IMG/VR virus record: IMGVR_UViG_2740892367_000002
Location: 1-64,000 of that record
Length of the DNA stretch: 64,000 bases
Strand: one strand, 5' to 3'
Source of the DNA: a virus
Lineage: Duplodnaviria > Caudoviricetes
Part shown: in pieces, positions 1 to 64,000 of the stretch
Numbering within the stretch: position 1 is the first letter of the stretch
Layout: each line of letters starts with the position of its first letter
Position numbers and translations under genes: made by a program
Notes under the pieces: generated by a model
Database searches by the model: none
Seen by the model: the letters and a program-made list of their open reading frames with translations, nothing else
What the model was told of the DNA's origin: nothing

Positions 1-261
1 ATGGGATCAGAAGAGCCGTTCGGTGAGGTTTTCGAGGGCTGCCGGGTGATATGGGTAGTCGAGCAACTACAGGACGGGAAATGGACGGCGCGTTACTGCT
101 GGCACGCGGGGACTTCGGCCGAATCGGGCAGGGCGCTACAGAGAGATGTACTTAACGGCAAGTCGAAGCGACTACTGGCCTTGTGTCCGACCGAGGCAGA
201 GACAATCGCCGCCATCAAGGAAGCTGTGCTGCTGGAGGCAAGGTGGCAGGGAAGTCGATAA
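1..261 (+). CDS. Host hypothetical protein, possibly 5'-truncated by the window edge
   Basis: 86-aa ORF upstream of the tRNA, outside the att repeats; no recognisable motif. Confidence 0.45.
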   Translation: MGSEEPFGEVFEGCRVIWVVEQLQDGKWTARYCWHAGTSAESGRALQRDVLNGKSKRLLALCPTEAETIAAIKEAVLLEARWQGSR

Positions 262-301
262 AGCCATCTGGGAGCGTTGTCGAATTTTTTGTGCGTGATA
301 C

Positions 302-330
302 TAGCCACAGAATCAAAAGCCATGTATAGT
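302..330 (+). promoter_or_regulatory. Putative sigma70 promoter of tRNA-His
   Basis: TAGCCA-17 bp-TATAGT about 45 bp upstream of the tRNA. Confidence 0.45.
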
Positions 331-375
331 CTTGTTCTTCGCTGAGCGGCAACGTCGGCAGCGAAGAATCTCTAC

Positions 376-452
376 GGTGGCTGTAGCTCAGTTGGTAGAG
401 TCCAGGATTGTGATTCCTGTCGTCGTGGGTTCGAGTCCCATCAGCCACCCCA
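376..452 (+). tRNA. tRNA-His (GTG), intact; integration target
   Basis: GGTGGCTG/CAGCCAC acceptor stem with G-1, anticodon arm CAGGA-TTGTGAT-TCCTG, GGTTCGAGTCC T-arm, encoded CCA. Confidence 0.97.
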
Positions 453-453
453 A
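405..453 (+). repeat. att core copy 1 (49 bp, 3' half of tRNA-His)
   Basis: GGATTGTGATTCCTGTCGTCGTGGGTTCGAGTCCCATCAGCCACCCCAA identical to 38171-38219. Confidence 0.96.
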
Positions 454-500
454 TAGAATCAATGCTTCGCAGGTTTGCAGTTACTGACTTGCGATGATTT

Positions 501-531
501 TTGGAAGATGAGTTTCCAAAATTGGAAGATG
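501..531. promoter_or_regulatory. Putative integrase arm-type sites, prophage 1 left arm
   Basis: TTGGAAGATG at 501-510 and 522-531; the motif recurs at 38070-38079 and inverted at 38120-38129. Confidence 0.6.
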
Positions 532-554
532 CCCGCCAGACTGAGCGGGCATTT
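529..554 (+). terminator. Hairpin terminator downstream of the tRNA, between tRNA and int
   Basis: ATGCCCGC-CAGACTGA-GCGGGCAT followed by TTT. Confidence 0.55.
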
Positions 555-560
555 TGCATT

Positions 561-1658
561 TCAGCGTGTCGCTTTCACTTTGCGCTCGCGGCGACGGTCA
601 TACACCTTAGCGACCATCTTGCCATCAGTGTGACCCGTGGCGTCGATGATCTTGGTATCTCCACCAGCCATTCGATCAGTGACCGCGCTGGGTCGCATAT
701 CTGCCAGGGCGAAGCGGCGGAAAGCGACTTCTTTCTTAGCGGCTTCCGCCTCGCAGTAGGTCATCAGGCGTGTCCAGATCGTCGTCCACCCGCTGCGGCT
801 GTACTGCTGCCCCGAAGTGTTTCCGAAGACATACATGCCGGCGGTGCGCTGCAAGGCCATCGCCTCATCAATCACCGCGCGCAGCTCGGGCGACCAGTGC
901 ACTAGCTTCCATCGCTGCGCCTGGCCTGCCTTCCGCTTTCCGATCGGCACCTGCAACCCTTCTGGCAGGATCCGCTGGCGCAGCAGTCCTCGCATCTCGT
1001 CCGGCCGGCTGACGGTCAGGAAGGCGGTATAGGCACACAGCGCCATGATCTGGTAGCTCCCGCCTCGCTGGCGCGCCACGTCACGCATCAGCGCAATCTC
1101 GGCGTCCGTCACGACTCGGTCCTTTGGCTTCGTCGGGTTGTACTTGATACCGCGGCACGGGTTCTCTTCCAGGTCTCCCTGGCGCCGACCGTACTCGAGC
1201 ACCGCGGAGAGCAGGGCGATTTCCTTGTTGGCCTTCGCCGGCGCACCCTTCTTGGCACGATCAGCCAGGTACCGGTAGATGTGGACCGGTTTGATGGCAG
1301 CTGGTCGCACCTTGCCGAAGACGGCGACGAGTCGCTTTGCCTCGTTCCTGTTCTCATCCAAAGTGCCTTGCGCCTTCCGCAACTCGCTATCCTTGGGCAG
1401 CGATTCCTGCCAGTCAAAGTAGCTTTCGAAAAGTGCTTCGGTGGTACCGGATCGGACCACGTTGCCATTCAGTTCGTTGGCGCGCCGGATTGCATCGTCC
1501 TTGATAGCAGCCACGGCTTCGGCATCGCGCGTCGGCGCCGACAGTCGGAATGCCCACTTCCCGTCGGCGAGCTTGTAGCCGAAGCTGGTGGTGCGATCGC
1601 CATAGCGCGCGTAAAGGCGGAAGGGCAGGCCATCGGGCCGCTTGCGTCGTCCGATCAT
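561..1658 (-). CDS. int: Tyrosine recombinase, prophage 1 integrase
   Basis: SRPDEM (catalytic R), DMRPSA, GHT and VYDRR motifs; adjacent to att. Confidence 0.92.
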   Translation of the reverse strand: MIGRRKRPDGLPFRLYARYGDRTTSFGYKLADGKWAFRLSAPTRDAEAVAAIKDDAIRRANELNGNVVRSGTTEALFESYFDWQESLPKDSELRKAQGTLDENRNEAKRLVAVFGKVRPAAIKPVHIYRYLADRAKKGAPAKANKEIALLSAVLEYGRRQGDLEENPCRGIKYNPTKPKDRVVTDAEIALMRDVARQRGGSYQIMALCAYTAFLTVSRPDEMRGLLRQRILPEGLQVPIGKRKAGQAQRWKLVHWSPELRAVIDEAMALQRTAGMYVFGNTSGQQYSRSGWTTIWTRLMTYCEAEAAKKEVAFRRFALADMRPSAVTDRMAGGDTKIIDATGHTDGKMVAKVYDRRRERKVKATR

Positions 1659-1660
1659 GA

Positions 1661-1891
1661 TCAGATTGCAGAGAAGTCGGGCTCTACCTCGGCGGCCGTT
1701 TCGCAGGCAACAGCCTGCGCCATGCCGCGCATACGCGCCTCGAAGTAGGATCGGTCAACCTGGGGGAATCCGCGCAGGTTGGGAATGAACGGTACACCAT
1801 TGCGTGCCAAGTGCCGGCGCATACAGGCATAGCTATTGCTGGCGCATCCGATCACATCTGCCAGTTCATCTGCGGTCAGGAACACTCCCAT
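1661..1891 (-). CDS. xis: Excisionase-like protein (DUF4224-type)
   Basis: MGVFLTADELADVIG...RGFPQVDRSY; directly upstream of int; homologous to 39520-39747. Confidence 0.75.
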   Translation of the reverse strand: MGVFLTADELADVIGCASNSYACMRRHLARNGVPFIPNLRGFPQVDRSYFEARMRGMAQAVACETAAEVEPDFSAI

Positions 1892-1953
1892 CTCGCTCTC
1901 CATTTCCCATAGTGCCGCTGTCACGGCGATGATTCGTTCTGCTGCTGCTTGCA

Positions 1954-2241
1954 TCAGGTCTTCTGTAGTGCCCGGATGGCGATTGCTAGGTTGTCGCACG
2001 CGCAACCGTATCCGCTGTCGAATGGATCATTGCCAGATTCCGAAGTAGTGCTCTCGCGCTCACAGAGTTTCGCCGCTTCCTCGACAGCCTGCTTGCGCGA
2101 GGCTTGCCATGCTTCCCACGCCACGTGCGTGAAATAGCTCTTGTAGTTATCGTATTCGCTCTTGAGGCGCGTAACGTCGTAGTAGTTCTCGCTGGCCCAT
2201 GCCTCGAACTCCGCGCGCATCTTCTCAAATTCCTCGTTCAC
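1954..2241 (-). CDS. Phage hypothetical protein
   Basis: GTG start overlapping the upstream stop; RAEFEAWA...AWEAWQASR motif typical of modular phage early proteins. Confidence 0.6.
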   Translation of the reverse strand: MNEEFEKMRAEFEAWASENYYDVTRLKSEYDNYKSYFTHVAWEAWQASRKQAVEEAAKLCERESTTSESGNDPFDSGYGCACDNLAIAIRALQKT

Positions 2242-2591
2242 GGTTTCTCTCCGGTGGCTGCAGCTAATAATTCGTCTACGACCAATCCTGTGTCGACGTA
2301 GTACCAATCCGAGTCTGTCAGGTTATTGATCAGAAAGCGCTCAAAGTCAGCGGCGCCCATCTGTTCTCGAATGCGTTTCCATTTTGCGTTTGGTCCGCGC
2401 CAAGTCGGCGTTTCACCAGCCATCTTCGCGGCTGCCAGGTTGTGATGACCATCGATGATCACGCGGTATGGTTTCCCGCGCAGCGTCACATCTGCCACAC
2501 GCACTATGAATACCTGAAAGCTGAAGGCTTTGACAGCGACCTTCTTCCGGTCCAAATGGCGTTGCGATGAAATCAACGGTGCGCCCCCCAT
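2238..2591 (-). CDS. ParB/Srx-like domain protein
   Basis: YRVIIDGHHNLAAA resembles the ParB/sulfiredoxin IIDGHHR motif. Confidence 0.65.
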   Translation of the reverse strand: MGGAPLISSQRHLDRKKVAVKAFSFQVFIVRVADVTLRGKPYRVIIDGHHNLAAAKMAGETPTWRGPNAKWKRIREQMGAADFERFLINNLTDSDWYYVDTGLVVDELLAAATGEKP

Positions 2592-2893
2592 CACCCCTCC
2601 CTCCGCCCGTCCAGCGAAGCGCGGGCTGCGTCGATGGCTTCGCGAATCGAACCGTTGCTCCATATAACGAGATTTCGCTTGCCGTTATCTGCGCGACGCA
2701 CAGTGCATCCGTTCGTTTGGAGCCAGTCCAGCCGCGCCGTGTCAGCCTCCCCGATGCCAGGCTGGCTGGCGCTTTCGAGGGCGCGGATGCGGGCCGCCAT
2801 GGCAAGGATCACCTCGGGGCGCGCTGCCAGCCGGCCGCCAGCTTCCTGACGTTGCTTTGCGATGCGCTCGATATGGTCGAGATCCAGTTCCAT
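2591..2893 (-). CDS. Hypothetical protein with ead/Ea22-like N-terminus
   Basis: MELDLDHIERIA start, DTARLDWL motif; tightly coupled to neighbours. Confidence 0.6.
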   Translation of the reverse strand: MELDLDHIERIAKQRQEAGGRLAARPEVILAMAARIRALESASQPGIGEADTARLDWLQTNGCTVRRADNGKRNLVIWSNGSIREAIDAARASLDGRREG

Positions 2894-2894
2894 T

Positions 2895-3737
2895 TCAGTC
2901 TCCGCAGAAGCACGCAATGGCTTCTTCGTCTTGGTCAAACATATCGGTCTGCTGGTCGGCAAACGCCGCCATCTGTGCATAGCTGGCACGGTCGTTACGG
3001 AAGCGAGCGCCGTCGCCATGTGCGACGCCTTCGGCCTTCTGCTCCTGCTCGGCCCACCAGACGGCGCGCTCCGGCTTTTCTTGGATCAGCGAAAGCACCT
3101 GCGCGGCCGGCTTCAGGAAGCACAGATCGCAGTTGCCGTGCATCGTCTTTCCTTTGATGTTTGGCAGAGCAAGATCGAACGGCTGAGCCTGCCAGAACTC
3201 GCCCACGTCGCGAGCCGATACAAAGGCATCCACTAGCGGCACGCGCACGTATTCGGCTTTCGTCTCCGGGTGTGGATTGAAGCGGAACTTGGCAGCCCGG
3301 CGCGGTTCATCCGCACGGATGCCGATCATGGTTTCCCAATCGGTCCAGCCCAGCGAGCGCAGGTAGCGATGCATCGTGCGCGTCTTCATCTCTGACGAGC
3401 AGTAGCGGGCGCGCAGATTCGGCAATACGCCGTTTCGCTGCTGGATGACCTGCTCGTATGGCTCGCCGGACCGGCTGGCAGTATCGAAGTCCACCACCTG
3501 GAAGGAGCCGCCCAGTCGATATTCCAGCCACGTCACCGGAACCTGCCAGTGCTCGGCGATGTCGCGCACAAACCGAAGCGTCGCCTCTTCTTCCTTGCCG
3601 GTATTGCAGAACAGCACCAGCGTGCCATCCGGCAGGCCGCCATTGCTTTGCAGCGCGCGATGCAGCAAGTAGGCGGATGTTCTGCCGCCGCTCAGGCTGA
3701 TGCACGTATTGCCGTCGATCTTGAACGGATCAAGCAT
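2895..3737 (-). CDS. PP-loop (PAPS reductase/adenine nucleotide alpha hydrolase-like) protein
   Basis: ISLSGGRTSAY PP-loop, FCNTGKE, RYCSSEMK, GIRADEPRR, GNCDLCFLK, C-terminal CFCGD. Confidence 0.8.
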   Translation of the reverse strand: MLDPFKIDGNTCISLSGGRTSAYLLHRALQSNGGLPDGTLVLFCNTGKEEEATLRFVRDIAEHWQVPVTWLEYRLGGSFQVVDFDTASRSGEPYEQVIQQRNGVLPNLRARYCSSEMKTRTMHRYLRSLGWTDWETMIGIRADEPRRAAKFRFNPHPETKAEYVRVPLVDAFVSARDVGEFWQAQPFDLALPNIKGKTMHGNCDLCFLKPAAQVLSLIQEKPERAVWWAEQEQKAEGVAHGDGARFRNDRASYAQMAAFADQQTDMFDQDEEAIACFCGD

Positions 3738-4827
3738 CTTCCGCCCCCGCATCGGCCTGCACCGGCTGGGACGCGCGGGCTTGCCATGCTATCCATGCGC
3801 CCTGTACCCAATTTTCTCGATATAGCCGATCGCCGTCTGGGTCTGTGTAAGTCTCGCGCGACCAGTACGGTTGCAGCCACGCTTCGAACGCCTCGCGCTC
3901 ATCCTGTGAGGGTTGCACCTGCCGGGCGGCGCGCAGCAACCGAATTACCTCCATGATCGCGGCGGCGCTGTCCCCGTTGTCTACGCGGGCATCGCCATAG
4001 CGTTGGACCGCACAGATGATTTCGTCTGGAACATTCGGAGCCTCGTGCTCATTCGGCAGCGCCGATGCGGCTGAGTATTGCGGCAACCCCACGGCTCGCA
4101 GCCATGAATTCACGCACTCGATGGTGTGTTTCTGACGCTCGGTCACGACAGCTGAAGCGTCGTCATTGACCGGCGCCCAATCTCCACGCTCGATTGCGCA
4201 TTCATCGCAGCGGCACTCAGGCGTCGAGCAATCGCGGACGACAGCCGGCGCCGCGCCCATTTCCCCAGGCTGGCGAGGGGCGGCGAGGAGGGACCGCAGG
4301 CCACGCAGAATGCTGATGTTTGGCTCTACCTCCGGCTCGCACCGGTAGTCAGCAATGCAGCAACTGATTGCTTGGTATTGTTCATCCGTCAGCCCATCCC
4401 CCGCCTGTTGCGGGGCGCTCGGGGCGGATTGGGCGACGATAGCGCGCACGCAATTGAAGAAGTCCTCTTCGCAGTCGAATTCCCTGATGGAATACACACC
4501 GGGAAAGACGAATCTGCAATAGTCGACGGCAACTTCGCGGATCTGTTCATCCGTCAGCGCTCCACCTTGCGGCTGCGGGGCGGCACGACGATTCCAGTCG
4601 CGTTCGATCTTCTCCGCGAGCCAATCGAACCCGTAGTGAATTGCTGCATGCGTCAATTCAACTCGGCAGTCCTTGCACTTCACTGTGATCTTGCGGCTCT
4701 TTGTGTAGGCATTACCCTGCGGGCGCAGCGTCGCTTCACCGCCGCAAAACGGGCACGGCATCAGACTATTCCCCGCATCTCCTGCGGTGATTGGCGAGCT
4801 ATTCGCCGCATTGGTGGTGTCGGTCAT
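3730..4827 (-). CDS. Lar-family Zn-finger fused to modular variable segments
   Basis: LMPCPFCGGEA...CKDC...WNRRA Lar signature, then short domains separated by A/P/Q-rich linkers. Confidence 0.75.
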   Translation of the reverse strand: MTDTTNAANSSPITAGDAGNSLMPCPFCGGEATLRPQGNAYTKSRKITVKCKDCRVELTHAAIHYGFDWLAEKIERDWNRRAAPQPQGGALTDEQIREVAVDYCRFVFPGVYSIREFDCEEDFFNCVRAIVAQSAPSAPQQAGDGLTDEQYQAISCCIADYRCEPEVEPNISILRGLRSLLAAPRQPGEMGAAPAVVRDCSTPECRCDECAIERGDWAPVNDDASAVVTERQKHTIECVNSWLRAVGLPQYSAASALPNEHEAPNVPDEIICAVQRYGDARVDNGDSAAAIMEVIRLLRAARQVQPSQDEREAFEAWLQPYWSRETYTDPDGDRLYRENWVQGAWIAWQARASQPVQADAGAEDA

Positions 4828-5237
4828 GCTTCCTCCGCAAACAGTTTGCTGAACCACTCGTCAGATTCAGCTTCGATCCGGTGCACGCGCCCCGGCAGAT
4901 CGTGATTCATCGGGTGACGGATGCCCCAGGTGCGCAACAGCGCATCGAAGGCAGCCTTCGGCGGAACAGGGCGCAGGTTCTGGCTCAACGATCCGCGACG
5001 GATGCGATTGCGCATCTGGAGTACTGCACTCTGGTCGGCGATGCTGTAGTACAGTCGGCGCTTGCCAGGCTCTGTCTTGCATACGCGAGTGGTCAGTGCA
5101 TCGCCCAAATCCTTGAGAATCTTCGTGACCGTCGTGTCGGCGCAGCGGATCTCACGGGAGAACGGGCCGGCGCAGATCTCGCGGCCAGACAGCAGCGCGT
5201 CGATAACCTTGATGCGCGTCGTGGTCTTATGCTTCAC
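4824..5237 (-). CDS. Phage hypothetical protein (possible winged helix)
   Basis: 137-aa ORF with 4-nt overlaps to neighbours. Confidence 0.55.
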   Translation of the reverse strand: MKHKTTTRIKVIDALLSGREICAGPFSREIRCADTTVTKILKDLGDALTTRVCKTEPGKRRLYYSIADQSAVLQMRNRIRRGSLSQNLRPVPPKAAFDALLRTWGIRHPMNHDLPGRVHRIEAESDEWFSKLFAEEA

Positions 5238-5407
5238 GCTGATCTCCGGCTCATCTTGTCCGAGCGGGCGCGGCGCACCTGGTTCTCGAGTTCCGACACC
5301 TGGTGTTCGAGTTCACGGATGCGGGCGGCAGCATCCTTGCGGAGCTGGCGCGAGTCGCAGTCTTCACAATAGGCGTTATGGGATTCGAGGCGGTCGATGA
5401 TGTCCAT
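5234..5407 (-). CDS. Small coiled-coil protein (not in ORF track)
   Basis: Read manually: MDIIDRLESHNAYCEDC...AARIRELEHQVSELENQ; stop overlaps next GTG. Confidence 0.6.
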   Translation of the reverse strand: MDIIDRLESHNAYCEDCDSRQLRKDAAARIRELEHQVSELENQVRRARSDKMSRRSA

Positions 5408-5427
5408 GGCAGTGCTCGATATGGGGT

Positions 5428-5500
5428 GGGGTACTCGCTGCGCCCTCCGGCTGTGCTGCGTCGCGTGCGACGGCCTCGACCGGGGTATCCGCTTTCCCCC
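5428..5500 (-). ncRNA. Candidate structured cis-RNA with loop-E motif
   Basis: Minus-strand GGG-GAA...AGUA-CCC closing, CCGG/CCGG helix and CGUCGC/GCGACG hairpin in an intergenic gap. Confidence 0.45.
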
Positions 5501-5505
5501 GTTGA

Positions 5506-6054
5506 TCAGTCTTCCTCGGCCGTGACCGGCTCCGGCTTCGGGTCGTCACCGAACAGCTCGCCCACCGTCTGCGGCGGCGGGGCAGTCAGCGTGATCGTGA
5601 TGTCCTGCTGAATGCGGTGGGTCAGAATGCCGCCGTCATGCTCGTCCGGATGCGCCACGACGCGGAACTTGAACAGCACCGTGCCGCCTTCCTGCGGGGA
5701 GATACGCACGTCCTTCACGGTGCAGTCGTCGAGCTGGATATTGCTGTCGCCACCAAGCCCGTAATCGATCTCGAGCGTGTAGCCCTTGCCCTCCCAGCCC
5801 CAGGCGAACGGCTGCATCTTCTGGAAGCGGCGCGCGGTCAGTGCATTGCGATCGGGCTCGACCAAATCCGCCTGGTCTTCGGCCTCCTTGTACAGCGCCT
5901 CACGCAGGCCATGCTGCAGCGAATCGAGCGCGGTGGCAGGCATTGCAGCCTCGAGCATCATATCGGCGGCCGGCATAGCCTGCTTGCCGTGCTTCTCGGC
6001 GCGCGGGTTGTAGTTCGTCAGCTTGACGGGTTGAGCGGTGGTGATCTCAAACAT
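5506..6054 (-). CDS. Phage hypothetical protein
   Basis: 182-aa ORF with GGAG RBS and host-like codon usage. Confidence 0.7.
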   Translation of the reverse strand: MFEITTAQPVKLTNYNPRAEKHGKQAMPAADMMLEAAMPATALDSLQHGLREALYKEAEDQADLVEPDRNALTARRFQKMQPFAWGWEGKGYTLEIDYGLGGDSNIQLDDCTVKDVRISPQEGGTVLFKFRVVAHPDEHDGGILTHRIQQDITITLTAPPPQTVGELFGDDPKPEPVTAEED

Positions 6055-6124
6055 CGTGGCTATCTCCGATGGTCAGGAATAAAAGAGCCCGGCGGACGTG
6101 GGACATCAGTTCCGGGCAAGGGGG

Positions 6125-6748
6125 TTATGCAGACTTGCGTTCCAGTTCGGCCACCATCAGTTGCAGCTCAGCTTCGAACTTGAGCAGCGCTTCCTTCAGG
6201 TGGGCGATGTATCCCTCGTCGCGGTCGATGCGCTGGTGATAGAGGCGCAGGCGCTCGCAGACGCGCGGGTCGTAGCTGTTGAACGACCACCAATTGCGGC
6301 CGGTCACGAACATGCAGCCTTGAACCTGCGGCATGTGTTCCTTCGGCATACCTTCCAGCCAGGTCTGGATGTGCACGGCTTCGTCCATCGGGCACTTGGA
6401 TTCGTAGCCGCCGGCCTTGCCGATCAGACCATCAGCGCTGCAGCCAATGAATGGATATCCCGGATGCACCATGAATTCGGCCGGCTCGACGATCAGTCCG
6501 GTTTCGAGTTCGAACGCCTCACGGGCGTATTGCTCGACCTCGGTGCCCCACGTCAAGGCCTTTCCGAACACCTCATGCATGGGCTCGCCGGACAAGCGTT
6601 CGAAAGCCAGTTCGCGCATGTATTTGTCGCGCGCGGCGGTTGGCTTGCCATCGCGCTTGACGGCCAGCACGTCAGCGAAGCGGCTGGCAGTGATCTTGCC
6701 GGCCCGCGCGCGGCGCCAGGCCTCGGTGCGTTGGAGCGGTTCACTCAT
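6125..6748 (-). CDS. YqaJ/lambda-exonuclease family nuclease
   Basis: QRTEAWRRARAGKITAS, CSADGL, ESKCP, PQVQG motifs. Confidence 0.88.
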   Translation of the reverse strand: MSEPLQRTEAWRRARAGKITASRFADVLAVKRDGKPTAARDKYMRELAFERLSGEPMHEVFGKALTWGTEVEQYAREAFELETGLIVEPAEFMVHPGYPFIGCSADGLIGKAGGYESKCPMDEAVHIQTWLEGMPKEHMPQVQGCMFVTGRNWWSFNSYDPRVCERLRLYHQRIDRDEGYIAHLKEALLKFEAELQLMVAELERKSA

Positions 6749-7628
6749 GATCGGCTCCATCGGTTGCCGGCGGCTGTTCCTCGCCAGTCATGGCCTTCAG
6801 GCGCTTCAGTTCTTCCTGCCCGATAGCGCGGCGGTCTTCCTTGGTCAGCCGGCCCCAAGCATCGGCAAGCGGCTCTGCGCCACCCTCGCGGGCAACCAGT
6901 TCCAGATCGGCGATCAAGTTCTCCAGGCGCGTATCGCGCTCGGCGGGCTGGGGCAGCGAGGCCGCTCCGATCTCAGCGGGAGACATGCGCGGCGCACTGT
7001 TCTGGATCAACGGTCCTGCGTCCTGCAGTTCGTCTGGGGTGTAGACACCCAAGATCACGTCAGGAGCGTGCAGGCGGGCCCAGCGCTTCGCTGCCAGATA
7101 GGCAAGCTGTTGCCGCGGATCAGACACCCAATTCGGCGAGTTGCGGTTATCGCCAACCTGCGACATTGCAACTTGCAGCACACGCGGCTCTGCTTCACCC
7201 TTCAACGTTGCCCATACGCAGCACCAGTGATCCTGGCTCTTGTCGGTCTTGCCATTAATGCCTTGCCAGTTCTCAGACCACTGGAAGTTCAGGCGGGTAG
7301 CAAGTGCTGGCGACGAGTTCAGGACGGCGATGACAAGCTGCGCTTCATAGCCCAACGTTCCGTTCACGAGATGGGTCTTCTGCGCAACAGCAAATGGATT
7401 CATGCCCCATTGCATAGCCTGCAGGCTGACGGCGAAGCAATCGCCTTGGCTATTCTGCAGATGCTTCGGAATCGTGGTGCGACCGCTTGCCATCAGGTCG
7501 GCGATACGGACCACGCTACGCATGGCTTCGTCGCTGAGCACCAGAGAGGCGGAACTGAAACCGGCTGCTGCGGGCGGCAGTGTTTCAATGTCGGTGATTT
7601 CGTTATCTACTACGGTCAGTTCGGTCAT
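6741..7628 (-). CDS. recT: RecT-family ssDNA annealing protein
   Basis: QAMQWGMNPFAVAQKTHLVNGTLGYEAQL and PDVILGVYTPDEL motifs. Confidence 0.85.
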   Translation of the reverse strand: MTELTVVDNEITDIETLPPAAAGFSSASLVLSDEAMRSVVRIADLMASGRTTIPKHLQNSQGDCFAVSLQAMQWGMNPFAVAQKTHLVNGTLGYEAQLVIAVLNSSPALATRLNFQWSENWQGINGKTDKSQDHWCCVWATLKGEAEPRVLQVAMSQVGDNRNSPNWVSDPRQQLAYLAAKRWARLHAPDVILGVYTPDELQDAGPLIQNSAPRMSPAEIGAASLPQPAERDTRLENLIADLELVAREGGAEPLADAWGRLTKEDRRAIGQEELKRLKAMTGEEQPPATDGADHE

Positions 7629-7635
7629 GGTGTGC

Positions 7636-8058
7636 TCACGCGTGCGTCCAGCGCTTGGAAGAAAGGATGTGGCTGATTTCGGATTGCGATACGCCGAAGC
7701 GCTTGGCCAGCTGATATTGATTGGCATCCTTGCTGCGTGGCACGTAGAGCTGACGGATCTCGATGATTTGCGCCTCGGTGAGCTTCGCATTGCCTACCAT
7801 CTCGCCGCGCACACGCCGGCCGCGCGCCGTCATGTCGTCCATGTTCTGGCGCTGAGTACCAGGTTCCAGGTGCTCAACGTTGATGCAGCGCGGGTTATCG
7901 CACTTGTGTCGGATCACGATGCCTTTCAGCGCATCCGGATGGCGGAACTCGTTCAGCGCATAGGCAAGGCGGTGCGCAAGGAACTGGCGGCCCATGAACT
8001 GGGTATAGCCATAGCCGTTGCGCCTCGTGGCACCTTGGAATTCAATGCAGTTGTTCAT
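7636..8058 (-). CDS. HNH endonuclease with C-terminal HTH
   Basis: AHRLAY...RHKCDNPRCINVEHLEPGTQRQNMDD. Confidence 0.85.
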   Translation of the reverse strand: MNNCIEFQGATRRNGYGYTQFMGRQFLAHRLAYALNEFRHPDALKGIVIRHKCDNPRCINVEHLEPGTQRQNMDDMTARGRRVRGEMVGNAKLTEAQIIEIRQLYVPRSKDANQYQLAKRFGVSQSEISHILSSKRWTHA

Positions 8059-8097
8059 GGTTCTCTCCTGCGCGAGACTCGGCCGCGCGTTGGTGGG

Positions 8098-8265
8098 TCA
8101 ATGCAGCTTGTTGGTCAGCGCCGGCACGTAGTGGCCGTTGTACTTCGTCGAGCCCAGCCACTTTTCGCCGAGCTCGCGGATCTGCTTCAGGCGGCGCGAC
8201 TCGAGCACCGCCAGCTTGATTTCTTCGTCGCTCAGGTCCGTGCGGACGTGGCGCAGGTCGGTCAT
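8098..8265 (-). CDS. Small hypothetical protein (not in ORF track)
   Basis: Read manually: MTDLRHVRTDLSDEEIKLAVLESRRLKQIRELGEKWL. Confidence 0.5.
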   Translation of the reverse strand: MTDLRHVRTDLSDEEIKLAVLESRRLKQIRELGEKWLGSTKYNGHYVPALTNKLH

Positions 8266-8273
8266 TTTCGGGA

Positions 8274-8399
8274 TCACAGTTGCCTCGCAATGTCGAGAAT
8301 CACCACCGCGGCAACGAAACCGATGCCGGCCAGCGTGGCGAGAAGGAGCCGGCGGTTGTTGCGCGCGCGGCGGATGATGGGGTCGTCAAGATCGATCAC
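8274..8399 (-). CDS. Small membrane protein (not in ORF track)
   Basis: 41 aa with hydrophobic LLLATLAGIGFVAAVVILDI segment; GTG start overlaps upstream stop. Confidence 0.5.
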   Translation of the reverse strand: MIDLDDPIIRRARNNRRLLLATLAGIGFVAAVVILDIARQL

Positions 8400-8584
8400 G
8401 ATTGGGCTCCAATCAGGTATCGGCCGATTGGCTTGCGCACGATGGCGGTGATCTCAGGCACAACACCAATCGCCTCGAAGATGCAGTCGATCGCCTGCTC
8501 TTGCGCATCTTCGCGGCCAGCGGCGACGACGTTCACCGTCGAGCCGTTGCTGAAATGCACGTCGTATTCGCGGGCGTCAGTCAC
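8396..8584 (-). CDS. Phage hypothetical protein
   Basis: 62 aa, GGAGG RBS, overlapping start/stop. Confidence 0.6.
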   Translation of the reverse strand: MTDAREYDVHFSNGSTVNVVAAGREDAQEQAIDCIFEAIGVVPEITAIVRKPIGRYLIGAQS

Positions 8585-8922
8585 AGCACACCTCCATTGC
8601 GCGGCAGCAGGTGATTCGGTGTGCGGGCCACGAGCGCCCGGAACTCGGCTTCGCAGCGCTCCACGGCCTCAGCCATCTCTCGATCGGTCTCGGCAACCAG
8701 GTGCGCGACGTCGGACAGGTATTGCTGGAACACCTGACGGCCCAGCGAGGCCAGCGCCGCGTCATCCAGCTTGTTGCGCAGCACGAAGTCAGCGACGGCG
8801 CCCAGATACGGGCCGGCCTCAATGTCGTTGTCGTTCGCGAAGTTCAGGCCGTCCTTCGAGACGACCATCGCAATCAGGCGTTCTGCGCCGGTGAAGTTCT
8901 GCGGGGATTTGGTGGCGGGCAT
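8581..8922 (-). CDS. First gene of the PL operon, hypothetical
   Basis: 113 aa, AGGAG RBS, directly downstream of PL. Confidence 0.65.
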   Translation of the reverse strand: MPATKSPQNFTGAERLIAMVVSKDGLNFANDNDIEAGPYLGAVADFVLRNKLDDAALASLGRQVFQQYLSDVAHLVAETDREMAEAVERCEAEFRALVARTPNHLLPRNGGVL

Positions 8923-8952
8923 CGCGGGCTCCTGTCAGAGGTTGCGCTGATT

Positions 8953-9018
8953 TGTGTAGCAGCGCTTGACAGATGCAAGTGTAGCAATACTTCCCACAAT
9001 GTCAAGCGTCACTACACA
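8953..9018 (-). promoter_or_regulatory. PL/OL of prophage 1: three operators
   Basis: TGTAGCN4CTT(G/C)(A/C)C-like boxes at 8953, 8978 and (inverted) 9000; minus-strand TTGACA-16 bp-TACACT. Confidence 0.75.
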
Positions 9019-9027
9019 TCGTGGGCG

Positions 9028-9054
9028 AAAAAAAGCCCGCTCGGCGGCGGGCTT
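9028..9054 (-). terminator. Intrinsic terminator of the cI-lipoprotein transcript
   Basis: GCCCGC stem followed by T7 on the minus strand. Confidence 0.75.
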
Positions 9055-9076
9055 GTCGCGGTATGGCGCTTTCCTG

Positions 9077-9745
9077 CTAGGGCTCAGAGTTAATGGGAAC
9101 TATCAATTTAAGGGTCTCTCTTGTATCGACGCCCAGATATGGGGCGGCAGCCCTTATCATCACTGGCAGGACCTTACGCAAGTCACCGGAGCTACCGGAA
9201 CTGACGATGGTCGTACTCCACAGCTCTACAGGTTTTCCTCCAGCAGTAGGTGGGGCGTAGGCCCCTACGTGAACGGATCGGGTGTAGTGGGTCTCCGAAT
9301 CCGTCGTTGTAACCACCCCTGTAACTCCATAAGTGGGGGTGAAATTCGTTGTAGACGTGAATCCTCCTCGATACGTCGAGCCATAGGTGGTGGCTGACGC
9401 CACGCCGGTTTGGCCGAATACGGGAATATCCCGAGTGGTTTGGATTGTTCGCGGGTCGCCGATCTTGTATGAGAGCATCACGACCATATCGGCAGATTCT
9501 AGTCGCTGAGATTTAAGATATCCGCGACGCTTCAATGCAGCGTCGAGATAGCTCGCGAACTCTTGGAACTGCAGGTCACCTTCATCGATATTTTTGTCGC
9601 CAGGGAACAAGATGTACGTCGTTTTCCCATTAGCCAGCGGGCTGGCCAGCGAACTCACGTTGATTTCGTAGCGCGGCTGCATCGATTGCGTTGCGCATCC
9701 GCTCAGCGCAGCGACCAAGACAGCTCCAAGAGCAATACTCTTCAT
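9077..9745 (-). CDS. Lipoprotein co-transcribed with cI (lysogenic conversion/exclusion candidate)
   Basis: MKSIALGAVLVAALSG-C lipobox; ATGA overlap with cI stop; lower GC than flanks. Confidence 0.75.
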   Translation of the reverse strand: MKSIALGAVLVAALSGCATQSMQPRYEINVSSLASPLANGKTTYILFPGDKNIDEGDLQFQEFASYLDAALKRRGYLKSQRLESADMVVMLSYKIGDPRTIQTTRDIPVFGQTGVASATTYGSTYRGGFTSTTNFTPTYGVTGVVTTTDSETHYTRSVHVGAYAPPTAGGKPVELWSTTIVSSGSSGDLRKVLPVMIRAAAPYLGVDTRETLKLIVPINSEP

Positions 9746-10392
9746 TCCGGAACCCATTTCCCGATGATTACCCCAATGATCGAGTCTTCGTCGGACAGCG
9801 ACTCGATCTCCTCTGGCCACTTTTTATTGAGTGGCTGCACCATACGCTTCCCGTTTTCAATGAGCAGCTGCCGAAACAGCGTCTCGTCCGTCCGCTTTTT
9901 ATGAACCAGGACCATGTTGCCACTAATTGCTGGGCGGGCTGGATCCACGGCAATGAAGTCCCCTTGGCTATAGGACTTCGGGCCGGTCGGGTCATACATA
10001 CTGTGACCCGGAACGGTTGTTATGAAAGCTTCTTGACTATGTGCAAAGGGGCACGGAATGCGCTCAAGGGTGCATAGCTCTTTCTCATCTGCCATTTTTT
10101 CCCTCCACTTTGGGGCCTCACTCATGTCAATCAGAGGGAGGCCCACCGGTCTGTGTAAGGGAATCGGCGTGCGATGTTCTGTGCTCACGGGAACTGAATT
10201 TCCGTTGAGCAGATGCTCCACAGATGTGCCAAAGAGCTTGGCTAGGCGGGAAAGTTTGTCTTGATCTGGGCGAGTGTCGCCGCGCTCCCAGGAGCCAACG
10301 GCGCTTCGTGTGATTCCGAAAGCGTCGCCTACTTGCTGGAGCGTCATGTTTTTTTGAAGGCGTAAAGCCTTGATTCTTTGGCCGACATTCAT
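9742..10392 (-). CDS. cI: CI-like repressor (XRE HTH plus degenerate S24 domain)
   Basis: MTLQQVGDAFGITRSAVGSWERG HTH; GHSM...GDFIAVDP S24-like C-terminus; divergent from cro. Confidence 0.88.
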   Translation of the reverse strand: MNVGQRIKALRLQKNMTLQQVGDAFGITRSAVGSWERGDTRPDQDKLSRLAKLFGTSVEHLLNGNSVPVSTEHRTPIPLHRPVGLPLIDMSEAPKWREKMADEKELCTLERIPCPFAHSQEAFITTVPGHSMYDPTGPKSYSQGDFIAVDPARPAISGNMVLVHKKRTDETLFRQLLIENGKRMVQPLNKKWPEEIESLSDEDSIIGVIIGKWVPE

Positions 10393-10393
10393 G

Positions 10394-10477
10394 GTTAGCG
10401 TAACTTAACACTTGCCTGTGTAGCGTTGCTTCCCTATACTGTGTAGCGACACTTGACGGAACTGGAGTCGCTACACA
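10394..10477 (+). promoter_or_regulatory. PR/OR of prophage 1
   Basis: TTGCCT-17 bp-TATACT (10412-10440); boxes TGTGTAGCGTTGCTTCCC and TGTGTAGCGACACTTGAC match the OL boxes. Confidence 0.78.
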
Positions 10478-10731
10478 TGGAAACCACCCGCTCTGAAGAA
10501 CTGCGGCGCGCGATCGAGGACGCTGGCGGCGCTGTCGCCGTTGCAACCTTGCTCGATGTTTCCCGCCACGCCATCTACGACTACATACGTCGTGGTCGCG
10601 TACCCGCCGAGCACTGCCCAACGATCGAGCGCCATTGCTCCGGTCGCGTTCGCTGCGAAGTCTTGAATCCATCAGTTGACTGGAACTACCTGCGCGAGCA
10701 TTCAGCTCACGCGGAGCCCGCAGCTGCCTGA
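10477..10731 (+). CDS. cro: Cro-like regulator (YdaS-type)
   Basis: AGGAVAVATLLDVSRHAIY...VPAEHCPTIE...LNPSVDW. Confidence 0.82.
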   Translation: METTRSEELRRAIEDAGGAVAVATLLDVSRHAIYDYIRRGRVPAEHCPTIERHCSGRVRCEVLNPSVDWNYLREHSAHAEPAAA

Positions 10732-10739
10732 GGACAGCC

Positions 10740-11054
10740 ATGAACATCGCAGAAGAAGTCTCTACCGAAGAGATCGAAAGCACACGCAAGCTGGGTGCAC
10801 GCAATGAGGCCGAGGTTTTGCGCGCTGTTGCACGCATGACGCAGGCTCATGCAGCCGCTTGCTTGGGGGTCTCCGCCAGCACGATCAGCCGCACGCTCGA
10901 AGACTTGCCGCGGTGGGCACACATGCTCGCTGCGCTGGGTCTGCAAGTCGCGCCCATCGGCTCGATGGTGGTGGATTCCGAGGATTTGAGATCGCTCAAA
11001 CGGATGGCCCTGCGCTATCTGGAGGCCGATCTGCAGTTGCCTGGTCAAGGTTGA
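10740..11054 (+). CDS. cII: CII-like regulator
   Basis: TQAHAAACLGVSASTISR HTH, LAALGLQV; position after cro. Confidence 0.75.
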   Translation: MNIAEEVSTEEIESTRKLGARNEAEVLRAVARMTQAHAAACLGVSASTISRTLEDLPRWAHMLAALGLQVAPIGSMVVDSEDLRSLKRMALRYLEADLQLPGQG

Positions 11055-11057
11055 CAC

Positions 11058-12017
11058 ATGAGTGCATTGCCCGAGCCGCTGACGCCGGCCGACTGCGACC
11101 TGCGTGAATTTCCGTTCATGCCGCTGGACGTTGGTCGTCTGCGCGATAGCAAGCTGGTTTCGCACGTGCCACCGGCACAGTGTTTCTTCGCCGTGATCTT
11201 GTGGTGCGCGTCGTGGCATCAGATCCCCGCCGCGTCATTGCCCGATGACGATATCGAGCTCGCGCGCCTCGCGGGCTTTGGCTTTGTCGTGAAGGAATGG
11301 AAGAAGGTGCGCGCTGGCGCTCTGTATGGCTGGCTCAAGTGCGCCGACGGCAGGCTCTATCACCCGGTAGTCGCGGAGAAGGCTCTCACGGCCTGGCAAT
11401 CCAAGCATGAGCAGCGCTGGAAATCCGAGTGCGCACGCATCAAAAAGCACAACCAGCGCCACGGTACGAGCATCCCGTATCCCACTCTGAATGACTTTTT
11501 GTCCCCGGGTTACGTCGATCCAACGAAAGGGGACAAACGCCTTGTGTCCCCGGGGACAAATGAACCACGTCCCGATTTTGTCCCAGGGACATTCAATCCA
11601 ACAGAAGGGATACAGAAGGGAGAAGGAAAAGAAAAGAAAGACAGTGGTACTTCAACCGTCAGTGGTACCTCTGCTTCGCGTGCGCATGCGAACCCCCCGC
11701 GCAATGCTGGCGATTGGGCGAGTTACTTCCGCGATCGCTACGGCGTGGAGATCGACGTGTCCAGCCTCCACGAGCGAAAGAAGGTCTGGCCGATCTTCAC
11801 GGCCTGGTGCAACGCAGGGCTGACGCTCGAGCAGATCGACGACGCCGTCACGCAGGCCCGCAAGCAGGCCAAGCAACCCATCGCATTCCTGCCCAGCTAC
11901 GTCGATCGCGTGCTGGCATCGCAAGCCCAAGGCGTTGGCATCGACAACGACGCCGAGAACGCTAAAGCCGCCGCGCTGCTGTTTGGCGGTGACATCCCGG
12001 AGGTGATCCATGGTTGA
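11058..12017 (+). CDS. Replication initiator (DUF1376/YdaU-like)
   Basis: FPFMPLDVGRLRDS, PAASLPDDD, DGRLYHPVVAE; contains iterons. Confidence 0.78.
   Translation: MSALPEPLTPADCDLREFPFMPLDVGRLRDSKLVSHVPPAQCFFAVILWCASWHQIPAASLPDDDIELARLAGFGFVVKEWKKVRAGALYGWLKCADGRLYHPVVAEKALTAWQSKHEQRWKSECARIKKHNQRHGTSIPYPTLNDFLSPGYVDPTKGDKRLVSPGTNEPRPDFVPGTFNPTEGIQKGEGKEKKDSGTSTVSGTSASRAHANPPRNAGDWASYFRDRYGVEIDVSSLHERKKVWPIFTAWCNAGLTLEQIDDAVTQARKQAKQPIAFLPSYVDRVLASQAQGVGIDNDAENAKAAALLFGGDIPEVIHG
11500..11591. repeat. Iteron-like repeats (origin of prophage 1)
   Basis: TGTCCCCGGG, GGGGACA, TGTCCCCGGGGACA, TGTCCCAGGGACA followed by an A-rich tract inside the initiator gene. Confidence 0.65.
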
Positions 12018-12762
12018 GAACGATTTCCCGGCATTCGCCAAGATGCTGGACACCGTGTACTCGCTGCACGGCAAGAGCCTGAACGGCGAATCCAAGGCGC
12101 TGTTCTTCCGCGCCATGGCTCAGTTCCCGCTGCCGATGGTGCGCGCTGCCATGGATGCCCATGTGCGTGACCCGGACCGCGGCCAGTACGCTCCGAAGCC
12201 AGCGGATCTGATGGCCCAGATCGTGGGCAAGGTGCAGAGTGACGGCCGGCCCGGCGCAGACGAGGCATGGGCGATTTCGCTGACCTCGCGAGACGAAGCA
12301 AAGACCGTTGTCTGGACGCAGGAGATGGCAGAGGCCTTCGAAATCTGCAGGCCCGTGCTCGAAGAGGGTGACGAGGTGGGCGCCCGCATGGCGTTCAAGG
12401 ACGCGTACAACCGGCTGGTGACCGAAGCCCGCCGCGACGGCAAGCCTCTCACCTGGAACGCGTCGCTCGGTTGGGATCTGGACAGCCGGCAGGAGGCGCT
12501 GCATCTGGCCGTCACCCGCAATCAACTCCCCGCGCCGGCCGTCGCAGCATTGCTTCCCCCGCCCGTCACGGACGACGGCTACGACAGCGCCAAGGCCTCA
12601 CAGCAGCTCGCCGAGATCCGCAAAATGCTGGCTTCGATGGGCACTGCAGCCGAGCGTCGCCAGCGTGCCAAGGAACGCGCAGCACAGGCCCAGCGAGACG
12701 CCGAGCACGCCAAGAAACGGGAGATCGCCGCCCGCGTTGCCACCTACGGGAGCGCGGAATGA
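12010..12762 (+). CDS. Replication accessory protein (P-like position)
   Basis: Overlaps initiator; PKPADL, GRPGADEAW, ARMAFKDAY motifs. Confidence 0.65.
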   Translation: MVENDFPAFAKMLDTVYSLHGKSLNGESKALFFRAMAQFPLPMVRAAMDAHVRDPDRGQYAPKPADLMAQIVGKVQSDGRPGADEAWAISLTSRDEAKTVVWTQEMAEAFEICRPVLEEGDEVGARMAFKDAYNRLVTEARRDGKPLTWNASLGWDLDSRQEALHLAVTRNQLPAPAVAALLPPPVTDDGYDSAKASQQLAEIRKMLASMGTAAERRQRAKERAAQAQRDAEHAKKREIAARVATYGSAE

Positions 12763-12873
12763 CCCCGTACTACGTCGCCTCGGACCAATGCACCGACCTT
12801 GAACCGTTCCCCGGCTGGTACGTCCTCGACGACGCTGGCCAACCCGTCGAAGTGCTGGAAAGGGCTGGAAATC

Positions 12874-13452
12874 ATGACTGACCTTTTCGCGGTGATCGAG
12901 AGCGCGGAAGTCACTGAAGCGCAATGGAATTCCCTCGCAGCAACGGGTACGCCCGCATCCATCGCGCGCACGCCCGCGCGCATTTCGGCACCGGCGTGCA
13001 ACGTGCTGGCGCTGGACTTGGCCACGCGATGCGGCTGGGCCTACGCCATGCGCGACGGCAAGCAGCGTAGCGGCACGGAGCTTTTCAAGCCCGGCAGGCT
13101 CGACCACAACGGCCAGCGCTGGGCGCAGATGCGCGCGTGGCTCTCGGAGGTTGCACGCGAGATGGGCGAGATCCACGTCGTGTACTTCGAGGACGTGAAG
13201 CGCCACGTGTCGAACCTCTCGGCGCGTGTGTACTTCGGCTACCTCGCGATCCTCGAAGCCTGGTGCGCGGCGAACAACGTGCGGCTCGTCGGGGTCGGCG
13301 TGGGCACGGTCAAGAAGGCGTGGACCGGTTTCGGCAACGCCACCAAGGACGACATGATCGCCGAGGCCACGCGCCGCGGCTTCAAGGTCGTCGACGATAA
13401 CCATGCTGATGCTCTGGCGATCCTGAGTTACGGCGTGAAGCGGGAGCAATGA
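12874..13452 (+). CDS. RuvC-like Holliday junction resolvase
   Basis: VLALDLATRCGWA, YFEDV, KKAWTGFGNATKDDMI, NHADALAI. Confidence 0.78.
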   Translation: MTDLFAVIESAEVTEAQWNSLAATGTPASIARTPARISAPACNVLALDLATRCGWAYAMRDGKQRSGTELFKPGRLDHNGQRWAQMRAWLSEVAREMGEIHVVYFEDVKRHVSNLSARVYFGYLAILEAWCAANNVRLVGVGVGTVKKAWTGFGNATKDDMIAEATRRGFKVVDDNHADALAILSYGVKREQ

Positions 13453-13646
13453 CCATGACAGCCATCGCCTTCATCCTCGCCTTCATCGCAGGCACCGTCT
13501 TCGGCGCCACGGTGATGGGGCTGTGCATGGCCGCGAAGCTCGGCGAGGACGACCCCACCGAGCACGACGATCACACACTCGAATCCATGCGCCGCGAGAC
13601 GTTCGATCGCTGGCGCGATAACCGCGTGCAGCACGTTCAGGACTGA
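13449..13646 (+). CDS. Small membrane protein
   Basis: Hydrophobic N-terminal segment; overlapping start. Confidence 0.55.
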   Translation: MTMTAIAFILAFIAGTVFGATVMGLCMAAKLGEDDPTEHDDHTLESMRRETFDRWRDNRVQHVQD

Positions 13647-13783
13647 GGATGACATGCCTACTTTCTTCCACCTCATCTTCTGGCCGTATCTGGTCTGGGC
13701 TGCTCTCTGCGGCCAGCCTCGCCGGCGACATCCAGGTGACGACGCGCCACCTCCAACTAGCGCTCTTCACGGGCGATGACGCC

Positions 13784-13993
13784 ATGACAGAGCGCACCCT
13801 GATCGGACGTGAGGAAGCCGCTGAACTGCTGAATCTCAGCGTCAACGGCCTGATCGGGCGCACTCGTGAAAAGAACTATCGGCCACGGCCAGTCCGACAA
13901 GGGCGCCGTGTGCTGTACGACCTGGAAGAGGTGATGGAAGTGAAGCGGGTGATGGACTGGCTGCGCGGGCGTGACCTGCCGAGGGGGGCGTGA
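13784..13993 (+). CDS. AlpA/excisionase-like HTH protein
   Basis: LIGREEAAELLNLS...RPRPVRQGRRVLYDLEEV. Confidence 0.6.
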   Translation: MTERTLIGREEAAELLNLSVNGLIGRTREKNYRPRPVRQGRRVLYDLEEVMEVKRVMDWLRGRDLPRGA

Positions 13994-14475
13994 TGCCGAA
14001 GATCAAGGGCGATGGCCTCAACGACAAGATGAAGCGCTTCGTGGCCGAATACCTCGTCGACCAGAACGCGCTGCAGGCATGCATTCGCGCTGGCTACTCC
14101 GCCAACAGCGCGCGCGTGCACAGCAACCGCCTCATGCAGAACCCTGCAGTCAAGGCTGCGATCGAGGCCAAGCTCGGCAAGGTGCTGAACAAGCTGGAGA
14201 TCACAGCCGAGCGCGTGCTGCTGGAGCGTGCCCGCCTGGCGTTCCTCGACCCGCGCAAGCTGGTCGACGCCAAGGGCAAGGCGCTGGGCATTCACCAGCT
14301 GGACGAGGACACCGCCGCTGCCGTGGCTGGCTTCGAGGTCGAGCGCGGCCGGGTCACGAAGATCAAGCTTTCCGACAAGTCCGCCTCTCTCACGGCCCTG
14401 GAGAAACATCTGGGCCTCTACAAAGATGGCGATAGCGATGCGTCGCCGCTCCACATTCACCTCCACTTGGACTGA
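13990..14475 (+). CDS. terS: Terminase small subunit
   Basis: KRFVAEYLVDQNALQACIRAGYS...LEKHLGLY. Confidence 0.88.
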   Translation: MMPKIKGDGLNDKMKRFVAEYLVDQNALQACIRAGYSANSARVHSNRLMQNPAVKAAIEAKLGKVLNKLEITAERVLLERARLAFLDPRKLVDAKGKALGIHQLDEDTAAAVAGFEVERGRVTKIKLSDKSASLTALEKHLGLYKDGDSDASPLHIHLHLD

Positions 14476-14477
14476 CC

Positions 14478-14729
14478 ATGCGCATCCAGAACATCCTGAT
14501 CCAGAAGAGCCCTGTGCACGACGCTGCATGGGCCATGCACATCGAGATCAACGACTGCAAGTTCTCGGGCTATTTCGATGACTTCGGCGGGTTCATCACT
14601 GCCGTGACCGAGGCAGCCAAGTTCTTCGCCGTCCGCGCCGGCAAGCTGCGGGTGCGCGATGCCAACCTGACGCGCCAGGTCGTTCCGGGTGACGGTCGTG
14701 TCGTGCTGCCCGGGGACAAGCTGCAATGA
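14478..14729 (+). CDS. Hypothetical protein between terS and terL
   Basis: 83 aa; stop overlaps terL start. Confidence 0.55.
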   Translation: MRIQNILIQKSPVHDAAWAMHIEINDCKFSGYFDDFGGFITAVTEAAKFFAVRAGKLRVRDANLTRQVVPGDGRVVLPGDKLQ

Positions 14730-16219
14730 GCGACCTCACCGGCTCGACCGGACAGGTGATCCACTACAAGCCGCCGGGTCCGGTCGGCAAGGCATTTATC
14801 CTGTCCGATGCCTTTGTGGCTGGTATCCGCGGGCCGGTCGGCTCTGGCAAGTCCGTGTGCTGCGTCATGAAGCTTGTACGCAACCTGCAGAAGCAGAAGC
14901 GCCAGCGCGATGGCTGGATCCGCCGGCGCACCGCGATCATCCGCAACACCTATGCCGAACTGCGCACCACCACCATCAAGACGTGGCACCAGTGGATTCC
15001 GCAGAGCTACGGCACTTACCGCGACACCAGCCCGCCGACGCACCACATTGTCGACGCGGCGCAGAAGATCGATTGGGAGGTGATCTTCATTGCGCTGGAC
15101 CGGCCGGATGACGTGCGCAAGCTGCTATCGCTGGAACTGTCTGACGCGTGGATCAACGAGGCGCGCGAAGTGCCCAAGGCGGTGCTCGACGGACTGTCCG
15201 GCCGAGTGAGCCGCTATCCGCGGCGGGAAGAAGGCGGCTGCACCGACCCGCAGATCCTGATGGACACCAACCCGCCAGACTCGGACCACTGGTGGTATCG
15301 GATGGCAGAAGAGCCGTCGCAGGAGGATCTAGAGACGAATGCCGAGCTTGAGGCACAGCTGCGTGACCTTGGCTCGCTTCGCCCAGACCAGAGCCTCTTT
15401 GCTTGGTTCGCTCAGCCCGGCGGCCGCGCGCCCAATGCCGAAAACACGCAGAACCTCGATCCAGGCTACTACCTCAAGGCCAGCGCCGGCAAGAAGCCGG
15501 AGTGGATCAAGGTCTATGTGGACGGCCAGTATGGCTTCGTTATGGATGGCAAGGTGGTCTATCCCGAGTACAGCGACACGCTGCACTGCCGGCCGTTCAA
15601 TGCCAACCCACGACTTCTGCTGCACATTGGCATGGACTTTGGGTTGACGCCCGCGGCCGTGTTCGCGCAACGAATGCCGAATGGACAGTGGCGCAAGCGC
15701 AGTGAGGTGGTGACCGATCGCGCGGGCGTTATCCGCTTTGCGGGCCTTATCAAGAAGCACCTCGCCGAGCTGTATTCGAACTTCAAGATCGGCAGCATCA
15801 CTGGTGACCCGTCAGGCAATGCGGCCCAGGGCGGCGACGAGGAAGAACGCAACACGTTCCAGCTGCTGGAGGCTCACGGCGTGAAGGCTGTGCCGGCGTA
15901 CACCAACTCTCCTACGCTGCGCATCGAGGCCGCGCGTGACCCGATGACGCGGCTGATCGATGGGGAGCCTGGCATGATCGTGCACCCTGATTGCTCGGTC
16001 CTGCGCAAGGGCTACATGGGCGGCTACCACTACAAGCGGATGCAGATTGGAGGTGCTGAGAAGTACCGCGATGTGCCAGATAAAAACATGTATTCGCACG
16101 TATGTGACGCGGATCAGTATCTTATGATCGGTGCAGGGGAAGGCAAGGCAATCGTGAAGCGCGAGCCCGTGGCCAATCGCCCATCGTTCGCGATCACCGA
16201 CTACAACACCGACTTCTGA
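14726..16219 (+). CDS. terL: Terminase large subunit
   Basis: GPVGSGKS Walker A, WINEARE Walker B, DTNPP, GMDFG nuclease motif, SHVCDA. Confidence 0.92.
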   Translation: MSDLTGSTGQVIHYKPPGPVGKAFILSDAFVAGIRGPVGSGKSVCCVMKLVRNLQKQKRQRDGWIRRRTAIIRNTYAELRTTTIKTWHQWIPQSYGTYRDTSPPTHHIVDAAQKIDWEVIFIALDRPDDVRKLLSLELSDAWINEAREVPKAVLDGLSGRVSRYPRREEGGCTDPQILMDTNPPDSDHWWYRMAEEPSQEDLETNAELEAQLRDLGSLRPDQSLFAWFAQPGGRAPNAENTQNLDPGYYLKASAGKKPEWIKVYVDGQYGFVMDGKVVYPEYSDTLHCRPFNANPRLLLHIGMDFGLTPAAVFAQRMPNGQWRKRSEVVTDRAGVIRFAGLIKKHLAELYSNFKIGSITGDPSGNAAQGGDEEERNTFQLLEAHGVKAVPAYTNSPTLRIEAARDPMTRLIDGEPGMIVHPDCSVLRKGYMGGYHYKRMQIGGAEKYRDVPDKNMYSHVCDADQYLMIGAGEGKAIVKREPVANRPSFAITDYNTDF

Positions 16220-16228
16220 GGATCGATC

Positions 16229-16447
16229 ATGTCCACGCTTTTCAGCAGCCCAAGCACTCCGAAGCCACCGCCTCCGACACCAGCGCCGCCGCCGCCCACC
16301 GTGGACAACGCGGCAGTGCAGGGCGATAACGACGCGGCTGCGCTGCGCCAGCGCCGTGGCATGGCCTCGACGATCCTGGCTGGCTCCAACCAATCCACCT
16401 CCACCACTCAACCGCAAACCGGCGCAGCGCGCCTGCTCGGGAGCTGA
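16229..16447 (+). CDS. Small Pro-rich virion-associated protein
   Basis: PKPPPP...RRGMASTIL pattern seen before portal genes in podoviruses. Confidence 0.65.
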   Translation: MSTLFSSPSTPKPPPPTPAPPPPTVDNAAVQGDNDAAALRQRRGMASTILAGSNQSTSTTQPQTGAARLLGS

Positions 16448-16449
16448 AC

Positions 16450-16773
16450 ATGGCACGACGCATTCGACTTGACCTGATGGGCGGCCCCGCAAACACGCAG
16501 CCGCAGACTGGTAACGGCACGCAGTTCGATTGGCCAGGTGGTGACGGCGTGTTTCTAGTGGAAGCCGGATCGGGGGCTGTTGGGCTGCAGATCCTCGGCC
16601 CGGGTGGCACGTGGATCAACGTCATCAACTACGCGACCACGACGGACATTTCGTCCACCGGCCCGAAGATGGCCAACTTCCGCGCGCCGGCTGGTGCCAT
16701 CCGTGCGGCTGCCGGGGCCTCTACCGGTGTGGTGTGCTCGGTCGTGGGTGTGCCGGGCAACGTGGCAGGCTGA
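16450..16773 (+). CDS. Hypothetical structural protein
   Basis: 107 aa, Gly-rich, in late operon. Confidence 0.55.
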   Translation: MARRIRLDLMGGPANTQPQTGNGTQFDWPGGDGVFLVEAGSGAVGLQILGPGGTWINVINYATTTDISSTGPKMANFRAPAGAIRAAAGASTGVVCSVVGVPGNVAG

Positions 16774-16775
16774 TT

Positions 16776-18425
16776 ATGGACGCGCGCGCTAACGAACTCA
16801 TCCGTCTGCAGGAGCAGATGGCATCCCGACGTGGCATTTGGGAGGGCCATTGGCGCGAGATCGCAGAGCGCGTGCGCCCGACGCAGAACATCTTTCAGCA
16901 GCAGCGCCCCGACGGGGACAAGCGCAACGAGAAGATCTTCGATGCGACCGCACCGCTCGCGCTGCCGAAGTTTGCCGCAGCGGTGATCAGCTTCACCATG
17001 CCGGCCACGCAGCGCTACCAGACGCTGTCTACCATCGATCCTGACCTGGCGCAGAACACAAACGTGAAGCGCTACCTGGAGCAGGTTGCCGATCTGATCT
17101 TCAAGGTTCGCTACTCGCCGCACAGCAACTTTCAGTCGCAGACCGGTGAAGTGGTGCTGGACATTGGCGCCTTCGGTACCGGCATCCTGTTCATCGATGA
17201 TGTGCTCGGCAAGGGCATCCGCTACAAGTCGCTGTCACTGGCCGAGTGTTACGTGTCGGAGGACGAGCACGGCACCATCAACCGGCTGCACCGAAAGTTC
17301 CAACTCACGGCCGAGCAGGCCGCGCACAAGTTCGGCACGGACAAGCTATCCGAAGGGCTGAAGCGGGCGCTGGAGAAGGACCCGCTGGCCAAGTTCTGGT
17401 TTCTGCATTGCGTGGGCCCGAATGAGGATTACGACGGCCGGCGCCATGATCACCGCGGCATGGCGTTCTCGTCGTGCTACATCGAGTTCGAACAGCGCAC
17501 CACCGTGGAAGAAGGCGGCTTCCGTCGCTTCCCGTTCGCCGTGCCGCGCTTCGAGACCAGCCCGCGCGAGGTCTATGGGCGCTCGCCGGCCATGGCAGTG
17601 CTGCCCGATATCAAGATGCTCAACGAGATGAGCAAGACAGTGCTGCGCGCCGGCCAGATGGTCGTGGCGCCGCCGATCATGCTCACCGAGGACGCGAGCC
17701 TTCAGGCGTTCAACGTGCGTTCCAACGCGCTGAACTACGGCTATGTGGACCAGAACGGCCGCCCCATGGCGATCCCGTTCCAGACGCAGGGCCGCGTGGA
17801 CATCGGGCTGGACATGATGAACCAGCGCCGTGAGGCCATCAACGATGCCTTCTACGTGACGCTGTTCCGCATCCTGGTGGAAGAGCCGCAGATCACCGCG
17901 ACCGAGGCCATGCTGCGTGCGCAGGAGAAGGGCCAGTTGCTGGCGCCGACCATGGGGCGCATTCAGGGTGAGATGCTGGGCCCGATCACCGAGCGCGAGA
18001 TCGACATCCTTGCCGCCAGTGGTGCATTGCCGCCGATGCCGCAGGAGCTGATCGACGCAGGCGGAGAGGTCCGCATCGAGTACCAAGGGCCGCTCAACCA
18101 GGCGCAGCGTGCGAGTGTCGGCATCGGCATCATGAACACGCTGCAGGGCGTCACGCCGCTGGCGCAGATCGATCCGTCCGTCATGTCGCTATTTGACATC
18201 GAGGGCATGGCACGCGAGCTGGCGGAGATCAACATGGTTCCGGAACGCCTCATGCGCAGCGACGAGGAAGTCACGGCTATGAAGGAGCAGCAGGCCCAGG
18301 CTGCGCAGGCGCAAAAGTTGCTCGAGGCAGCGCCTGTTGCCGCATCCACGATGAAGGATCTGGCGCAGGCGCAGGCTATGTCAGGTTCCAACCAGGCGGC
18401 GCCAGCCGTCATCCCAGGAGCGTAA
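16776..18425 (+). CDS. Portal (head-tail connector)
   Basis: SNF...DIGAFGTG, YGRSPAM, TATE...QEK...LAP motifs of T7/BPP-1-type connectors. Confidence 0.9.
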   Translation: MDARANELIRLQEQMASRRGIWEGHWREIAERVRPTQNIFQQQRPDGDKRNEKIFDATAPLALPKFAAAVISFTMPATQRYQTLSTIDPDLAQNTNVKRYLEQVADLIFKVRYSPHSNFQSQTGEVVLDIGAFGTGILFIDDVLGKGIRYKSLSLAECYVSEDEHGTINRLHRKFQLTAEQAAHKFGTDKLSEGLKRALEKDPLAKFWFLHCVGPNEDYDGRRHDHRGMAFSSCYIEFEQRTTVEEGGFRRFPFAVPRFETSPREVYGRSPAMAVLPDIKMLNEMSKTVLRAGQMVVAPPIMLTEDASLQAFNVRSNALNYGYVDQNGRPMAIPFQTQGRVDIGLDMMNQRREAINDAFYVTLFRILVEEPQITATEAMLRAQEKGQLLAPTMGRIQGEMLGPITEREIDILAASGALPPMPQELIDAGGEVRIEYQGPLNQAQRASVGIGIMNTLQGVTPLAQIDPSVMSLFDIEGMARELAEINMVPERLMRSDEEVTAMKEQQAQAAQAQKLLEAAPVAASTMKDLAQAQAMSGSNQAAPAVIPGA

Positions 18426-18713
18426 ATGTCCGCCTACACCCCACCCAACACCAACATCATCTTCGAGCGCTGCCCCGACAATGCCGTGCGCGTGTTCAAG
18501 CAGATCCAGTCCACCGAGGACGGCACCAGCGTCACCACGGAAGTTTGCTTTATCCCGGCCGGTGACTGGAACGATCTCGTGACGGCCATGGGTTCGGTGG
18601 CTGCCGCTGGTGGCGTCGCCGCCGTGGATGCCGCTCCCGAAGCCACGCCTGCTGCGGTGATCCCGGCCGACAATGACCCGCTCGTGGCGGGCGTCGCTGA
18701 TCCCGCCGCATGA
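18426..18713 (+). CDS. Hypothetical protein
   Basis: 95 aa abutting portal stop. Confidence 0.55.
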   Translation: MSAYTPPNTNIIFERCPDNAVRVFKQIQSTEDGTSVTTEVCFIPAGDWNDLVTAMGSVAAAGGVAAVDAAPEATPAAVIPADNDPLVAGVADPAA

Positions 18714-18976
18714 GCATGCTCGATCGAATCCTGCGCCGGCGCTCGTTCTACCGGGCCACGTTCCAGACGGATGCCGGCCGCAAGGTCCTCGCCGACCTGC
18801 GCCGGTTCAGTGGTTTCGGTGAGTCGCCGCTGCGTGTCTCGACCATCCGCCAGCAGGTTGATCCGATTGCCACCGCCGTGCAGATCGGTCGGCAAGAGAT
18901 GTTCCAGCGCATCCTTGCGCATCTGCACGTCGACGACGCCCAACTTCTGAAACTCAAAGAGGAAGCCGAAGAATGA
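18710..18976 (+). CDS. Bbp19-like protein
   Basis: YRATFQTDAGRKVLADL...IGRQEMFQRI. Confidence 0.7.
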   Translation: MSMLDRILRRRSFYRATFQTDAGRKVLADLRRFSGFGESPLRVSTIRQQVDPIATAVQIGRQEMFQRILAHLHVDDAQLLKLKEEAEE

Positions 18977-19899
18977 ACACAGCCGCCGCTGCTTTTGCTG
19001 GAACCCCTACCGCCGCTCCTGCTGCGGCTCCTGCTGGTACACCTCCCGCAGGCGACCCTGGCATCCCGCCGTCTGGTACGCCTACGGCTGCCCCCGCTGG
19101 TACGCCGCCGGCCAGCAATGACACCTGGTACTCGGGTTTCGAGAATGCCGATGTCAAGAACTGGACGCAGGCCAAGGGCTTCAAGGACCCGGCCGCGCTG
19201 GCCGAGAGCGCGTGGAACCTCGAGAAGCTTATCGGGCACGAGAAGGCTGGCCGCACCGTCGTCATTCCTGGCGATGATGCGCCGGCCGAGGAGGTTGCCG
19301 CCTTCCGCGCGAAGATGGGCATCCCCGAGAAGGCCGACGACTACATGAGCGTGATCAAGGTGCCGGAAGGGCAGCCCGACACGTTCGCCAAGGAAGCCGC
19401 CAACTGGTTCCATGAGGCTGGCATCCAGCCGAAACAGGCCGCCATTCTGGCCGAGAAGTGGAATACCTACCAGGCTACGATCGGCCAACAGCAGACCCAA
19501 CAGTCGGCCGCCGACTCCGATCGCCAGTTTGGCGAGGTCGTCGCTTCGTGGGGCAAGGATGCGGACGCCAACCTGGAACTGGGCAAGCGTGCCGCCACGC
19601 AGTTCCTGCCGGCCAAGGATGCGGCTGAGCGTCAGGCCATTCTCGGCAAGCTGGAAGGCGCGATCGGCACGAAGGCAATGCTGGAGATGTTCGCCAACAT
19701 CGGCCGCGGCCTGGGCGAGCACAAGGTGCACAGCAACGGCGACCCGGGCGGACTCGGCATGTCGCCGGCCGAGGCGCAAGCGAAGATTAATTCGCTGAAG
19801 TCGGACCAGGCATGGACCTCTGCGTACCTGAAGGGCGACGCCTCGAAGAAGACCGAGCTGGAACGCCTGATCAAGATCGCGTACCCCGCGAGCGAGTGA
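18973..19899 (+). CDS. Capsid scaffolding protein
   Basis: A/P-rich N-terminus, GIPEKADDY, helical; upstream of capsid gene. Confidence 0.75.
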   Translation: MNTAAAAFAGTPTAAPAAAPAGTPPAGDPGIPPSGTPTAAPAGTPPASNDTWYSGFENADVKNWTQAKGFKDPAALAESAWNLEKLIGHEKAGRTVVIPGDDAPAEEVAAFRAKMGIPEKADDYMSVIKVPEGQPDTFAKEAANWFHEAGIQPKQAAILAEKWNTYQATIGQQQTQQSAADSDRQFGEVVASWGKDADANLELGKRAATQFLPAKDAAERQAILGKLEGAIGTKAMLEMFANIGRGLGEHKVHSNGDPGGLGMSPAEAQAKINSLKSDQAWTSAYLKGDASKKTELERLIKIAYPASE

Positions 19900-19900
19900 C

Positions 19901-20146
19901 ATGGCAGATACCAAAAACGCGTCTCTTACTTCGCAAGGCATCCGCTTAGAATGCCTACGACTGGCACAGCGTCCTGACAAGGACACTGAATGGATCACGA
20001 AACGCGCGGGAGAGTTCGAGCGTTTCGTAGTCGGTGAGCCAGAACAGCCAACGGAGCCCGCTTCCGCCACCACCGAAACAACGGCGGAGGCGGCTCTGGA
20101 AACCACCGGTAAGGCGAAGGCGACGTCCCGGTCAAAGAGCAGCTGA
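19901..20146 (+). CDS. Hypothetical protein
   Basis: 81 aa, IRLECLRLA motif. Confidence 0.55.
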   Translation: MADTKNASLTSQGIRLECLRLAQRPDKDTEWITKRAGEFERFVVGEPEQPTEPASATTETTAEAALETTGKAKATSRSKSS

Positions 20147-20245
20147 CACTGCCGTAGTGCCGCGCACGTACGCGCGGAAGTGTGGCCCGGGTAGCCGGCA
20201 AGCCTCGCGAGAAGTTGATCCCATCATCTTTCTCTGGAGGCTACC

Positions 20246-21136
20246 GTGTCCCAGTTCGTCACTACCCATTACGTCCAGCAGTACACCACCAACGTCCAGC
20301 TGCTCTCGCAGCAGAAGGGCTCCCGCCTGATCGGCAGCGTCACGCAAGGCACCTACGTCGGTAAGCAAGGCGTGCCTGTCGATCAGTTCGCGCCGACCGT
20401 CGCCACCAAGCGCACCACGCGCTATCCCGCGCTGACGCCGGCTGACACCCAGGCAGACCGCCGCTGGGTCTTCCCGTCCGACTACGACTGGAACGACCTG
20501 ATCGACCAGATCGACAAGCTGCGCCTGCTGATCGACCCGAAATCGAGCTACGCGCTGAATGGCACGGCCGCCATGAACCGCGCGAAGGATGACGAGATCA
20601 TCGCCGCCTTCTTCGGCACGGCAAAGACCGGCGTCGATGGCTCGGTGTCGACCAACTTCCCGGCATCGCAACAGGTCTCGGCATCGGAAGGCGCCAGCTC
20701 TGCCACGGGCATGAACGTGGAGAAGCTGAAGGCCGGTATCCAGATCCTGCTGCAGAACGAAGCCTGGGATCCGTCGTCTGGCGAACGCGTCTACTGCGTG
20801 ATCTCGTCCAAACAAAACCGCAACCTGATGGACGAAGTGCAGGTCATCAATGCCGACTACAACGGTGAAAAGGCCGTGGTCAATGACGGCTTCGTGATGT
20901 CGTGGGGCAAGGTGGATTTCATCCACTCCGAGCGCCTACCGGTGAACGGTTCGTCGCAGACCCGCTGCCCCTTCTACGTCAAGGAGGGCATGCACCTGGG
21001 CCAGTGGCAAGACATCTCGACCGACGTGCGTCAGCGTGGTGATCTGGCTGGTCTGCCGTGGCAGGTGTACCTGTACGGGACCTTCGGCGGTACGCGCCTG
21101 GAGGAAAAGAAGGTCGTGGAAATTCCCTGCGCGTAA
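20246..21136 (+). CDS. Major capsid protein
   Basis: VQQYTTNVQLLSQQKGSRL, AAMNRAKDDEII, GGTRLEEKKVVEI; strong codon bias; GGAGG RBS. Confidence 0.88.
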   Translation: MSQFVTTHYVQQYTTNVQLLSQQKGSRLIGSVTQGTYVGKQGVPVDQFAPTVATKRTTRYPALTPADTQADRRWVFPSDYDWNDLIDQIDKLRLLIDPKSSYALNGTAAMNRAKDDEIIAAFFGTAKTGVDGSVSTNFPASQQVSASEGASSATGMNVEKLKAGIQILLQNEAWDPSSGERVYCVISSKQNRNLMDEVQVINADYNGEKAVVNDGFVMSWGKVDFIHSERLPVNGSSQTRCPFYVKEGMHLGQWQDISTDVRQRGDLAGLPWQVYLYGTFGGTRLEEKKVVEIPCA

Positions 21137-21178
21137 GCGTCGGGCTCCATCACCTCCACTCACATCTAGGAGCGAATC

Positions 21179-21688
21179 ATGGCAGTTGTTACCGTCAAGT
21201 CCACCGTCATCACGAACCGCGATGCGGTGCCGGCCGTCATCAACGACGGTCGTCTGGAGCGCGGCTCGCTGCGCTCGTCCCACGGCTACGTCACCGCGAC
21301 AAACGGTGATTCGGCCAACTCGAAGTACGTTCTCGCCTCGGTCCCGTCGAGCGCGATGGTGCGCCAGATCCTGTTCTCGTGCGCCAACCTCGGCGCATCG
21401 TCGGCGATCAACCTGGGCGTGTCCCGCAACACCAAGGACGGCGGTGCAGCGGTGAGCGCCTCGCTCTTCGCCTCGGCTCAAGCCACCTCGGCCGCGCTCT
21501 CGAACAGCGACGTGACCAACCAGTCCGGCAGCTTCACGCTCGACAAGCAAGAGCAGCCACTGTGGCAAGCGGCTGGCATGGCTGCTGACCCTGGCGGCAC
21601 GCTGGACATCGTTGCCACGGTATCCGTGGCGATCGCTGCCACCGGCCTCCTGGGCGCGAACGTCGAGTACGTCGACAACGGCAACTGA
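21179..21688 (+). CDS. Capsid decoration/cement protein (putative)
   Basis: Small beta-rich protein between capsid gene and terminator. Confidence 0.65.
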   Translation: MAVVTVKSTVITNRDAVPAVINDGRLERGSLRSSHGYVTATNGDSANSKYVLASVPSSAMVRQILFSCANLGASSAINLGVSRNTKDGGAAVSASLFASAQATSAALSNSDVTNQSGSFTLDKQEQPLWQAAGMAADPGGTLDIVATVSVAIAATGLLGANVEYVDNGN

Positions 21689-21717
21689 TCAACCTTCTCC
21701 ACGCGAGAGCGGCGCTT

Positions 21718-21748
21718 CCCACGGGCTTCAGGGCTCGTGGGCTTTTTT
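21718..21748 (+). terminator. Intrinsic terminator after capsid genes
   Basis: CCCACGGGC-TTCAGG-GCTCGTGGG then C-T6. Confidence 0.8.
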
Positions 21749-21765
21749 GCAAATAGGAGTACACC

Positions 21766-21990
21766 ATGGCAACACGTCGTCTGAGCATTGCGGTCGAAGG
21801 CAACGATCACCAGGTCACGGATGCAGTCGGCGCAGCCGTCGTTACGGCGCCGGTGGAATTGACGATCGACACCGATGCGCTGATCGCGTCCGGGCTGTCG
21901 TCCACGCAGGTCCGTATGCAGGTGCTTCTTGCACTGGACAAGCTGCACGCCTACATCGAGACGTCCGGCAAGTTCAACATGCCCGGCTAA
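21766..21990 (+). CDS. Hypothetical virion protein
   Basis: 74 aa, AGGAG RBS. Confidence 0.6.
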   Translation: MATRRLSIAVEGNDHQVTDAVGAAVVTAPVELTIDTDALIASGLSSTQVRMQVLLALDKLHAYIETSGKFNMPG

Positions 21991-21999
21991 GGGGCACCC

Positions 22000-22599
22000 A
22001 TGGCCTCGCAAGTCGAGATCTGCAATCGCGCGGTCACGAAGCTCGGGGCCGCCCGTATCACCAGCATCACCGAGAACAGCAAGCCGGCCCGTGTGATGAA
22101 TGCACTGTGGGATACCGTGCGCAAGGCGGAACTGCGCCGGCGCATCTGGAAGTTCGCCACGGCGCGCACCACGCTCCCCGCCGTCAGCCCGGCGCCGGCA
22201 TGGGGCTACAACACTGCCTGCCAGTTGCCGTCGGATTTCCTGCGGTTGGTGCAGGTCAATGACACCTTCGCGGTGCCTGGCCTGACCGACTACCGCGACC
22301 AGGACGATAGCGCGTATGTGCTGGAGGGCAGCCAGATCCTCACCATCTACAACGCGCCGCTGAAGATCCGGTATATCCAGGACGTCACGGATGCGGGGCT
22401 GTTCGATCCGCTGTTCGTGGAAGTGTTCGCCTCGAAGCTTGCCTATGAGGCGGCCGAGGAAATCACCCAATCGCTGTCCAAGAAGCAGCAGGCCGGCGAG
22501 GACTACAAGCAGGCGCTGCGCGATGCCACGCTAACTGGTGCAGTCGAGCGAGCGCCGCAGGGCTTCCCCGACGATAGCTGGATGCTGATCCGACTATGA
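22000..22599 (+). CDS. Tail tubular protein A/adaptor
   Basis: SQVEICNRAVTKLG, WKFA, LPSDFLRL, FDPLFVE. Confidence 0.8.
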   Translation: MASQVEICNRAVTKLGAARITSITENSKPARVMNALWDTVRKAELRRRIWKFATARTTLPAVSPAPAWGYNTACQLPSDFLRLVQVNDTFAVPGLTDYRDQDDSAYVLEGSQILTIYNAPLKIRYIQDVTDAGLFDPLFVEVFASKLAYEAAEEITQSLSKKQQAGEDYKQALRDATLTGAVERAPQGFPDDSWMLIRL

Positions 22600-25202
22600 G
22601 AGCCTCCCCAATGCAGGGCTCTTTCAACTCCGGCGAACTGTCGCCGAGGTTGGAAGGGCGCCCGGACATCGCGAAGTACGCCGCGGGCATGAAGCTCTGC
22701 GAGAACTTCATCCCGGTCATTCAGGGGCCGGCCATGCGCCGCGGTGGCTGGCGGTACGTGTCGCCCATCAAGGACCAGACAAAGCAGGCATGGCTGCTGC
22801 CGTTCCAGTTCAACACGCAGCAGACCTACGTGCTCGAGTTCGGCGACCAGTACATCCGGTTCTGGGCGAATCACGCGCAGTTGCTGAATGGCGGCGTACC
22901 GTACGAGATCGCCTCGCCATATTCGGCGGCCGATCTGGTGGACGTTGACGGCCAGTTTGCGCTGGACTTCGTAGAGTCCGCTGATGTGGTCTACATCACG
23001 CATCCGAAGTACGCGCCGCACAAACTGTCGCGCCTGGCGCCGACAAACTGGGCGCTTGCTACGATGCAACCGACCGGCGGCCCGTTCAAGACGGGCAATA
23101 TCACAGGCACAACGGTCTATGCTTCGGCACAGACTGGAGCAGTCACGCTGACTGCATCGGCCAACATCTTCCAGCCCGGGCATGTAGGGTCACTGTTCCA
23201 GCTCTCGCGCAAGTCAGCCGCGGCCACGACCCAATGGACGCAGCCCGAGCCGATCGGAGTTGGCGACTTGCGCATATCCGACGGGAAAACTTATGCAGCG
23301 GTCAGCCCGAACGTTACCAATCCGCGCGTAACCGGTCCCAATAAGCCGACGCACACGGCCGGTGCGCTGTGGGATGGCGGCGATGTGGATAAAGGAAACT
23401 ATTACATCCCGTCTGGCTCGACCACCGGCGTCACCTGCCGAGTCGGCGTCCAATGGCAGTACCAAGACCCCGGCTTCGGTGTAGTGCTCATCACCGGCTA
23501 TGTCAGCCCGACTCAGGTAACTGGTACCGTGGTGCCAATCTCGACCGCTTCGTCGCAGGCCCAGTTGCCAGCCGATGCCGTCGGCGCCGGTAACGCCTCC
23601 ACGCAGTGGGCCTTTGGCGCCTGGTCTGACGTGGAGGGCTGGCCCTCCAACGTGAGCCTGTTCCGCCAGCGCTTGGCGTTCGGTCGTGGCCAGACGGTAT
23701 GGCAGAGCGTGGCCGGCGACTACGAGAACTTCAGCGTCAAAGATCTGAGCGGGCTGGTCACGTCAGACATGGCGATCACAACCACCCTGGTATCGCCGCA
23801 GGTCAACAATATCCAGTGGATCGAGCCGTCCAACGGGGCGGTGGAGTCGCTGGTGTGCGGCACGGCAGGCAGCGAGTTCTCCGTGCGATCGCAGACCGAG
23901 AATCAGCCATACGGGCCCGACAACGTGACCGCATCGCTGATCTCGGCATTTGGCTCCCGCAAGGCAAAGCCGGTGCACGTCGGCAGAGTGCTGCTGTTCA
24001 TCCAGCGCGCCGGCTCGAAACTGCGCGACGTGGCCTATGACTTCGTGAACAACGGCTACCAGTCGACGGACCAGTCGATGCTGGCGGAGCACATCCCGAA
24101 GCCCAAGCTGAACCAGATCGTCTACCAGCAGGAGCCGTACTCGACGATGTGGGCGGCTCGCAATGATGGCGCGCTGGTGGCCATGACGTACTCACGCGAG
24201 CAGTATCCCGAGCCTCCGCATGGAGGTTGGCACCGGCACCCGATCGGCGGCGGTGGCAAGGTGGAATCGCTAGCCGTGATCGCTGCGCCGGACGGCTCGC
24301 GCGATGAACTGTGGGGCATTGTAAATTGGACGATCAATGGCCAGGTGAGGCGCTATGTCTGCTACATGGAGTGGGAGCGGCGCCCAGGCGATGACCCGGA
24401 GGATAGTTTCTATCTGGATGCCGGGCTGACGCTGGACAATACCATCAACACATCTTTGGGCCCTGGACCGGGCGCAATGGTGGCGCACACGACCGGCGTC
24501 CCATTTACTGCCGGCGCCGCTATCTGGTCATCTGGCGATGTTGGGCGCCAGATCCACTATCGGTATGCGACGACCGCGATTGACGATTCCGGCAAGTCGG
24601 TGCCGACGTTTGCCACCGCCAAGGCCACTATCACGGCATTCACAGACAGCCGGAACGTGGTCTGCACCGTTGATGCTGCATTCCCCTCTACGAATATCAT
24701 CGCAGCTAACAAGTGGCGCATGACGGTTACTACGATCAGCGGCTTGTCGCATCTGGAAGGGCAGACGGTCGACCTGTTGGTGAATGGTGCTACCCATCCG
24801 ACTCGCGTTGTTACCAGCGGCCAGATCACACTGCAGAATCCCGGCTCCAAGGTGCAGGTCGGTTTGGCCTGCCCGGCACGCCTCCAGACCATGCGCCTCA
24901 ATGCTGGCGCCGCCGACGGCACCAGCCAGGGCAAGAGCGCGCGCATCAATCAGCTCGCGGTGCGGGTGCTGGAGACGCTCGGGCTGCAGTACGGCAGCAA
25001 TTTCGCGAACATGGACGAAGGCCAGTTCCGCACGGCGCTCGATGCCATGGACAATCCGCCGCCCCTCTTTACCGGTGACATGCTGTTCGACTTCGCTGAC
25101 GATTACGACACGAACCCGTGGGTGTGCCTGCAGCAGCCTTACCCGCTACCTGCAACGATCGTAGCGATCATGCCGCAGAACACCACCTACGACAGGGGCT
25201 GA
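22596..25202 (+). CDS. Tail tubular protein B/nozzle
   Basis: SFNSGELSPRL...GPAMRRGG, GWPS..FRQRL, GLSHLEGQTV. Confidence 0.85.
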   Translation: MRASPMQGSFNSGELSPRLEGRPDIAKYAAGMKLCENFIPVIQGPAMRRGGWRYVSPIKDQTKQAWLLPFQFNTQQTYVLEFGDQYIRFWANHAQLLNGGVPYEIASPYSAADLVDVDGQFALDFVESADVVYITHPKYAPHKLSRLAPTNWALATMQPTGGPFKTGNITGTTVYASAQTGAVTLTASANIFQPGHVGSLFQLSRKSAAATTQWTQPEPIGVGDLRISDGKTYAAVSPNVTNPRVTGPNKPTHTAGALWDGGDVDKGNYYIPSGSTTGVTCRVGVQWQYQDPGFGVVLITGYVSPTQVTGTVVPISTASSQAQLPADAVGAGNASTQWAFGAWSDVEGWPSNVSLFRQRLAFGRGQTVWQSVAGDYENFSVKDLSGLVTSDMAITTTLVSPQVNNIQWIEPSNGAVESLVCGTAGSEFSVRSQTENQPYGPDNVTASLISAFGSRKAKPVHVGRVLLFIQRAGSKLRDVAYDFVNNGYQSTDQSMLAEHIPKPKLNQIVYQQEPYSTMWAARNDGALVAMTYSREQYPEPPHGGWHRHPIGGGGKVESLAVIAAPDGSRDELWGIVNWTINGQVRRYVCYMEWERRPGDDPEDSFYLDAGLTLDNTINTSLGPGPGAMVAHTTGVPFTAGAAIWSSGDVGRQIHYRYATTAIDDSGKSVPTFATAKATITAFTDSRNVVCTVDAAFPSTNIIAANKWRMTVTTISGLSHLEGQTVDLLVNGATHPTRVVTSGQITLQNPGSKVQVGLACPARLQTMRLNAGAADGTSQGKSARINQLAVRVLETLGLQYGSNFANMDEGQFRTALDAMDNPPPLFTGDMLFDFADDYDTNPWVCLQQPYPLPATIVAIMPQNTTYDRG

Positions 25203-25203
25203 C

Positions 25204-25632
25204 ATGCAGATCGACGCGTACAAGGCATCCGACCTGATCGAACTGATGGTGCAGCCCGCACAGGCGGCCATGCGTCCCATCCTGCTATCGAATGGCTACC
25301 CGGAAGCCCTTGAGTCGCTGGAGTCCTACACGGCGCGCGCCGACGGCAAGGTGGTGGCATGCGGCGGCTATTTCCCGCTCTGGTCCGGGAATGTCCGGGC
25401 ATGGGCCGTAATCGCTGGCGACATCGGCGGATCCGGGATGGTTGCGCTGACCAGGGTCGTGCGGCGCAGCTTTGCGGCCAATACCGCGCGCCGGATCGAG
25501 GTCGAGGTGGATAGTGAATTCGAGCAGGCCCATCGCTGGGTGCGCATGCTCGGGCAGTTCGAATGGGAAGGCCGGATGCGCAAATACTCGCCCGACGGGC
25601 GCGACTGTGACCGATACGCAATGGTGAGATAA
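25204..25632 (+). CDS. GNAT-like protein (T7 gp13 position)
   Basis: AHRWVRMLG.FEWEG.MRKY; follows nozzle gene. Confidence 0.65.
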   Translation: MQIDAYKASDLIELMVQPAQAAMRPILLSNGYPEALESLESYTARADGKVVACGGYFPLWSGNVRAWAVIAGDIGGSGMVALTRVVRRSFAANTARRIEVEVDSEFEQAHRWVRMLGQFEWEGRMRKYSPDGRDCDRYAMVR

Positions 25633-26175
25633 ATGGCAGATCCCGTAACCCTACTCGCAGTCACAGCCGCCGCCAGTTCCGCGCTGGGCATTGCAGGTGC
25701 GGTCACCTCGGCAAATGCCCAGGCGGCCAGCCAGCAGTCAGCAGCGAACGCGTCCGACTATAACGCCGAGGTCGACAGGCAGAAGGCAGCCGTAGCATCC
25801 CAGCAGGGCAATGCCAATGAGGAAGCACAGCGCCGATCGGCAGCGCTCGCCATGGGCAAGCAGGCCGCAGCCACCGCGCAATCCGGTGTGGATCTGTCAT
25901 CGGGCTCGGCGCTCGATCTCTACAAGCAGTCGGCCACCAACGCCGAACTCGATGCGCTGAACATCCGCTACGGCGCGCAACTGCAGGCGCAGGGATTCCA
26001 GCAGCAGGGCACGCTTGACACGCTATCTGCGCAGCAGGCGCGTAACAATGCGAGCGCCGCGACCACGGCCGGGTATCTGAGTGCGGGCGCCTCGGCGCTG
26101 TCGGCATACGGCACCTACACAACGCAGAAATCACAACTCGCGCTGGCTAAGAAGGGCGTGAGCATTCAAGGCTGA
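25633..26175 (+). CDS. Internal virion (ejection) protein, gp14-like
   Basis: A/Q-rich; QSGVDLSSGSALD motif. Confidence 0.72.
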   Translation: MADPVTLLAVTAAASSALGIAGAVTSANAQAASQQSAANASDYNAEVDRQKAAVASQQGNANEEAQRRSAALAMGKQAAATAQSGVDLSSGSALDLYKQSATNAELDALNIRYGAQLQAQGFQQQGTLDTLSAQQARNNASAATTAGYLSAGASALSAYGTYTTQKSQLALAKKGVSIQG

Positions 26176-26180
26176 CCGCC

Positions 26181-28754
26181 ATGCAAATCCCGCTCTATCA
26201 GCAACAGATCAACGTAGGCGGCGGTTTGCCCGCGCCACGCGCGGACGCCAACCCGGTGTCAGGCGCCATCGGCCAGGGGCTCCAGAACGTAGGCCAAGGC
26301 CTGCAGCAGGTCGGCTACGGCCTCGCGCATGAAGAGATCGTCGGCGCTAAGCTACTGCGCGAGCAGGAGGAACAGGACGCCAAGGCTTGGGCTGGAAATG
26401 CGCTGAGCAATGCGCAGCTTCAGTGGCAGCAGAACATGAAGGAGCGCCAGGAAGCGGCCACCGGCGGCGCGCCTGGATTCACGCCGCAACTGATCGGCGA
26501 CTTCGATAAGTACACCCAGCAGACGCTGCAGAGCGCGCCTACGCCGCAGGCCAAGCAATATCTGCAGCAGCACCTGACTGCGCTGCGCACGCAACTTGGC
26601 GGCCAAGCTATCAGCTTCGAGGCCGGCGCGCGGGTGGCGGATCGCGTCAATACCACCTCCGATTCGATCACGAAGCAGGCAAGCCTGGTCTTTGCAGACC
26701 CGTCCAAGGCGGATTCCGCCGTACGTGTGATCGAAGAGACGATGCCGGAGGTTGGGCCAGAGATGCGGACCAAGCTGCTGGCCAAGGCGAAAAGCGAAAT
26801 TTACTACGCTGCCGCCGCTTCCATCGCCCGCAGTAATCCGGATGCTATCGTTGGGCCGCCCGGGTTGGGTGCGAACGCCGCCACCGGTGGTCAGTACGCG
26901 GGCGGGTTTTCTGGCGCCGATGCCTTCATCGCGCAGAAGGAGGGCGGTTACACGGCAAATGACAACGGTCGCGGCCCGACCAACTTCGGCATCAACTCGC
27001 AGGCGAATCCCGACGTGGATGTCTCGAAGCTGACGCCAGAGCAAGCCTCGCAGATCCGCAAGACCCGCTATTGGGATGCCATTCACGCCGATGCGCTGCC
27101 GCCTTCCATGCAGCCGGTAGCCTACAACTTCGCCATCCAGGCGGGCGCCGGGGCGGCGAACAAACTCTTGCGCGAAGCTGGCGGGGATGCCGCCAAGTTC
27201 AATGACATGGCCAAGTCTTACTACGCCGACATCGCCAAGGGGGACGCCAAGCAGGCGAGCAACGTGCCGATGTGGCAGAAGCGCAGCGATGAGGCATTCA
27301 AGATGGGTTCGGCGTCGAGCACGCCAGCGGATAACCCCGTGCTGGCCAATCTACCGTTTGAGACGCGCATCCAGGTATTCAATCAGGCCAAGACGCAGCA
27401 GAGCCAGAACATGGCGATGGCGCGCGCTCAACTCGACACCCATCTGCAGGACGCTCAGTCCATGGCAGTCGATGGCAAGACAGATCCGACGCCGCTCAAC
27501 CTGGATGATCTCGTGCGCGCCTATGGGCCGCTGGAGGCCCCGGCCCGGTATCGGCAATACCAAGACGGGCAGCAGATGGCGCTGGACGTGGCGAACCTGA
27601 AGGGCATGCCATCGCAGGATATTGCTGACATGGTGCGCTCGCGCGCGCCGACGGCAGGCCCCGGCTATGCCAGCGCGGACCGCGATCACCAGATCTTGCA
27701 GGCTGCTGCCTCCCGTGTGATCCAGCAACGCGAATCTGACCCGGCTGCCTACGCTGTGGCCAATGCGCCGGCAGTCAATACGGCGCAGCAGGCGCTTCAG
27801 GCCAATCCCTCACCCCAAACGGCGCAGGCCTACGCGCAGGCGTCGCTGGCCGAACAGCGCCGTCTCGGCGTCTCCAAACCGCAGGTGCTGACCAAGCAGC
27901 AGGCCGAATCGATTACCGGTCAGATCAACGCCAACGGGGGCGCACAGGCCGACCAGGTGATCCAGCAGCAGGCGCAGTTGTGGGGAGACCGCTGGGGCGA
28001 TGTATTCGGCCAACTCAAGGACATCACGCCGGTGGCCAAGGTGCTCGGCTATTTGGGCAACAGCGTGGACACCGCAACCAGGCAACAGGTGCTGGCCGCA
28101 GCAAACACGAAGATGGAAGCGCTCAAGGATGGCCTTGATCCACCCAACATCAAGGCGGCGGAATCGAAGCTGCAGGCGCTCAGCCAGCCTTTTGCCGCGA
28201 CCATGGCCTATTCGCTCGGGGGAGCTTCGACCTTCGGTGCGCTCTACGACTCGGCAAACCGGTTGAGCCTCACCTACATGCGGCAAGGCATGAGTCCGGG
28301 TGACGCGGCCACCAAGGCCTTCACGTCGGTCATGGGCAACCAATTCACTATCCGCGACACGGCACGCATTCCCAAGGAATTCGACGCCGACCAGGTAATG
28401 ACCAGCGCCAGGACGATCATGGGTGACCTGAACAAGCTTGACCTGACCCTGCCGCCAGCGCCGAAGACTATGAAGCCGGAAGACGCTAAGGCGCTCTACG
28501 CCTCGAACCTGCGCAGCAACGGCAAGTGGATCACAAGCGCCGACGGAAAGGGCCTGGTGCTGTTCGACCCGGTATCGCAGACCATCGTCACCACGCAGGA
28601 CGGAAAGCCCGTGGGAGGGCAGTTCTCCACGATGGGCGCAAAGCCTGTTGCCGCCGCACCGGTCAAGCCGACACCCACCACGCCGACTGGACGCGAGGCG
28701 TTCGCGCAGATGACCAATGAGGCCGCACAGTCGGCCCGACCGGAGATCTTCTGA
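26181..28754 (+). CDS. Internal virion protein with lysozyme-like (GH108-like) domain
   Basis: EGGYTANDNGRGPTNFGI...RYWDAI within a large helical protein. Confidence 0.75.
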   Translation: MQIPLYQQQINVGGGLPAPRADANPVSGAIGQGLQNVGQGLQQVGYGLAHEEIVGAKLLREQEEQDAKAWAGNALSNAQLQWQQNMKERQEAATGGAPGFTPQLIGDFDKYTQQTLQSAPTPQAKQYLQQHLTALRTQLGGQAISFEAGARVADRVNTTSDSITKQASLVFADPSKADSAVRVIEETMPEVGPEMRTKLLAKAKSEIYYAAAASIARSNPDAIVGPPGLGANAATGGQYAGGFSGADAFIAQKEGGYTANDNGRGPTNFGINSQANPDVDVSKLTPEQASQIRKTRYWDAIHADALPPSMQPVAYNFAIQAGAGAANKLLREAGGDAAKFNDMAKSYYADIAKGDAKQASNVPMWQKRSDEAFKMGSASSTPADNPVLANLPFETRIQVFNQAKTQQSQNMAMARAQLDTHLQDAQSMAVDGKTDPTPLNLDDLVRAYGPLEAPARYRQYQDGQQMALDVANLKGMPSQDIADMVRSRAPTAGPGYASADRDHQILQAAASRVIQQRESDPAAYAVANAPAVNTAQQALQANPSPQTAQAYAQASLAEQRRLGVSKPQVLTKQQAESITGQINANGGAQADQVIQQQAQLWGDRWGDVFGQLKDITPVAKVLGYLGNSVDTATRQQVLAAANTKMEALKDGLDPPNIKAAESKLQALSQPFAATMAYSLGGASTFGALYDSANRLSLTYMRQGMSPGDAATKAFTSVMGNQFTIRDTARIPKEFDADQVMTSARTIMGDLNKLDLTLPPAPKTMKPEDAKALYASNLRSNGKWITSADGKGLVLFDPVSQTIVTTQDGKPVGGQFSTMGAKPVAAAPVKPTPTTPTGREAFAQMTNEAAQSARPEIF

Positions 28755-30553
28755 TGCCGCTCGTTCTCGACGGAGATTTTGAGGCGCCTCTTAAGCCCAT
28801 CACGGATTATCCAACGCCGCTCGGGGATTACCTGTCGGCCAAGGCTGGCGAGGCGGCACAGAGCATCACAGACCGATGGAACTATGTCGCCGGCGCACGG
28901 CCCGGTAATACCATCATCGGCTATGACGGCGACGGCGTTCCGATGTATGGCGACGATCCGAGCCAGACTCGAGTGCCGGCCGATGTAGCTCAAGCGCAAT
29001 TGGATGCCGCTGGTGCCAAGATGCAGGCGCCGGAATCTGGCATGTACCGCGATGTGCTTGACGGCCTGGTGCAGCGCCAGCAGGAGAAGACCGCGCGGGA
29101 AGTCGCCATCAGTGCGTCGCCTACTGGCCTACGCTCCGTCGCAGGTTTCGGCGTGCAGGCGGGCGTCTCGATGCTGGACCCGATCAATTTGGCCACGGCC
29201 TTTGTGCCGGTAATCGGCCCAGCCAAGTACACGGCGCTGCTGGCCGAGGCGGGTGGCATGGCGGCGCGTACCGGCATACGGCTCGGAATCGGTGCGGCAG
29301 AGGGCGCGGTGGGAACGGCGCTGGTGCAGCCGCTGGATTACCTTGTGGCGCGCAACGTCGGCGACGATTTCACCATGACGACTGCACTCGAGAACGTTGC
29401 CTTCGGTGCGGCGTTCGGCGCCGGCCTGCACTCGATTGGGGGTGCGGCCAAGGATCTTGTATTCGGCGCCCCGGCCAAGGTCGCACTCGAAACCGATGTG
29501 CCCGCGCGACTGCCTGAATCGGTCAGCCCGGACGTGCTGCGCACTGCGCCGAAACCGCTGGTGATCCATTTGGAAACCGGAGACGTACCGATTTCACCGA
29601 TGGGTGCGGCCTGGATGAACAACAGCGTCTCGCATGAGACTCGCATCGCGGCGACCTCGACAGCGGTTTCGCAACTGCTGGATGGGCGCGGCGTAACGGT
29701 CGAACCGATCATCCGCGCCGATCCAGCGTTGCAACTGCAGATGGCCGCGCGCCAGCAGCCGGCCGACATGACGCAGGCACTGGCTCAGGCCGCCGATGAC
29801 GTGAAACCCCAGCTGCGCGCCGAGCTTTCCGCGCAGGCTGCGAACCGGGCCGAGCCTGGCGCGGTGGCAGAAATGCGGGCGCAACTTGGCCGGTTACAAC
29901 AGGAACTGGACGCCATGGGTGAGGCTCCGCCCAAGTCCGATATTCGCGCGCTGCAGCAATCCGAGAAACTCAAGTTCGGCGAAGCCGAGAAGCGGGCCCA
30001 AGCCGAGCACGACGCGCGCCGCGGCGAACTGCAGGACCAGGCCGAACGGCTGCAGCAGCAACTTGATACCAATGCGCGCGCTTCTGAAGCCGAGAAGGAT
30101 CTAGCCACGCTGGAGCGCGGCGAGGTGCCAGAGCGTTATCAGGATCAGGTGCAGCAGCGCGCCGAACAATTGCTGCAGGGTGATCCGATCCAAGCCGCTG
30201 TGCGCCGACAGTTCGCACCGTCAGAGGAGGCCGACCGCGCGGCAGTGCAGCGCTTTAATGCTGCCGAGAATGTGGCTGTGGCAGATTCCGAGATGGCGCG
30301 CGCCGCCGATACGCGCCTGGCCGAGACGCCCGAGCCGGTGCGCAATGCCACGACCGAGGGGGCCGAGCAAAGCATGAAGGATGCACAGGTGAAGTTCGAA
30401 GAGACGGTTTCCGAGTTGCAGCGCACTGGAGCGACCGAGCGGACCATTGCGTCCCTGCGTGATGCGCTGGCAGCCTTCGAGGCCGATGTGAAGGATGCTG
30501 CGGCGCTTGCCAAAGGCCTGATGAATGCTGCGTTGTGCGGAGTGATGCGATGA
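28754..30553 (+). CDS. Internal virion (ejection) protein
   Basis: Gly/Ala hydrophobic segment (LDPINLA) followed by coiled coil. Confidence 0.7.
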   Translation: MPLVLDGDFEAPLKPITDYPTPLGDYLSAKAGEAAQSITDRWNYVAGARPGNTIIGYDGDGVPMYGDDPSQTRVPADVAQAQLDAAGAKMQAPESGMYRDVLDGLVQRQQEKTAREVAISASPTGLRSVAGFGVQAGVSMLDPINLATAFVPVIGPAKYTALLAEAGGMAARTGIRLGIGAAEGAVGTALVQPLDYLVARNVGDDFTMTTALENVAFGAAFGAGLHSIGGAAKDLVFGAPAKVALETDVPARLPESVSPDVLRTAPKPLVIHLETGDVPISPMGAAWMNNSVSHETRIAATSTAVSQLLDGRGVTVEPIIRADPALQLQMAARQQPADMTQALAQAADDVKPQLRAELSAQAANRAEPGAVAEMRAQLGRLQQELDAMGEAPPKSDIRALQQSEKLKFGEAEKRAQAEHDARRGELQDQAERLQQQLDTNARASEAEKDLATLERGEVPERYQDQVQQRAEQLLQGDPIQAAVRRQFAPSEEADRAAVQRFNAAENVAVADSEMARAADTRLAETPEPVRNATTEGAEQSMKDAQVKFEETVSELQRTGATERTIASLRDALAAFEADVKDAAALAKGLMNAALCGVMR

Positions 30554-33024
30554 CCAATACCTGTCTGGAAGCACTGGAGGAAGGTGCAGGCCGCGCCGTC
30601 GGCGCCGATGAAGCCGATGCGCTCTTTTCCCGGCTGCAATCCAAGCAGCGCCAACTTGCCTTCGAACGCCCCGACCTGTCAGAGCGCGACGTGGCCGCCC
30701 AGGCCGCGCAGCAGATCGGCGACGAACTGCACTCGGCCGCCTACATCCAGAAGCGCAACGCGCTTATCAACGCCACCATCCGCGCCGAGCGCGTGCAGTG
30801 GGTCCAGAAGAACTTCGGCGCCAGACCGGCAGAGGGATTGGAAGCGATCCTGGTGGGCGTGAATCGCGCCAAGAGCGGCGCGCGACTCTCTGTCATGTCG
30901 GTGCAGAAAACTCTGCGCGACAAGGTGCTTGGCGGTTTTGTCTACGATCTGGAGAAGCTTGGCGCGACCAAGATCCTCGCCAGCGGTGTCATGGACCGTG
31001 ACATCTCCCGCGCACTGTGGGCCATCGGGCGGCCGGATGAAGCGGACCTCACGCGCGGCCTAGCGCCAATGGCGGCCGACATTGCCAAGGTGATAAACAA
31101 GTGGCAGGAGTGGACGCGCACAGCGGCCAATGAGGCGGGCGCGTGGATCGGCAAGGAGGCGGGGTACATTGTCCGCCAGTCGCACGACATGCTGAAGATT
31201 CGCAATGCTGGCTTCGAGGCATGGCGCGACGGCGCGCTGCGTTTCTTTGATCTGCCGCGCATGGTAGCTGAGACCGGCGAGCAGAACACGGACAAGCTGT
31301 TGCGCGGCATCTTCGACAACCTGGCCAGTGGCGACCACATGAAGGCGATCTCGCGCGTCGAGGATCAGCCGTTTCAGGGACCGGGCAATCTCGCCAAGAA
31401 GCTCAGCGAGTCACGCGTGGTCCATTTCAAGGACGCTGATTCGTGGTTTGACTACAACCAACTCTACGGCACCGGCAACCTGCGCGAGGCGGTGGCTGCT
31501 GGCCTGGAGCGCGGCACACAGAAAATCGGTCTGCTGCGGCAGCTCGGGCCGAATCCTGGCGCGATGATGGATTCGATCACTCAGCAACTCGTGAAGGATG
31601 CCAAGGATGCGGGAGAGTTCGCCAAGATCGATGGCATCAACGAAGCGCAGAAGAAGCTTGGTAACTTCATGGCGGCGGTGGACGGCTCGATGAGCATTCC
31701 GGGCAATGCCTTGTGGGCACGTCGCGGCGCCAATATCCGTGCCTGGCAGTCAATGGCAAAGCTCGGCGGCATGATCATGTCGCAGTTCAATGATGTAGCC
31801 GTCTACGGTTCGGAAGCCCGGTATCAGGGACGCTCGTTCCTGAGCGGCATGGGTGAGTCGCTCGCCGGCCTGGGTGCTAGCTTGAAGAGCGAAGAGCGCA
31901 AGGAACTGCTCGCCAGCATCGGTGTGTACTTCGAGTCTGCCATGGGCGAGATTGCGCGCACTGGCTCGTTTGAAGATGCTGGCGCCCTGACCCGGGGGCA
32001 ACGCTTGTTCTTCCGCCTGAACCTCGGGCACTGGTGGTCGGAGAAGCAGCGCGCCGCCGCAGCCATGGGCATGTCCCACCATATGGCGCTGCAGGCCGAG
32101 AAGTCATGGGATGCACTGGCGCCGGAATACCGCCGCGTGCTGGAACTGTACGAGATTGACGCAGGGAAATGGGATGTTGTGCGCGCGTCGGCGCAGAAGC
32201 AGATCGACGGTCGCGCGTACATTACGCCTGACACGATTGCCGATCCGAAGATCGCCGACCAGGTGCAGACCTACCTGAACGACCGAACCGGATTCTTTCA
32301 GTTGGAGCCGGACGCAAAGACCCGGGCCATTATGCTGCAGGGCACGCAGCCCGGCACTTTCCTTGGCGAGTTCATGCGCTTCCTGACGCAGTTCAAGAGC
32401 TTCACCGGCGCCTATCTGCAGAAGATCTTCGGGCGCGAGTTGTACGGCCGCGGCTATGAGGGCAGCAGCATTTTTGGTGCGCTGGGCGCCGGAAACGGGG
32501 AGGCCATGGGCATCGTCAACGTGGTGCTGTGGTCCACGCTCTTCGGCTACGGCTCGATGGTGGCCAAGGACCTGGTAAAGGGGCGCACGCCGCGTACCAT
32601 GAATGACGACCCAACCAATGATGCCAAGGTCTTCATGGCGGCCATGGCCCAGGGCGGCGGCATGGGGATCATGGGCGATTTCGTCTTTGGCGAGGCCAAC
32701 CGCTTCGGCGGCGGCATGCTCTCTTCGCTGGCCGGACCGACTGCCGGGGCAGCCAATGACATCGTGAGCCTCTACCAGACCATGCGAGACGATGCGGTCA
32801 ACGGCACGCTCACTGGCGGCAAGGTCGGCTCCGACGCGCTGCGCGTGGCGCTTAACAACACGCCTTACCTGAACCTGTTCTATACGCGCATCGCCTTGGA
32901 TTACCTGCTGTTTTACCGGATGCAGGAAATGATGAATCCGGGATACCTGTCCCGTATGGAGCAACGTGTGCGAACACAGAACAACCAGGAGTTCCTGCTT
33001 CCTCCTAGCAGCGTGGCCCAGTGA
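30550..33024 (+). CDS. Large internal virion (ejection) protein
   Basis: About 824 aa; GEFMRFLTQFKSF and QGGGMGIMGDF motifs of epsilon15/BPP-1-type ejection proteins. Confidence 0.75.
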   Translation: MTNTCLEALEEGAGRAVGADEADALFSRLQSKQRQLAFERPDLSERDVAAQAAQQIGDELHSAAYIQKRNALINATIRAERVQWVQKNFGARPAEGLEAILVGVNRAKSGARLSVMSVQKTLRDKVLGGFVYDLEKLGATKILASGVMDRDISRALWAIGRPDEADLTRGLAPMAADIAKVINKWQEWTRTAANEAGAWIGKEAGYIVRQSHDMLKIRNAGFEAWRDGALRFFDLPRMVAETGEQNTDKLLRGIFDNLASGDHMKAISRVEDQPFQGPGNLAKKLSESRVVHFKDADSWFDYNQLYGTGNLREAVAAGLERGTQKIGLLRQLGPNPGAMMDSITQQLVKDAKDAGEFAKIDGINEAQKKLGNFMAAVDGSMSIPGNALWARRGANIRAWQSMAKLGGMIMSQFNDVAVYGSEARYQGRSFLSGMGESLAGLGASLKSEERKELLASIGVYFESAMGEIARTGSFEDAGALTRGQRLFFRLNLGHWWSEKQRAAAAMGMSHHMALQAEKSWDALAPEYRRVLELYEIDAGKWDVVRASAQKQIDGRAYITPDTIADPKIADQVQTYLNDRTGFFQLEPDAKTRAIMLQGTQPGTFLGEFMRFLTQFKSFTGAYLQKIFGRELYGRGYEGSSIFGALGAGNGEAMGIVNVVLWSTLFGYGSMVAKDLVKGRTPRTMNDDPTNDAKVFMAAMAQGGGMGIMGDFVFGEANRFGGGMLSSLAGPTAGAANDIVSLYQTMRDDAVNGTLTGGKVGSDALRVALNNTPYLNLFYTRIALDYLLFYRMQEMMNPGYLSRMEQRVRTQNNQEFLLPPSSVAQ

Positions 33025-33148
33025 TTCACGTGCTTGTTTCTCATAGGTCTAACACCGTCAAAGCGGCTATCTTCTGCGCATAGACAGCAGCGGGCCATGA
33101 CCTGCTGCGGACAATCGCCGCTCTCGGAGACGTTCATCCGAGGGCACC

Positions 33149-35317
33149 ATGACGGTAACTACCACCAATTCGCGTATCTCGTACACCGGCGATGGCGTAT
33201 CGACGGTCTTCCCTTTCCCCTACTACTTCCTGCTCCCCACCGACATCAAGCCCTATGTTAGCGGCGCACAGCTGCTGAACGGCTTCACGGTGGTGGGGGC
33301 GGGCTCAACGTCCGGCGGCTACGTCACGATCACCCCGGCGCCAGCGGCCGGCGCGCCGATTCTGCTATTGCGGGACCCCGATACGCTACAGCAGACGGCG
33401 TTTCCGCCGAATGATCCATTCCCATCTAGCGCTACGGAAAAGGGATTCGACAAGCTCACCATGATTCTGCAGCGCGTGGTCGACCGTTTGTCGCGTGCAC
33501 TCCAAACGGCAGACACGGACACCACGGCGCTACTCGGACCGATTCCGTCGGCGACCGCACGTGCCGGCATGGTGCTGGGATTCGACCCGCTCGGGCAACT
33601 CATCATGCTGCCGCAGACGAGCAGCATCGGCGCCGGCGACATGCGCGTCGATACGTTCGCCGCGGGCGTGGACTTCACAGCCGGCGTCACCACCGCGCTC
33701 AATCTGTCGCGCGCCCCGGGCAGCCCGGCGAATCTGGAAATCTTCTTCGATTCGAATTATCAGGGCCCGGATCAGTGGATCTTGGCTGGCACTACGGTGA
33801 CCTTTACTTCTGCCATCCCGGTCGGAGTGGTCAAAGTTTTTGCTCGTAGCGGCACGACGCTCTCCACGCAGATCACGCCGGATGAGTCCATTACCGATGC
33901 GAAGATTTCGTCTAGCAATACCGTGCTGGACGCCATCGTCAACAAGCTCAAATTCCTCGCTGCCGGCACCGGGGCGATCTACCGGGCGCTGCGCGACAAG
34001 CTGCGGGATCGTGTCCATATCAAGGACTACGGCGCATTGGGGGATGGGGTTACGCCGGCCAGCGCTGCGATCCAGGCAGCGATTAATACCGGCGCAGGTC
34101 GCGTGTGGGTTTCGGGGGGCACGTACCTCATCAATACGACGATCGAACTGCGGGATAACCTCATCATCGAGTTCGACAAGGACGCCAAGTTCATCCCTGA
34201 GACCGATAACCTCACGATCTTCAAGGCGAGCACGCACGCGTATTTCTCGCAGATCCGCAGCGCGACGCTGGATGGCAACGGCAAGGTGGGCATCACCGGC
34301 TTTGATCTGCAGAACTTCCGCCTGCAGGCTGGGCTGTATGAATGCTACGTCACCAACATGACCAATGGCGCGGTCTTCCGCACCGGCTGCTTTGGCGCCA
34401 AGGTGGACGGATTCACGGCCTACAACGGCGTGCCGAACCCGATCACCTGCACCGAGAATTGCGCGGTGATCGACATCATCAACCCGCGGCTCGATAACGA
34501 GACGGGCGTTGGCGCTGGCACCGGGAACGGCATCTCGGTGCAGGCCGTGGGTATCCCGAACGAAGGCGTGCGCATTACAGGAGGCTACATCCAGGGCTTC
34601 CAATACGGCGTGCTGGATAACGGATTGGGCACACGGATCAGCGAAACCTACTTCGAGCAATGCGCGCTTGGCGACGTGTTTTTCAACGGGGCACGAAATT
34701 CCTCAGCGCGGGATACGCAGCACTTTGCTGCGATCGGGGCGGCGGCGTTCAAGGGTCGCAACTGCGATGGCATCACGATCTGGAATCCTGATGCCGGCTC
34801 CGGCGCGCGAACGGTGCTCTACGATTTCGATTCCACCTGCTCTAACTGCAACGAGTACCGCGCCGGTAGCAATGCGGGGTACAACACCCCGACCGGGAGC
34901 TTGACCTACCTGTCACAACTCGCGTCTCGGTCTACGCAGTCCTTTACGCCGACCGTGGCCGGCACCTCGGTCGCCGGGGTCGGCACCTACTCCGCGCAGG
35001 ACGGCCGCATCTCCTTGCACGGCGGTTATGTGGAGATCGCCGGGACAATCGGCTGGACCGCGCACAGTGGCTCGGGGCCAATGACGATCAACGGCATCCC
35101 GGCCGGGTTCGCGCCGGCCAGCTACTCCCCGCGGCGCATCGCGCAGTTGGAGGTGGATGGTATCGCCTACACCGGGCCGGGACTCTATGCCTATTTCAAC
35201 GGCAGCGGCACGCAATTGTCAGTGGCGCAGGTCAGCACGGCAGGGGCTACCACGCTATTGAACTTGCCGTCCACGGGGACTCTGCATTTCAAATTGAGCT
35301 ACGACTCGCACGCATAA
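33149..35317 (+). CDS. Tailspike/fibre with pectate-lyase-like beta-helix
   Basis: YTGDGVSTVFPFPY...DKLTM anchor domain; IKDYGALGDG...AIQAAIN...GGTYLI beta-helix start. Confidence 0.82.
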   Translation: MTVTTTNSRISYTGDGVSTVFPFPYYFLLPTDIKPYVSGAQLLNGFTVVGAGSTSGGYVTITPAPAAGAPILLLRDPDTLQQTAFPPNDPFPSSATEKGFDKLTMILQRVVDRLSRALQTADTDTTALLGPIPSATARAGMVLGFDPLGQLIMLPQTSSIGAGDMRVDTFAAGVDFTAGVTTALNLSRAPGSPANLEIFFDSNYQGPDQWILAGTTVTFTSAIPVGVVKVFARSGTTLSTQITPDESITDAKISSSNTVLDAIVNKLKFLAAGTGAIYRALRDKLRDRVHIKDYGALGDGVTPASAAIQAAINTGAGRVWVSGGTYLINTTIELRDNLIIEFDKDAKFIPETDNLTIFKASTHAYFSQIRSATLDGNGKVGITGFDLQNFRLQAGLYECYVTNMTNGAVFRTGCFGAKVDGFTAYNGVPNPITCTENCAVIDIINPRLDNETGVGAGTGNGISVQAVGIPNEGVRITGGYIQGFQYGVLDNGLGTRISETYFEQCALGDVFFNGARNSSARDTQHFAAIGAAAFKGRNCDGITIWNPDAGSGARTVLYDFDSTCSNCNEYRAGSNAGYNTPTGSLTYLSQLASRSTQSFTPTVAGTSVAGVGTYSAQDGRISLHGGYVEIAGTIGWTAHSGSGPMTINGIPAGFAPASYSPRRIAQLEVDGIAYTGPGLYAYFNGSGTQLSVAQVSTAGATTLLNLPSTGTLHFKLSYDSHA

Positions 35318-35324
35318 AGGGACC

Positions 35325-36479
35325 ATGATGCGCAAATCTCTAATCGCACTATTCGCCGCCGCGCTGGCCTCGATCGCGAGCGCGGCAACGCTCTCGCCCA
35401 TTCAACTGCTAAACCCAACCGGATCAACGGCTGGGCAGGCTATCGTTTCGATGGGGCCAAGCACGGCGCCAGGCTGGGCCACGGTCACGGCTGGCGGCAT
35501 TACGCCGATCGCGGCGAACTCGGTCTATGCGAACTTCACTGGGGCCAGCGCATCGCCGATCGCCAACGCGGTACCGAGTTGCAGCACCGGCAACAGCGCG
35601 CTGAAGTACACCAGTGGCACCGGTTTCTCATGCGGCGCGACGTTCGCGCTGACCAGTGGCAACCTGTCGCAGTTCGCGGCCACGACCTCAGCGCAGCTAG
35701 CCGGCGCGCTCTCCGATGAGACTGGCACCGGCCTAGCTGTGTTCGGAACCTCTCCATCCCTGACCACGCCGACCATCGCGGGCGGCGCGCTCTCCGGCAC
35801 CTTCAGTGGCACGCCCACGTTCAGCGGCGCTGTGACGTTCAGCACGGCCGTGGCCGTTACGTCTGGCGGAACCGGATCAGGCACGGCATCCGGTGCGCGT
35901 ACCAACCTCGGGTTGGGCACCATCGCCACGCAGAATGCCAGCGCGGTAGCCATCACCGGCGGATCGATCGACGGCGCAGCAATTGGCCAGGTAACTGCCG
36001 CAGCAGGCACGTTCACCAACGTGCAGGCCACGGGCTTTATCAACCCTTCGCAGACTTCGGGCCTGATCGGGACCACGACCAACAACAATGCGAGCGCGGG
36101 GAGCTGGGGCGAGTATCAGTCCGCTTCGCCGGTTGGCATATCGCTGACAAACTCCACGGATACGAACATCACCAGCATCAGCTTGACTGCTGGCGACTGG
36201 GACGTAACAGGGAACGTCTACTTCACGACCGGCACGGGCGACACTATGACTGCTGGGCGGGTAAGCGTTTCGGCAACATCCGCTACGCAGGCCGCAGTGC
36301 CCTTGTACACCGCGATCGGCGGGATTTCTGTAACGCCCGGCAACGAGGTGTCCGGGATCGCCCCAATGCAGCGGTTCTCTGTCTCGACCACTACCACGGT
36401 GTTCCTTGTCGCCACGGGCTTTCACTCCGGCGGCACGCTGACCGGGCAAGGCATCGTCCGCGCGCGACGGGTGCGCTGA
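35325..36479 (+). CDS. Tail-fibre-like Thr/Gly/Ser-rich protein with N-terminal signal peptide
   Basis: MMRKSLIALFAAALASIASA leader; GGTGSGTASGARTNLGLGTIATQ fibre motif. Confidence 0.7.
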   Translation: MMRKSLIALFAAALASIASAATLSPIQLLNPTGSTAGQAIVSMGPSTAPGWATVTAGGITPIAANSVYANFTGASASPIANAVPSCSTGNSALKYTSGTGFSCGATFALTSGNLSQFAATTSAQLAGALSDETGTGLAVFGTSPSLTTPTIAGGALSGTFSGTPTFSGAVTFSTAVAVTSGGTGSGTASGARTNLGLGTIATQNASAVAITGGSIDGAAIGQVTAAAGTFTNVQATGFINPSQTSGLIGTTTNNNASAGSWGEYQSASPVGISLTNSTDTNITSISLTAGDWDVTGNVYFTTGTGDTMTAGRVSVSATSATQAAVPLYTAIGGISVTPGNEVSGIAPMQRFSVSTTTTVFLVATGFHSGGTLTGQGIVRARRVR

Positions 36480-36503
36480 TCCATTTTTGTTTGACCGGGG
36501 AAA

Positions 36504-36824
36504 TTGATGGACATGAAAGAGGGTGGGCGGCGTAGATGGATCGACACCACGATCAACCTGCAAAGCATCGTCAGTGCGCTGATCGGTGCCGGTGTGGTGG
36601 TGGTGATCGCATGGTTCGCGCTGGTCGGCCGCGTGCAGGCGCTGGAAGCCAAAGACGTCGAGCACGACGCACGCTTCGGCAGGATGGAAGGCGACCAGCG
36701 CCAGTTGCGCCAGGACGTGAAAGACCAACTCAGCGCCATCGGGCAGAACGTGGAGAAGATCCGCGACTACCTGCTGGACAATGCGGCCGGCCAGCGGCCA
36801 GACATTCGGAAGTGGGCCAAATAG
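36504..36824 (+). CDS. Membrane protein with coiled coil (holin/antiholin candidate)
   Basis: One TM segment then coiled coil; starts lysis cassette. Confidence 0.6.
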   Translation: MMDMKEGGRRRWIDTTINLQSIVSALIGAGVVVVIAWFALVGRVQALEAKDVEHDARFGRMEGDQRQLRQDVKDQLSAIGQNVEKIRDYLLDNAAGQRPDIRKWAK

Positions 36825-36832
36825 GAGGCGCC

Positions 36833-37099
36833 ATGAAATTCACTCTTGCAGACAACTGGCGGCAACTTCACCGCAAAGGAACCGTGATAGCCGGCGCCAC
36901 CTTCACCGCGGTCATGGGGCTCGGGCCGCTGCTGGTGCAGGCATGGAGCGCCATGCCGCCCGAACTGAAGGCGGTTATTCCGCAGAACGTGCAGCAGTGG
37001 ATCGCTTACACGATGTTCGGCCTGACGTTCCTCGCTCTGCGGTACACCTCTGTGCGCCGGCGTGACGAGGAAAAGGAGGGCGGAGATGACCCCGCGTGA
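36833..37099 (+). CDS. Putative holin
   Basis: MKFTLADNWRQLHR; two hydrophobic segments; charged C-terminus; precedes endolysin. Confidence 0.68.
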   Translation: MKFTLADNWRQLHRKGTVIAGATFTAVMGLGPLLVQAWSAMPPELKAVIPQNVQQWIAYTMFGLTFLALRYTSVRRRDEEKEGGDDPA

Positions 37100-37574
37100 C
37101 TTCGTGCGCGGGCCATTGGCCGATGCGCTCGCGATCCTTCCGTCTGACATGGACACCCCGAAGGCCAGGGTGATGGTGACGGCGATATGCCTGCAGGAAT
37201 CCGGGCTGATCCACCGCGCACAGCTTGGCAACGGGCCGGCCCGGGGCTTTCCTCAGTTCGAACTCGGCACGCGGCAGTCGCGCGGCGGCGTCTGGGGGAT
37301 CTACCTGCACGATGCCAGCCGCTTCTGGCTCGACAAGCTATGTGCCTCCCGCGGCGTGCAGTTCCTTCCCGAGAGCATCTGGCGTGCGCTGGAGACAGAC
37401 GACGTGCTGTCGGCCGGTGCTGCGCGACTGTTGCTCTTCACCGACCCGAAGCGCCTGCCCGATATCGACGACGCCGACGGTAGCTGGGGGCTGTACCTGC
37501 GCACTTGGCGCCCAGGCAAGCCCCGCCAGGAAACGTGGCCGGTCAATCATCGTGTCGCGCGGGAGGCCGTATGA
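37086..37574 (+). CDS. Endolysin (lysozyme-like fold)
   Basis: AICLQESG...GPARGFPQFE...YLRTWRPGKP; between holin and spanins. Confidence 0.75.
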   Translation: MTPRDFVRGPLADALAILPSDMDTPKARVMVTAICLQESGLIHRAQLGNGPARGFPQFELGTRQSRGGVWGIYLHDASRFWLDKLCASRGVQFLPESIWRALETDDVLSAGAARLLLFTDPKRLPDIDDADGSWGLYLRTWRPGKPRQETWPVNHRVAREAV

Positions 37575-37864
37575 CGGCGCTGCTTGAACTGCTGAAGGAA
37601 TTCGGCCCGTGGATCCTCGGCGCCGTTGGCGTCCTGTTCGGCTGGCTGCGCCACAAGCAGGCTCAGACCGATCAAGCGCAGGCGGCGCAGAAGGTGGCCG
37701 AATCCGATGCCAAGGTTGCCCAGGCCGATGCCATCCAGGCGAAGGCGAATGAGGATGCCGCGCGAGCCGGCGCCGACAATGCAAAGGTGAGACGAGATGA
37801 AGATGCTGATGCTGGTGCTGTGCCTGACGCTGGCCGGGTGCTGCACGACGAGTGGGGCAAATGA
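37571..37864 (+). CDS. i-spanin (Rz-like)
   Basis: N-terminal TM segment plus Ala-rich coiled coil. Confidence 0.75.
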   Translation: MTALLELLKEFGPWILGAVGVLFGWLRHKQAQTDQAQAAQKVAESDAKVAQADAIQAKANEDAARAGADNAKVRRDEDADAGAVPDAGRVLHDEWGK

Positions 37865-38039
37865 TCCGCCCGAGCCGCAGGTTGTCGTGAAGACGCGCAT
37901 AGTGGACACGGCATGCGATTGGACTCGGCCGATCTATGTGGACAAGGCCGACGTGCTGACCGATGACACCGCCAAATCGATTTTGGCCCACAACAGGGCT
38001 GGCCAGAAAGTGTGCGGCTGGAAGCCCAAATCGAAATAG
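37797..38039 (+). CDS. o-spanin (Rz1-like lipoprotein)
   Basis: LTLAG-C lipobox; overlaps i-spanin 3' end in another frame. Confidence 0.78.
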   Translation: MKMLMLVLCLTLAGCCTTSGANDPPEPQVVVKTRIVDTACDWTRPIYVDKADVLTDDTAKSILAHNRAGQKVCGWKPKSK

Positions 38040-38069
38040 CTATTGGGCTAGATCACTGTTCCGAATTCG

Positions 38070-38160
38070 TTGGAAGATCCCGAAAATGACCACGATGGCA
38101 AGCCGTTTGCGGGTATGGTCATATTCCAATTAACTCACGCAACGCTTTGATTTTTAACGA
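38070..38160. promoter_or_regulatory. Prophage 1 right att arm: arm-type and IHF-like sites
   Basis: TTGGAAGATC, inverted TTGGAATATG, and minus-strand AATCAAAGCGTTG matching WATCAANNNNTTR. Confidence 0.55.
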
Positions 38161-38170
38161 TATTGGTTGC

Positions 38171-38219
38171 GGATTGTGATTCCTGTCGTCGTGGGTTCGA
38201 GTCCCATCAGCCACCCCAA
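38171..38219 (+). repeat. att core copy 2 (tRNA-His 3' fragment); junction of the two prophages
   Basis: Identical to 405-453; lacks the tRNA 5' half. Confidence 0.96.
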
Positions 38220-38274
38220 AATTCCCTTACGGATCATGAAGTTAGCGCGGTAGTTTGCCTTTCATGATGCGGAA

Positions 38275-38324
38275 TTTCCCACGGAAATTCAGATTTTCCC
38301 ACGGCGCCTACATGGCGCCGTTTT
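38275..38324. promoter_or_regulatory. Prophage 2 arm-type repeats and hairpin terminator
   Basis: TTTCCCACGG at 38275 and 38295; ACGGCGCC-TACAT-GGCGCCGT-TTT. Confidence 0.55.
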
Positions 38325-38336
38325 CATTTCTCCCAT

Positions 38337-39554
38337 TTATTCTGTGGCGGAAGCTCGTTTCACCTTGCGTCGATCGTAGTGGCGATGGGTGGTCGACGGG
38401 TTGGCGTGCGCGGCGAAATCGTAGGCATCCGCCGAGCGTTGCTCGAGCTTCGTCGTGATTGCCGCCGGGCGGATGTCGAGCGTCGAGAAATAGGCCGCGT
38501 GCTCGGCAATCGAATACCCCGACGTCCAGGTGCCCGCGCCCCTGTCCTTCCGCTTGGCGGCGGACTGCTCCCGCTCGGCGCGCAGTGCGTTGGCCGCCTC
38601 GGCGTCGAAGGTCGATATCCATTCCCACATGGCATCCTGCCAAACCGACCCCCAGCCGCTCTTGCTGTAGGGCTGGCCCCTCCTGTTCGGGAACAGGTAC
38701 AGGCTCGTGACTACGGTCTTCTTCGTCGTGGTCTCAGCGGCTGTGCGCTTTGCGCGCTCCACCACCACACGCAGCCGCGGCGACCAGTCCCGAACCTTGA
38801 CCACCTCCGCTTCGCCTTTCTTCCGCTTGGCGCCGACAACGCGCACGCCGTCATCAGTGAGTCCGGACAGGTGGAAAGGGCGCACTTCGGCGGCGCGGAA
38901 CCCGGTCAGGTAGGTGAACATGGCCGCGCACCCCATCGTGCGGTAGGCGTGGCCTTGCCGAATCGCCCACAGGTAGAAGCGCACGATCTGGCTACGCGAC
39001 ACGGCGCGCACGTCCTTGTCAGCCTTGTTGAGCATCATCCCGACAAACGGATTGGCGTCGATCAGCCCCCATCGCACGGCGAAGTTGCAGATGGTCGACA
39101 TTTGCGACAGTTCCTTGTTCGCCTTGATAGGCGCACCGCTCTTGGCGCGCGCGTCGAGAAACTGATAGCCGTGCACCGTCTTCATGCCGCTGGGTGCCAT
39201 CTTCCCAAAGAAGCGCGCCAGGACGTCATAGGCGGCCTGCCGGACGGCTTTACCTTCCTTGGACTGGTCCCGGTAGTGCACTGGGTCCACGTCCTGCCGG
39301 AAACGATCGATCATGTCAGCAACCGACCCGGCGACGATCTGGCCGGCCTGGATGTCCAGCGCCTTGCGCTTGGCTATGCGCTCGGCCTCGGCAATCGCCT
39401 TGCGATCGCCGATCGGTGCAGACGACAGGGTTTCGCTCCTGCCGTCCGGGTACTTGTAGTAGAAGGAAACCTTCTTCGCGCCGATGTATTTGATCAGCCG
39501 GTCGATGCCGGTGGATTCCTTACGCAAACGCTGCGAGGTTCGGCGTGCTGTCAT
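38337..39554 (-). CDS. int: Tyrosine recombinase, prophage 2 integrase
   Basis: TGFRAAEV, DIRPAA, AAHAN, RHYDRR; same family as 561-1658. Confidence 0.9.
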   Translation of the reverse strand: MTARRTSQRLRKESTGIDRLIKYIGAKKVSFYYKYPDGRSETLSSAPIGDRKAIAEAERIAKRKALDIQAGQIVAGSVADMIDRFRQDVDPVHYRDQSKEGKAVRQAAYDVLARFFGKMAPSGMKTVHGYQFLDARAKSGAPIKANKELSQMSTICNFAVRWGLIDANPFVGMMLNKADKDVRAVSRSQIVRFYLWAIRQGHAYRTMGCAAMFTYLTGFRAAEVRPFHLSGLTDDGVRVVGAKRKKGEAEVVKVRDWSPRLRVVVERAKRTAAETTTKKTVVTSLYLFPNRRGQPYSKSGWGSVWQDAMWEWISTFDAEAANALRAEREQSAAKRKDRGAGTWTSGYSIAEHAAYFSTLDIRPAAITTKLEQRSADAYDFAAHANPSTTHRHYDRRKVKRASATE

Positions 39555-39747
39555 ACTTTGCCTGCCCCTTCGTTTCCTCGATGCCCAGCTTTCGGTTGTA
39601 GTACGCCTTGGCCACCTTGGGCAGGCCGTTCTTGTCCAGCACGTACCGCCAGTGCTCCCGATCGAGCCATTTGATCATCGCCTGTCGCTGGTTCGACTTG
39701 CAGCCGACTAGGTCGGCCAGCTCCATTGCGGTGAGAAAGTCGCTCAT
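39520..39747 (-). CDS. xis: Excisionase-like protein (DUF4224-type)
   Basis: MSDFLTAMELADLVG...NGLPKVAKAYY. Confidence 0.78.
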   Translation of the reverse strand: MSDFLTAMELADLVGCKSNQRQAMIKWLDREHWRYVLDKNGLPKVAKAYYNRKLGIEETKGQAKYDSTPNLAAFA

Positions 39748-39856
39748 CCCGTACTCCAATCCGCCACTCTTGGCGGGTGACTGCCACGACCCGGCGAGCC
39801 CGATTCATCATTTCTTGCATTCTGGTGTTTAGCAGCGGGTGTTTCCCCGCCTGCAG

Positions 39857-40126
39857 TCAGTTCTTCAATTCGGCGCGGCGCCGGCGCAGGATCTCGCCCA
39901 GGCCGGCCCGGTCGATCTCGATGGCGCCCAGCTTCACGGCGCGCACGCGCATCGCCTTGCAGATGTCGAAGTGCTCCTGGTAGGTGCCTTCCTTCTGTAT
40001 GTGGCGCGGGTGGACTCCGATGCTCTGAGCCATAGCGATCAACTCGGCCTTTGTGTCGGCCACCATGTGGTACATGCACATTCCGCGATAGGGTGCAGCC
40101 ATGTCGTCAACGTAGACTGCCATCAC
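39857..40126 (-). CDS. DUF4031-like protein
   Basis: VYVDD...HMVADT..EL..MA..IG...EHFDI...RAVKLGA. Confidence 0.75.
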   Translation of the reverse strand: MMAVYVDDMAAPYRGMCMYHMVADTKAELIAMAQSIGVHPRHIQKEGTYQEHFDICKAMRVRAVKLGAIEIDRAGLGEILRRRRAELKN

Positions 40127-40581
40127 GCCACTCCCTGATCTACGGATGTGCGGGCGTGCTGCTCACGCAGGATGGCAGCCACGTCGGCCGGCACGTCGAA
40201 GAAGCCCAATGCGCCCTTGCACGGGACGAACGGCAGCGCTTTAGCATCTACGATCTGGAAGCCGAACTGACCTTCCATGTGCCACTGCGATTGGCGCGCG
40301 CGATCTGGCACGCAGTCCGTAATGGTGGCCACACCGACGATGCCGCCGCGCTCCATCTGCTCGAACTTTGGCAGCGCGATCAGCGCTGCATCGTAGGGTC
40401 CTGTTTCGTAGAGTTCGGAGAGATAGTCCTTTACATCCTGGTACTCGCCGCGGGTCATGCCCTTGCTGGCGTGGATCAGCACGCGTCCCCGGAAACTGGT
40501 GCGCCAGGTTCGGTTTTCGATGTCCTTGAACCCTTGGGCGATCAGCCACGCCCACGGTTGGCGGATAGAGAGGGCTTTCAT
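40123..40581 (-). CDS. ASCH domain protein
   Basis: MKALSIRQPWAWLI..G.KDIENRTW...RGRVLIHA...CKGALGFF. Confidence 0.88.
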   Translation of the reverse strand: MKALSIRQPWAWLIAQGFKDIENRTWRTSFRGRVLIHASKGMTRGEYQDVKDYLSELYETGPYDAALIALPKFEQMERGGIVGVATITDCVPDRARQSQWHMEGQFGFQIVDAKALPFVPCKGALGFFDVPADVAAILREQHARTSVDQGVA

Positions 40582-41036
40582 GCGTCCCCCCTCGCAGCAG
40601 CGGCGATAGCGGCGCGCTCGATAGTGAAGCCGTCCGGGTCAATGCCTGCGTCTAGGCATATCTGCCACGCACTCCTGCTCCCGACTGCGAAAACGTCCAT
40701 CGCCAAAACCCAGTTCGCGCGCTGCTTGTTGTAGTGGACTGGCGTGATTCGACGCACGTTCGACATGATGTAGAACGGTGTGAAGTTCGCACGCACCGCG
40801 TCCACCTTCACTGACCCGCTCGCAACGTCATCCGGCAGGGGGCGGCGGTTCCAGGCGGCGATGACTTCAGCGCCAGCAATACCAGGGGAATTGGCGCTGT
40901 ATTGAAGCGATAACACCGCATCGCAGTCCTCGCATTCAATGCGGCCTACCCAACCAGAATGCTCGATTTGCTCGACCTCCGCATTGCGAGCGGCGCCCCC
41001 ACAAAACGGGCACACCTTCAGTTCCGTATCACTCAT
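40578..41036 (-). CDS. Lar-family restriction alleviation protein (with extension)
   Basis: LKVCPFCGG...CEDC...AAWNRR. Confidence 0.75.
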   Translation of the reverse strand: MSDTELKVCPFCGGAARNAEVEQIEHSGWVGRIECEDCDAVLSLQYSANSPGIAGAEVIAAWNRRPLPDDVASGSVKVDAVRANFTPFYIMSNVRRITPVHYNKQRANWVLAMDVFAVGSRSAWQICLDAGIDPDGFTIERAAIAAAARGDA

Positions 41037-41065
41037 CTTTGTTCCTCCCGATCTCGGCGGCGCAT

Positions 41066-41740
41066 TTATGCGAACAGTGGTGTTTGTTCTTGCTCTGCCC
41101 TAAGGCGATCACAAGCCCTATCGAAATATGTCGGGTCGATCTCTACGCCGACGAACGGTAAGCCGTGGCGCGCTGCGGCGATTCCAGTGGTACCGCTTCC
41201 CATGAACGGGTCGAAGACCACGGTACCGGCAGGCAACTTGCATTGCGCGATAACCCAATACATCAGTGCTACAGGCTTCTGGGTAGGATGGACGCGCACA
41301 CCGCCACGGCTCACGTTCTCCTCCCCGGCGCGCACCATGCCGCGCCACTTGTGCGAATAGAGCCGGGCCGGGCCGCGCAAATTGGTCCACGCCAATTCAC
41401 AGTCGGCTTGGTGGTCGCTGGTGCTGCCATCGCGCTTGTCCCACACCAGCCAACTTGATGCGTCTGGTAGACGGCTGCCGAAGTGATTGCCGCCGAACAG
41501 CACAACAGTTTGAAAGTCGAGGAACGGCGCCGGGTCAAATGGCTTGTCATCGCCCACGATGGAGAAGTCATATTCCACGGTTCTGCGGCTCATGTTCCAT
41601 TTGTTCCGCGAACTACCCGTCAGCTTTGCCAGGTTGATGCCGTAGGGTGGATCGGCAATCAGCGCGTGGCTTCGCGGTGTCTCCGCCAGCAGTTCGCGGC
41701 AATCCCCACAGTACAGCGTCGCGGTACCGATTTGCTCCAT
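41066..41740 (-). CDS. DNA amino-methyltransferase (N6-A/N4-C, beta class)
   Basis: DPPYG, HPTQKPVALM, DPFMGSGTTG, GVEID. Confidence 0.9.
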   Translation of the reverse strand: MEQIGTATLYCGDCRELLAETPRSHALIADPPYGINLAKLTGSSRNKWNMSRRTVEYDFSIVGDDKPFDPAPFLDFQTVVLFGGNHFGSRLPDASSWLVWDKRDGSTSDHQADCELAWTNLRGPARLYSHKWRGMVRAGEENVSRGGVRVHPTQKPVALMYWVIAQCKLPAGTVVFDPFMGSGTTGIAAARHGLPFVGVEIDPTYFDRACDRLRAEQEQTPLFA

Positions 41741-41745
41741 GCGTA

Positions 41746-42675
41746 TCACGCTGCGTCTCCCCTCTCTGGATTCGGGGCGGCGGCGAGCGGCGTGATCAGG
41801 AATTTCCCGGAGCTGACGCGGAAGCCTTCGTCCATTAGGAATGTCCACGTCCCTTCATCAAAGTTCGCCGTTGCGCTGACGCCGATGAACGATTCATCTG
41901 GCACCGCCGCACCCGGCGCGTCATGGCCGGCAGGCGAGGCGGCGAGGTTCGCCAGCACCGCACTGATGCACGATGGGGCGATGCCGATTAGTTTCCTGTC
42001 ATCCGTATGCGCCCAATGCGGGATCTGGTAACGGAAATGTGCAAATAGACGACGCAAGCGGGCCGCGAGGAATTCGATTTCTCCCGCGTCCAGCGTCATC
42101 GCCTCCCCCTGCGCTTGCTGCGCTGCTGGGGCGGTGTATAGCGTGCGCCGCCAAGATGGGCCAAGCCGCTCGTATTCGCTCTTGGTCACGTCGTGCCAGC
42201 TATCTTGGTACAGGCGCTGATACACCGGCTCCGCCGCACCGCGCATCTTGGAGCCAATACCCCAGAACTCGGCAAGCCAATGCCCGGACGGCGGGACATT
42301 CTCGTTCTGCTGGCCCAACGCGATAGCGCCACGGATAGCGTCGATACAGTCCTTGAAGCCATTCGAGCGTGCATCCGCAGCCGCCCCGCGCATCTGCGCA
42401 AGCTCGGCGGAGAGGGAGCGGGCGTAGGCGATCAGGTCAGGGAACGCCTGATGCATCGCCACCGCGAAGGCAGCGTTTGCGTCGCGCTGCGCCTCATCGG
42501 TGCTGTCAGTGCCACAGAACATGGCGATTTGTTGCTGCGCACTACCGTTCGTGAACGTCAGAACAGGTCCGCCCAATACGACGGCGCCGATACGTCCGCC
42601 TTTCACCACCCAGTCTTTCGTGGTGGCGGCATGCATGCGCTCCAGCGCATCCAGGTCAATCAGGGTGTTAGGCAT
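41746..42675 (-). CDS. ead/Ea22-like modular protein
   Basis: IDLDALERMHAATT...DANAAFAVA N-terminus; AEPV...LYTAP linkers. Confidence 0.65.
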   Translation of the reverse strand: MPNTLIDLDALERMHAATTKDWVVKGGRIGAVVLGGPVLTFTNGSAQQQIAMFCGTDSTDEAQRDANAAFAVAMHQAFPDLIAYARSLSAELAQMRGAAADARSNGFKDCIDAIRGAIALGQQNENVPPSGHWLAEFWGIGSKMRGAAEPVYQRLYQDSWHDVTKSEYERLGPSWRRTLYTAPAAQQAQGEAMTLDAGEIEFLAARLRRLFAHFRYQIPHWAHTDDRKLIGIAPSCISAVLANLAASPAGHDAPGAAVPDESFIGVSATANFDEGTWTFLMDEGFRVSSGKFLITPLAAAPNPERGDAA

Positions 42676-43549
42676 TGCTTTCCTCGGCAATTTCGGCTTG
42701 CACAATCGCGGACTTCTCGCAGCCGACACACATCGGCCGGAACATATCGGTCTGGTTCGGGTTGTGGCCGCCGGCAGGAGGACGTCCCTCCCATCCCCAC
42801 GTGAACCCACATTGCAGGACGCGCTGTTGCAGCTTGTCGATGCGCTCCCCGAACGAAGGATCAACGGCCCGCCATCTTGCAAGTTCTCCAGGATGTGCAA
42901 AAGCGCCGCAGCCGCACTCGCCGCTCATACCCAGCTCTTTGGTAACTGGGTTCTCAGGCATCCCGCTCGTAGCGTTATAGGCATCCCGTTGTTGTTTGGT
43001 CCACCAGTACAGCGGATTTATCCAAACTTGGGCGCCGACCTTGTTAATTTCGCGACCTGCATAGCCCATTCGGATCAGGCTTTCATCGTGGCGGATACCG
43101 GATGCGATCAGCACCTTTGCGCTGCGCGGATGGCCTTTCTTCGCACGGCGGACCAGTTCCCGGACGCAACGCTCTTTCAGGCGCGCGTACATCATCTGGT
43201 GTCCATCCGGGCCTGGGAACCCGAACTCCGCACAGAGATCGTCATAACTCTGGCCGCAATCCTCCAGTGCCCGAATCTCGTGCAAATTCCACCCATATAT
43301 TTTGCAAGTGTCGCGCACGCTCTGGCGAGTCCGCTCGATGCCGATACCCGTATTTGCATGGAATGGCTCGCATCCCGGAACGTTATTCATCATCCAGTGC
43401 GCCACAGCCCGGCTATCGTTCCCGCCAGAGAACCCCACATAGATGGCGACGGGCTTGTATTGCTCGATAGCCCGGCGCACGATTTCCATCGGGGAAAGGA
43501 TGCTGCTCTTGCTAGACGTGAGGCTGAAGATGTCGCTCAGATCCATCAC
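42668..43549 (-). CDS. PP-loop (PAPS reductase-like) protein
   Basis: VGFSGGNDS, HANTGIG, GIRHDES, SGECGCGAFA, MCVGC. Confidence 0.82.
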   Translation of the reverse strand: MMDLSDIFSLTSSKSSILSPMEIVRRAIEQYKPVAIYVGFSGGNDSRAVAHWMMNNVPGCEPFHANTGIGIERTRQSVRDTCKIYGWNLHEIRALEDCGQSYDDLCAEFGFPGPDGHQMMYARLKERCVRELVRRAKKGHPRSAKVLIASGIRHDESLIRMGYAGREINKVGAQVWINPLYWWTKQQRDAYNATSGMPENPVTKELGMSGECGCGAFAHPGELARWRAVDPSFGERIDKLQQRVLQCGFTWGWEGRPPAGGHNPNQTDMFRPMCVGCEKSAIVQAEIAEESNA

Positions 43550-44160
43550 GCCCCCTCCCCACCGTCGCGTGCCTGTTGCGACTGCTCGCGGGACATGGCG
43601 GTGATGCTGGCCTGAACGTCGCGGTCAAGTCGCAGCGGGATCACGCCTTCCTCGGGATACTCGGTGTACCAGGCGAACAGGCCAGGGCCGGAATCGTTGC
43701 CGTCGTCATCGATGGAGCCACTCAGGCGACCGATGCACATCTCAGTGTCCATCTGTTCATGGTCGCGGTCGATTTCCGGCATGACATCAGGTGCCGCCAG
43801 TTCAAGGACGTCCAGCAGTTCCTTGGCGGAGACGCATAAGACGCTCGACGCCACCGCATCGGCCTGCACCTGCTGCGACTGTTCGCTTGGCTGCGGCTGG
43901 CGGGCGGCGAGTTTCTCCCACCACGCCGCATTAAATGCGTGCATCGCTTCTGCTGGCGAATCACCGAACCCCGCTACACCATCCTGCAAGTTGTCGCCGT
44001 AGAGCGCGCACCACTGATTCCCGTCAATAAAGAGAGCCGGTCGATATAGGGCGCTCGGGAGTTCGCCTTGCGCTGCCGCTGCCTGCCATGCTGCTCCGGC
44101 CATCGTTGCGGCGTGCGCAATAGCATTTGCTGCCATGCCTTGGTATTCATCGTTAAGCAT
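43546..44160 (-). CDS. Modular phage early protein
   Basis: DGNQWCALYGDNLQDGVAGFGDSP domain, QQVQADA linker, second domain. Confidence 0.65.
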   Translation of the reverse strand: MLNDEYQGMAANAIAHAATMAGAAWQAAAAQGELPSALYRPALFIDGNQWCALYGDNLQDGVAGFGDSPAEAMHAFNAAWWEKLAARQPQPSEQSQQVQADAVASSVLCVSAKELLDVLELAAPDVMPEIDRDHEQMDTEMCIGRLSGSIDDDGNDSGPGLFAWYTEYPEEGVIPLRLDRDVQASITAMSREQSQQARDGGEGA

Positions 44161-45094
44161 TGCTGTTTCCCTCCCCAGCGGTCTGCGGTTGCTGGGCGGT
44201 GCGACCCGGTACACAGTCAAAGCAATATTCATCATTGGGCCTGCCGCACTTGGGACAAATGCCCGCCTCGCGCTCATCCTGCTGCGCCGATGCAGCATCA
44301 TTGGATGCTGGCAGGTCAAAATCAGCCGTTGCTGCCGTCTTCGGACGGTTGGCGAATCGCGCATTCATAGCAGCACGTTGACGGTCTTCGATTTCATCGC
44401 GCGTCGATGCTGACGGCACAGATGCAGTTGCCTCTAGCACATACCGCAGCATTTCTTCTGCTTCTAGTGCGCTGAGCAAGTTCGTGCCAGTGCGTCCGGG
44501 CTTACCCGGCATACCATCGGGATAAACGCTCGCAGGAACGGGCCACGCGAGGAAGCGATTGACCAGCGCCTTGATGTCCGCCCCCGCGCCCACTTCCCCA
44601 GGCTGGCGAGGGGCGGCGGACAGGTCGGCACAAATCTTCGGTTCTGCGGCCAGCGCCTTAACAACGGCGCGCAAGTGGCCCTTGATAGAAGTTGCAGGCG
44701 TTTCATCCCAAGTCCGGCAGGCTACGGCCATCATGTGGCTGTGCAAATTTTTTGCCTGCTGCTCGGTCAGCGAAACATCACGGGCACGAATCCCTTCCTT
44801 GCGAACTTGCGCAACGATGTCGCAGAGGCTGGCTTGTTTTGCGGCGGCATCACCATTCAGCAGCACATCGAGTTCGCGCACCATACGTTGATGGTCTGCA
44901 AACGCAGTCTCATAGTCGTCCACCGTCAGCCCATCCCCCGCCCCTTGCTTGGCGAGGGCGGCGCGGTAGCCTTCCCATGCGCTGTCTCGCTTGCATTCCA
45001 GCGATGCTTCGTGCGTGAACCAGTGCTGGAATTCCTTCCACTGACGGTTTTCGGCTTCCCGCTCATCGCCAGCCGGGGTGTGTTGGTCGGTCAT
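44153..45094 (-). CDS. Modular phage early protein
   Basis: Short domains separated by GDGLT, AAPRQPGE and QDEREA linkers. Confidence 0.68.
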   Translation of the reverse strand: MTDQHTPAGDEREAENRQWKEFQHWFTHEASLECKRDSAWEGYRAALAKQGAGDGLTVDDYETAFADHQRMVRELDVLLNGDAAAKQASLCDIVAQVRKEGIRARDVSLTEQQAKNLHSHMMAVACRTWDETPATSIKGHLRAVVKALAAEPKICADLSAAPRQPGEVGAGADIKALVNRFLAWPVPASVYPDGMPGKPGRTGTNLLSALEAEEMLRYVLEATASVPSASTRDEIEDRQRAAMNARFANRPKTAATADFDLPASNDAASAQQDEREAGICPKCGRPNDEYCFDCVPGRTAQQPQTAGEGNSNA

Positions 45095-45216
45095 TCTTTC
45101 GGATCCTCTTCATAGTTGGCCATCCACTTCTGGAGGCGGTAGTTCGCATACAGGCCAACGGCCAGGAAGATCGCGCCGGCGGTGGCAAGAACGACGAGAG
45201 CAGCGGTGCTGGTCAT
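45091..45216 (-). CDS. Small membrane protein (not in ORF track)
   Basis: [23 protein letters not shown]; ATGA overlaps at both ends. Confidence 0.55.
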   Translation of the reverse strand: MTSTAALVVLATAGAIFLAVGLYANYRLQKWMANYEEDPKE

Positions 45217-45803
45217 GGTGCGGTCTGATGTGTTGTGGTACCGATCCACGCAGCAGCAGGGTCGCGGCGGACCAGCTCTCCCGACTTCATCTGCTTGCGC
45301 ACGCGGACCTTAGCGGCCCACGCATCGATCCGCTCGGGCTCTTTCTTGCGCAGCTTCTTCATGTACCGGCGCTTGCGCTCTGTGGCGGTCAGCGCGCGCG
45401 GCTTGTGTGCGTCCCTGCCATTGCCCAGCGCCCATACGCGCACCGGTAGGCATCGCGTCGTGTGACGCACATAGCCACTGATGAACACCAGGCGGCCGTG
45501 CCGGTTCTTCAGCAGCCCCGCCACGGTCGAATGCTTCAGGCCAGTGGCGTCCGCGAGCGCTTTCGCCGTGGCCGGGGCCTTTTGCAGTTGCGCACTAATC
45601 AGCCGCCACGAAAGGACGTCATCGAACGGTTGAGGGATGCGCCGCTGCGGTAGGCCAAGAACCCTGCGCGCGTGCTCATAGACCGTGAAGTGCTGGCGGT
45701 TTGGGAAGTGGCTGGCAATCACGTCCATCTTCACGTCGGAGGCCCATAGTTCGCGCAGCAGCGCATCTTCCTCGGGCGTCCATTTGTTCCACTTGCGGGT
45801 CAT
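45213..45803 (-). CDS. Putative DNA-binding protein
   Basis: [13 protein letters not shown] start, [24 protein letters not shown] end. Confidence 0.65.
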
Positions 45804-46960
45804 GCCGGCACCTCACCAGGCAATGCGGCCCTGAGCACCGCACGGTTGCCGCTGCTGTCCATCGAGGTCACAACGCCGCGGGACTCCATCGTCTCGAGCA
45901 AGCGCGCTGCGCGGTTGTATCCGATGCGAAGGTGACGCTGCACGTAGGAGATCGATGGGCGCTTGCAGGCCATGACGACTTCAACGGCTTGCTCATAGAG
46001 CGGATCGGCCTCGCCATCCGGAGCAGCGTCGGCGTCCGCGCGTTCGATCAGATCGCCAGCTTCGGCTGCGCTGCGCTCGCCGCCCAGCGCCTGCACCAGA
46101 TCAGCGAGCATCCCAGCCAGTTCGCCAGCCATCAGCATAAAGTCGGCATCGAACCGCTCGTCTGCGTCGTGGATGGAGGCATCGGCCGATTCCTTGATGA
46201 CATCCAGCGGCGCTACGCGCTTGATCGTCAGGGAGTCGGTCAGCACGAGCGATACCCGGTCATTCCAGGTCATGGCGAGGCGCGTGCAGCGCTTGCCGGC
46301 GGCAATATGCTTGGCCACGTCCGCGGTATCCGGTGCCTGCTTGGCAATGCGGATGGATGCGCGGCTCTCGCCCAAGGATTCCAGCGTGGTGTCGTCATCC
46401 ACGGTGAAGCCCGCTGGCGCGGTATCGGTGGCCAGCCACTCCGTCATGGCGGCGACGGGCGAGAGATTCACGTAAAGCTGGTGCGCCGGCAGCCCATCGA
46501 CCGCCTTGAACAGCATTCCCATGATGGCGTCGCGCTTCGCGGCCGCCGCAGCATCGACCACCAGCCAACCGTTTCGCGTGTCGAACCAGGCATGGGTCAG
46601 GGTCTTGATGCTGAATGCCTTTGGGAGCAGTTCCTCGATCAGCTGTTCCTTGAGCTCGCGCATCTGCTTCCGGCCCGGCTTGAAGCCTTGCTGCTCTTCG
46701 AGCTCGGCGGCGCGGGCCTTGGTGGCGTCGCGGACGACAGACGAGGGCAGCAGTTTCCTCTCCGTCTGCAGGGCGATTAGGAGATTGCCGCCCACCTCAT
46801 GCACAAGGCCCGTACCGTCGCGCGGCGCGGCGAAGCCTTGAGTCTCCGCCTCGAGGCTGGTGCAGGGGATGAAGGCATGCTTCTGGAGTGCGGCGGCCAG
46901 ATCGGCGGCGCTCAGCGTGAAGTTCGGGAGTCGATAAATCGACAGGTTCTTGAACCACAT
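45800..46960 (-). CDS. rdgC: RdgC fused to C-terminal FtsK gamma-like domain
   Basis: [11 protein letters not shown]...FDADFMLM (RdgC) then DPLYEQAV...[19 protein letters not shown]. Confidence 0.88.
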
Positions 46961-46982
46961 ACGGGATATCCTCGATTGGGTT

Positions 46983-47618
46983 TCAGGCGGCCAGCTTGCG
47001 CAGCTCGGCCACGTTGCTCTCTACGAGCTGGTCAAATTCCAGAAGGTCTTCGACCATGGCGTCGATGTAGTCGTCATCCCGCTTGATGCGCCAGCGGAAG
47101 AAGTCCTTGCCGATGGCTTTCAGGGCGGGGCAGTAGATCCCGAAATCCCAGTAGCGGCGGCCGGACAGCCAGAGGTTTCCTTGGACCTGGTCCATGTACT
47201 TCGCTAGGTCGTGACCGATGAGTGTCGTGCGCAGCTCGGCGGGCGAGATGAGGCACTTGTACTCGGCACCGCCGTCGGCGCCGATCCAGCCGTCCGCGCT
47301 GGCACCGAACTTGCCGTCATCGGAAAGCACCATGCCGACGGGCTGCACGTACACTCCGATATCAGCCTGGTGGGCGACGCGCGCGTCCGCTTCCAGTTCG
47401 CTGCCGCGGCGCATTTGCCAAGTCTCATGGCCGCCGTCCAACGGTTCTCCGCTCAATATCTCGATTGCCAAACGGAAGGCATAGTCCAGAGCGGCGTCAG
47501 TGCGCTCGTTGCTGTTCTTCTTGCGAGAGCGGGCGACACGGAACATGCTGGCGGTACAAACGCCCGCGCGGCTGGCGATCCAGGTTGCATCGCCTTGGAT
47601 GCAGGTGACGATCTTCAC
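46983..47618 (-). CDS. YqaJ-like exonuclease
   Basis: [30 protein letters not shown]. Confidence 0.85.
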
Positions 47619-48289
47619 GCGGCCTCCCGCAGTTCTTGAGTCCGCTGGTTGTAGTAGTCGGCGTACTTGGCCTTTTCTTCCTTGCTCAGACCGGACATGA
47701 CTTTGCTAAGCGCGCCGATGGTGGTGGCATCACGCATCTCCGGATGCACGAGCGCATTGATCGGCGCGGTACCGGCCTCGCCATCGCCGGGCGCTTGGCC
47801 GTCTTCATCCAGATCATCATCGGCGGCTACGCCCAGCATCGAGCCCACGACGTAGCGGCGCAGATAGGTCACGTAGGCGCCGAAGTCCTTGATTTCGCCC
47901 TCGCGTCCGCGCGGCACGTCCAACAGCGATTCCATGCGGGCGCCTGACTTGTGGCCCAGGATGGTGCGCAGGTGGATGCCACCGGTCGGCTTGTTGGTTA
48001 CCAACTGCGTCAGCGCAAATCCGTTTGTAGCCAGTGCCGGAGTGGTCTTCGTGCGAATCTCTTCCAGGTCGGCGTAGCGGAAAGAGTAAGGGGCCTTCTC
48101 CTTCGGGCGGATGGTCACCGCGCGGTTCTTCACCAGCGGCTCGAATGCGCCCTGTGCTGAAGCGAGGGCGCCAAAAAACTCGCCGAGTCCGCCATCCCCG
48201 CCGGGGGCGGGGATTAGGTTGATGTCGATCGATTGCATCGTCAGGTCGTTCACGATGAAGTCGCGGCCGTGGATTTCCTGATCGCTCAC
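47615..48289 (-). CDS. erf: ERF-family ssDNA annealing protein
   Basis: YADLEEI, GHKSG, GAYVTYLRRY...GVAADDDLD. Confidence 0.85.
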   Translation of the reverse strand: MSDQEIHGRDFIVNDLTMQSIDINLIPAPGGDGGLGEFFGALASAQGAFEPLVKNRAVTIRPKEKAPYSFRYADLEEIRTKTTPALATNGFALTQLVTNKPTGGIHLRTILGHKSGARMESLLDVPRGREGEIKDFGAYVTYLRRYVVGSMLGVAADDDLDEDGQAPGDGEAGTAPINALVHPEMRDATTIGALSKVMSGLSKEEKAKYADYYNQRTQELREAA

Positions 48290-49524
48290 GCTTGGCTCCC
48301 GGTGGCGGCATTGATGGCGACGTCGATGCGGTCGGCGAGATCGCCGACCGGCACATGTGCGCGGGCTTCGGTAAGCAGAGAGAGCAGGGTGCCAGCCTGT
48401 GCGCGCACGCGCGCGGCGGCAGCTTCGGCGGCTTCCTGCTCGCGACGGCGGGCCTCGGCTTCGTCGCGCTGGCGCTTTTCCTCGTCGGCACGTGCCTCAG
48501 CCTGCCGGCGCCCTTCGGCCTCGCGCTCCGCGGCTTCCTTGGCTTCCTGCTCTTCGCGGACCTTGCGAGCGGCCGCCTCTGCGGCTTCCTGCTCGCGGCG
48601 AGCCTTGTCCGCGCGGAGTTGCGCCAGTTCCTCGGCATCGCGCGCGGCGTCCAGCATGGTGTTCAGGTTGCCCAGCGCGGCTTCGATCGCAGCGCCGGCA
48701 TCGGCCTGGAACTCGCCGAAGTCGTCGGCAGCTTCCCGTGCCAGCGCATCGATACGCTGCTGGATCTGCTTCACACCCAGGCCAATGCAGGTGTTCGGAG
48801 CCATCTCGATCGCGCGGATACGGTCCTTGATGCCTTCGACGCGCTGGCGCTCGGCATCGGCTTTTTCCTCTTCGGCGCGGCGGGCGGCGGCTTCAGCTTC
48901 CTGCTGCGCCTTCATGGCCGCCAGTTCCTCACGCGCCTTGGCATTGTCCAGATGGGCGCGCAGTGTGGTCAGGGCTGTGTCGACGGCTTCCTTGGCCTGG
49001 TCGGCGTATTCCTCCCAGTCGTGCGCGCCTAGGTATTCCGGAGATTCCAAGTCGTGAATGGCGGCCGCCACGTCTGTGGACGGCGCCGATAGGTAGTCGC
49101 GCGGCAGCATGGCGATTGCAATCAGGCAAGCCTGATGGGCGCTGACGCGTGCGGATTCGGCCTTAGCCTTGGCGATGCGCTCTTCTTCCTTGCGGCGCTC
49201 GTCAGCCTTGATCTGGTCGTAGACAGGCGTCTCCACCTTCTCGACTTCGCTGATGATGTAGTCGCGCTTCTCCCGGGCCTGTTTCTGGATAGCCATGACC
49301 GGCCGGTTCCAGTTGGTGTAGGCCTCCTGTGCCGCCGTGCGGGTGCTGACGCAGCGTTGCACGAACTCACGTGCAGCCTTGTTGCCTTCCTTCGTGGCCA
49401 CGTCGAAGGCTTCCTTGCTGGCGTCGCGCAGTTCAGCCAGGCCGGCTTCGATTGCGTCGTACTTCAGGACCGCGACAGACGTTTCCGGGACGGCGTCTAG
49501 AACTACGGTTTCAGGTGTTTCCAT
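48286..49524 (-). CDS. Long coiled-coil protein
   Basis: E/A/R-rich; upstream of the recombination genes. Confidence 0.75.
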   Translation of the reverse strand: METPETVVLDAVPETSVAVLKYDAIEAGLAELRDASKEAFDVATKEGNKAAREFVQRCVSTRTAAQEAYTNWNRPVMAIQKQAREKRDYIISEVEKVETPVYDQIKADERRKEEERIAKAKAESARVSAHQACLIAIAMLPRDYLSAPSTDVAAAIHDLESPEYLGAHDWEEYADQAKEAVDTALTTLRAHLDNAKAREELAAMKAQQEAEAAARRAEEEKADAERQRVEGIKDRIRAIEMAPNTCIGLGVKQIQQRIDALAREAADDFGEFQADAGAAIEAALGNLNTMLDAARDAEELAQLRADKARREQEAAEAAARKVREEQEAKEAAEREAEGRRQAEARADEEKRQRDEAEARRREQEAAEAAAARVRAQAGTLLSLLTEARAHVPVGDLADRIDVAINAATGSQA

Positions 49525-49807
49525 GATGGTCGGCTCAGATGGAAGTGACTTTGATCTTGGTGGCGCCTTTCTCCAGCGCCTGGATGACGACGTCGACGCT
49601 GCACTGAGCGACGGCGATGTATTCGGTCTTGTTGTCGATGACCACTCGGAACTTGCGAAGCGACGGCATGGCGGGCTCCTTACGGATGGATGAACAGCGA
49701 GCCGCTTTCATCGACAGCGGCGTAGAGCAGCACGATGGCGAGGGCCAGTAGGGTGCCGAACCACAAGGGATGCCGGCGTTCGAACTCGTAGATGAATTGC
49801 CAGCCCT

Positions 49808-50095
49808 TCATGCCGTCACCCCGAAAGCGAAGCGGCGCTCTTCGCGCTGGCGATCTGCTGCTTCGCAGGCCGCGGCGGCTTCGTTGTCAAGGTGGGCTTC
49901 CAGAGCCAGACCGCCGATCTCGTCCAGGTCGTGCAGATGCGTGACATCAACGCCGCTATCGGTGACGGTGTCCACCTCGAAGTGTTCGTCCTCGCCCGGC
50001 TGCTCGAGCGTGGCGTCATACCCACGACGGTAGGTGCCAGACACCTTCATGGCTGTGCCGTTGTGATTGATCGCTACGGTGGTCATGGTGGTCAC
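49808..50095 (-). CDS. Phage hypothetical protein
   Basis: 95 aa, overlapping start/stop. Confidence 0.55.
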   Translation of the reverse strand: MTTMTTVAINHNGTAMKVSGTYRRGYDATLEQPGEDEHFEVDTVTDSGVDVTHLHDLDEIGGLALEAHLDNEAAAACEAADRQREERRFAFGVTA

Positions 50096-50460
50096 ACCCC
50101 GTAATAGCGAACTTCGAGGACGTGCTCACCCGTGGCCGGATTGAGGCGAGGGCGGCCGATGGAAGGGCTGCGCTGGTTGTCGATCTTGGCGAACAGCGCA
50201 CGGGCGCGTTCCTGCAGCGCCACCAGATCACGGCAGCGCAGGGTGTGCACTCCACCACTGCCATTCGGGCGATGGCTCTCGCGGACCGGGTTGGACGGGC
50301 ACACGCCGGGCTGCGTCAGTAATTCAGCCCGGAGCGAGTTGTATAGCGCGAGCTGCTGCGCCTGGCCCAGCGGCTGACCGTCGCCGATAGACAAGAAGGT
50401 GATCAACGCTGCTGTGCGCGTTTCTGGCTTGATCCTGCTGACGATCTCGGCTGGGGACAT
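50092..50460 (-). CDS. First gene of prophage 2 PL operon, hypothetical
   Basis: 122 aa, GGAG RBS, downstream of OL. Confidence 0.6.
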   Translation of the reverse strand: MSPAEIVSRIKPETRTAALITFLSIGDGQPLGQAQQLALYNSLRAELLTQPGVCPSNPVRESHRPNGSGGVHTLRCRDLVALQERARALFAKIDNQRSPSIGRPRLNPATGEHVLEVRYYGV

Positions 50461-50527
50461 GCTTCACTCCATCGGTTGGCCGCTGCCTGCTCGGTGCTGG
50501 TGCGGTGTTGATGGAATGAATTTTTAC

Positions 50528-50560
50528 ACAACAAAAACGTGTAATGCAACAAAAAGTTGT
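50528..50560 (-). promoter_or_regulatory. OL operators of prophage 2
   Basis: ACAACAAAAACGTGT and CAACAAAAAGTTGT, inverse of the OR boxes at 52467-52526. Confidence 0.72.
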
Positions 50561-50619
50561 TTTTTGTTTCGAGGTTACGAATGCGGCACAGCGGTACAGG
50601 GTTCACGTGAATGGCGCCG

Positions 50620-50922
50620 TCAGCCGGAATTCTCAGCCAGGCGCACCGAAAAAGTCAGATGCCCGATCGCATCTGCCATCAGTTGGACAGCCAGCAGAGG
50701 GTCGGCTGAGCCGAGCCTTGTGGTTGCGTCCACCATTGCTTCGATCGCGGCGGATGGATCTTCTGCGTAGATGCCGGTGATCTTCGCTTTATAGGAGCCA
50801 TCTGGCTGATGCTGGAGTCTGATTTGATCTTCGATCAGGCCGTCTGGCGGCCGCGTTCTGAGACACCCCTCAGCCTGCTCGCGCCCTTCCCGAAAGGCGG
50901 CCAGGTCAATTACCGAATTCAT
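50620..50922 (-). CDS. Small hypothetical protein with its own upstream operator-like pair
   Basis: MNSVIDLAAFRE start; between the immunity terminator and OL. Confidence 0.6.
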   Translation of the reverse strand: MNSVIDLAAFREGREQAEGCLRTRPPDGLIEDQIRLQHQPDGSYKAKITGIYAEDPSAAIEAMVDATTRLGSADPLLAVQLMADAIGHLTFSVRLAENSG

Positions 50923-51014
50923 GCTTCTTCTATTTTTTGGCACAGACAATCCGTGCCTTTCAAGAGCATTTCGGCGGGGTCGGGCGTAGTGGGGAACCCT
51001 ACAAACGTGGGAGT

Positions 51015-51049
51015 CAGGTTTGCCTGAAGCCTGGCGGCAGAGCTGCCTG
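51015..51049. promoter_or_regulatory. Paired operator-like boxes
   Basis: CAGGTTTGCCTG (51015) and CAGAGCTGCCTG (51038); same arrangement at 53191/53214. Confidence 0.55.
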
Positions 51050-51071
51050 CCGGCGAGGGCGCAGTACCTGG

Positions 51072-51099
51072 AAAAGAACAAAGCCCGCTCAACGCGGGC
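51072..51099 (-). terminator. Terminator of the prophage 2 immunity transcript
   Basis: Minus-strand GCCCGC-GTTGA-GCGGGC-TTTGTTCTTTT. Confidence 0.7.
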
Positions 51100-51107
51100 C
51101 CGGATGG

Positions 51108-51407
51108 TTAGAACTGGTAGTTGTTTTTGCGCTGGCCCCCCTGTGGCTGCAGGCCATACGACTTGTTGTACTGGGGCGGGTTGCTGTACTCGTCCCGCTG
51201 GTGGCCGCGCTGGCCCGTATAGGGATTCACGCCGCCATACTGGTTGTTCTCGGCGTTCAGATTGTTGTTCCGGTACTGATCCGGATTGGACCTGACGTAG
51301 CCCTCCCGGTAGTTGCCGTTCTTGTCGACATGGGGGCGGACGTAAGTCTGGGCGCTGACGCTGGTTGCGCACACAAGCAGCGCAGCGAGTATCGGAAGAG
51401 TTTTCAT
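51108..51407 (-). CDS. Small secreted protein
   Basis: Signal peptide ending VSA-Q; YVRPHVDKNGNYREGYVRSNPD, GVNPYTGQRG. Confidence 0.72.
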   Translation of the reverse strand: MKTLPILAALLVCATSVSAQTYVRPHVDKNGNYREGYVRSNPDQYRNNNLNAENNQYGGVNPYTGQRGHQRDEYSNPPQYNKSYGLQPQGGQRKNNYQF

Positions 51408-51481
51408 CGTGATGGCCTGTTCCCTAGGAAACCCAGAGTAACGGACGCGGCGAGCATCGGCGCCCCCACGGAAGTAGGGCG

Positions 51482-52006
51482 CTATTCCTCTTCAGCGCCT
51501 TGCTGTTCCTCGGCATAGGCTTGGCAGCCTTCGATGAAAGACTGTGACTTTCCGCCGCAATCATCAGGGTCTGTGATCCCGTTTTCCTCTGCCCAGTCAT
51601 ATCCAGCCTCGTGGCCGGAGCAATCCTGAGTGCATAGATAGCCGTTGAATTGGAGAGGCGGCAGCCGAGCCGCGGAGTTGCGGTCGATAGGGCGAGGCAC
51701 CCGGGATTCAAAGTAGCGCTGCAGTTCGCCGGTATCGATACCCTTGTGGGCTGCGATGGCGGGCACGACACGATCACGGTAGACCTGCCAGATCATCAGT
51801 TTCTCCAGCGGGCCGACAGAGTTGAAGTTCTCCTGTGCCTTGAACTTGCTCCACGACGGGAGCGGGAGCTCATCGGATTTCTGTGCTGGCGCGGGAAGTG
51901 GCTGGGGAGCGGCGGCTGAGACGGTACCGGGCGCGGGCCCCTTTTCTTGCTGCCCGCAACCTATCGCAAAAAGGCATGCACTAGCGAGTGCCACCACCCG
52001 GTTCAT
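51482..52006 (-). CDS. Lipoprotein with Cys-rich C-terminal domain
   Basis: FAIG-C lipobox; CTQDCSGHEAGYDWAE...C...SFIEGC; ATGA overlap with repressor stop. Confidence 0.72.
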   Translation of the reverse strand: MNRVVALASACLFAIGCGQQEKGPAPGTVSAAAPQPLPAPAQKSDELPLPSWSKFKAQENFNSVGPLEKLMIWQVYRDRVVPAIAAHKGIDTGELQRYFESRVPRPIDRNSAARLPPLQFNGYLCTQDCSGHEAGYDWAEENGITDPDDCGGKSQSFIEGCQAYAEEQQGAEEE

Positions 52007-52455
52007 TTCGAACTGCGCCGAGGCTTAGCCTGCTCCGGATGCATGCCGGTGAACTCGATCACCTTCTTCTTCCGCGCAAACAGAGGCTGCTCGGCCAGGC
52101 AGCCCGCAATGAACTTGCTCACCACTGCGTCCAGATTTGCCCGGTTTTCAGGGCTCAATCGGTCGAAGTCTGCCCGGGGAATGGAGAACGGCCACGACTC
52201 TTCGGCCAGTGCCGCAACAGATGGCTGAGGGGGGGTGGCCGGCGCCGGGGCGCGCTCTGCGCCAAACATTAGCGTTTCCTCGGATAGCTGAAGCGCCTGA
52301 GCCACTGCGGCAACGCGCGCGCGCTTCGGCGCGATCTCGTCGGCGAGCCACTTTCTGACCGTCTCATAGCTGACGCCTACCTCGTCCGCCAACCACTTTG
52401 GCGACTTCTCGAGGCGTGTAAGAGCGCTGCGGATTCTTGAGCCGATCGTATCCAT
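52003..52455 (-). CDS. cI: Prophage 2 repressor (XRE HTH, no S24 domain)
   Basis: SPKWLADEVGVSYETVRKW HTH; WPFS motif; divergent from cro-like gene across operators. Confidence 0.78.
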   Translation of the reverse strand: MDTIGSRIRSALTRLEKSPKWLADEVGVSYETVRKWLADEIAPKRARVAAVAQALQLSEETLMFGAERAPAPATPPQPSVAALAEESWPFSIPRADFDRLSPENRANLDAVVSKFIAGCLAEQPLFARKKKVIEFTGMHPEQAKPRRSSK

Positions 52456-52466
52456 CCGCGAAGAAT

Positions 52467-52526
52467 ACAACTTTATGTTGTACATGGCACCACACGTTTT
52501 TGTTGTGATATGCACGTTTTTGTTGT
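52467..52526. promoter_or_regulatory. OR operators of prophage 2
   Basis: ACAACTTTATGTTGT, ACACGTTTTTGTTGT, GCACGTTTTTGTTGT. Confidence 0.78.
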
Positions 52527-52554
52527 ACGCTCCGAATCAAATTGGAGCTTACGC

Positions 52555-52821
52555 ATGTGCGCTATCGAAAGGTTGGTTGAGTTGAACGGCGGGCCCGTCG
52601 CAGTGGCGAGGGCGCTAGACGACGTCGTCGCCTATCAGGAAGTTCAGCGCTGGGTGAAGCGGGGCTACGGCGCGCCGAAACACTTTCAGCGACTGGTCGC
52701 GTTGCTTCCGCAAGGGATGGCGATTGACGACCTGTTTGCCGACATGCCGTCCAGCAAGGGGCGGAAGCTTGGTCGTAAGGGGCCGTCTGCGGCCGATTCT
52801 CACCACCGGGCTGCGGCATGA
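52555..52821 (+). CDS. cro: Cro-like regulator
   Basis: GGPVAVARAL...YQEVQRWVKRG; position opposite repressor. Confidence 0.7.
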   Translation: MCAIERLVELNGGPVAVARALDDVVAYQEVQRWVKRGYGAPKHFQRLVALLPQGMAIDDLFADMPSSKGRKLGRKGPSAADSHHRAAA

Positions 52822-52827
52822 CCGCGC

Positions 52828-53163
52828 CTATCCCTTTCCATCAATCGCGCGCTGCAGCCGCTCAAGCTCGAGCACGAGCGAGCGGGCGGTGTTCAGGCAT
52901 TTCGCAACAGCCTCGCGCTGATCTGTCAGAGGGATATCCGACTTATACGGGCGGCCAGTGCCTGTCGACAGCCAGTCTGCTGAAACGCCCAGCGCCTTCG
53001 CGATCGCGTTTGTGTGCCGGCTTCCCTTCGCGTTTCGCGCAGGGTCGAGCAGGTGGTGGATGGACTGCGGGCGAATGCCGACCCGCAGCGCGAGTGCCCG
53101 GCCGGAAGTCGGCGGGTCTGTTTGCGCCATCGCCCAGCGTAGCCGTTCGCCATACGTGTACAT
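52828..53163 (-). CDS. Second XRE-family regulator, convergent with cro
   Basis: YGERLRWAM...SGRALALRVGIRPQSI...AIAKALGVSADWLSTG. Confidence 0.78.
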   Translation of the reverse strand: MYTYGERLRWAMAQTDPPTSGRALALRVGIRPQSIHHLLDPARNAKGSRHTNAIAKALGVSADWLSTGTGRPYKSDIPLTDQREAVAKCLNTARSLVLELERLQRAIDGKG

Positions 53164-53190
53164 GCGCCGCAGTTTGTCATTGCCCCTATG

Positions 53191-53225
53191 CAGGTTTGCC
53201 TGCTTTTTCGTTGCAGAGCGCTCTG
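53191..53225. promoter_or_regulatory. Paired operator-like boxes upstream of second XRE gene
   Basis: CAGGTTTGCCTG (53191) and palindromic CAGAGCGCTCTG (53214). Confidence 0.6.
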
Positions 53226-53283
53226 TCACGAAGGACGAGCTTTTCGAGTACCCGACCGCTTGATTGACCCGCAGGCGGTTTTC

Positions 53284-53314
53284 CCCAAGCGCTTCGGCGC
53301 CTGGGCTTTTTATT
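53284..53314 (+). terminator. tR-like intrinsic terminator
   Basis: CCCAAGCGC-TTCG-GCGCCTGGG then C-TTTTTATT. Confidence 0.65.
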
Positions 53315-53468
53315 CCTGATGCCCGACTACCCAATGACCCAACGTCAAACACAACCGAACGCAGTGGTTTCGACCGCCGGGCCGGGTGTCGGGCTGTCGC
53401 CTTGCTCACTGCGGCGCGCCACGTGTGGCCAGCGCCAAGCAGGGCAGGCAGCTCAGCACGTGCTGCCT

Positions 53469-53765
53469 TCACAGCGCGCCCGCCAGCAGCAGGTCCATGT
53501 GCTCATCGATGTCCGCGAAGACTTCCGCGGTCTCTTCAAGCAGCAGGGCCTGCTCCGCAGGGTGGCGCTTGGTGTCGGTGCCGGCCTCCTGAATCTGCGC
53601 CAGGTTGTTCCGCACCACGTCGCGCATTGCCTCGCCGAGCTGATCGGCGTAGAGGCGCAGCACCAGTTGCCGCAGGACGAACAGTTGCAGCCGCACGTTC
53701 CGGTGTTCCAGATCGTGCTCAGTCAGCGGATTCGCTTTGATGGTCGTCGCTTCGTCGGTCGCCAT
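53469..53765 (-). CDS. Hypothetical protein, antisense to the PR operon
   Basis: MATDEATTIK with GAGGAAAG RBS; helical; competes with + ORF 53319-53783. Confidence 0.45.
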   Translation of the reverse strand: MATDEATTIKANPLTEHDLEHRNVRLQLFVLRQLVLRLYADQLGEAMRDVVRNNLAQIQEAGTDTKRHPAEQALLLEETAEVFADIDEHMDLLLAGAL

Positions 53766-53799
53766 GTGCCCGCTTTCCTCTAACCGTTGATTGATTCCC

Positions 53800-54078
53800 A
53801 TGACCCAAGAGATTCCCGTCTTCGCCCGAAGCCCGAACAGCCACCCGCTTGGGAAGCTGACCTGGCAATCCAAGGTCGATCTGCCAGAGATCGTCGGCGA
53901 GGAAATCGTCAGCCGTGCAAGCCAGTGCGGCATGACGACCGCCGAGATGATTCGCGAGGTCCTGAGCTGGTGGGCGTGTCCCGAACTGATGCAAAGCGTA
54001 CTAGACCAGCGCGCGAAAGTCGCGAGGGGAAATCTGGCAGGAAACGTACTGAAATCCCAATTTGGGCCCGACGAATGA
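53800..54078 (+). CDS. Putative regulator (cII position)
   Basis: GKLT..KVDLPE...GMTTAEMIREVL, ribbon-helix-helix-like. Confidence 0.55.
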   Translation: MTQEIPVFARSPNSHPLGKLTWQSKVDLPEIVGEEIVSRASQCGMTTAEMIREVLSWWACPELMQSVLDQRAKVARGNLAGNVLKSQFGPDE

Positions 54079-54677
54079 GCGAACTGAAGGAAGTTCCTGT
54101 GCCTGGGTACGAGGGTTACTACAAGGTGGACGAAGTCGGCCGGATTCACTCGGTAGACCGAGTGATCAAGGGGCGCGGCGGCATGGATGTGCACCTCCCC
54201 GGAAAGCCTCTCCGTTCGACCCTGCTCAAGAGTGGGTACACGACGGTGGCACTGAGCAAGGACGGTCGGCCCAAGACGTTTGCCGCTCATCGGCTGGTTT
54301 GCCTTGCGTTCCATGGGGTGCCGGAGCACGACCGTATGGAAGTAAATCACAAGAACGGTGTGCGTCACGACAACCGCGCCGACAACTTGGAATGGGTAAC
54401 TGCTGCCCAGAACACCGCTCACGCATATCAGGTTCTCGGCCGCCAGGCGTCTCGAAGTATGACCGGGCGGTCTGGGGCGCTCAGCCCGAACGCGCGGCCG
54501 GTCGAGTCGTATGACCTAGTGAGCGGCGCTGTTGTCGCTCGATACCCAGCAGCCATTTTGGCGCAGAAAAGCGGCTTCAGCGCATCAGTCATCACGGCAT
54601 GTGTGAAGGGAAGGCGAATCTCGCACGGGGGCTACGGCTGGCGTTACAGCGAGAAGAAAAACGAGGTTATTTGCTGA
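54075..54677 (+). CDS. NUMOD4-HNH homing endonuclease
   Basis: VPGYEGYYKV..GRIHS (NUMOD4); HRLV..AF...VNHKNG.RHDNRADNLEWVT. Confidence 0.88.
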   Translation: MSELKEVPVPGYEGYYKVDEVGRIHSVDRVIKGRGGMDVHLPGKPLRSTLLKSGYTTVALSKDGRPKTFAAHRLVCLAFHGVPEHDRMEVNHKNGVRHDNRADNLEWVTAAQNTAHAYQVLGRQASRSMTGRSGALSPNARPVESYDLVSGAVVARYPAAILAQKSGFSASVITACVKGRRISHGGYGWRYSEKKNEVIC

Positions 54678-54712
54678 TCAACGCGGCCGCAGGCCGCACC
54701 GGGGGATGTGAA

Positions 54713-54859
54713 ATGGATCAGGTTCGATTGCGCGAAGCGATTCGAGAGGAAGGCGTGCGCGCAGCGCGCGATGGCAAGCCGATAAGCGAGTGCCGCTATG
54801 AAGAGGGCACTGACGCTCGCGACGAGTGGGAAAAGGGCTATGGCGGGGATGCACAATGA
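54713..54859 (+). CDS. Small Rmf/CrpP-like protein
   Basis: EEGVRAARDGKPISECRY...RDEWEKGY pattern. Confidence 0.55.
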   Translation: MDQVRLREAIREEGVRAARDGKPISECRYEEGTDARDEWEKGYGGDAQ

Positions 54860-56973
54860 TCCGCGACCAGTTCACGCTTGACCTTGGCAACGAGCTGATC
54901 ATCGACAACTTCGCGGGTGGCGGAGGCACCAGCACCGGTTTGGAGGCCGCCTTCGGTCGGCCGGTTGATATCGCCATCAACCACGACCCTGAAGCGTTGG
55001 CGATGCACGCGCTTAATCACCCATACACCAAGCACCATTGCGAAAGCGTGTGGGATGTTGACCCGATAGAGGTTACCAACAACCGGCCTGTCGGCCTGGT
55101 TTGGCTCTCGCCAGACTGCAAGCACTTCTCGAAGGCCAAGGGCGGCACACCGGTCTCAAAGCATATTCGTGGCCTGGCCTGGGTCGGCATGCGCTGGGTG
55201 GCGCTCACCAAGCCGCGCGTGCTCATGCTGGAGAACGTCGAAGAGTTCCAGACCTGGGGCCCCGTCATCATCGCGCCCGATGGCACCTCGTACCCGGACC
55301 CGAAGCGTAAGGGCAAGACTTTCCAGAGCTTCGTGCGGCAGTTGCGCCAGCATGGCTACAAGGTGGACTGGCGGGAACTGCGCGCTTGCGACAACGGCGC
55401 GCCGACGATCCGCAAACGCCTGTTTCTGATCGCCCGGCGCGATGGGCTGCCGATCTTCTGGCCGGAGCAGACTCACGCCGAGCCCAGCGATCGCCGCGTC
55501 TTGGCTGGCAAGTTGGCGCCATACCGAACGGCGGCTGAATGCATCGACTTCAGCCTGCCCGCAGAAAGCGTGTTCGGTCGCAAACGTGATCTGGCACACA
55601 ACACCATGCGCCGAGTCGCGAAAGGTTTGTGGCGCCACGTTCTGACAAGCGGAAGCCCGTTCATCGTCGGCGTCGGCGGACGCATGGGCCAGTCGCCCTC
55701 GCGTTCCGTCCACTCGCCAGCGCAGACGATCACGTCGAAGGCTGACTCATGCGTTGCCCAGCCGGTCCTTGCGCCGTACCTGAGCGAGCACGCAAACGCC
55801 AGCAACCAGCGCACCATGCCAGCGGACGCACCACTGCGCACGATCTGCGCCCAGGTGAAGGGCGGACACTTTTCGGTCGTTGCGCCGACATTGGCCCCAC
55901 TGCGGGGCACATCTGAGGCCCATCTTTGCGGCCATGATGTACAGGCGCCGCTGTCCACAATTTCGGCAGGTGGCACGCACCATGGTTTGATCGGCGCCCA
56001 TTTGGTCACCATCGGCTACGGCGAGCGGCAAGGGCAGGACGCGCGCGCGCAGGATATCGCTGGGCCGCTCGGCACAGTCGTCACAGCCAACAAGCATGCG
56101 ATGGTGGCTGCCCATCTGACCAAGTTTCGCACAGGCAGCGAGGGGCAGAGCTTGGACGAGCCGATGCCGACAGTCACCGCAAACAGCTACATCAAACGGC
56201 CTGGCGGCTCCGCTCCGCTAGGCATCGTCGCCGCGCATCTTACTCACCTGACGCACCACGGCGAGCGCGCCGGCACCACGCCGGCCGAGCCGCTGCCTAC
56301 CGTGACAGGAGCGAACCGCGGCGAGCAAGTGCTGGTGACCGCGTGTATGGAGCAGGCGTATGGCGGCTTCTACGAGGACAACGATGGACGCGCCGCAGAT
56401 GTGCCTCTGTCGACAGTCATGTCCAAGGGTGCCAACCAGAGGCTGATCACTGCCTACCTCGTGAAGTACTACAGCGAGGGCGGGCAGGATTCCGCCTGCA
56501 ATGAGCCAATGCACACGGTCCCCACCAAGGCTCGCATGGGCTTGGTGGAGACGTTGCAGGTTCCGGCCGCCACCCTGGCACCTGAGCACGTGGAGCGTGC
56601 TCGCGCGTGCGCCGAGCTGCTGCACGAGCACCTACCGGAGCAGTTCCCTTCGCCCGCCGATCTGGTCCTCATGCACCACGATGGCCAGTGGTGGGTCCTC
56701 GTGGACATCACCCTTCGGATGCTGAAGCCGCCCGAACTGTACAAGGCGCAGTCCTTTCCGGATTGGTATATCACCCATGAGATTCCGAACCCGGAACTGC
56801 TGTTCAAGGACGGCGTACAGGTGCCCGGCGATCCGCGCCTGATTCCGCGAATCCCTCTGACGATCACAGCCCAGGTGCGCATGTGCGGCAACAGCGTGTC
56901 GCCAGTTCAGGCTGAGGCGCTTACTCGCACGAACTTCAGGCATGAGCAGCTACTGCAGCGGGTGGTGGCATGA
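54856..56973 (+). CDS. DNA (cytosine-5) methyltransferase with expanded variable region
   Basis: FAGGGG (I), SPDC (IV), ENV (VI), RKRLF (VIII), RML..EL (IX), GNSV (X). Confidence 0.92.
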   Translation: MIRDQFTLDLGNELIIDNFAGGGGTSTGLEAAFGRPVDIAINHDPEALAMHALNHPYTKHHCESVWDVDPIEVTNNRPVGLVWLSPDCKHFSKAKGGTPVSKHIRGLAWVGMRWVALTKPRVLMLENVEEFQTWGPVIIAPDGTSYPDPKRKGKTFQSFVRQLRQHGYKVDWRELRACDNGAPTIRKRLFLIARRDGLPIFWPEQTHAEPSDRRVLAGKLAPYRTAAECIDFSLPAESVFGRKRDLAHNTMRRVAKGLWRHVLTSGSPFIVGVGGRMGQSPSRSVHSPAQTITSKADSCVAQPVLAPYLSEHANASNQRTMPADAPLRTICAQVKGGHFSVVAPTLAPLRGTSEAHLCGHDVQAPLSTISAGGTHHGLIGAHLVTIGYGERQGQDARAQDIAGPLGTVVTANKHAMVAAHLTKFRTGSEGQSLDEPMPTVTANSYIKRPGGSAPLGIVAAHLTHLTHHGERAGTTPAEPLPTVTGANRGEQVLVTACMEQAYGGFYEDNDGRAADVPLSTVMSKGANQRLITAYLVKYYSEGGQDSACNEPMHTVPTKARMGLVETLQVPAATLAPEHVERARACAELLHEHLPEQFPSPADLVLMHHDGQWWVLVDITLRMLKPPELYKAQSFPDWYITHEIPNPELLFKDGVQVPGDPRLIPRIPLTITAQVRMCGNSVSPVQAEALTRTNFRHEQLLQRVVA

Positions 56974-57428
56974 TCGGCCGCAGCACCAAGCCCCTGAAGC
57001 GCTCGACCCCGCTGCAGCAGCGCACGCCCATGAAGCGAACCTGCGGCTTGAAGCAGGGTGGCAGCCAGCTCGCGCGCACGCCGATGAAGCGCAAATCTCC
57101 GAAGCGTCGGCCGATGGCGCAACGCCGTTATGCGCTGGCCTGCCGCGGCGAGCCCTGCTATTTGCTGATCCCCGGCGCGCCGTCGCACGACCTTGCCAGC
57201 GTTGTCGACTGCCACAGCAACCAGCAGAAGCACGGTAAGGGCATGTTGATCAAGGCCGACGACGAGAAGACGGTACCGGGCTGCGCCTGGTGCCATCACG
57301 CCATCGACCAGGGCAATTGGCTGACGAAGGAAGAGCGCCGCGACTACTGGGATGACGCGTACCGCCGTTGGGTGCCAGTGCGCGCCGTGAAGATGGCCGG
57401 GCAGGGGAAGAGCGGAGGGGGCGCTTGA
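56970..57428 (+). CDS. Zn-binding nuclease-like protein (DUF1364/YbcO-like)
   Basis: CRGEPC...DCH...GKGMLIKADD...GCAWCHHAID. Confidence 0.7.
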   Translation: MIGRSTKPLKRSTPLQQRTPMKRTCGLKQGGSQLARTPMKRKSPKRRPMAQRRYALACRGEPCYLLIPGAPSHDLASVVDCHSNQQKHGKGMLIKADDEKTVPGCAWCHHAIDQGNWLTKEERRDYWDDAYRRWVPVRAVKMAGQGKSGGGA

Positions 57429-58372
57429 GCACGCTGATCATGTCGCAGTGCTGGTCCCTCCAGATGCCACCGACGCCCAAGGCAGTCCTGATTTCGCTCG
57501 CCGATAACGCGAACGACCAGGGGGTGTGCTGGCCGTCGATCGACACGATCGCCATGCGCACCTGCTTTTCCGAACGTGCAGTCCAGAACGCCATTAAGTG
57601 GCTGGAGACGAACCGTCTGTTGCGCGCAGAGCGCGTCACTGGGAAAAGCACCAACTACGTCCTGACGCCGGATCGGTATCAACCACCCGCAGGAGATGCA
57701 CCCCCGCAGGAAGTGCACCCCGCAGGATGTGCACCAACCCCCGCAGCAGGTGCGCCCCAACCCCCGCAGCAGATGCACCAACCCCCGCAGGAGGTGCACC
57801 CAAACCGTAAAGAACCACCATCTGAACCATCAGGGAACCGTAAGAGGTCGCCGGCCAGGGCCGACGACGATGCAACGACGGCATTGAAGGCAAAGGACCT
57901 GATCGCCGAGGGCGTCGACCGGCAGCACGCGAAGGACTGGCTGACGCTGCGAAAGGCCAAGCGCCTGCCGCTTACGCCGACGGCATGGCAGACCGTCAAG
58001 GATGAGGCGGCGAAGGTGGGCATGACTGCCCCCGAGGCGGTCAAGTACTCGGTGGGCTCGAACTGGGCGGGCTTCAAAGCATCGTGGATTGAACGCGATC
58101 GGGCCAGTGCCGGCGGCAGCCAAGTGTTCGCTGGACAGTCATCTGTTGCCGCCGATTGGTGGACCACCAAGGATGGAATCTATGCCAAGGCCGCCGAGCT
58201 AGGAGTAACCGAAGGCGATGGCGAAATCTTCTTATCGTTCCGCATTCGTGTCAGCGCCAAGGCTGGTGAAGGTCCGTGGCGCCAGCACCTCTACCGCGAG
58301 TTCTCGCGCGATGAGGGCATGACCGAGCGTCTCAACACTGCGTTTCAGCCCAACCGAAGGAGCGAGGCATGA
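57425..58372 (+). CDS. Replication initiator (wHTH, lambda O-like)
   Basis: KAVLISLADNANDQG.CWPSIDTIA..T..SERAVQ.AIKWL; internal iterons. Confidence 0.85.
   Translation: MSTLIMSQCWSLQMPPTPKAVLISLADNANDQGVCWPSIDTIAMRTCFSERAVQNAIKWLETNRLLRAERVTGKSTNYVLTPDRYQPPAGDAPPQEVHPAGCAPTPAAGAPQPPQQMHQPPQEVHPNRKEPPSEPSGNRKRSPARADDDATTALKAKDLIAEGVDRQHAKDWLTLRKAKRLPLTPTAWQTVKDEAAKVGMTAPEAVKYSVGSNWAGFKASWIERDRASAGGSQVFAGQSSVAADWWTTKDGIYAKAAELGVTEGDGEIFLSFRIRVSAKAGEGPWRQHLYREFSRDEGMTERLNTAFQPNRRSEA
57686..57799 (+). repeat. Six iterons (origin of prophage 2)
   Basis: CCCGCAG(G/C)AN(A/G)TGC six times at 17-21 bp spacing. Confidence 0.8.
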
Positions 58373-58662
58373 CGCCGAAACAGTGCATCACCTGCGAGCG
58401 CTTCACCATGAAGCCGCGCACCGGGGAAGGGGAGGCGCACCTGACTGCCAGCGATCGGACACATGCACGTGTCGGTATGGGGCGGTGCCTGGAAGAGACG
58501 CTGGTGATGCGCTGGATCAGCGCCGAGTCGCCAGCATGCGAGAAGCACGAACCGGTCAGCAAAGAACAAGCGGCGCAGCGCCGCGAGTGGATCAAGGGGA
58601 GGGCCCCGCTACAGCGTGATGGCCATCCCAGCGCCCGCGATTACCGCGCCGAGAATGAATAG
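58369..58662 (+). CDS. Small Cys-containing hypothetical protein
   Basis: CITCERF...GRC...PACEKH. Confidence 0.6.
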   Translation: MTPKQCITCERFTMKPRTGEGEAHLTASDRTHARVGMGRCLEETLVMRWISAESPACEKHEPVSKEQAAQRREWIKGRAPLQRDGHPSARDYRAENE

Positions 58663-59013
58663 GAAGATGGAGAAAACTATGAAGTTCATCGAGCTGGTGT
58701 CGAAAGACTCTGCCTTCTGTGAATCGCCTTTCAAGATCGCTCGAGCAGTGGCAGATCGGTTACCGAACGCAAGAATCACGAAAACTGCTCCCAGGAGGAA
58801 GGCGCTTGCAGCCCCCAGAGCATACGGCTTGAAGCCGGCCGAACTGCCCTTCGTCAGAACGTTTTGCAGAAATCCAAGCATTGCCACCACAGATCCGGCA
58901 TTTAGGACCAAGCAGGCTTTCAGTGCCTCAGTCAGTCCGGCTTCCATGTTGCTCCAGTGCCTGCGAGCGTCTTCCGTCGCTTTCTGTTGGTCAACTCCGT
59001 TCACTGCTTTCAC
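58609..59013 (-). CDS. Membrane protein (moron-like)
   Basis: Three hydrophobic segments, opposite strand, lower GC. Confidence 0.65.
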   Translation of the reverse strand: MKAVNGVDQQKATEDARRHWSNMEAGLTEALKACLVLNAGSVVAMLGFLQNVLTKGSSAGFKPYALGAASAFLLGAVFVILAFGNRSATARAILKGDSQKAESFDTSSMNFIVFSIFLFILGAVIAGAGMAITL

Positions 59014-59133
59014 TCCAAGAGCGTGGGAGAAACGATCCTATCACGCAGTCGATCGCTGTTGCCATGGCGATAGCTTCAAGGATGCCCGCGTCGTGGCAAC
59101 TGTTACGGATGCCGCCGCAAGGATGACGCCAGC

Positions 59134-59589
59134 ATGAGCAAGATGCTCCGATGGTCCGCCGAGCAGCTTGCCGCGCACCAGGCGCGCGTGCCCAAGCCCG
59201 CGCCGGCTGCCCCGTCCAAAGCCGACCGCGCCGCGGCGGTGCTGAAGCGAAACCAGGCCAAGGGCCGGCTGCCGCGCGGGACCATGAACAAGACCGAAGC
59301 CCGGTATGGGATCTACCTGGATCAGCAGAAGCTGGCCGGCGCTGTGCTGTGGTGGAACTTCGAGGGCATCAAGCTGATGCTCGCCAAGAACACCTCTATC
59401 ACGATCGACTTTGCGGTGATGTCTGCTTCCGGTGTGCTCGAAATGCACGACGTGAAGGGCGCCAAGGCAATGATCGAGGACGACGCACGGGCCAAAACTA
59501 AGGTGGCGGCAGCCCTTTACCCGTTCGTTTTCAAATTCGTCTACCCGGCAGGAAAGGGCAGCGATGGCTGGATTGAAGAGGAAATCTGA
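59134..59589 (+). CDS. PD-(D/E)xK-type nuclease (DUF1064-like)
   Basis: MNKTEARY...IDFAV...EMHDVKG. Confidence 0.7.
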   Translation: MSKMLRWSAEQLAAHQARVPKPAPAAPSKADRAAAVLKRNQAKGRLPRGTMNKTEARYGIYLDQQKLAGAVLWWNFEGIKLMLAKNTSITIDFAVMSASGVLEMHDVKGAKAMIEDDARAKTKVAAALYPFVFKFVYPAGKGSDGWIEEEI

Positions 59590-59590
59590 C

Positions 59591-60103
59591 ATGGCCACGA
59601 AGAAGAAGCGCGACAAGACCTATCGGCCGCGCCCGGTGCGCTCAAACATCGCCGCGCTGCTGTTCGAAAGCGACCAGCCGCTGACGCAGGGCGACCGGGA
59701 GACGATCCTCGGCGCCGCGCATTGGTCCGTCCAGGCGCTGGCACGCGGCCTGGCCGCGAAGGACGACTGGCACACGATCGTGAATGCGCTGAACTGCTCG
59801 CAGGTCCTGTGCGAGACCGCCGGTAACCGCGACGTCGGCCTGTCCGTCATCTACGCGGCACAGAACGCCATGATCAACGTGGGCGAGCGCTGCAAAGCGC
59901 TGGGAGTCATGCGCCTCGGGGCCGGCGATCTGCCGAAGCTCAACGAGGCAATGGCGCTGTATGAATCCCTGTTGTCGGCGGTGACCAAGCGCCAGCACGC
60001 GACGGCGATCTATGAGGCCGATCGGCGCATCCGCTCGGGCAACGTGGTGCGCCTGAAGCGCGAGGGCACGCGCCGGATGGAATTTGCCGGGATCGAGGCA
60101 TGA
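59591..60103 (+). CDS. Phage hypothetical protein
   Basis: Basic N-terminus, helical, coupled to neighbours. Confidence 0.65.
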   Translation: MATKKKRDKTYRPRPVRSNIAALLFESDQPLTQGDRETILGAAHWSVQALARGLAAKDDWHTIVNALNCSQVLCETAGNRDVGLSVIYAAQNAMINVGERCKALGVMRLGAGDLPKLNEAMALYESLLSAVTKRQHATAIYEADRRIRSGNVVRLKREGTRRMEFAGIEA

Positions 60104-60315
60104 CGGTCGAGCGGCTGCCGGCTCGGGGCGAGACGCAGGACGGAGTCACCTACGCGCAGGCGATGGAGGCCTTCGAACGGTACTTCGCCGCCGCACAGGC
60201 CGTGCCGACCATCGCCATCGAGATGGGCATTCCGTTCGATACCGCGTGCCGGGTGCTGGATGGCAAGGCCTGGCCGGCCGCGCGCCAGTACTGGGTGGAC
60301 AAGGTACTTCCATAG
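60100..60315 (+). CDS. Small HTH-like protein
   Basis: VPTIAIEMGIPFDTACRVLDGKAW. Confidence 0.55.
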   Translation: MTVERLPARGETQDGVTYAQAMEAFERYFAAAQAVPTIAIEMGIPFDTACRVLDGKAWPAARQYWVDKVLP

Positions 60316-60352
60316 GATTCGGCGCCATGATGGCGCTTCAACAGGAGAAATT

Positions 60353-60742
60353 GTGAGCTTTTTCTACGTGATTAGCGGTGCTGACGATGATGGGCAGCAA
60401 CAGCATTTGATTGGGTTCCACACGCAGGAACCGCTGCCTACACAAGAGGCCGCAGAGGCGAAAGCCGATGTTCTGAACGAGACCTGGCAGCAGCTGGAGG
60501 TGGAGTTTCTGCGGGATCAGGCTAGGCTGGCACGCGTCAAGGATGGCGGATTCTGGACGGTGCCGGAGCCTGATCTTCATGGCCTGGCGCCCGCTGAAGT
60601 GCTGGGCGGCAGCCCGTTCTCCAAGCGCCTTGCGCAGGTCACCGGCCTGCAGATGGCAATACTCAACGAGCCCTTCCAGAAGCGCTTCGCGCGCATCGTC
60701 GCGCTGATCGAGGCTCCGGATCCGGCAACCGTCATTTCCTGA
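60353..60742 (+). CDS. Hypothetical protein
   Basis: AGGAG RBS before GTG. Confidence 0.5.
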   Translation: MSFFYVISGADDDGQQQHLIGFHTQEPLPTQEAAEAKADVLNETWQQLEVEFLRDQARLARVKDGGFWTVPEPDLHGLAPAEVLGGSPFSKRLAQVTGLQMAILNEPFQKRFARIVALIEAPDPATVIS

Positions 60743-60878
60743 TGATGGCCATGCGGATCAAGTTCCGGGGAATCAATCCGCTTCGCTGGGGGTTCGGTTA
60801 CTGGCATGCGCCGCGCGGCGCCGCAGTGATCGAGCTTGGACCGATCGATATCTACCTGCCGGCCAGCGGCGCACAGCG

Positions 60879-61295
60879 ATGAGCGAGCTGTTCCGCGAGT
60901 TCTCGCTACGCGGCCGAGCGGACTGGGCTGAGGTGGTGGCCACCGTCCGCGCGGCAGCCCCGACCATGGCACGCGACGGTCGACCGCTGCGCGTGATCCT
61001 GGCTGATGACGACCAGGATCGTCTCGAGGAACAGGTGCGGGCGTACTTTTCGCTCGTGATCAATCCGATTGCAGAACAGGTGTGGGTAGATGGCCGGCGC
61101 TTCGAAGCGAAGGCCTGGCACCTGCATATGAAGGATAAATTCCTGCCGGTGCGAGAGGTGCCTCTTCCCGACGGCACCATAAAACTGGTACAACCCAGCA
61201 TCGCCCGCGGTGAGATCACTGTTGGAGCGATGTCCGAATACATGACAAAGGTCGCGGCCCATGCCGCCGCAGACCTCGGGGTGCAGTACGAATGA
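60879..61295 (+). CDS. ninB: NinB-family recombination protein
   Basis: R.EEQ..YF...IAEQVWVDGRRF...WH..MK..FL...MSEYM..V.AHAA..LGV. Confidence 0.78.
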   Translation: MSELFREFSLRGRADWAEVVATVRAAAPTMARDGRPLRVILADDDQDRLEEQVRAYFSLVINPIAEQVWVDGRRFEAKAWHLHMKDKFLPVREVPLPDGTIKLVQPSIARGEITVGAMSEYMTKVAAHAAADLGVQYE

Positions 61296-61659
61296 TCCGG
61301 GTCCCTATTTTCGGGGGCGGGAATTGGGAGCTTATCAACGGAAGTACGCCGCGGCGATCGCGGCCGGTCAGCTATCGCTGACATTTCACTTCGAAGCGCT
61401 TCGCGCGAAGACGAACCGGGACAGAGTCCTGGAAGTCATCAACAGCGCCGATCGGTTGCTGACAGGCCACGAGGTGGCCGAGCGCGCGGGCATCTCATAC
61501 AAGCAGGCACTGGACGCGCTGACTTTTCTCCACAACGAGCGGCGCGTGTTACGCGAGGGGCGAAAGTTCACGTCTCGCTGGGGCCGCGCTGTGCCAGAGA
61601 CTGGACATACGGGGCTGGAAGGCTTCTTTCACATCATCGCGTGCCCCTGCATCGCCTGA
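61261..61659 (+). CDS. wHTH-like hypothetical protein (start uncertain)
   Basis: LTGHEVAERAGISYKQALDALTFL. Confidence 0.5.
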   Translation: MPPQTSGCSTNDPGPYFRGRELGAYQRKYAAAIAAGQLSLTFHFEALRAKTNRDRVLEVINSADRLLTGHEVAERAGISYKQALDALTFLHNERRVLREGRKFTSRWGRAVPETGHTGLEGFFHIIACPCIA

Positions 61660-61769
61660 CTCGTTCGGCGTGCCTGGGAGCGGGGAAGAGGCCACGCGGC
61701 AACGGTGCCTCAGTGCCAAAGCCCGCGCCAGTCGCTTCGACGCTCGGTCGAAGCCGTTCATGGAAGAGC

Positions 61770-62123
61770 TTAAGGTTCGGGCGAAGAGGGCGAAGGGCGG
61801 GGGTTAGTGAGCTCGGTGTATTTGTGCTTATAGGGCTCCAGGTGCAAGGCATATCCCTCCAGCTCGTCAATTCGATCCCGTAGCTTCTTCTTTTCGTTTT
61901 CAGTTAGGTAGTTGAGCAGGTACACGACGATCAGCGGCAGAGCCATGAGGAGCAAGATGAGGCCGCCGATGACAAGAGATGGAATGTCAAACAGGGAGAA
62001 CACGCGGTTCCGTGTTTCTCTGATGATCCAAAATGCCGGGATGTAGAGGCACACGAGCATGTACCATGCGGCGGGGCCGGTCAGGCGCATCTTCCAAACA
62101 TGGAGCCGATCGTAGGTCATCAT
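61770..62123 (-). CDS. Membrane protein (moron-like)
   Basis: Two TM segments plus coiled coil; opposite strand. Confidence 0.6.
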   Translation of the reverse strand: MMTYDRLHVWKMRLTGPAAWYMLVCLYIPAFWIIRETRNRVFSLFDIPSLVIGGLILLLMALPLIVVYLLNYLTENEKKKLRDRIDELEGYALHLEPYKHKYTELTNPRPSPSSPEP

Positions 62124-62430
62124 CCTGGTTAGAGGTTCGTTCTCATGGATTCCAGCCTAGCGTCCCTCGCTCGCAAGCCAAGCCCTCCGGAAGTTGGGGC
62201 ACATCTTGATCGATTTGAATACGGTCAAACAGGCCAAATTTGGCCGTGTTTGTAGCTCGCGAATCTCGGTACAGTTCGCGGCAGCGACAACAATTGGCAG
62301 CGGAGGTGGCTAGCCCGCTTGCGTGGGTGTCCATCGTTTTGTTAGTGTCAACTTCAAGCCCGGATTTCAACATATCGTTTCCGGAGGGATGCGGGCTACA
62401 TTGAACTGGTAATGAGTCAGAGATGACTGA

Positions 62431-62877
62431 TTATTTGGCGCGTTTGCTAGGCGCGGCTGGTGGGGGCGCTGGATTGCGAGCCATCCCGCGGGCCTGGAGT
62501 TGGATGGTGCCGTTGTCTGGGAAGTAATGCGAGGCCTCGGCAAACATCTCTTTGATTTGCGCGATCTTCATATCTTTATCGATGACAAAGAAATACACGG
62601 GCTCTGTGTCACCGCTCAGGGCAGCGGTGACAAGCCCGGCCAACGCTTCATCCGGGGTTACGCCATGCTTGTTGGCGTACGCAGTCACGTCAATCAGTGC
62701 TTCGGCAATGGCGGCCGTCATCAGCGGCGTGTTCGAAAATGTTGTCTCGAACGAATGCTGAAGTCGAGCAATGATCTCGGCATTAAGGGATCTCTTCGTA
62801 CTCACGGAAGCCTCTTCCAAGCTGGCTTTCAGCTCAGCTGGCATCCGGATATTCACTTGCGGGTCAGAGCGCGCCAT
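62431..62877 (-). CDS. Arc/Mnt-family RHH repressor with C-terminal extension
   Basis: DPQVNIRMPAELK..LEE.....RSLNAEIIARL. Confidence 0.85.
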   Translation of the reverse strand: MARSDPQVNIRMPAELKASLEEASVSTKRSLNAEIIARLQHSFETTFSNTPLMTAAIAEALIDVTAYANKHGVTPDEALAGLVTAALSGDTEPVYFFVIDKDMKIAQIKEMFAEASHYFPDNGTIQLQARGMARNPAPPPAAPSKRAK

Positions 62878-62908
62878 CGAGTTGCTCCTGAGAAAGTGCT
62901 TGCAGATA

Positions 62909-62955
62909 TGCTAGCACCGTACTACCATCTATTCGTGCTAGCACCATGATAGCAC
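62909..62955. promoter_or_regulatory. Operator repeats between divergent Arc-family genes
   Basis: TGCTAGCACC at 62909 and 62936, TGATAGCAC at 62947. Confidence 0.65.
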
Positions 62956-62988
62956 GATAGCTTGATATCAACTTGATATGGAGGCCCT

Positions 62989-63177
62989 ATGAAAGGAGCG
63001 CGCCAGATGCCTGGCGTCCTTGTGAAAATGCCGATCGAACTGAAAGAACAAATTCAGGACGCGGCCCAAAGGCGATTTCGCAGTATGAACGCGGAGATCG
63101 TTCGCAGGCTTGCAGAGAGCTTGGAAAAAGAAAACGCCCCGGTGGTTGCAGCCACCGAGGCGTCGTATAGCAAGTGA
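62989..63177 (+). CDS. Arc-family RHH repressor
   Basis: VKMPIELKEQI...RSMNAEIVRRL; GGAGG RBS. Confidence 0.85.
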   Translation: MKGARQMPGVLVKMPIELKEQIQDAAQRRFRSMNAEIVRRLAESLEKENAPVVAATEASYSK

Positions 63178-63198
63178 ACCCCTATCAAGGAACACTCA

Positions 63199-63525
63199 AT
63201 GAGTAAGAATAGCACACCCGTCAAGCCTATCCAGGCCGAGAATCGTACGGAATCGGCGAAGCCGGTAGCAGTTGTTCACTGCTACAACGTTACGGCAACG
63301 TGCATCGATAGCCGTGCTGTCGTCACCGCCAATACCCACGACACGCCCGCGTCGGCTGCAAGGGCGAAATCCGCCCAGTTACACGCGCTTCTGAGCGCGA
63401 CCGCCGAGGCAATGGATGGTGCTCCGCAGGATATCCGTGACAACCTGATCATCCTGGCTACGGACGTGGCGCGAGAGGTCCGCGCGCTGTGTGAACTCGC
63501 CGAACTTGCGACGGAGGCAGCATGA
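63199..63525 (+). CDS. Hypothetical protein
   Basis: 108 aa; stop overlaps antirepressor start. Confidence 0.55.
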   Translation: MSKNSTPVKPIQAENRTESAKPVAVVHCYNVTATCIDSRAVVTANTHDTPASAARAKSAQLHALLSATAEAMDGAPQDIRDNLIILATDVAREVRALCELAELATEAA

Positions 63526-64000
63526 ACCAGATCATTGCAGTGAGAGCTTTGGCGATCGGTGGTGAGCAGGCTCAGGCGGTCAACGCGAGAGAACTCCATG
63601 CCTTCTTGGAGGTCGGGAAGGTCTTTGCTGCTTGGATTCAAGAGCGCATCACCCAGTACGGATTCGTGGCAGGGACTGACTTTGAGGTTTTTTCCGAAAC
63701 TGGAAATAACCCCACTGGCGGTCGTCCGGCCAAGGAATACGCTATCAGCTTGGACATGGCCAAGGAACTGGCCATGGTCGAGCGCAATGAGAAGGGCAAG
63801 CAGGCCCGCCAGTACTTCATCGCCTGCGAGCGACGGGCCAAGCTGCTGGCGAAGGCGGTCCAGATCCCGCAATCTCTGCCCGAGGCGCTGCGCTTGGCTG
63901 CGGATGAAGCGGAGCGTCGAGCTGCCGCCGAGGCTCAGCTTGCCGTCGCCGCACCCAAGGCCGAAGCCCTGGATCGCATCGCCACGGCGGAAGGCTCACT
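63522..64000 (+). CDS. ant: AntA/AntB-type antirepressor (runs off window; not in ORF track)
   Basis: Read manually: VNARELHAFLEVGK.FAAWIQERI..YGF...GGRP.KEY.ISLDMAKELAMVERNEKGKQARQYFI. Confidence 0.88.
   Translation, partial: MNQIIAVRALAIGGEQAQAVNARELHAFLEVGKVFAAWIQERITQYGFVAGTDFEVFSETGNNPTGGRPAKEYAISLDMAKELAMVERNEKGKQARQYFIACERRAKLLAKAVQIPQSLPEALRLAADEAERRAAAEAQLAVAAPKAEALDRIATAEGS

What the first reader, a model, noticed from the sequence alone, without database searches (positions are those of the whole stretch)
3747..44942. Ordered microhomology 'joints' shared by modular early genes of both prophages: candidate domain-cassette shuffling system
Seen: phage 1 gene 3730-4827 and phage 2 genes 43546-45094 look unrelated except for four short DNA blocks in the same order, frame and strand. 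They are CCGTCAGCCCATCCCCCGCC (20/20; 4386-4405 vs 44923-44942; GDGLT), a 34/35 block (4251-4285 vs 44584-44618; AAPRQPGExGA), CGCCTCGCGCTCATCCTG (18/18; 3889-3906 vs 44264-44281; QDEREA) and CCGCATCGGCCTGCACC (17/17; 3747-3763 vs 43854-43870; VQADA). Identity includes synonymous positions, while the roughly 40-135 aa segments between blocks differ in length and sequence. In both phages the region is followed by a PP-loop gene and then an xDLDxxER ead/Ea22-like gene. Inference: conserved linkers act as in-frame recombination sockets for RecT/ERF annealing, swapping micro-domains (possibly anti-defence effectors such as Lar) combinatorially. Mosaicism of ead/ea22 regions is known; a fixed ordered scaffold of joints is what merits testing.
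Basis: partly seen in the sequence, partly recalled or inferred. Interest (0 to 1): 0.78.

Follow-up and report, generated by a model that had tools for sequence, protein, structure and literature searches.

The report
Conserved in-frame joints shuffle phage domains
Two neighbouring prophages carry early genes built from unrelated small protein domains strung between a fixed series of short linkers whose DNA is almost identical across many phages, which looks like a natural socket system for swapping domains by recombination.

Summary
The four blocks are exactly where stated. They are the only collinear exact matches of 17 nt or more between the two prophages apart from the att repeat. None of 1000 shuffles reached a 17-mer.

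At least 17 further distinct loci and dozens of proteins, mostly labelled Cupriavidus, share one ordered scaffold: MTDTTNAANSSPITA, AAPQPQGGA, AGDGLT, AAPRQPGEMGA, ASAQQDEREA, QQVQADAGA, PAAESDKRD, AAMSREQS. Of 42 proteins, 41 keep this order. Between the joints lie 188 cassette instances in 106 clusters, combined freely.

Joint DNA is nearly invariant even at synonymous sites (4.7% codon mismatch). Homologous cassettes in the same allele pairs are close to saturated (116 of 244 against 4 of 108, p=1.5e-18). Recent exchanges end in joints at 7 of 10 endpoints.

Both phages encode an annealing recombinase (RecT or ERF) and a YqaJ exonuclease. Recombination at the joints is inferred, not shown. 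An anti-defence role rests only on Lar domains. The 'ead/Ea22-like' label got no family match.

I rate it a new variant of a known kind: boundary-sequence exchange, as in T-even gp38.

The parts
3730..4827 (-). Gene A (phage 1). A scaffolded multi-cassette early gene of 365 aa from MTDTT; the ORF is open to 4857.
   Evidence: ORF; start and joints mapped; relatives.
4783..4827 (-). Joint N0, the shared N-terminus MTDTTNAANSSPITA.
   Evidence: Covered by 3-4 other loci at 85% identity or more.
4582..4764 (-). Lar (restriction alleviation) zinc-ribbon cassette, aa 32-92 of the 375-aa ORF.
   Evidence: Pfam PF14354, 34.7 bits against a cut-off of 28.6, E=2.1e-8. phrog_599. TIGR03655 scores 32.9, below its cut-off of 39.6.
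4540..4584 (-). Joint Ja, AAPQPQGGALTDEQI.
   Evidence: It is the 5' end of the 100% identical segment shared with L022.
4387..4428 (-). Joint Jb, SAPSAPQQAGDGLT.
   Evidence: (n up to 10 loci).
4252..4284 (-). Joint Jc, AAPRQPGEMGA. The population consensus run is 40 nt.
   Evidence: (n=12).
4039..4071 (-). Degenerate internal joint Jd' (AASALPNEHEA), a decayed copy of ASAQQDEREA.
   Evidence: Coverage peak of n=9-10; mapped. The interpretation as a decayed copy is inferred.
3889..3912 (-). Joint Jd, (PS)QDEREA.
   Evidence: (n=18 of 18 other sequences).
3742..3765 (-). Joint Je, PVQADAGA. Here it lies 3 codons before the stop, and its 3' part also serves as an SD-like run before the probable PAPS-reductase start at 3737.
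2895..3737 (-). PAPS-reductase-like (PP-loop) gene of phage 1. The ORF lister starts it at 3752, inside joint Je.
   Evidence: PF01507, 31.5 bits. phrog_424, 1e-49. Sequence.
44153..45094 (-). Gene B1 (phage 2). The upstream half of the scaffolded gene, 313 aa, ending after a zinc-ribbon cassette.
   Evidence: Close cassette relative in L046.
44924..44941 (-). Joint Jb in B1 (AGDGLT).
44585..44617 (-). Joint Jc in B1 (AAPRQPGEVGA).
44264..44296 (-). Joint Jd in B1 (AASAQQDEREA).
43546..44160 (-). Gene B2 (phage 2). The downstream half, 204 aa from MLNDEY, overlapping the end of B1 by 8 nt.
43849..43872 (-). Joint Je in B2 (QVQADAVA).
43579..43599 (-). Joint Jf, the shared C-terminal AMSREQS. 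The tail after it encodes an SD-like run and the stop/start overlap with the next gene.
   Evidence: (n=17), and the sequence.
42668..43549 (-). PAPS-reductase-like gene of phage 2.
   Evidence: PF01507, 31.9 bits. phrog_424.
41746..42900 (-). Downstream ORF of phage 2 that carries two cassettes of the same pool and a degenerate Jd-like linker at 41917-41943.
   Evidence: tblastn of the cassette library: 41941-42105 is 67% identical to the L013 Jc>Jd cassette, and 42427-42636 is 43% identical to the P0003 Jb>Jc cassette. Mapped.
6125..7790 (-). Phage 1 recombination module: YqaJ exonuclease (6125-6760) and RecT (6741-7790).
   Evidence: PF09588 at 85.8 bits and PF03837 at 96.7 bits.
46983..48289 (-). 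Phage 2 recombination module: YqaJ exonuclease (46983-47618) and ERF (47615-48289).
   Evidence: PF09588 at 39.3 bits and PF04404 at 40.2 bits.

Best explanation
Genes A (3730-4827) and B1+B2 (43546-45094) are alleles of a hyper-mosaic early-gene family of temperate phages, found mostly in Cupriavidus. The product is a string of small, mostly unrelated domains (cassettes of about 20-200 aa; one type is the restriction-alleviation domain Lar).

The cassettes are joined by Ala/Pro/Gln/Gly-rich linkers. Each linker position has its own unique sequence, and the series runs in a fixed order: N0, Ja, Jb, Jc, Jd, Je, Jg, Jf. The DNA of these linkers forms 19-40-nt runs that are nearly identical across alleles.

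I propose that these runs serve as in-frame crossover points for homologous recombination between co-infecting or co-resident phages. A crossover in a joint replaces everything to one side, and two crossovers replace one or more cassettes. Because every joint is unique and in frame, the products keep their order and reading frame.

Repeated exchange and heteroduplex correction would keep the joints homogeneous across the phage population (concerted evolution), while the cassettes remain old and diverse.

Shown here: the ordered scaffold, the combinatorial cassettes, DNA-level conservation of the joints including synonymous sites, and exchange endpoints located in joints.

Inferred: the enzymes (phage RecT or ERF with a YqaJ exonuclease, or host RecA), the homogenising process, and the cassette functions (host takeover or anti-defence).
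For: 1. The blocks are not chance. None of 1000 shuffles reached a 17-mer, and the blocks are 4 of the 8 exact matches of 15 nt or more between the two phages.

2. The same joints occur in 17 other distinct loci and in the window's two alleles. A blastn-short coverage profile shows sharp peaks only at joints (up to 18 of 18 other sequences at Jd) and nothing between them.

3. Order is kept in 41 of 42 proteins that have two or more joint types, and in 163 of 164 adjacent steps.

4. 188 cassette instances from 39 protein entries fall into 106 clusters, 72 of them singletons. Neighbours vary freely: c7 is followed by c31, c12 or c4; c3 by c4 or c2; c2 by c5, c102 or c29. NCBI-sourced proteins P0004 and P0015 differ in one cassette only.

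5. Synonymous test. In six homologous but diverged cassette pairs, 116 of 244 identical-residue codons differ. In the joints of the same allele pairs, 4 of 108 differ (Fisher p=1.5e-18). Over all allele pairs the joint cores differ at 129 of 2739 codons, or 4.7%. Codon usage alone predicts 33-43% codon identity, and 88-100% is observed.

6. blastn between loci gives 19-60-nt HSPs at 90-100% identity at joints, beside cassette HSPs at 76-83%.

7. Segments shared at 95% identity or more over at least 90 nt have 10 interior endpoints. Seven fall in the predeclared joint mask, which covers 15.6% of the nucleotides. On inspection the other three sit at N-terminal or degenerate joints.

8. Consensus joint runs are 40 nt (Jc), 30 (Jd), 28 (Jg), 25 (Jf) and 19 (Jb). 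The minimal pairing segment quoted for Red-beta is 23-27 bp (PMC3945230, passages read).

9. Both phages encode an annealing recombinase and a YqaJ exonuclease.

10. The source organism carries at least three scaffold loci, and de Bruijn unitigs break exactly at the joints.

11. In a low-confidence AlphaFold model the joints fall in coil between helices.
Against: - No recombination event was observed. All 24 runs are kept as contigs, which cannot show rare hybrid junctions.
- Exact identity at several joints is shorter than the quoted minimal pairing segment. Median exact runs with unrelated flanks are 16 nt for Je, 18 for Jg and 18.5 for Jb; only Jc (25), Jd (28) and Ja (23.5) reach it. Between the window's own two alleles only Jc (25 nt) does.
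- Some joint conservation has other plausible causes. The tail of Jf carries the SD-like run and stop/start overlap for the next gene. The DEREA of Jd also starts a widespread domain that occurs without the joint (P0053, P0058).
- The alleles are not independent samples. Many proteins come from metagenome or Logan assemblies, which could be chimeric at exactly these repeats. However, proteins from NCBI isolate records show the same pattern.
- The endpoint test has only 10 endpoints.
- Distribution is narrow. Only 1 of 78 species-representative genomes of the genus has the Jc pattern, and no isolated phage among the 50,697 records has the scaffold.
- The structure model is poor (mean pLDDT 48.8).
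Confidence: 0.68

Rival explanations
1. The joints are conserved for a function of the protein or of its translation. Candidates are linker mechanics, processing sites that release the domains, or codon-level pausing for co-translational folding. On this view the mosaic arose by illegitimate recombination, and selection kept only junctions at domain borders (the Hendrix model). Recombination at the joints plays no special part.
For: - The joints are Ala/Pro/Gln/Gly-rich and fall in predicted coil between helices (low confidence).
- Several joint codons are minority codons kept in all alleles: CCT twice and GGG in Jc, AGG in Jg, TCC in Jf. That could fit pausing.
- The reading frame is kept open over 300-750 aa in many combinations, so a single polypeptide is under selection.
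- Polyvalent proteins of phages are proposed to be processed into units (PMC5512222, passages read).
Against: - Protein-level selection does not explain near-invariant synonymous sites at every codon. These include 2-fold sites used about 50:50 elsewhere, such as GAT, GAG, CAG and GAA.
- The seven joints differ from one another, so no single protease or pausing motif is apparent.
- Endpoints of recent exchanges lie in the joints.
- Illegitimate junctions would not recreate the same 25-40-nt DNA each time.
- No peptidase domain was found in 23 family proteins scanned with Pfam.
Confidence: 0.12
2. The joints are cis-acting nucleic-acid elements in their own right. They could be targets of a phage nuclease such as the HNH endonuclease next to RecT, Chi-like recombination stimulators, or regulatory or RNA elements. 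Cassette exchange would then be driven or permitted by that element rather than by plain homology.
For: - DNA-level conservation includes synonymous sites.
- Jb, Jc and Je share the heptamer GCGGGGG on the coding strand. In the 95.8-kb contig it occurs 14 times on that strand and once on the other, against about 5.5 expected on each.
- An HNH endonuclease gene lies at 7636-8058 beside RecT.
- The tail of Jf and, in gene A, the end of Je do double as ribosome-binding regions for the next gene.
Against: - The joints have different sequences, and no common structure was looked for or found.
- The heptamer encodes Ala-Gly-type residues and could be a by-product of linker composition.
- Only 4 of the 14 heptamer copies are in joints.
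- No family of such elements is known to me (recalled), and nothing here ties the HNH gene to the joints.
Confidence: 0.1
3. The pattern is an artefact. Either these are chance matches in GC-rich DNA, or assemblies are chimeric and joined wrongly at short repeats, inflating the apparent combinatorics.
For: - Logan unitigs break exactly at the joints, so short-read assemblers could mis-join there.
- Many proteins come from Logan or metagenome sources.
- The exact 20-mer of Jb has 10 chance hits in unrelated phyla among 596 Gb.
Against: - None of 1000 shuffles reached 17 nt.
- The window itself carries two alleles on one contig.
- The ordered scaffold with different cassettes is seen in a Cupriavidus pauculus UM1 contig of 124,733 bases.
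- It is also seen in proteins that NCBI lists for Cupriavidus metallidurans, Cupriavidus sp. SHE and Cupriavidus sp. TKC.
- Chimeras would not produce saturated synonymous divergence in cassettes beside identical joints.
Confidence: 0.03

Closest known systems
T-even phage gp38 adhesins: hypervariable segments separated by conserved glycine-rich motifs (Trojet et al. 2011, PMC3157838, passages read; Tetart et al. 1998 recalled and cited there)
   Same: Conserved short motifs with strict conservation of sequence and synteny separate variable segments. Each variable position has a restricted palette. Exchange between phages swaps segments by crossovers in or near the conserved motifs.
   Different: In gp38 the conserved motifs are proposed to form the structural core of a single receptor-binding domain, and the variable parts are short loops. 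Here the joints look like linkers between separate, unrelated domains of 20-200 aa. The gene is an early non-structural one. There are over 100 cassette clusters. DNA-level conservation was measured against saturated homologous cassettes.
Short conserved boundary (linker) sequences of the modular theory of phage evolution (Susskind and Botstein; Clark et al. 2001; both recalled). Summarised in Pope et al. 2011, PMC3029335, passages read.
   Same: Homologous recombination at short conserved sequences that flank interchangeable modules.
   Different: That idea concerns boundaries between genes or gene blocks. [quoted passage not shown] Here seven different boundary sequences lie in frame inside one ORF, in fixed order, and are demonstrably more conserved than the modules.
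Ea22 of lambdoid phages, in the exo-xis region (Dydecka et al. 2020, PMC7093339, passages read)
   Same: It lies between the integration genes and the exo/bet-type recombination genes. It has a conserved N-terminal part, C-terminal domains unique to each phage, and a shared terminal K/R-G-E. Family members here end in ...KGGE...GGGE or ...GGERG.
   Different: No sequence match to any Ea22 or ead model. The Ea22 passages I read describe one variable C-terminal domain, not a multi-joint scaffold. No DNA-level joints are reported in those passages.
Polyvalent proteins of phages and conjugative elements (Iyer et al. 2017, PMC5512222; listing abstract and passages read)
   Same: Many conflict-related domains are strung in one polypeptide with highly variable architectures.
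   Different: Those are large proteins delivered with the DNA, with hallmark enzymatic and peptidase domains. Here the proteins are 200-750 aa and encoded in the early operon. Lar is the only recognised domain. The passages I read do not mention conserved linkers ('linker' occurs 0 times).
Polymorphic toxin loci (CDI VENN and Rhs PxxxxDPxGL demarcation motifs) and pilE/pilS mini-cassettes of Neisseria (recalled, not checked here)
   Same: A conserved in-frame motif marks where variable modules are swapped by homologous recombination.
   Different: Those have one demarcation motif per gene and silent or orphan cassettes in the same genome. Here several distinct motifs lie in series and exchange is between phage genomes. 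No toxin domain was found.

Membership tests
Lar restriction-alleviation family (PF14354 / TIGR03655) | Sequence match to the family model above its curated cut-off. | tested here: met
   Gene A aa 32-92 scores 34.7 bits on PF14354 against a cut-off of 28.6. On TIGR03655 it scores 32.9, below the cut-off of 39.6. So it is met for Pfam only. The stand-alone Lar gene at 40578-41036 passes both.
Lar restriction-alleviation family (PF14354 / TIGR03655) | Alleviates restriction in vivo. | not testable with these tools
   Needs a plating assay against restriction-proficient hosts.
ead/Ea22-like proteins | Sequence match to an Ea22 or ead family model. | tested here: not met
   No Pfam or NCBIfam hit for 2591-3019, 41746-42900, A, B1 or B2 other than Lar.
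ead/Ea22-like proteins | Position between the int/xis genes and the exo/bet-type recombination genes of a temperate phage. | tested here: met
   Phage 1 has integrase at 561-1658 and YqaJ/RecT at 6125-7790. Phage 2 has integrase at 38337-39554 and YqaJ/ERF at 46983-48289. Genes A and B lie between them.
gp38-type design (conserved motifs and hypervariable segments) | Conserved motifs in strict order separating variable segments. | tested here: met
   41 of 42 proteins are in canonical order. There are 106 cassette clusters.
gp38-type design (conserved motifs and hypervariable segments) | Conserved motifs form the structural core of one domain. | tested here: inconclusive
   The AlphaFold model places the joints in coil between separate helical or hairpin units, but its mean pLDDT is 48.8.
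Boundary-sequence model of modular exchange | Short DNA sequences conserved at module borders while the modules differ. | tested here: met
   Coverage peaks occur only at joints. Consensus runs are 19-40 nt. Joint codon mismatch is 4.7%, against 116 of 244 in diverged homologous cassettes.
Boundary-sequence model of modular exchange | Exchange endpoints lie in the boundary sequences. | tested here: met
   7 of 10 interior endpoints of segments at 95% identity or more fall in a mask covering 15.6% of nucleotides. The other 3 sit at N-terminal or degenerate joints on inspection. The sample is small.
Boundary-sequence model of modular exchange | Exchange depends on homologous-recombination functions. 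| not testable with these tools
   RecT, ERF and YqaJ genes are present. Dependence needs genetics.
Polyvalent proteins (Iyer et al. 2017) | Hallmark enzymatic or peptidase domains, and delivery with the invading DNA. | tested here: inconclusive
   Pfam scans of 23 family proteins found only Lar, plus two sub-threshold hits. Packaging or delivery was not tested.
Phage single-strand annealing recombination modules | A RecT or ERF domain with an adjacent YqaJ-type exonuclease. | tested here: met
   PF03837 scores 96.7 bits at 6741-7790. PF04404 scores 40.2 bits at 47615-48289. PF09588 hits 6125-6760 and 46983-47618. All are above their cut-offs.

The most novel reading that the evidence does not exclude
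The joints are not just leftovers of homology. They are a maintained assembly standard: a set of unique, ordered, in-frame DNA sockets kept identical across otherwise unrelated phages because lineages that keep them can draw on a shared pool of over 100 micro-domain cassettes (Lar and unknown host-takeover or anti-defence domains). Those lineages can re-assort the cassettes in one step with their own RecT or ERF machinery. That would be selection for evolvability acting on synonymous sites, and a natural counterpart of overlap-based cloning standards.
Probability: 0.25. Interest if true: 0.85.

Novelty: new variant of a known kind. Interest (0 to 1): 0.68.

Why it matters
How phage mosaic junctions arise has been argued for decades. 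One view is homologous recombination at conserved linker sequences. The other is random illegitimate joining followed by selection. A standard objection to the first is that conserved boundary sequences cannot be found at most junctions (PMC3029335).

This family is an unusually clean positive case. It has seven different boundary sequences in fixed order and in frame inside one gene. Synonymous sites are frozen while neighbouring homologous cassettes are saturated, and recent exchanges end in the joints.

Two alleles sit on one contig. At least three sit in one organism, beside RecT and ERF genes. This makes the question directly testable by sequencing induced lysates and by recoding a joint.

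It also marks out a pool of over 100 uncharacterised small domains from an early, Lar-containing region. These are candidates for host-takeover or anti-defence functions. Finally, it warns that short-read assemblies will break or mis-join at these joints.

Tried and rejected
- The genome search around the window's own genome was not possible because it is a virus record. I went through the genome of L001 instead.
- P0016 as a whole-protein query found nothing in G001 even though that genome holds a scaffold gene. Whole-protein searches are poor at finding mosaics.
- The exact 20-mer of Jb in genome contigs gave 10 hits in unrelated phyla and none in Cupriavidus. I take these as chance.
- Three of the 13 new loci from the degenerate Jd pattern were chance hits (L039, L045, L051) and were dropped. 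Near-identical duplicates (L016, L018, L020, L021, L023, L024, L025) were also dropped before counting.
- The first synonymous comparison mixed true and spurious alignments anchored on joints. It was replaced by the cassette-only test.
- Cluster c1 is a single-linkage artefact of multi-domain N-terminal segments.
- INPHARED phages gave only single-cassette matches of 17% coverage or less. PDB sequence searches with A and B1 gave nothing.
- The AlphaFold model was of low confidence.
- Read laying could test neither hybrid junctions nor transcription, because all runs are contigs. RNA-library contigs of up to 72 kb may be DNA carry-over.
- The GCGGGGG heptamer skew was noted but not followed up.
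- No third att copy was found in the contig.
- The search of earlier findings returned nothing.
- Nine literature searches found no description of this family or its joint motifs. Subscription journals and supplements were not searched.

Full report
**Setting**

The window is the first 64 kb of a single 95,863-base virus record. A tRNA-His gene lies at 377-452. Its last 49 bases recur at 38171-38219.

Each copy is followed by a leftward integrase gene, at 561-1658 and at 38337-39554. So two prophages sit in tandem at this tRNA.

In both prophages the leftward early operon runs from a recombination module down towards the integrase:
- Phage 1: RecT at 6741-7790 and YqaJ at 6125-6760.
- Phage 2: ERF at 47615-48289, YqaJ at 46983-47618 and RdgC-FtsK-gamma at 45800-46960.

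The finding concerns gene A (3730-4827, minus strand) and genes B1 and B2 (44153-45094, and 43546 to about 44160). Both are followed by a PAPS-reductase-like gene.

Yes. The four blocks are at the stated places with 20/20, 34/35, 18/18 and 17/17 identity.
- They are the only same-strand exact matches of 12 nt or more between the two regions.
- They are collinear, and each is in the frame of its gene.
- Between the two halves of the window only 8 same-strand exact matches of 15 nt or more exist. Four are these blocks and one is the att repeat.
- In 1000 triplet shuffles no shared word reached 17 nt.
- The blocks occur nowhere else in the contig.
- The protein segments between them do not align, apart from one weak HSP at E=0.001.

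**What it is**

A word-based protein search with gene A returned 21 proteins. Read side by side, they show one scaffold. A shared N-terminus MTDTTNAANSSPITA is followed by AAPQPQGGALT, SAPSAPQQAGDGLT, LLAAPRQPGEMGAGV, ASAQQDEREA, AQQVQADAGAV, often PAAESDKRD, and a shared C-terminus AAMSREQS... Unrelated sequence lies between these motifs.

The source names that are given are Cupriavidus metallidurans, Cupriavidus sp. SHE and Cupriavidus sp. TKC.

DNA searches used third-position-degenerate patterns of three joints. They brought in:
- 9 viral loci for Jc, 8 for Je and 22 for Jd;
- 4 metagenome loci;
- one species-representative genome, Cupriavidus pauculus UM1.

I dropped 3 chance loci and 7 near-duplicates. 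That left 17 distinct alleles besides the window's two.

A blastn-short coverage profile of genes A and B against these alleles shows sharp peaks only at the joints and nothing between them. At Jd the peak reaches 18 of 18 other sequences.
- the N-terminal joint at 4783-4827;
- Ja at 4540-4584;
- a decayed copy of Jd at 4039-4071;
- the C-terminal joint at 43579-43599.

**Order and combinatorics**

Of 42 non-duplicate proteins with two or more joint types, 41 keep the order N0, Ja, Jb, Jc, Jd, Je, Jg, Jf. That is 163 of 164 adjacent steps; L043 is the exception.

Cutting 39 protein entries at the joints gives 188 cassettes of 12 aa or more, in 106 similarity clusters, 72 of them singletons. 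Neighbouring slots re-assort:
- Cassette c7 is followed by c31 (the window), c12 or c4.
- Cassette c3 is followed by c4 or c2.
- Cassette c2 is followed by c5, c102 or c29.
- Proteins P0004 and P0015 differ in one slot only, as do P0016 and P0017.

The scaffold is not rigid:
- Joints may be absent.
- The same joint may be repeated with a cassette in between (two Jc in L013, three Jd in L015).
- A few cassette types occur in different slots. The zinc ribbon after Jd in B1 sits between Jc and Jd in P0020.
- The gene can be split, as in the window's B1/B2 and in L049.

The next ORF downstream in phage 2 (41746-42900) carries two cassettes of the same pool. Wider searches show the same cassettes in proteins with other Ala/Pro-rich linkers in Cupriavidus and Burkholderia, and as stand-alone small proteins. 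The window's joint set is therefore one dialect of a broader beads-on-a-string habit.

**DNA-level conservation**

This is the key result.

Joint DNA is almost invariant across alleles, synonymous positions included. Over all allele pairs, 129 of 2739 synonymous-capable codons in the joint cores differ, or 4.7%. Codon usage in these genes is weakly biased. It would by itself give only 33-43% codon identity, and 88-100% is observed.

The fair control is homologous cassettes in the same allele pairs. There were 14 such pairs with at least 45% amino-acid identity.
- Eight look recent, with 0-15% of identical-residue codons differing.
- Six are old, with 35-59% differing, or 116 of 244 in total.
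- In those same six allele pairs the joints differ at 4 of 108 codons (Fisher p=1.5e-18).

Examples:
- The window's B1 and L046 share a 103-aa cassette at 83% amino-acid identity. 40 of its 82 codons differ synonymously, against 1 of 16 joint codons.
- L014 and L019 carry one cassette with 5 of 98 codons differing and another with 15 of 30, beside joints with 0 of 25.

blastn between loci shows the same thing: 19-60-nt HSPs at 90-100% at joints, next to cassette HSPs at 76-83%. The population consensus runs are 40 nt (Jc), 30 (Jd), 28 (Jg), 25 (Jf) and 19 (Jb), with sharp edges.

**Exchange endpoints**

Segments shared at 95% identity or more over at least 90 nt have 10 interior endpoints. Seven lie in a predeclared joint mask that covers 15.6% of the nucleotides.

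On inspection the other three sit at the end of an N-terminal joint, or at a degenerate Je.

The clearest case involves the window. Gene A and L022 are 100% identical over 334 nt, from Ja to Jc, and unrelated on both sides.

**How it most likely works**

The simplest reading is that the joints are the crossover points of homologous recombination between phages that meet in one cell.
- Each joint is unique and in frame, so products keep order and frame.
- Repeated exchange uncouples joints from cassettes. Together with heteroduplex correction, it keeps the joints homogeneous while the cassettes stay old and diverse.
- Both prophages carry an annealing recombinase with a YqaJ exonuclease.
- De Paepe et al. 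(PMC3945230, passages read) report that Rad52-like phage recombinases drive mosaic formation on short and diverged homologies. They quote a minimal pairing segment of 23-27 bp for Red-beta and 31-34 bp for RecA.
- Opportunity exists. The contigs of the source organism's runs show at least three scaffold loci in one organism, and their unitigs break exactly at the joints.

These steps are inferred. No hybrid molecule was seen, and none could have been, because only contigs are served.

Points against the reading, or complicating it:
- Median exact identity at Je, Jg and Jb (16-18.5 nt) is below the quoted minimal segment.
- The tail of Jf, and in gene A the end of Je, double as the ribosome-binding region and stop/start overlap of the next gene.
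- The DEREA of Jd also begins a widespread domain that occurs without the joint.
- The alleles are related samples, and many come from assemblies that could mis-join at such repeats.
- The endpoint sample is small.

**Function of the protein**

Lar is the only recognised domain, in gene A and in four relatives. A separate Lar gene and a DNA methylase lie nearby in phage 2. Position and neighbours fit an early host-takeover or anti-restriction role, but this is inference.

The AlphaFold model is poor (mean pLDDT 48.8). It only weakly supports joints as coil between small folded units.

The likeness to Ea22 is positional, plus a curious shared feature. Ea22 proteins have differing C-terminal domains but a common terminal K/R-G-E (PMC7093339). 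Here the family shares terminal ...KGGE or ...GGGE.

**Comparison with what is known**

The closest precedent is the T-even gp38 adhesin. Its hypervariable segments are separated by glycine-rich motifs of strictly conserved sequence and synteny, and crosses swap the segments (PMC3157838).

The general idea is the boundary-sequence version of the modular theory. Pope et al. note that it lacks visible boundary sequences at most junctions (PMC3029335).

Surveys of phage domain shuffling (PMC10684548) and of polyvalent proteins (PMC5512222) do not mention conserved linkers in the passages I read. Nine literature searches, including the joint peptides themselves, found no description of this family. 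Subscription journals and supplements were not covered.

**Verdict**

The core interpretation (ordered in-frame joints that delimit exchangeable cassettes) is supported by comparative and synonymous-site evidence. The recombination enzymology and the function of the cassettes remain to be shown.

I rate it a new variant of a known kind, and an unusually clean and experimentally tractable one.

Noticed in passing
window 377-453 and 38171-38219: Two prophages lie in tandem at tRNA-His, each with an integrase next to a copy of the same 49-nt tRNA 3' end. No third copy (not even a 12-mer of it) exists beyond 39 kb in the 95.8-kb contig, so the right end of phage 2 is not defined here.
   Followed up: partly
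window 3735-3765: The ORF lister starts the PAPS-reductase-like gene at an ATG inside joint Je (3752). The more likely start is the ATG at 3737, which is preceded by the G-rich end of the joint and overlaps gene A's stop. In gene A the scaffold therefore ends straight after Je, without the last cassette and the C-terminal joint.
   Followed up: partly
window 41746-42900: The ORF downstream of the phage-2 PAPS-reductase gene contains two cassettes that sit inside the scaffold gene in other phages, plus a degenerate Jd-like linker (AASPAGHDA, 41917-41943). Neighbouring early genes therefore draw on the same cassette pool.
   Followed up: partly
window 5244-5282 and 2736-2794: Short islands of 92-93% identity to other loci (39 nt with L017, 59 nt with L014) lie outside gene A, in the small ORF upstream and in the ORF downstream. 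L014 and L019 show several more downstream. Joint-like islands may extend along the whole early operon.
   Followed up: no
window 40578-41848: Phage 2 has a stand-alone Lar gene (40578-41036; passes both Pfam and NCBIfam cut-offs) directly beside an N6/N4 DNA methylase gene (41066-41848).
   Followed up: no
window 45800-46960: An RdgC domain (364 bits) is fused to an FtsK gamma (KOPS-binding) domain, next to the YqaJ/ERF recombination genes of phage 2.
   Followed up: no
window 7636-8058: An HNH endonuclease ORF overlaps the 5' end of the RecT ORF in phage 1.
   Followed up: no
whole 95.8-kb contig; cluster at 57701-57782: The heptamer GCGGGGG, present in joints Jb, Jc and Je, occurs 14 times on the minus strand and once on the plus strand (about 5.5 expected on each). 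Four copies cluster within 82 nt at 57701-57782.
   Followed up: no
runs X2, X5, X19 laid on window 2400-6200: The source organism holds a third scaffold locus, not on this contig. It matches Ja, Jb, Jc and Je and runs on into a cassette like that of L017 and P0006. Logan unitigs break exactly at Jc and Jb.
   Followed up: partly
L043:1157-2113 (minus strand): In this allele the ORF reads on past the C-terminal joint into a Lar domain (aa 246-307). A Lar unit that is N-terminal or a separate gene elsewhere is here fused at the C-terminal end.
   Followed up: no
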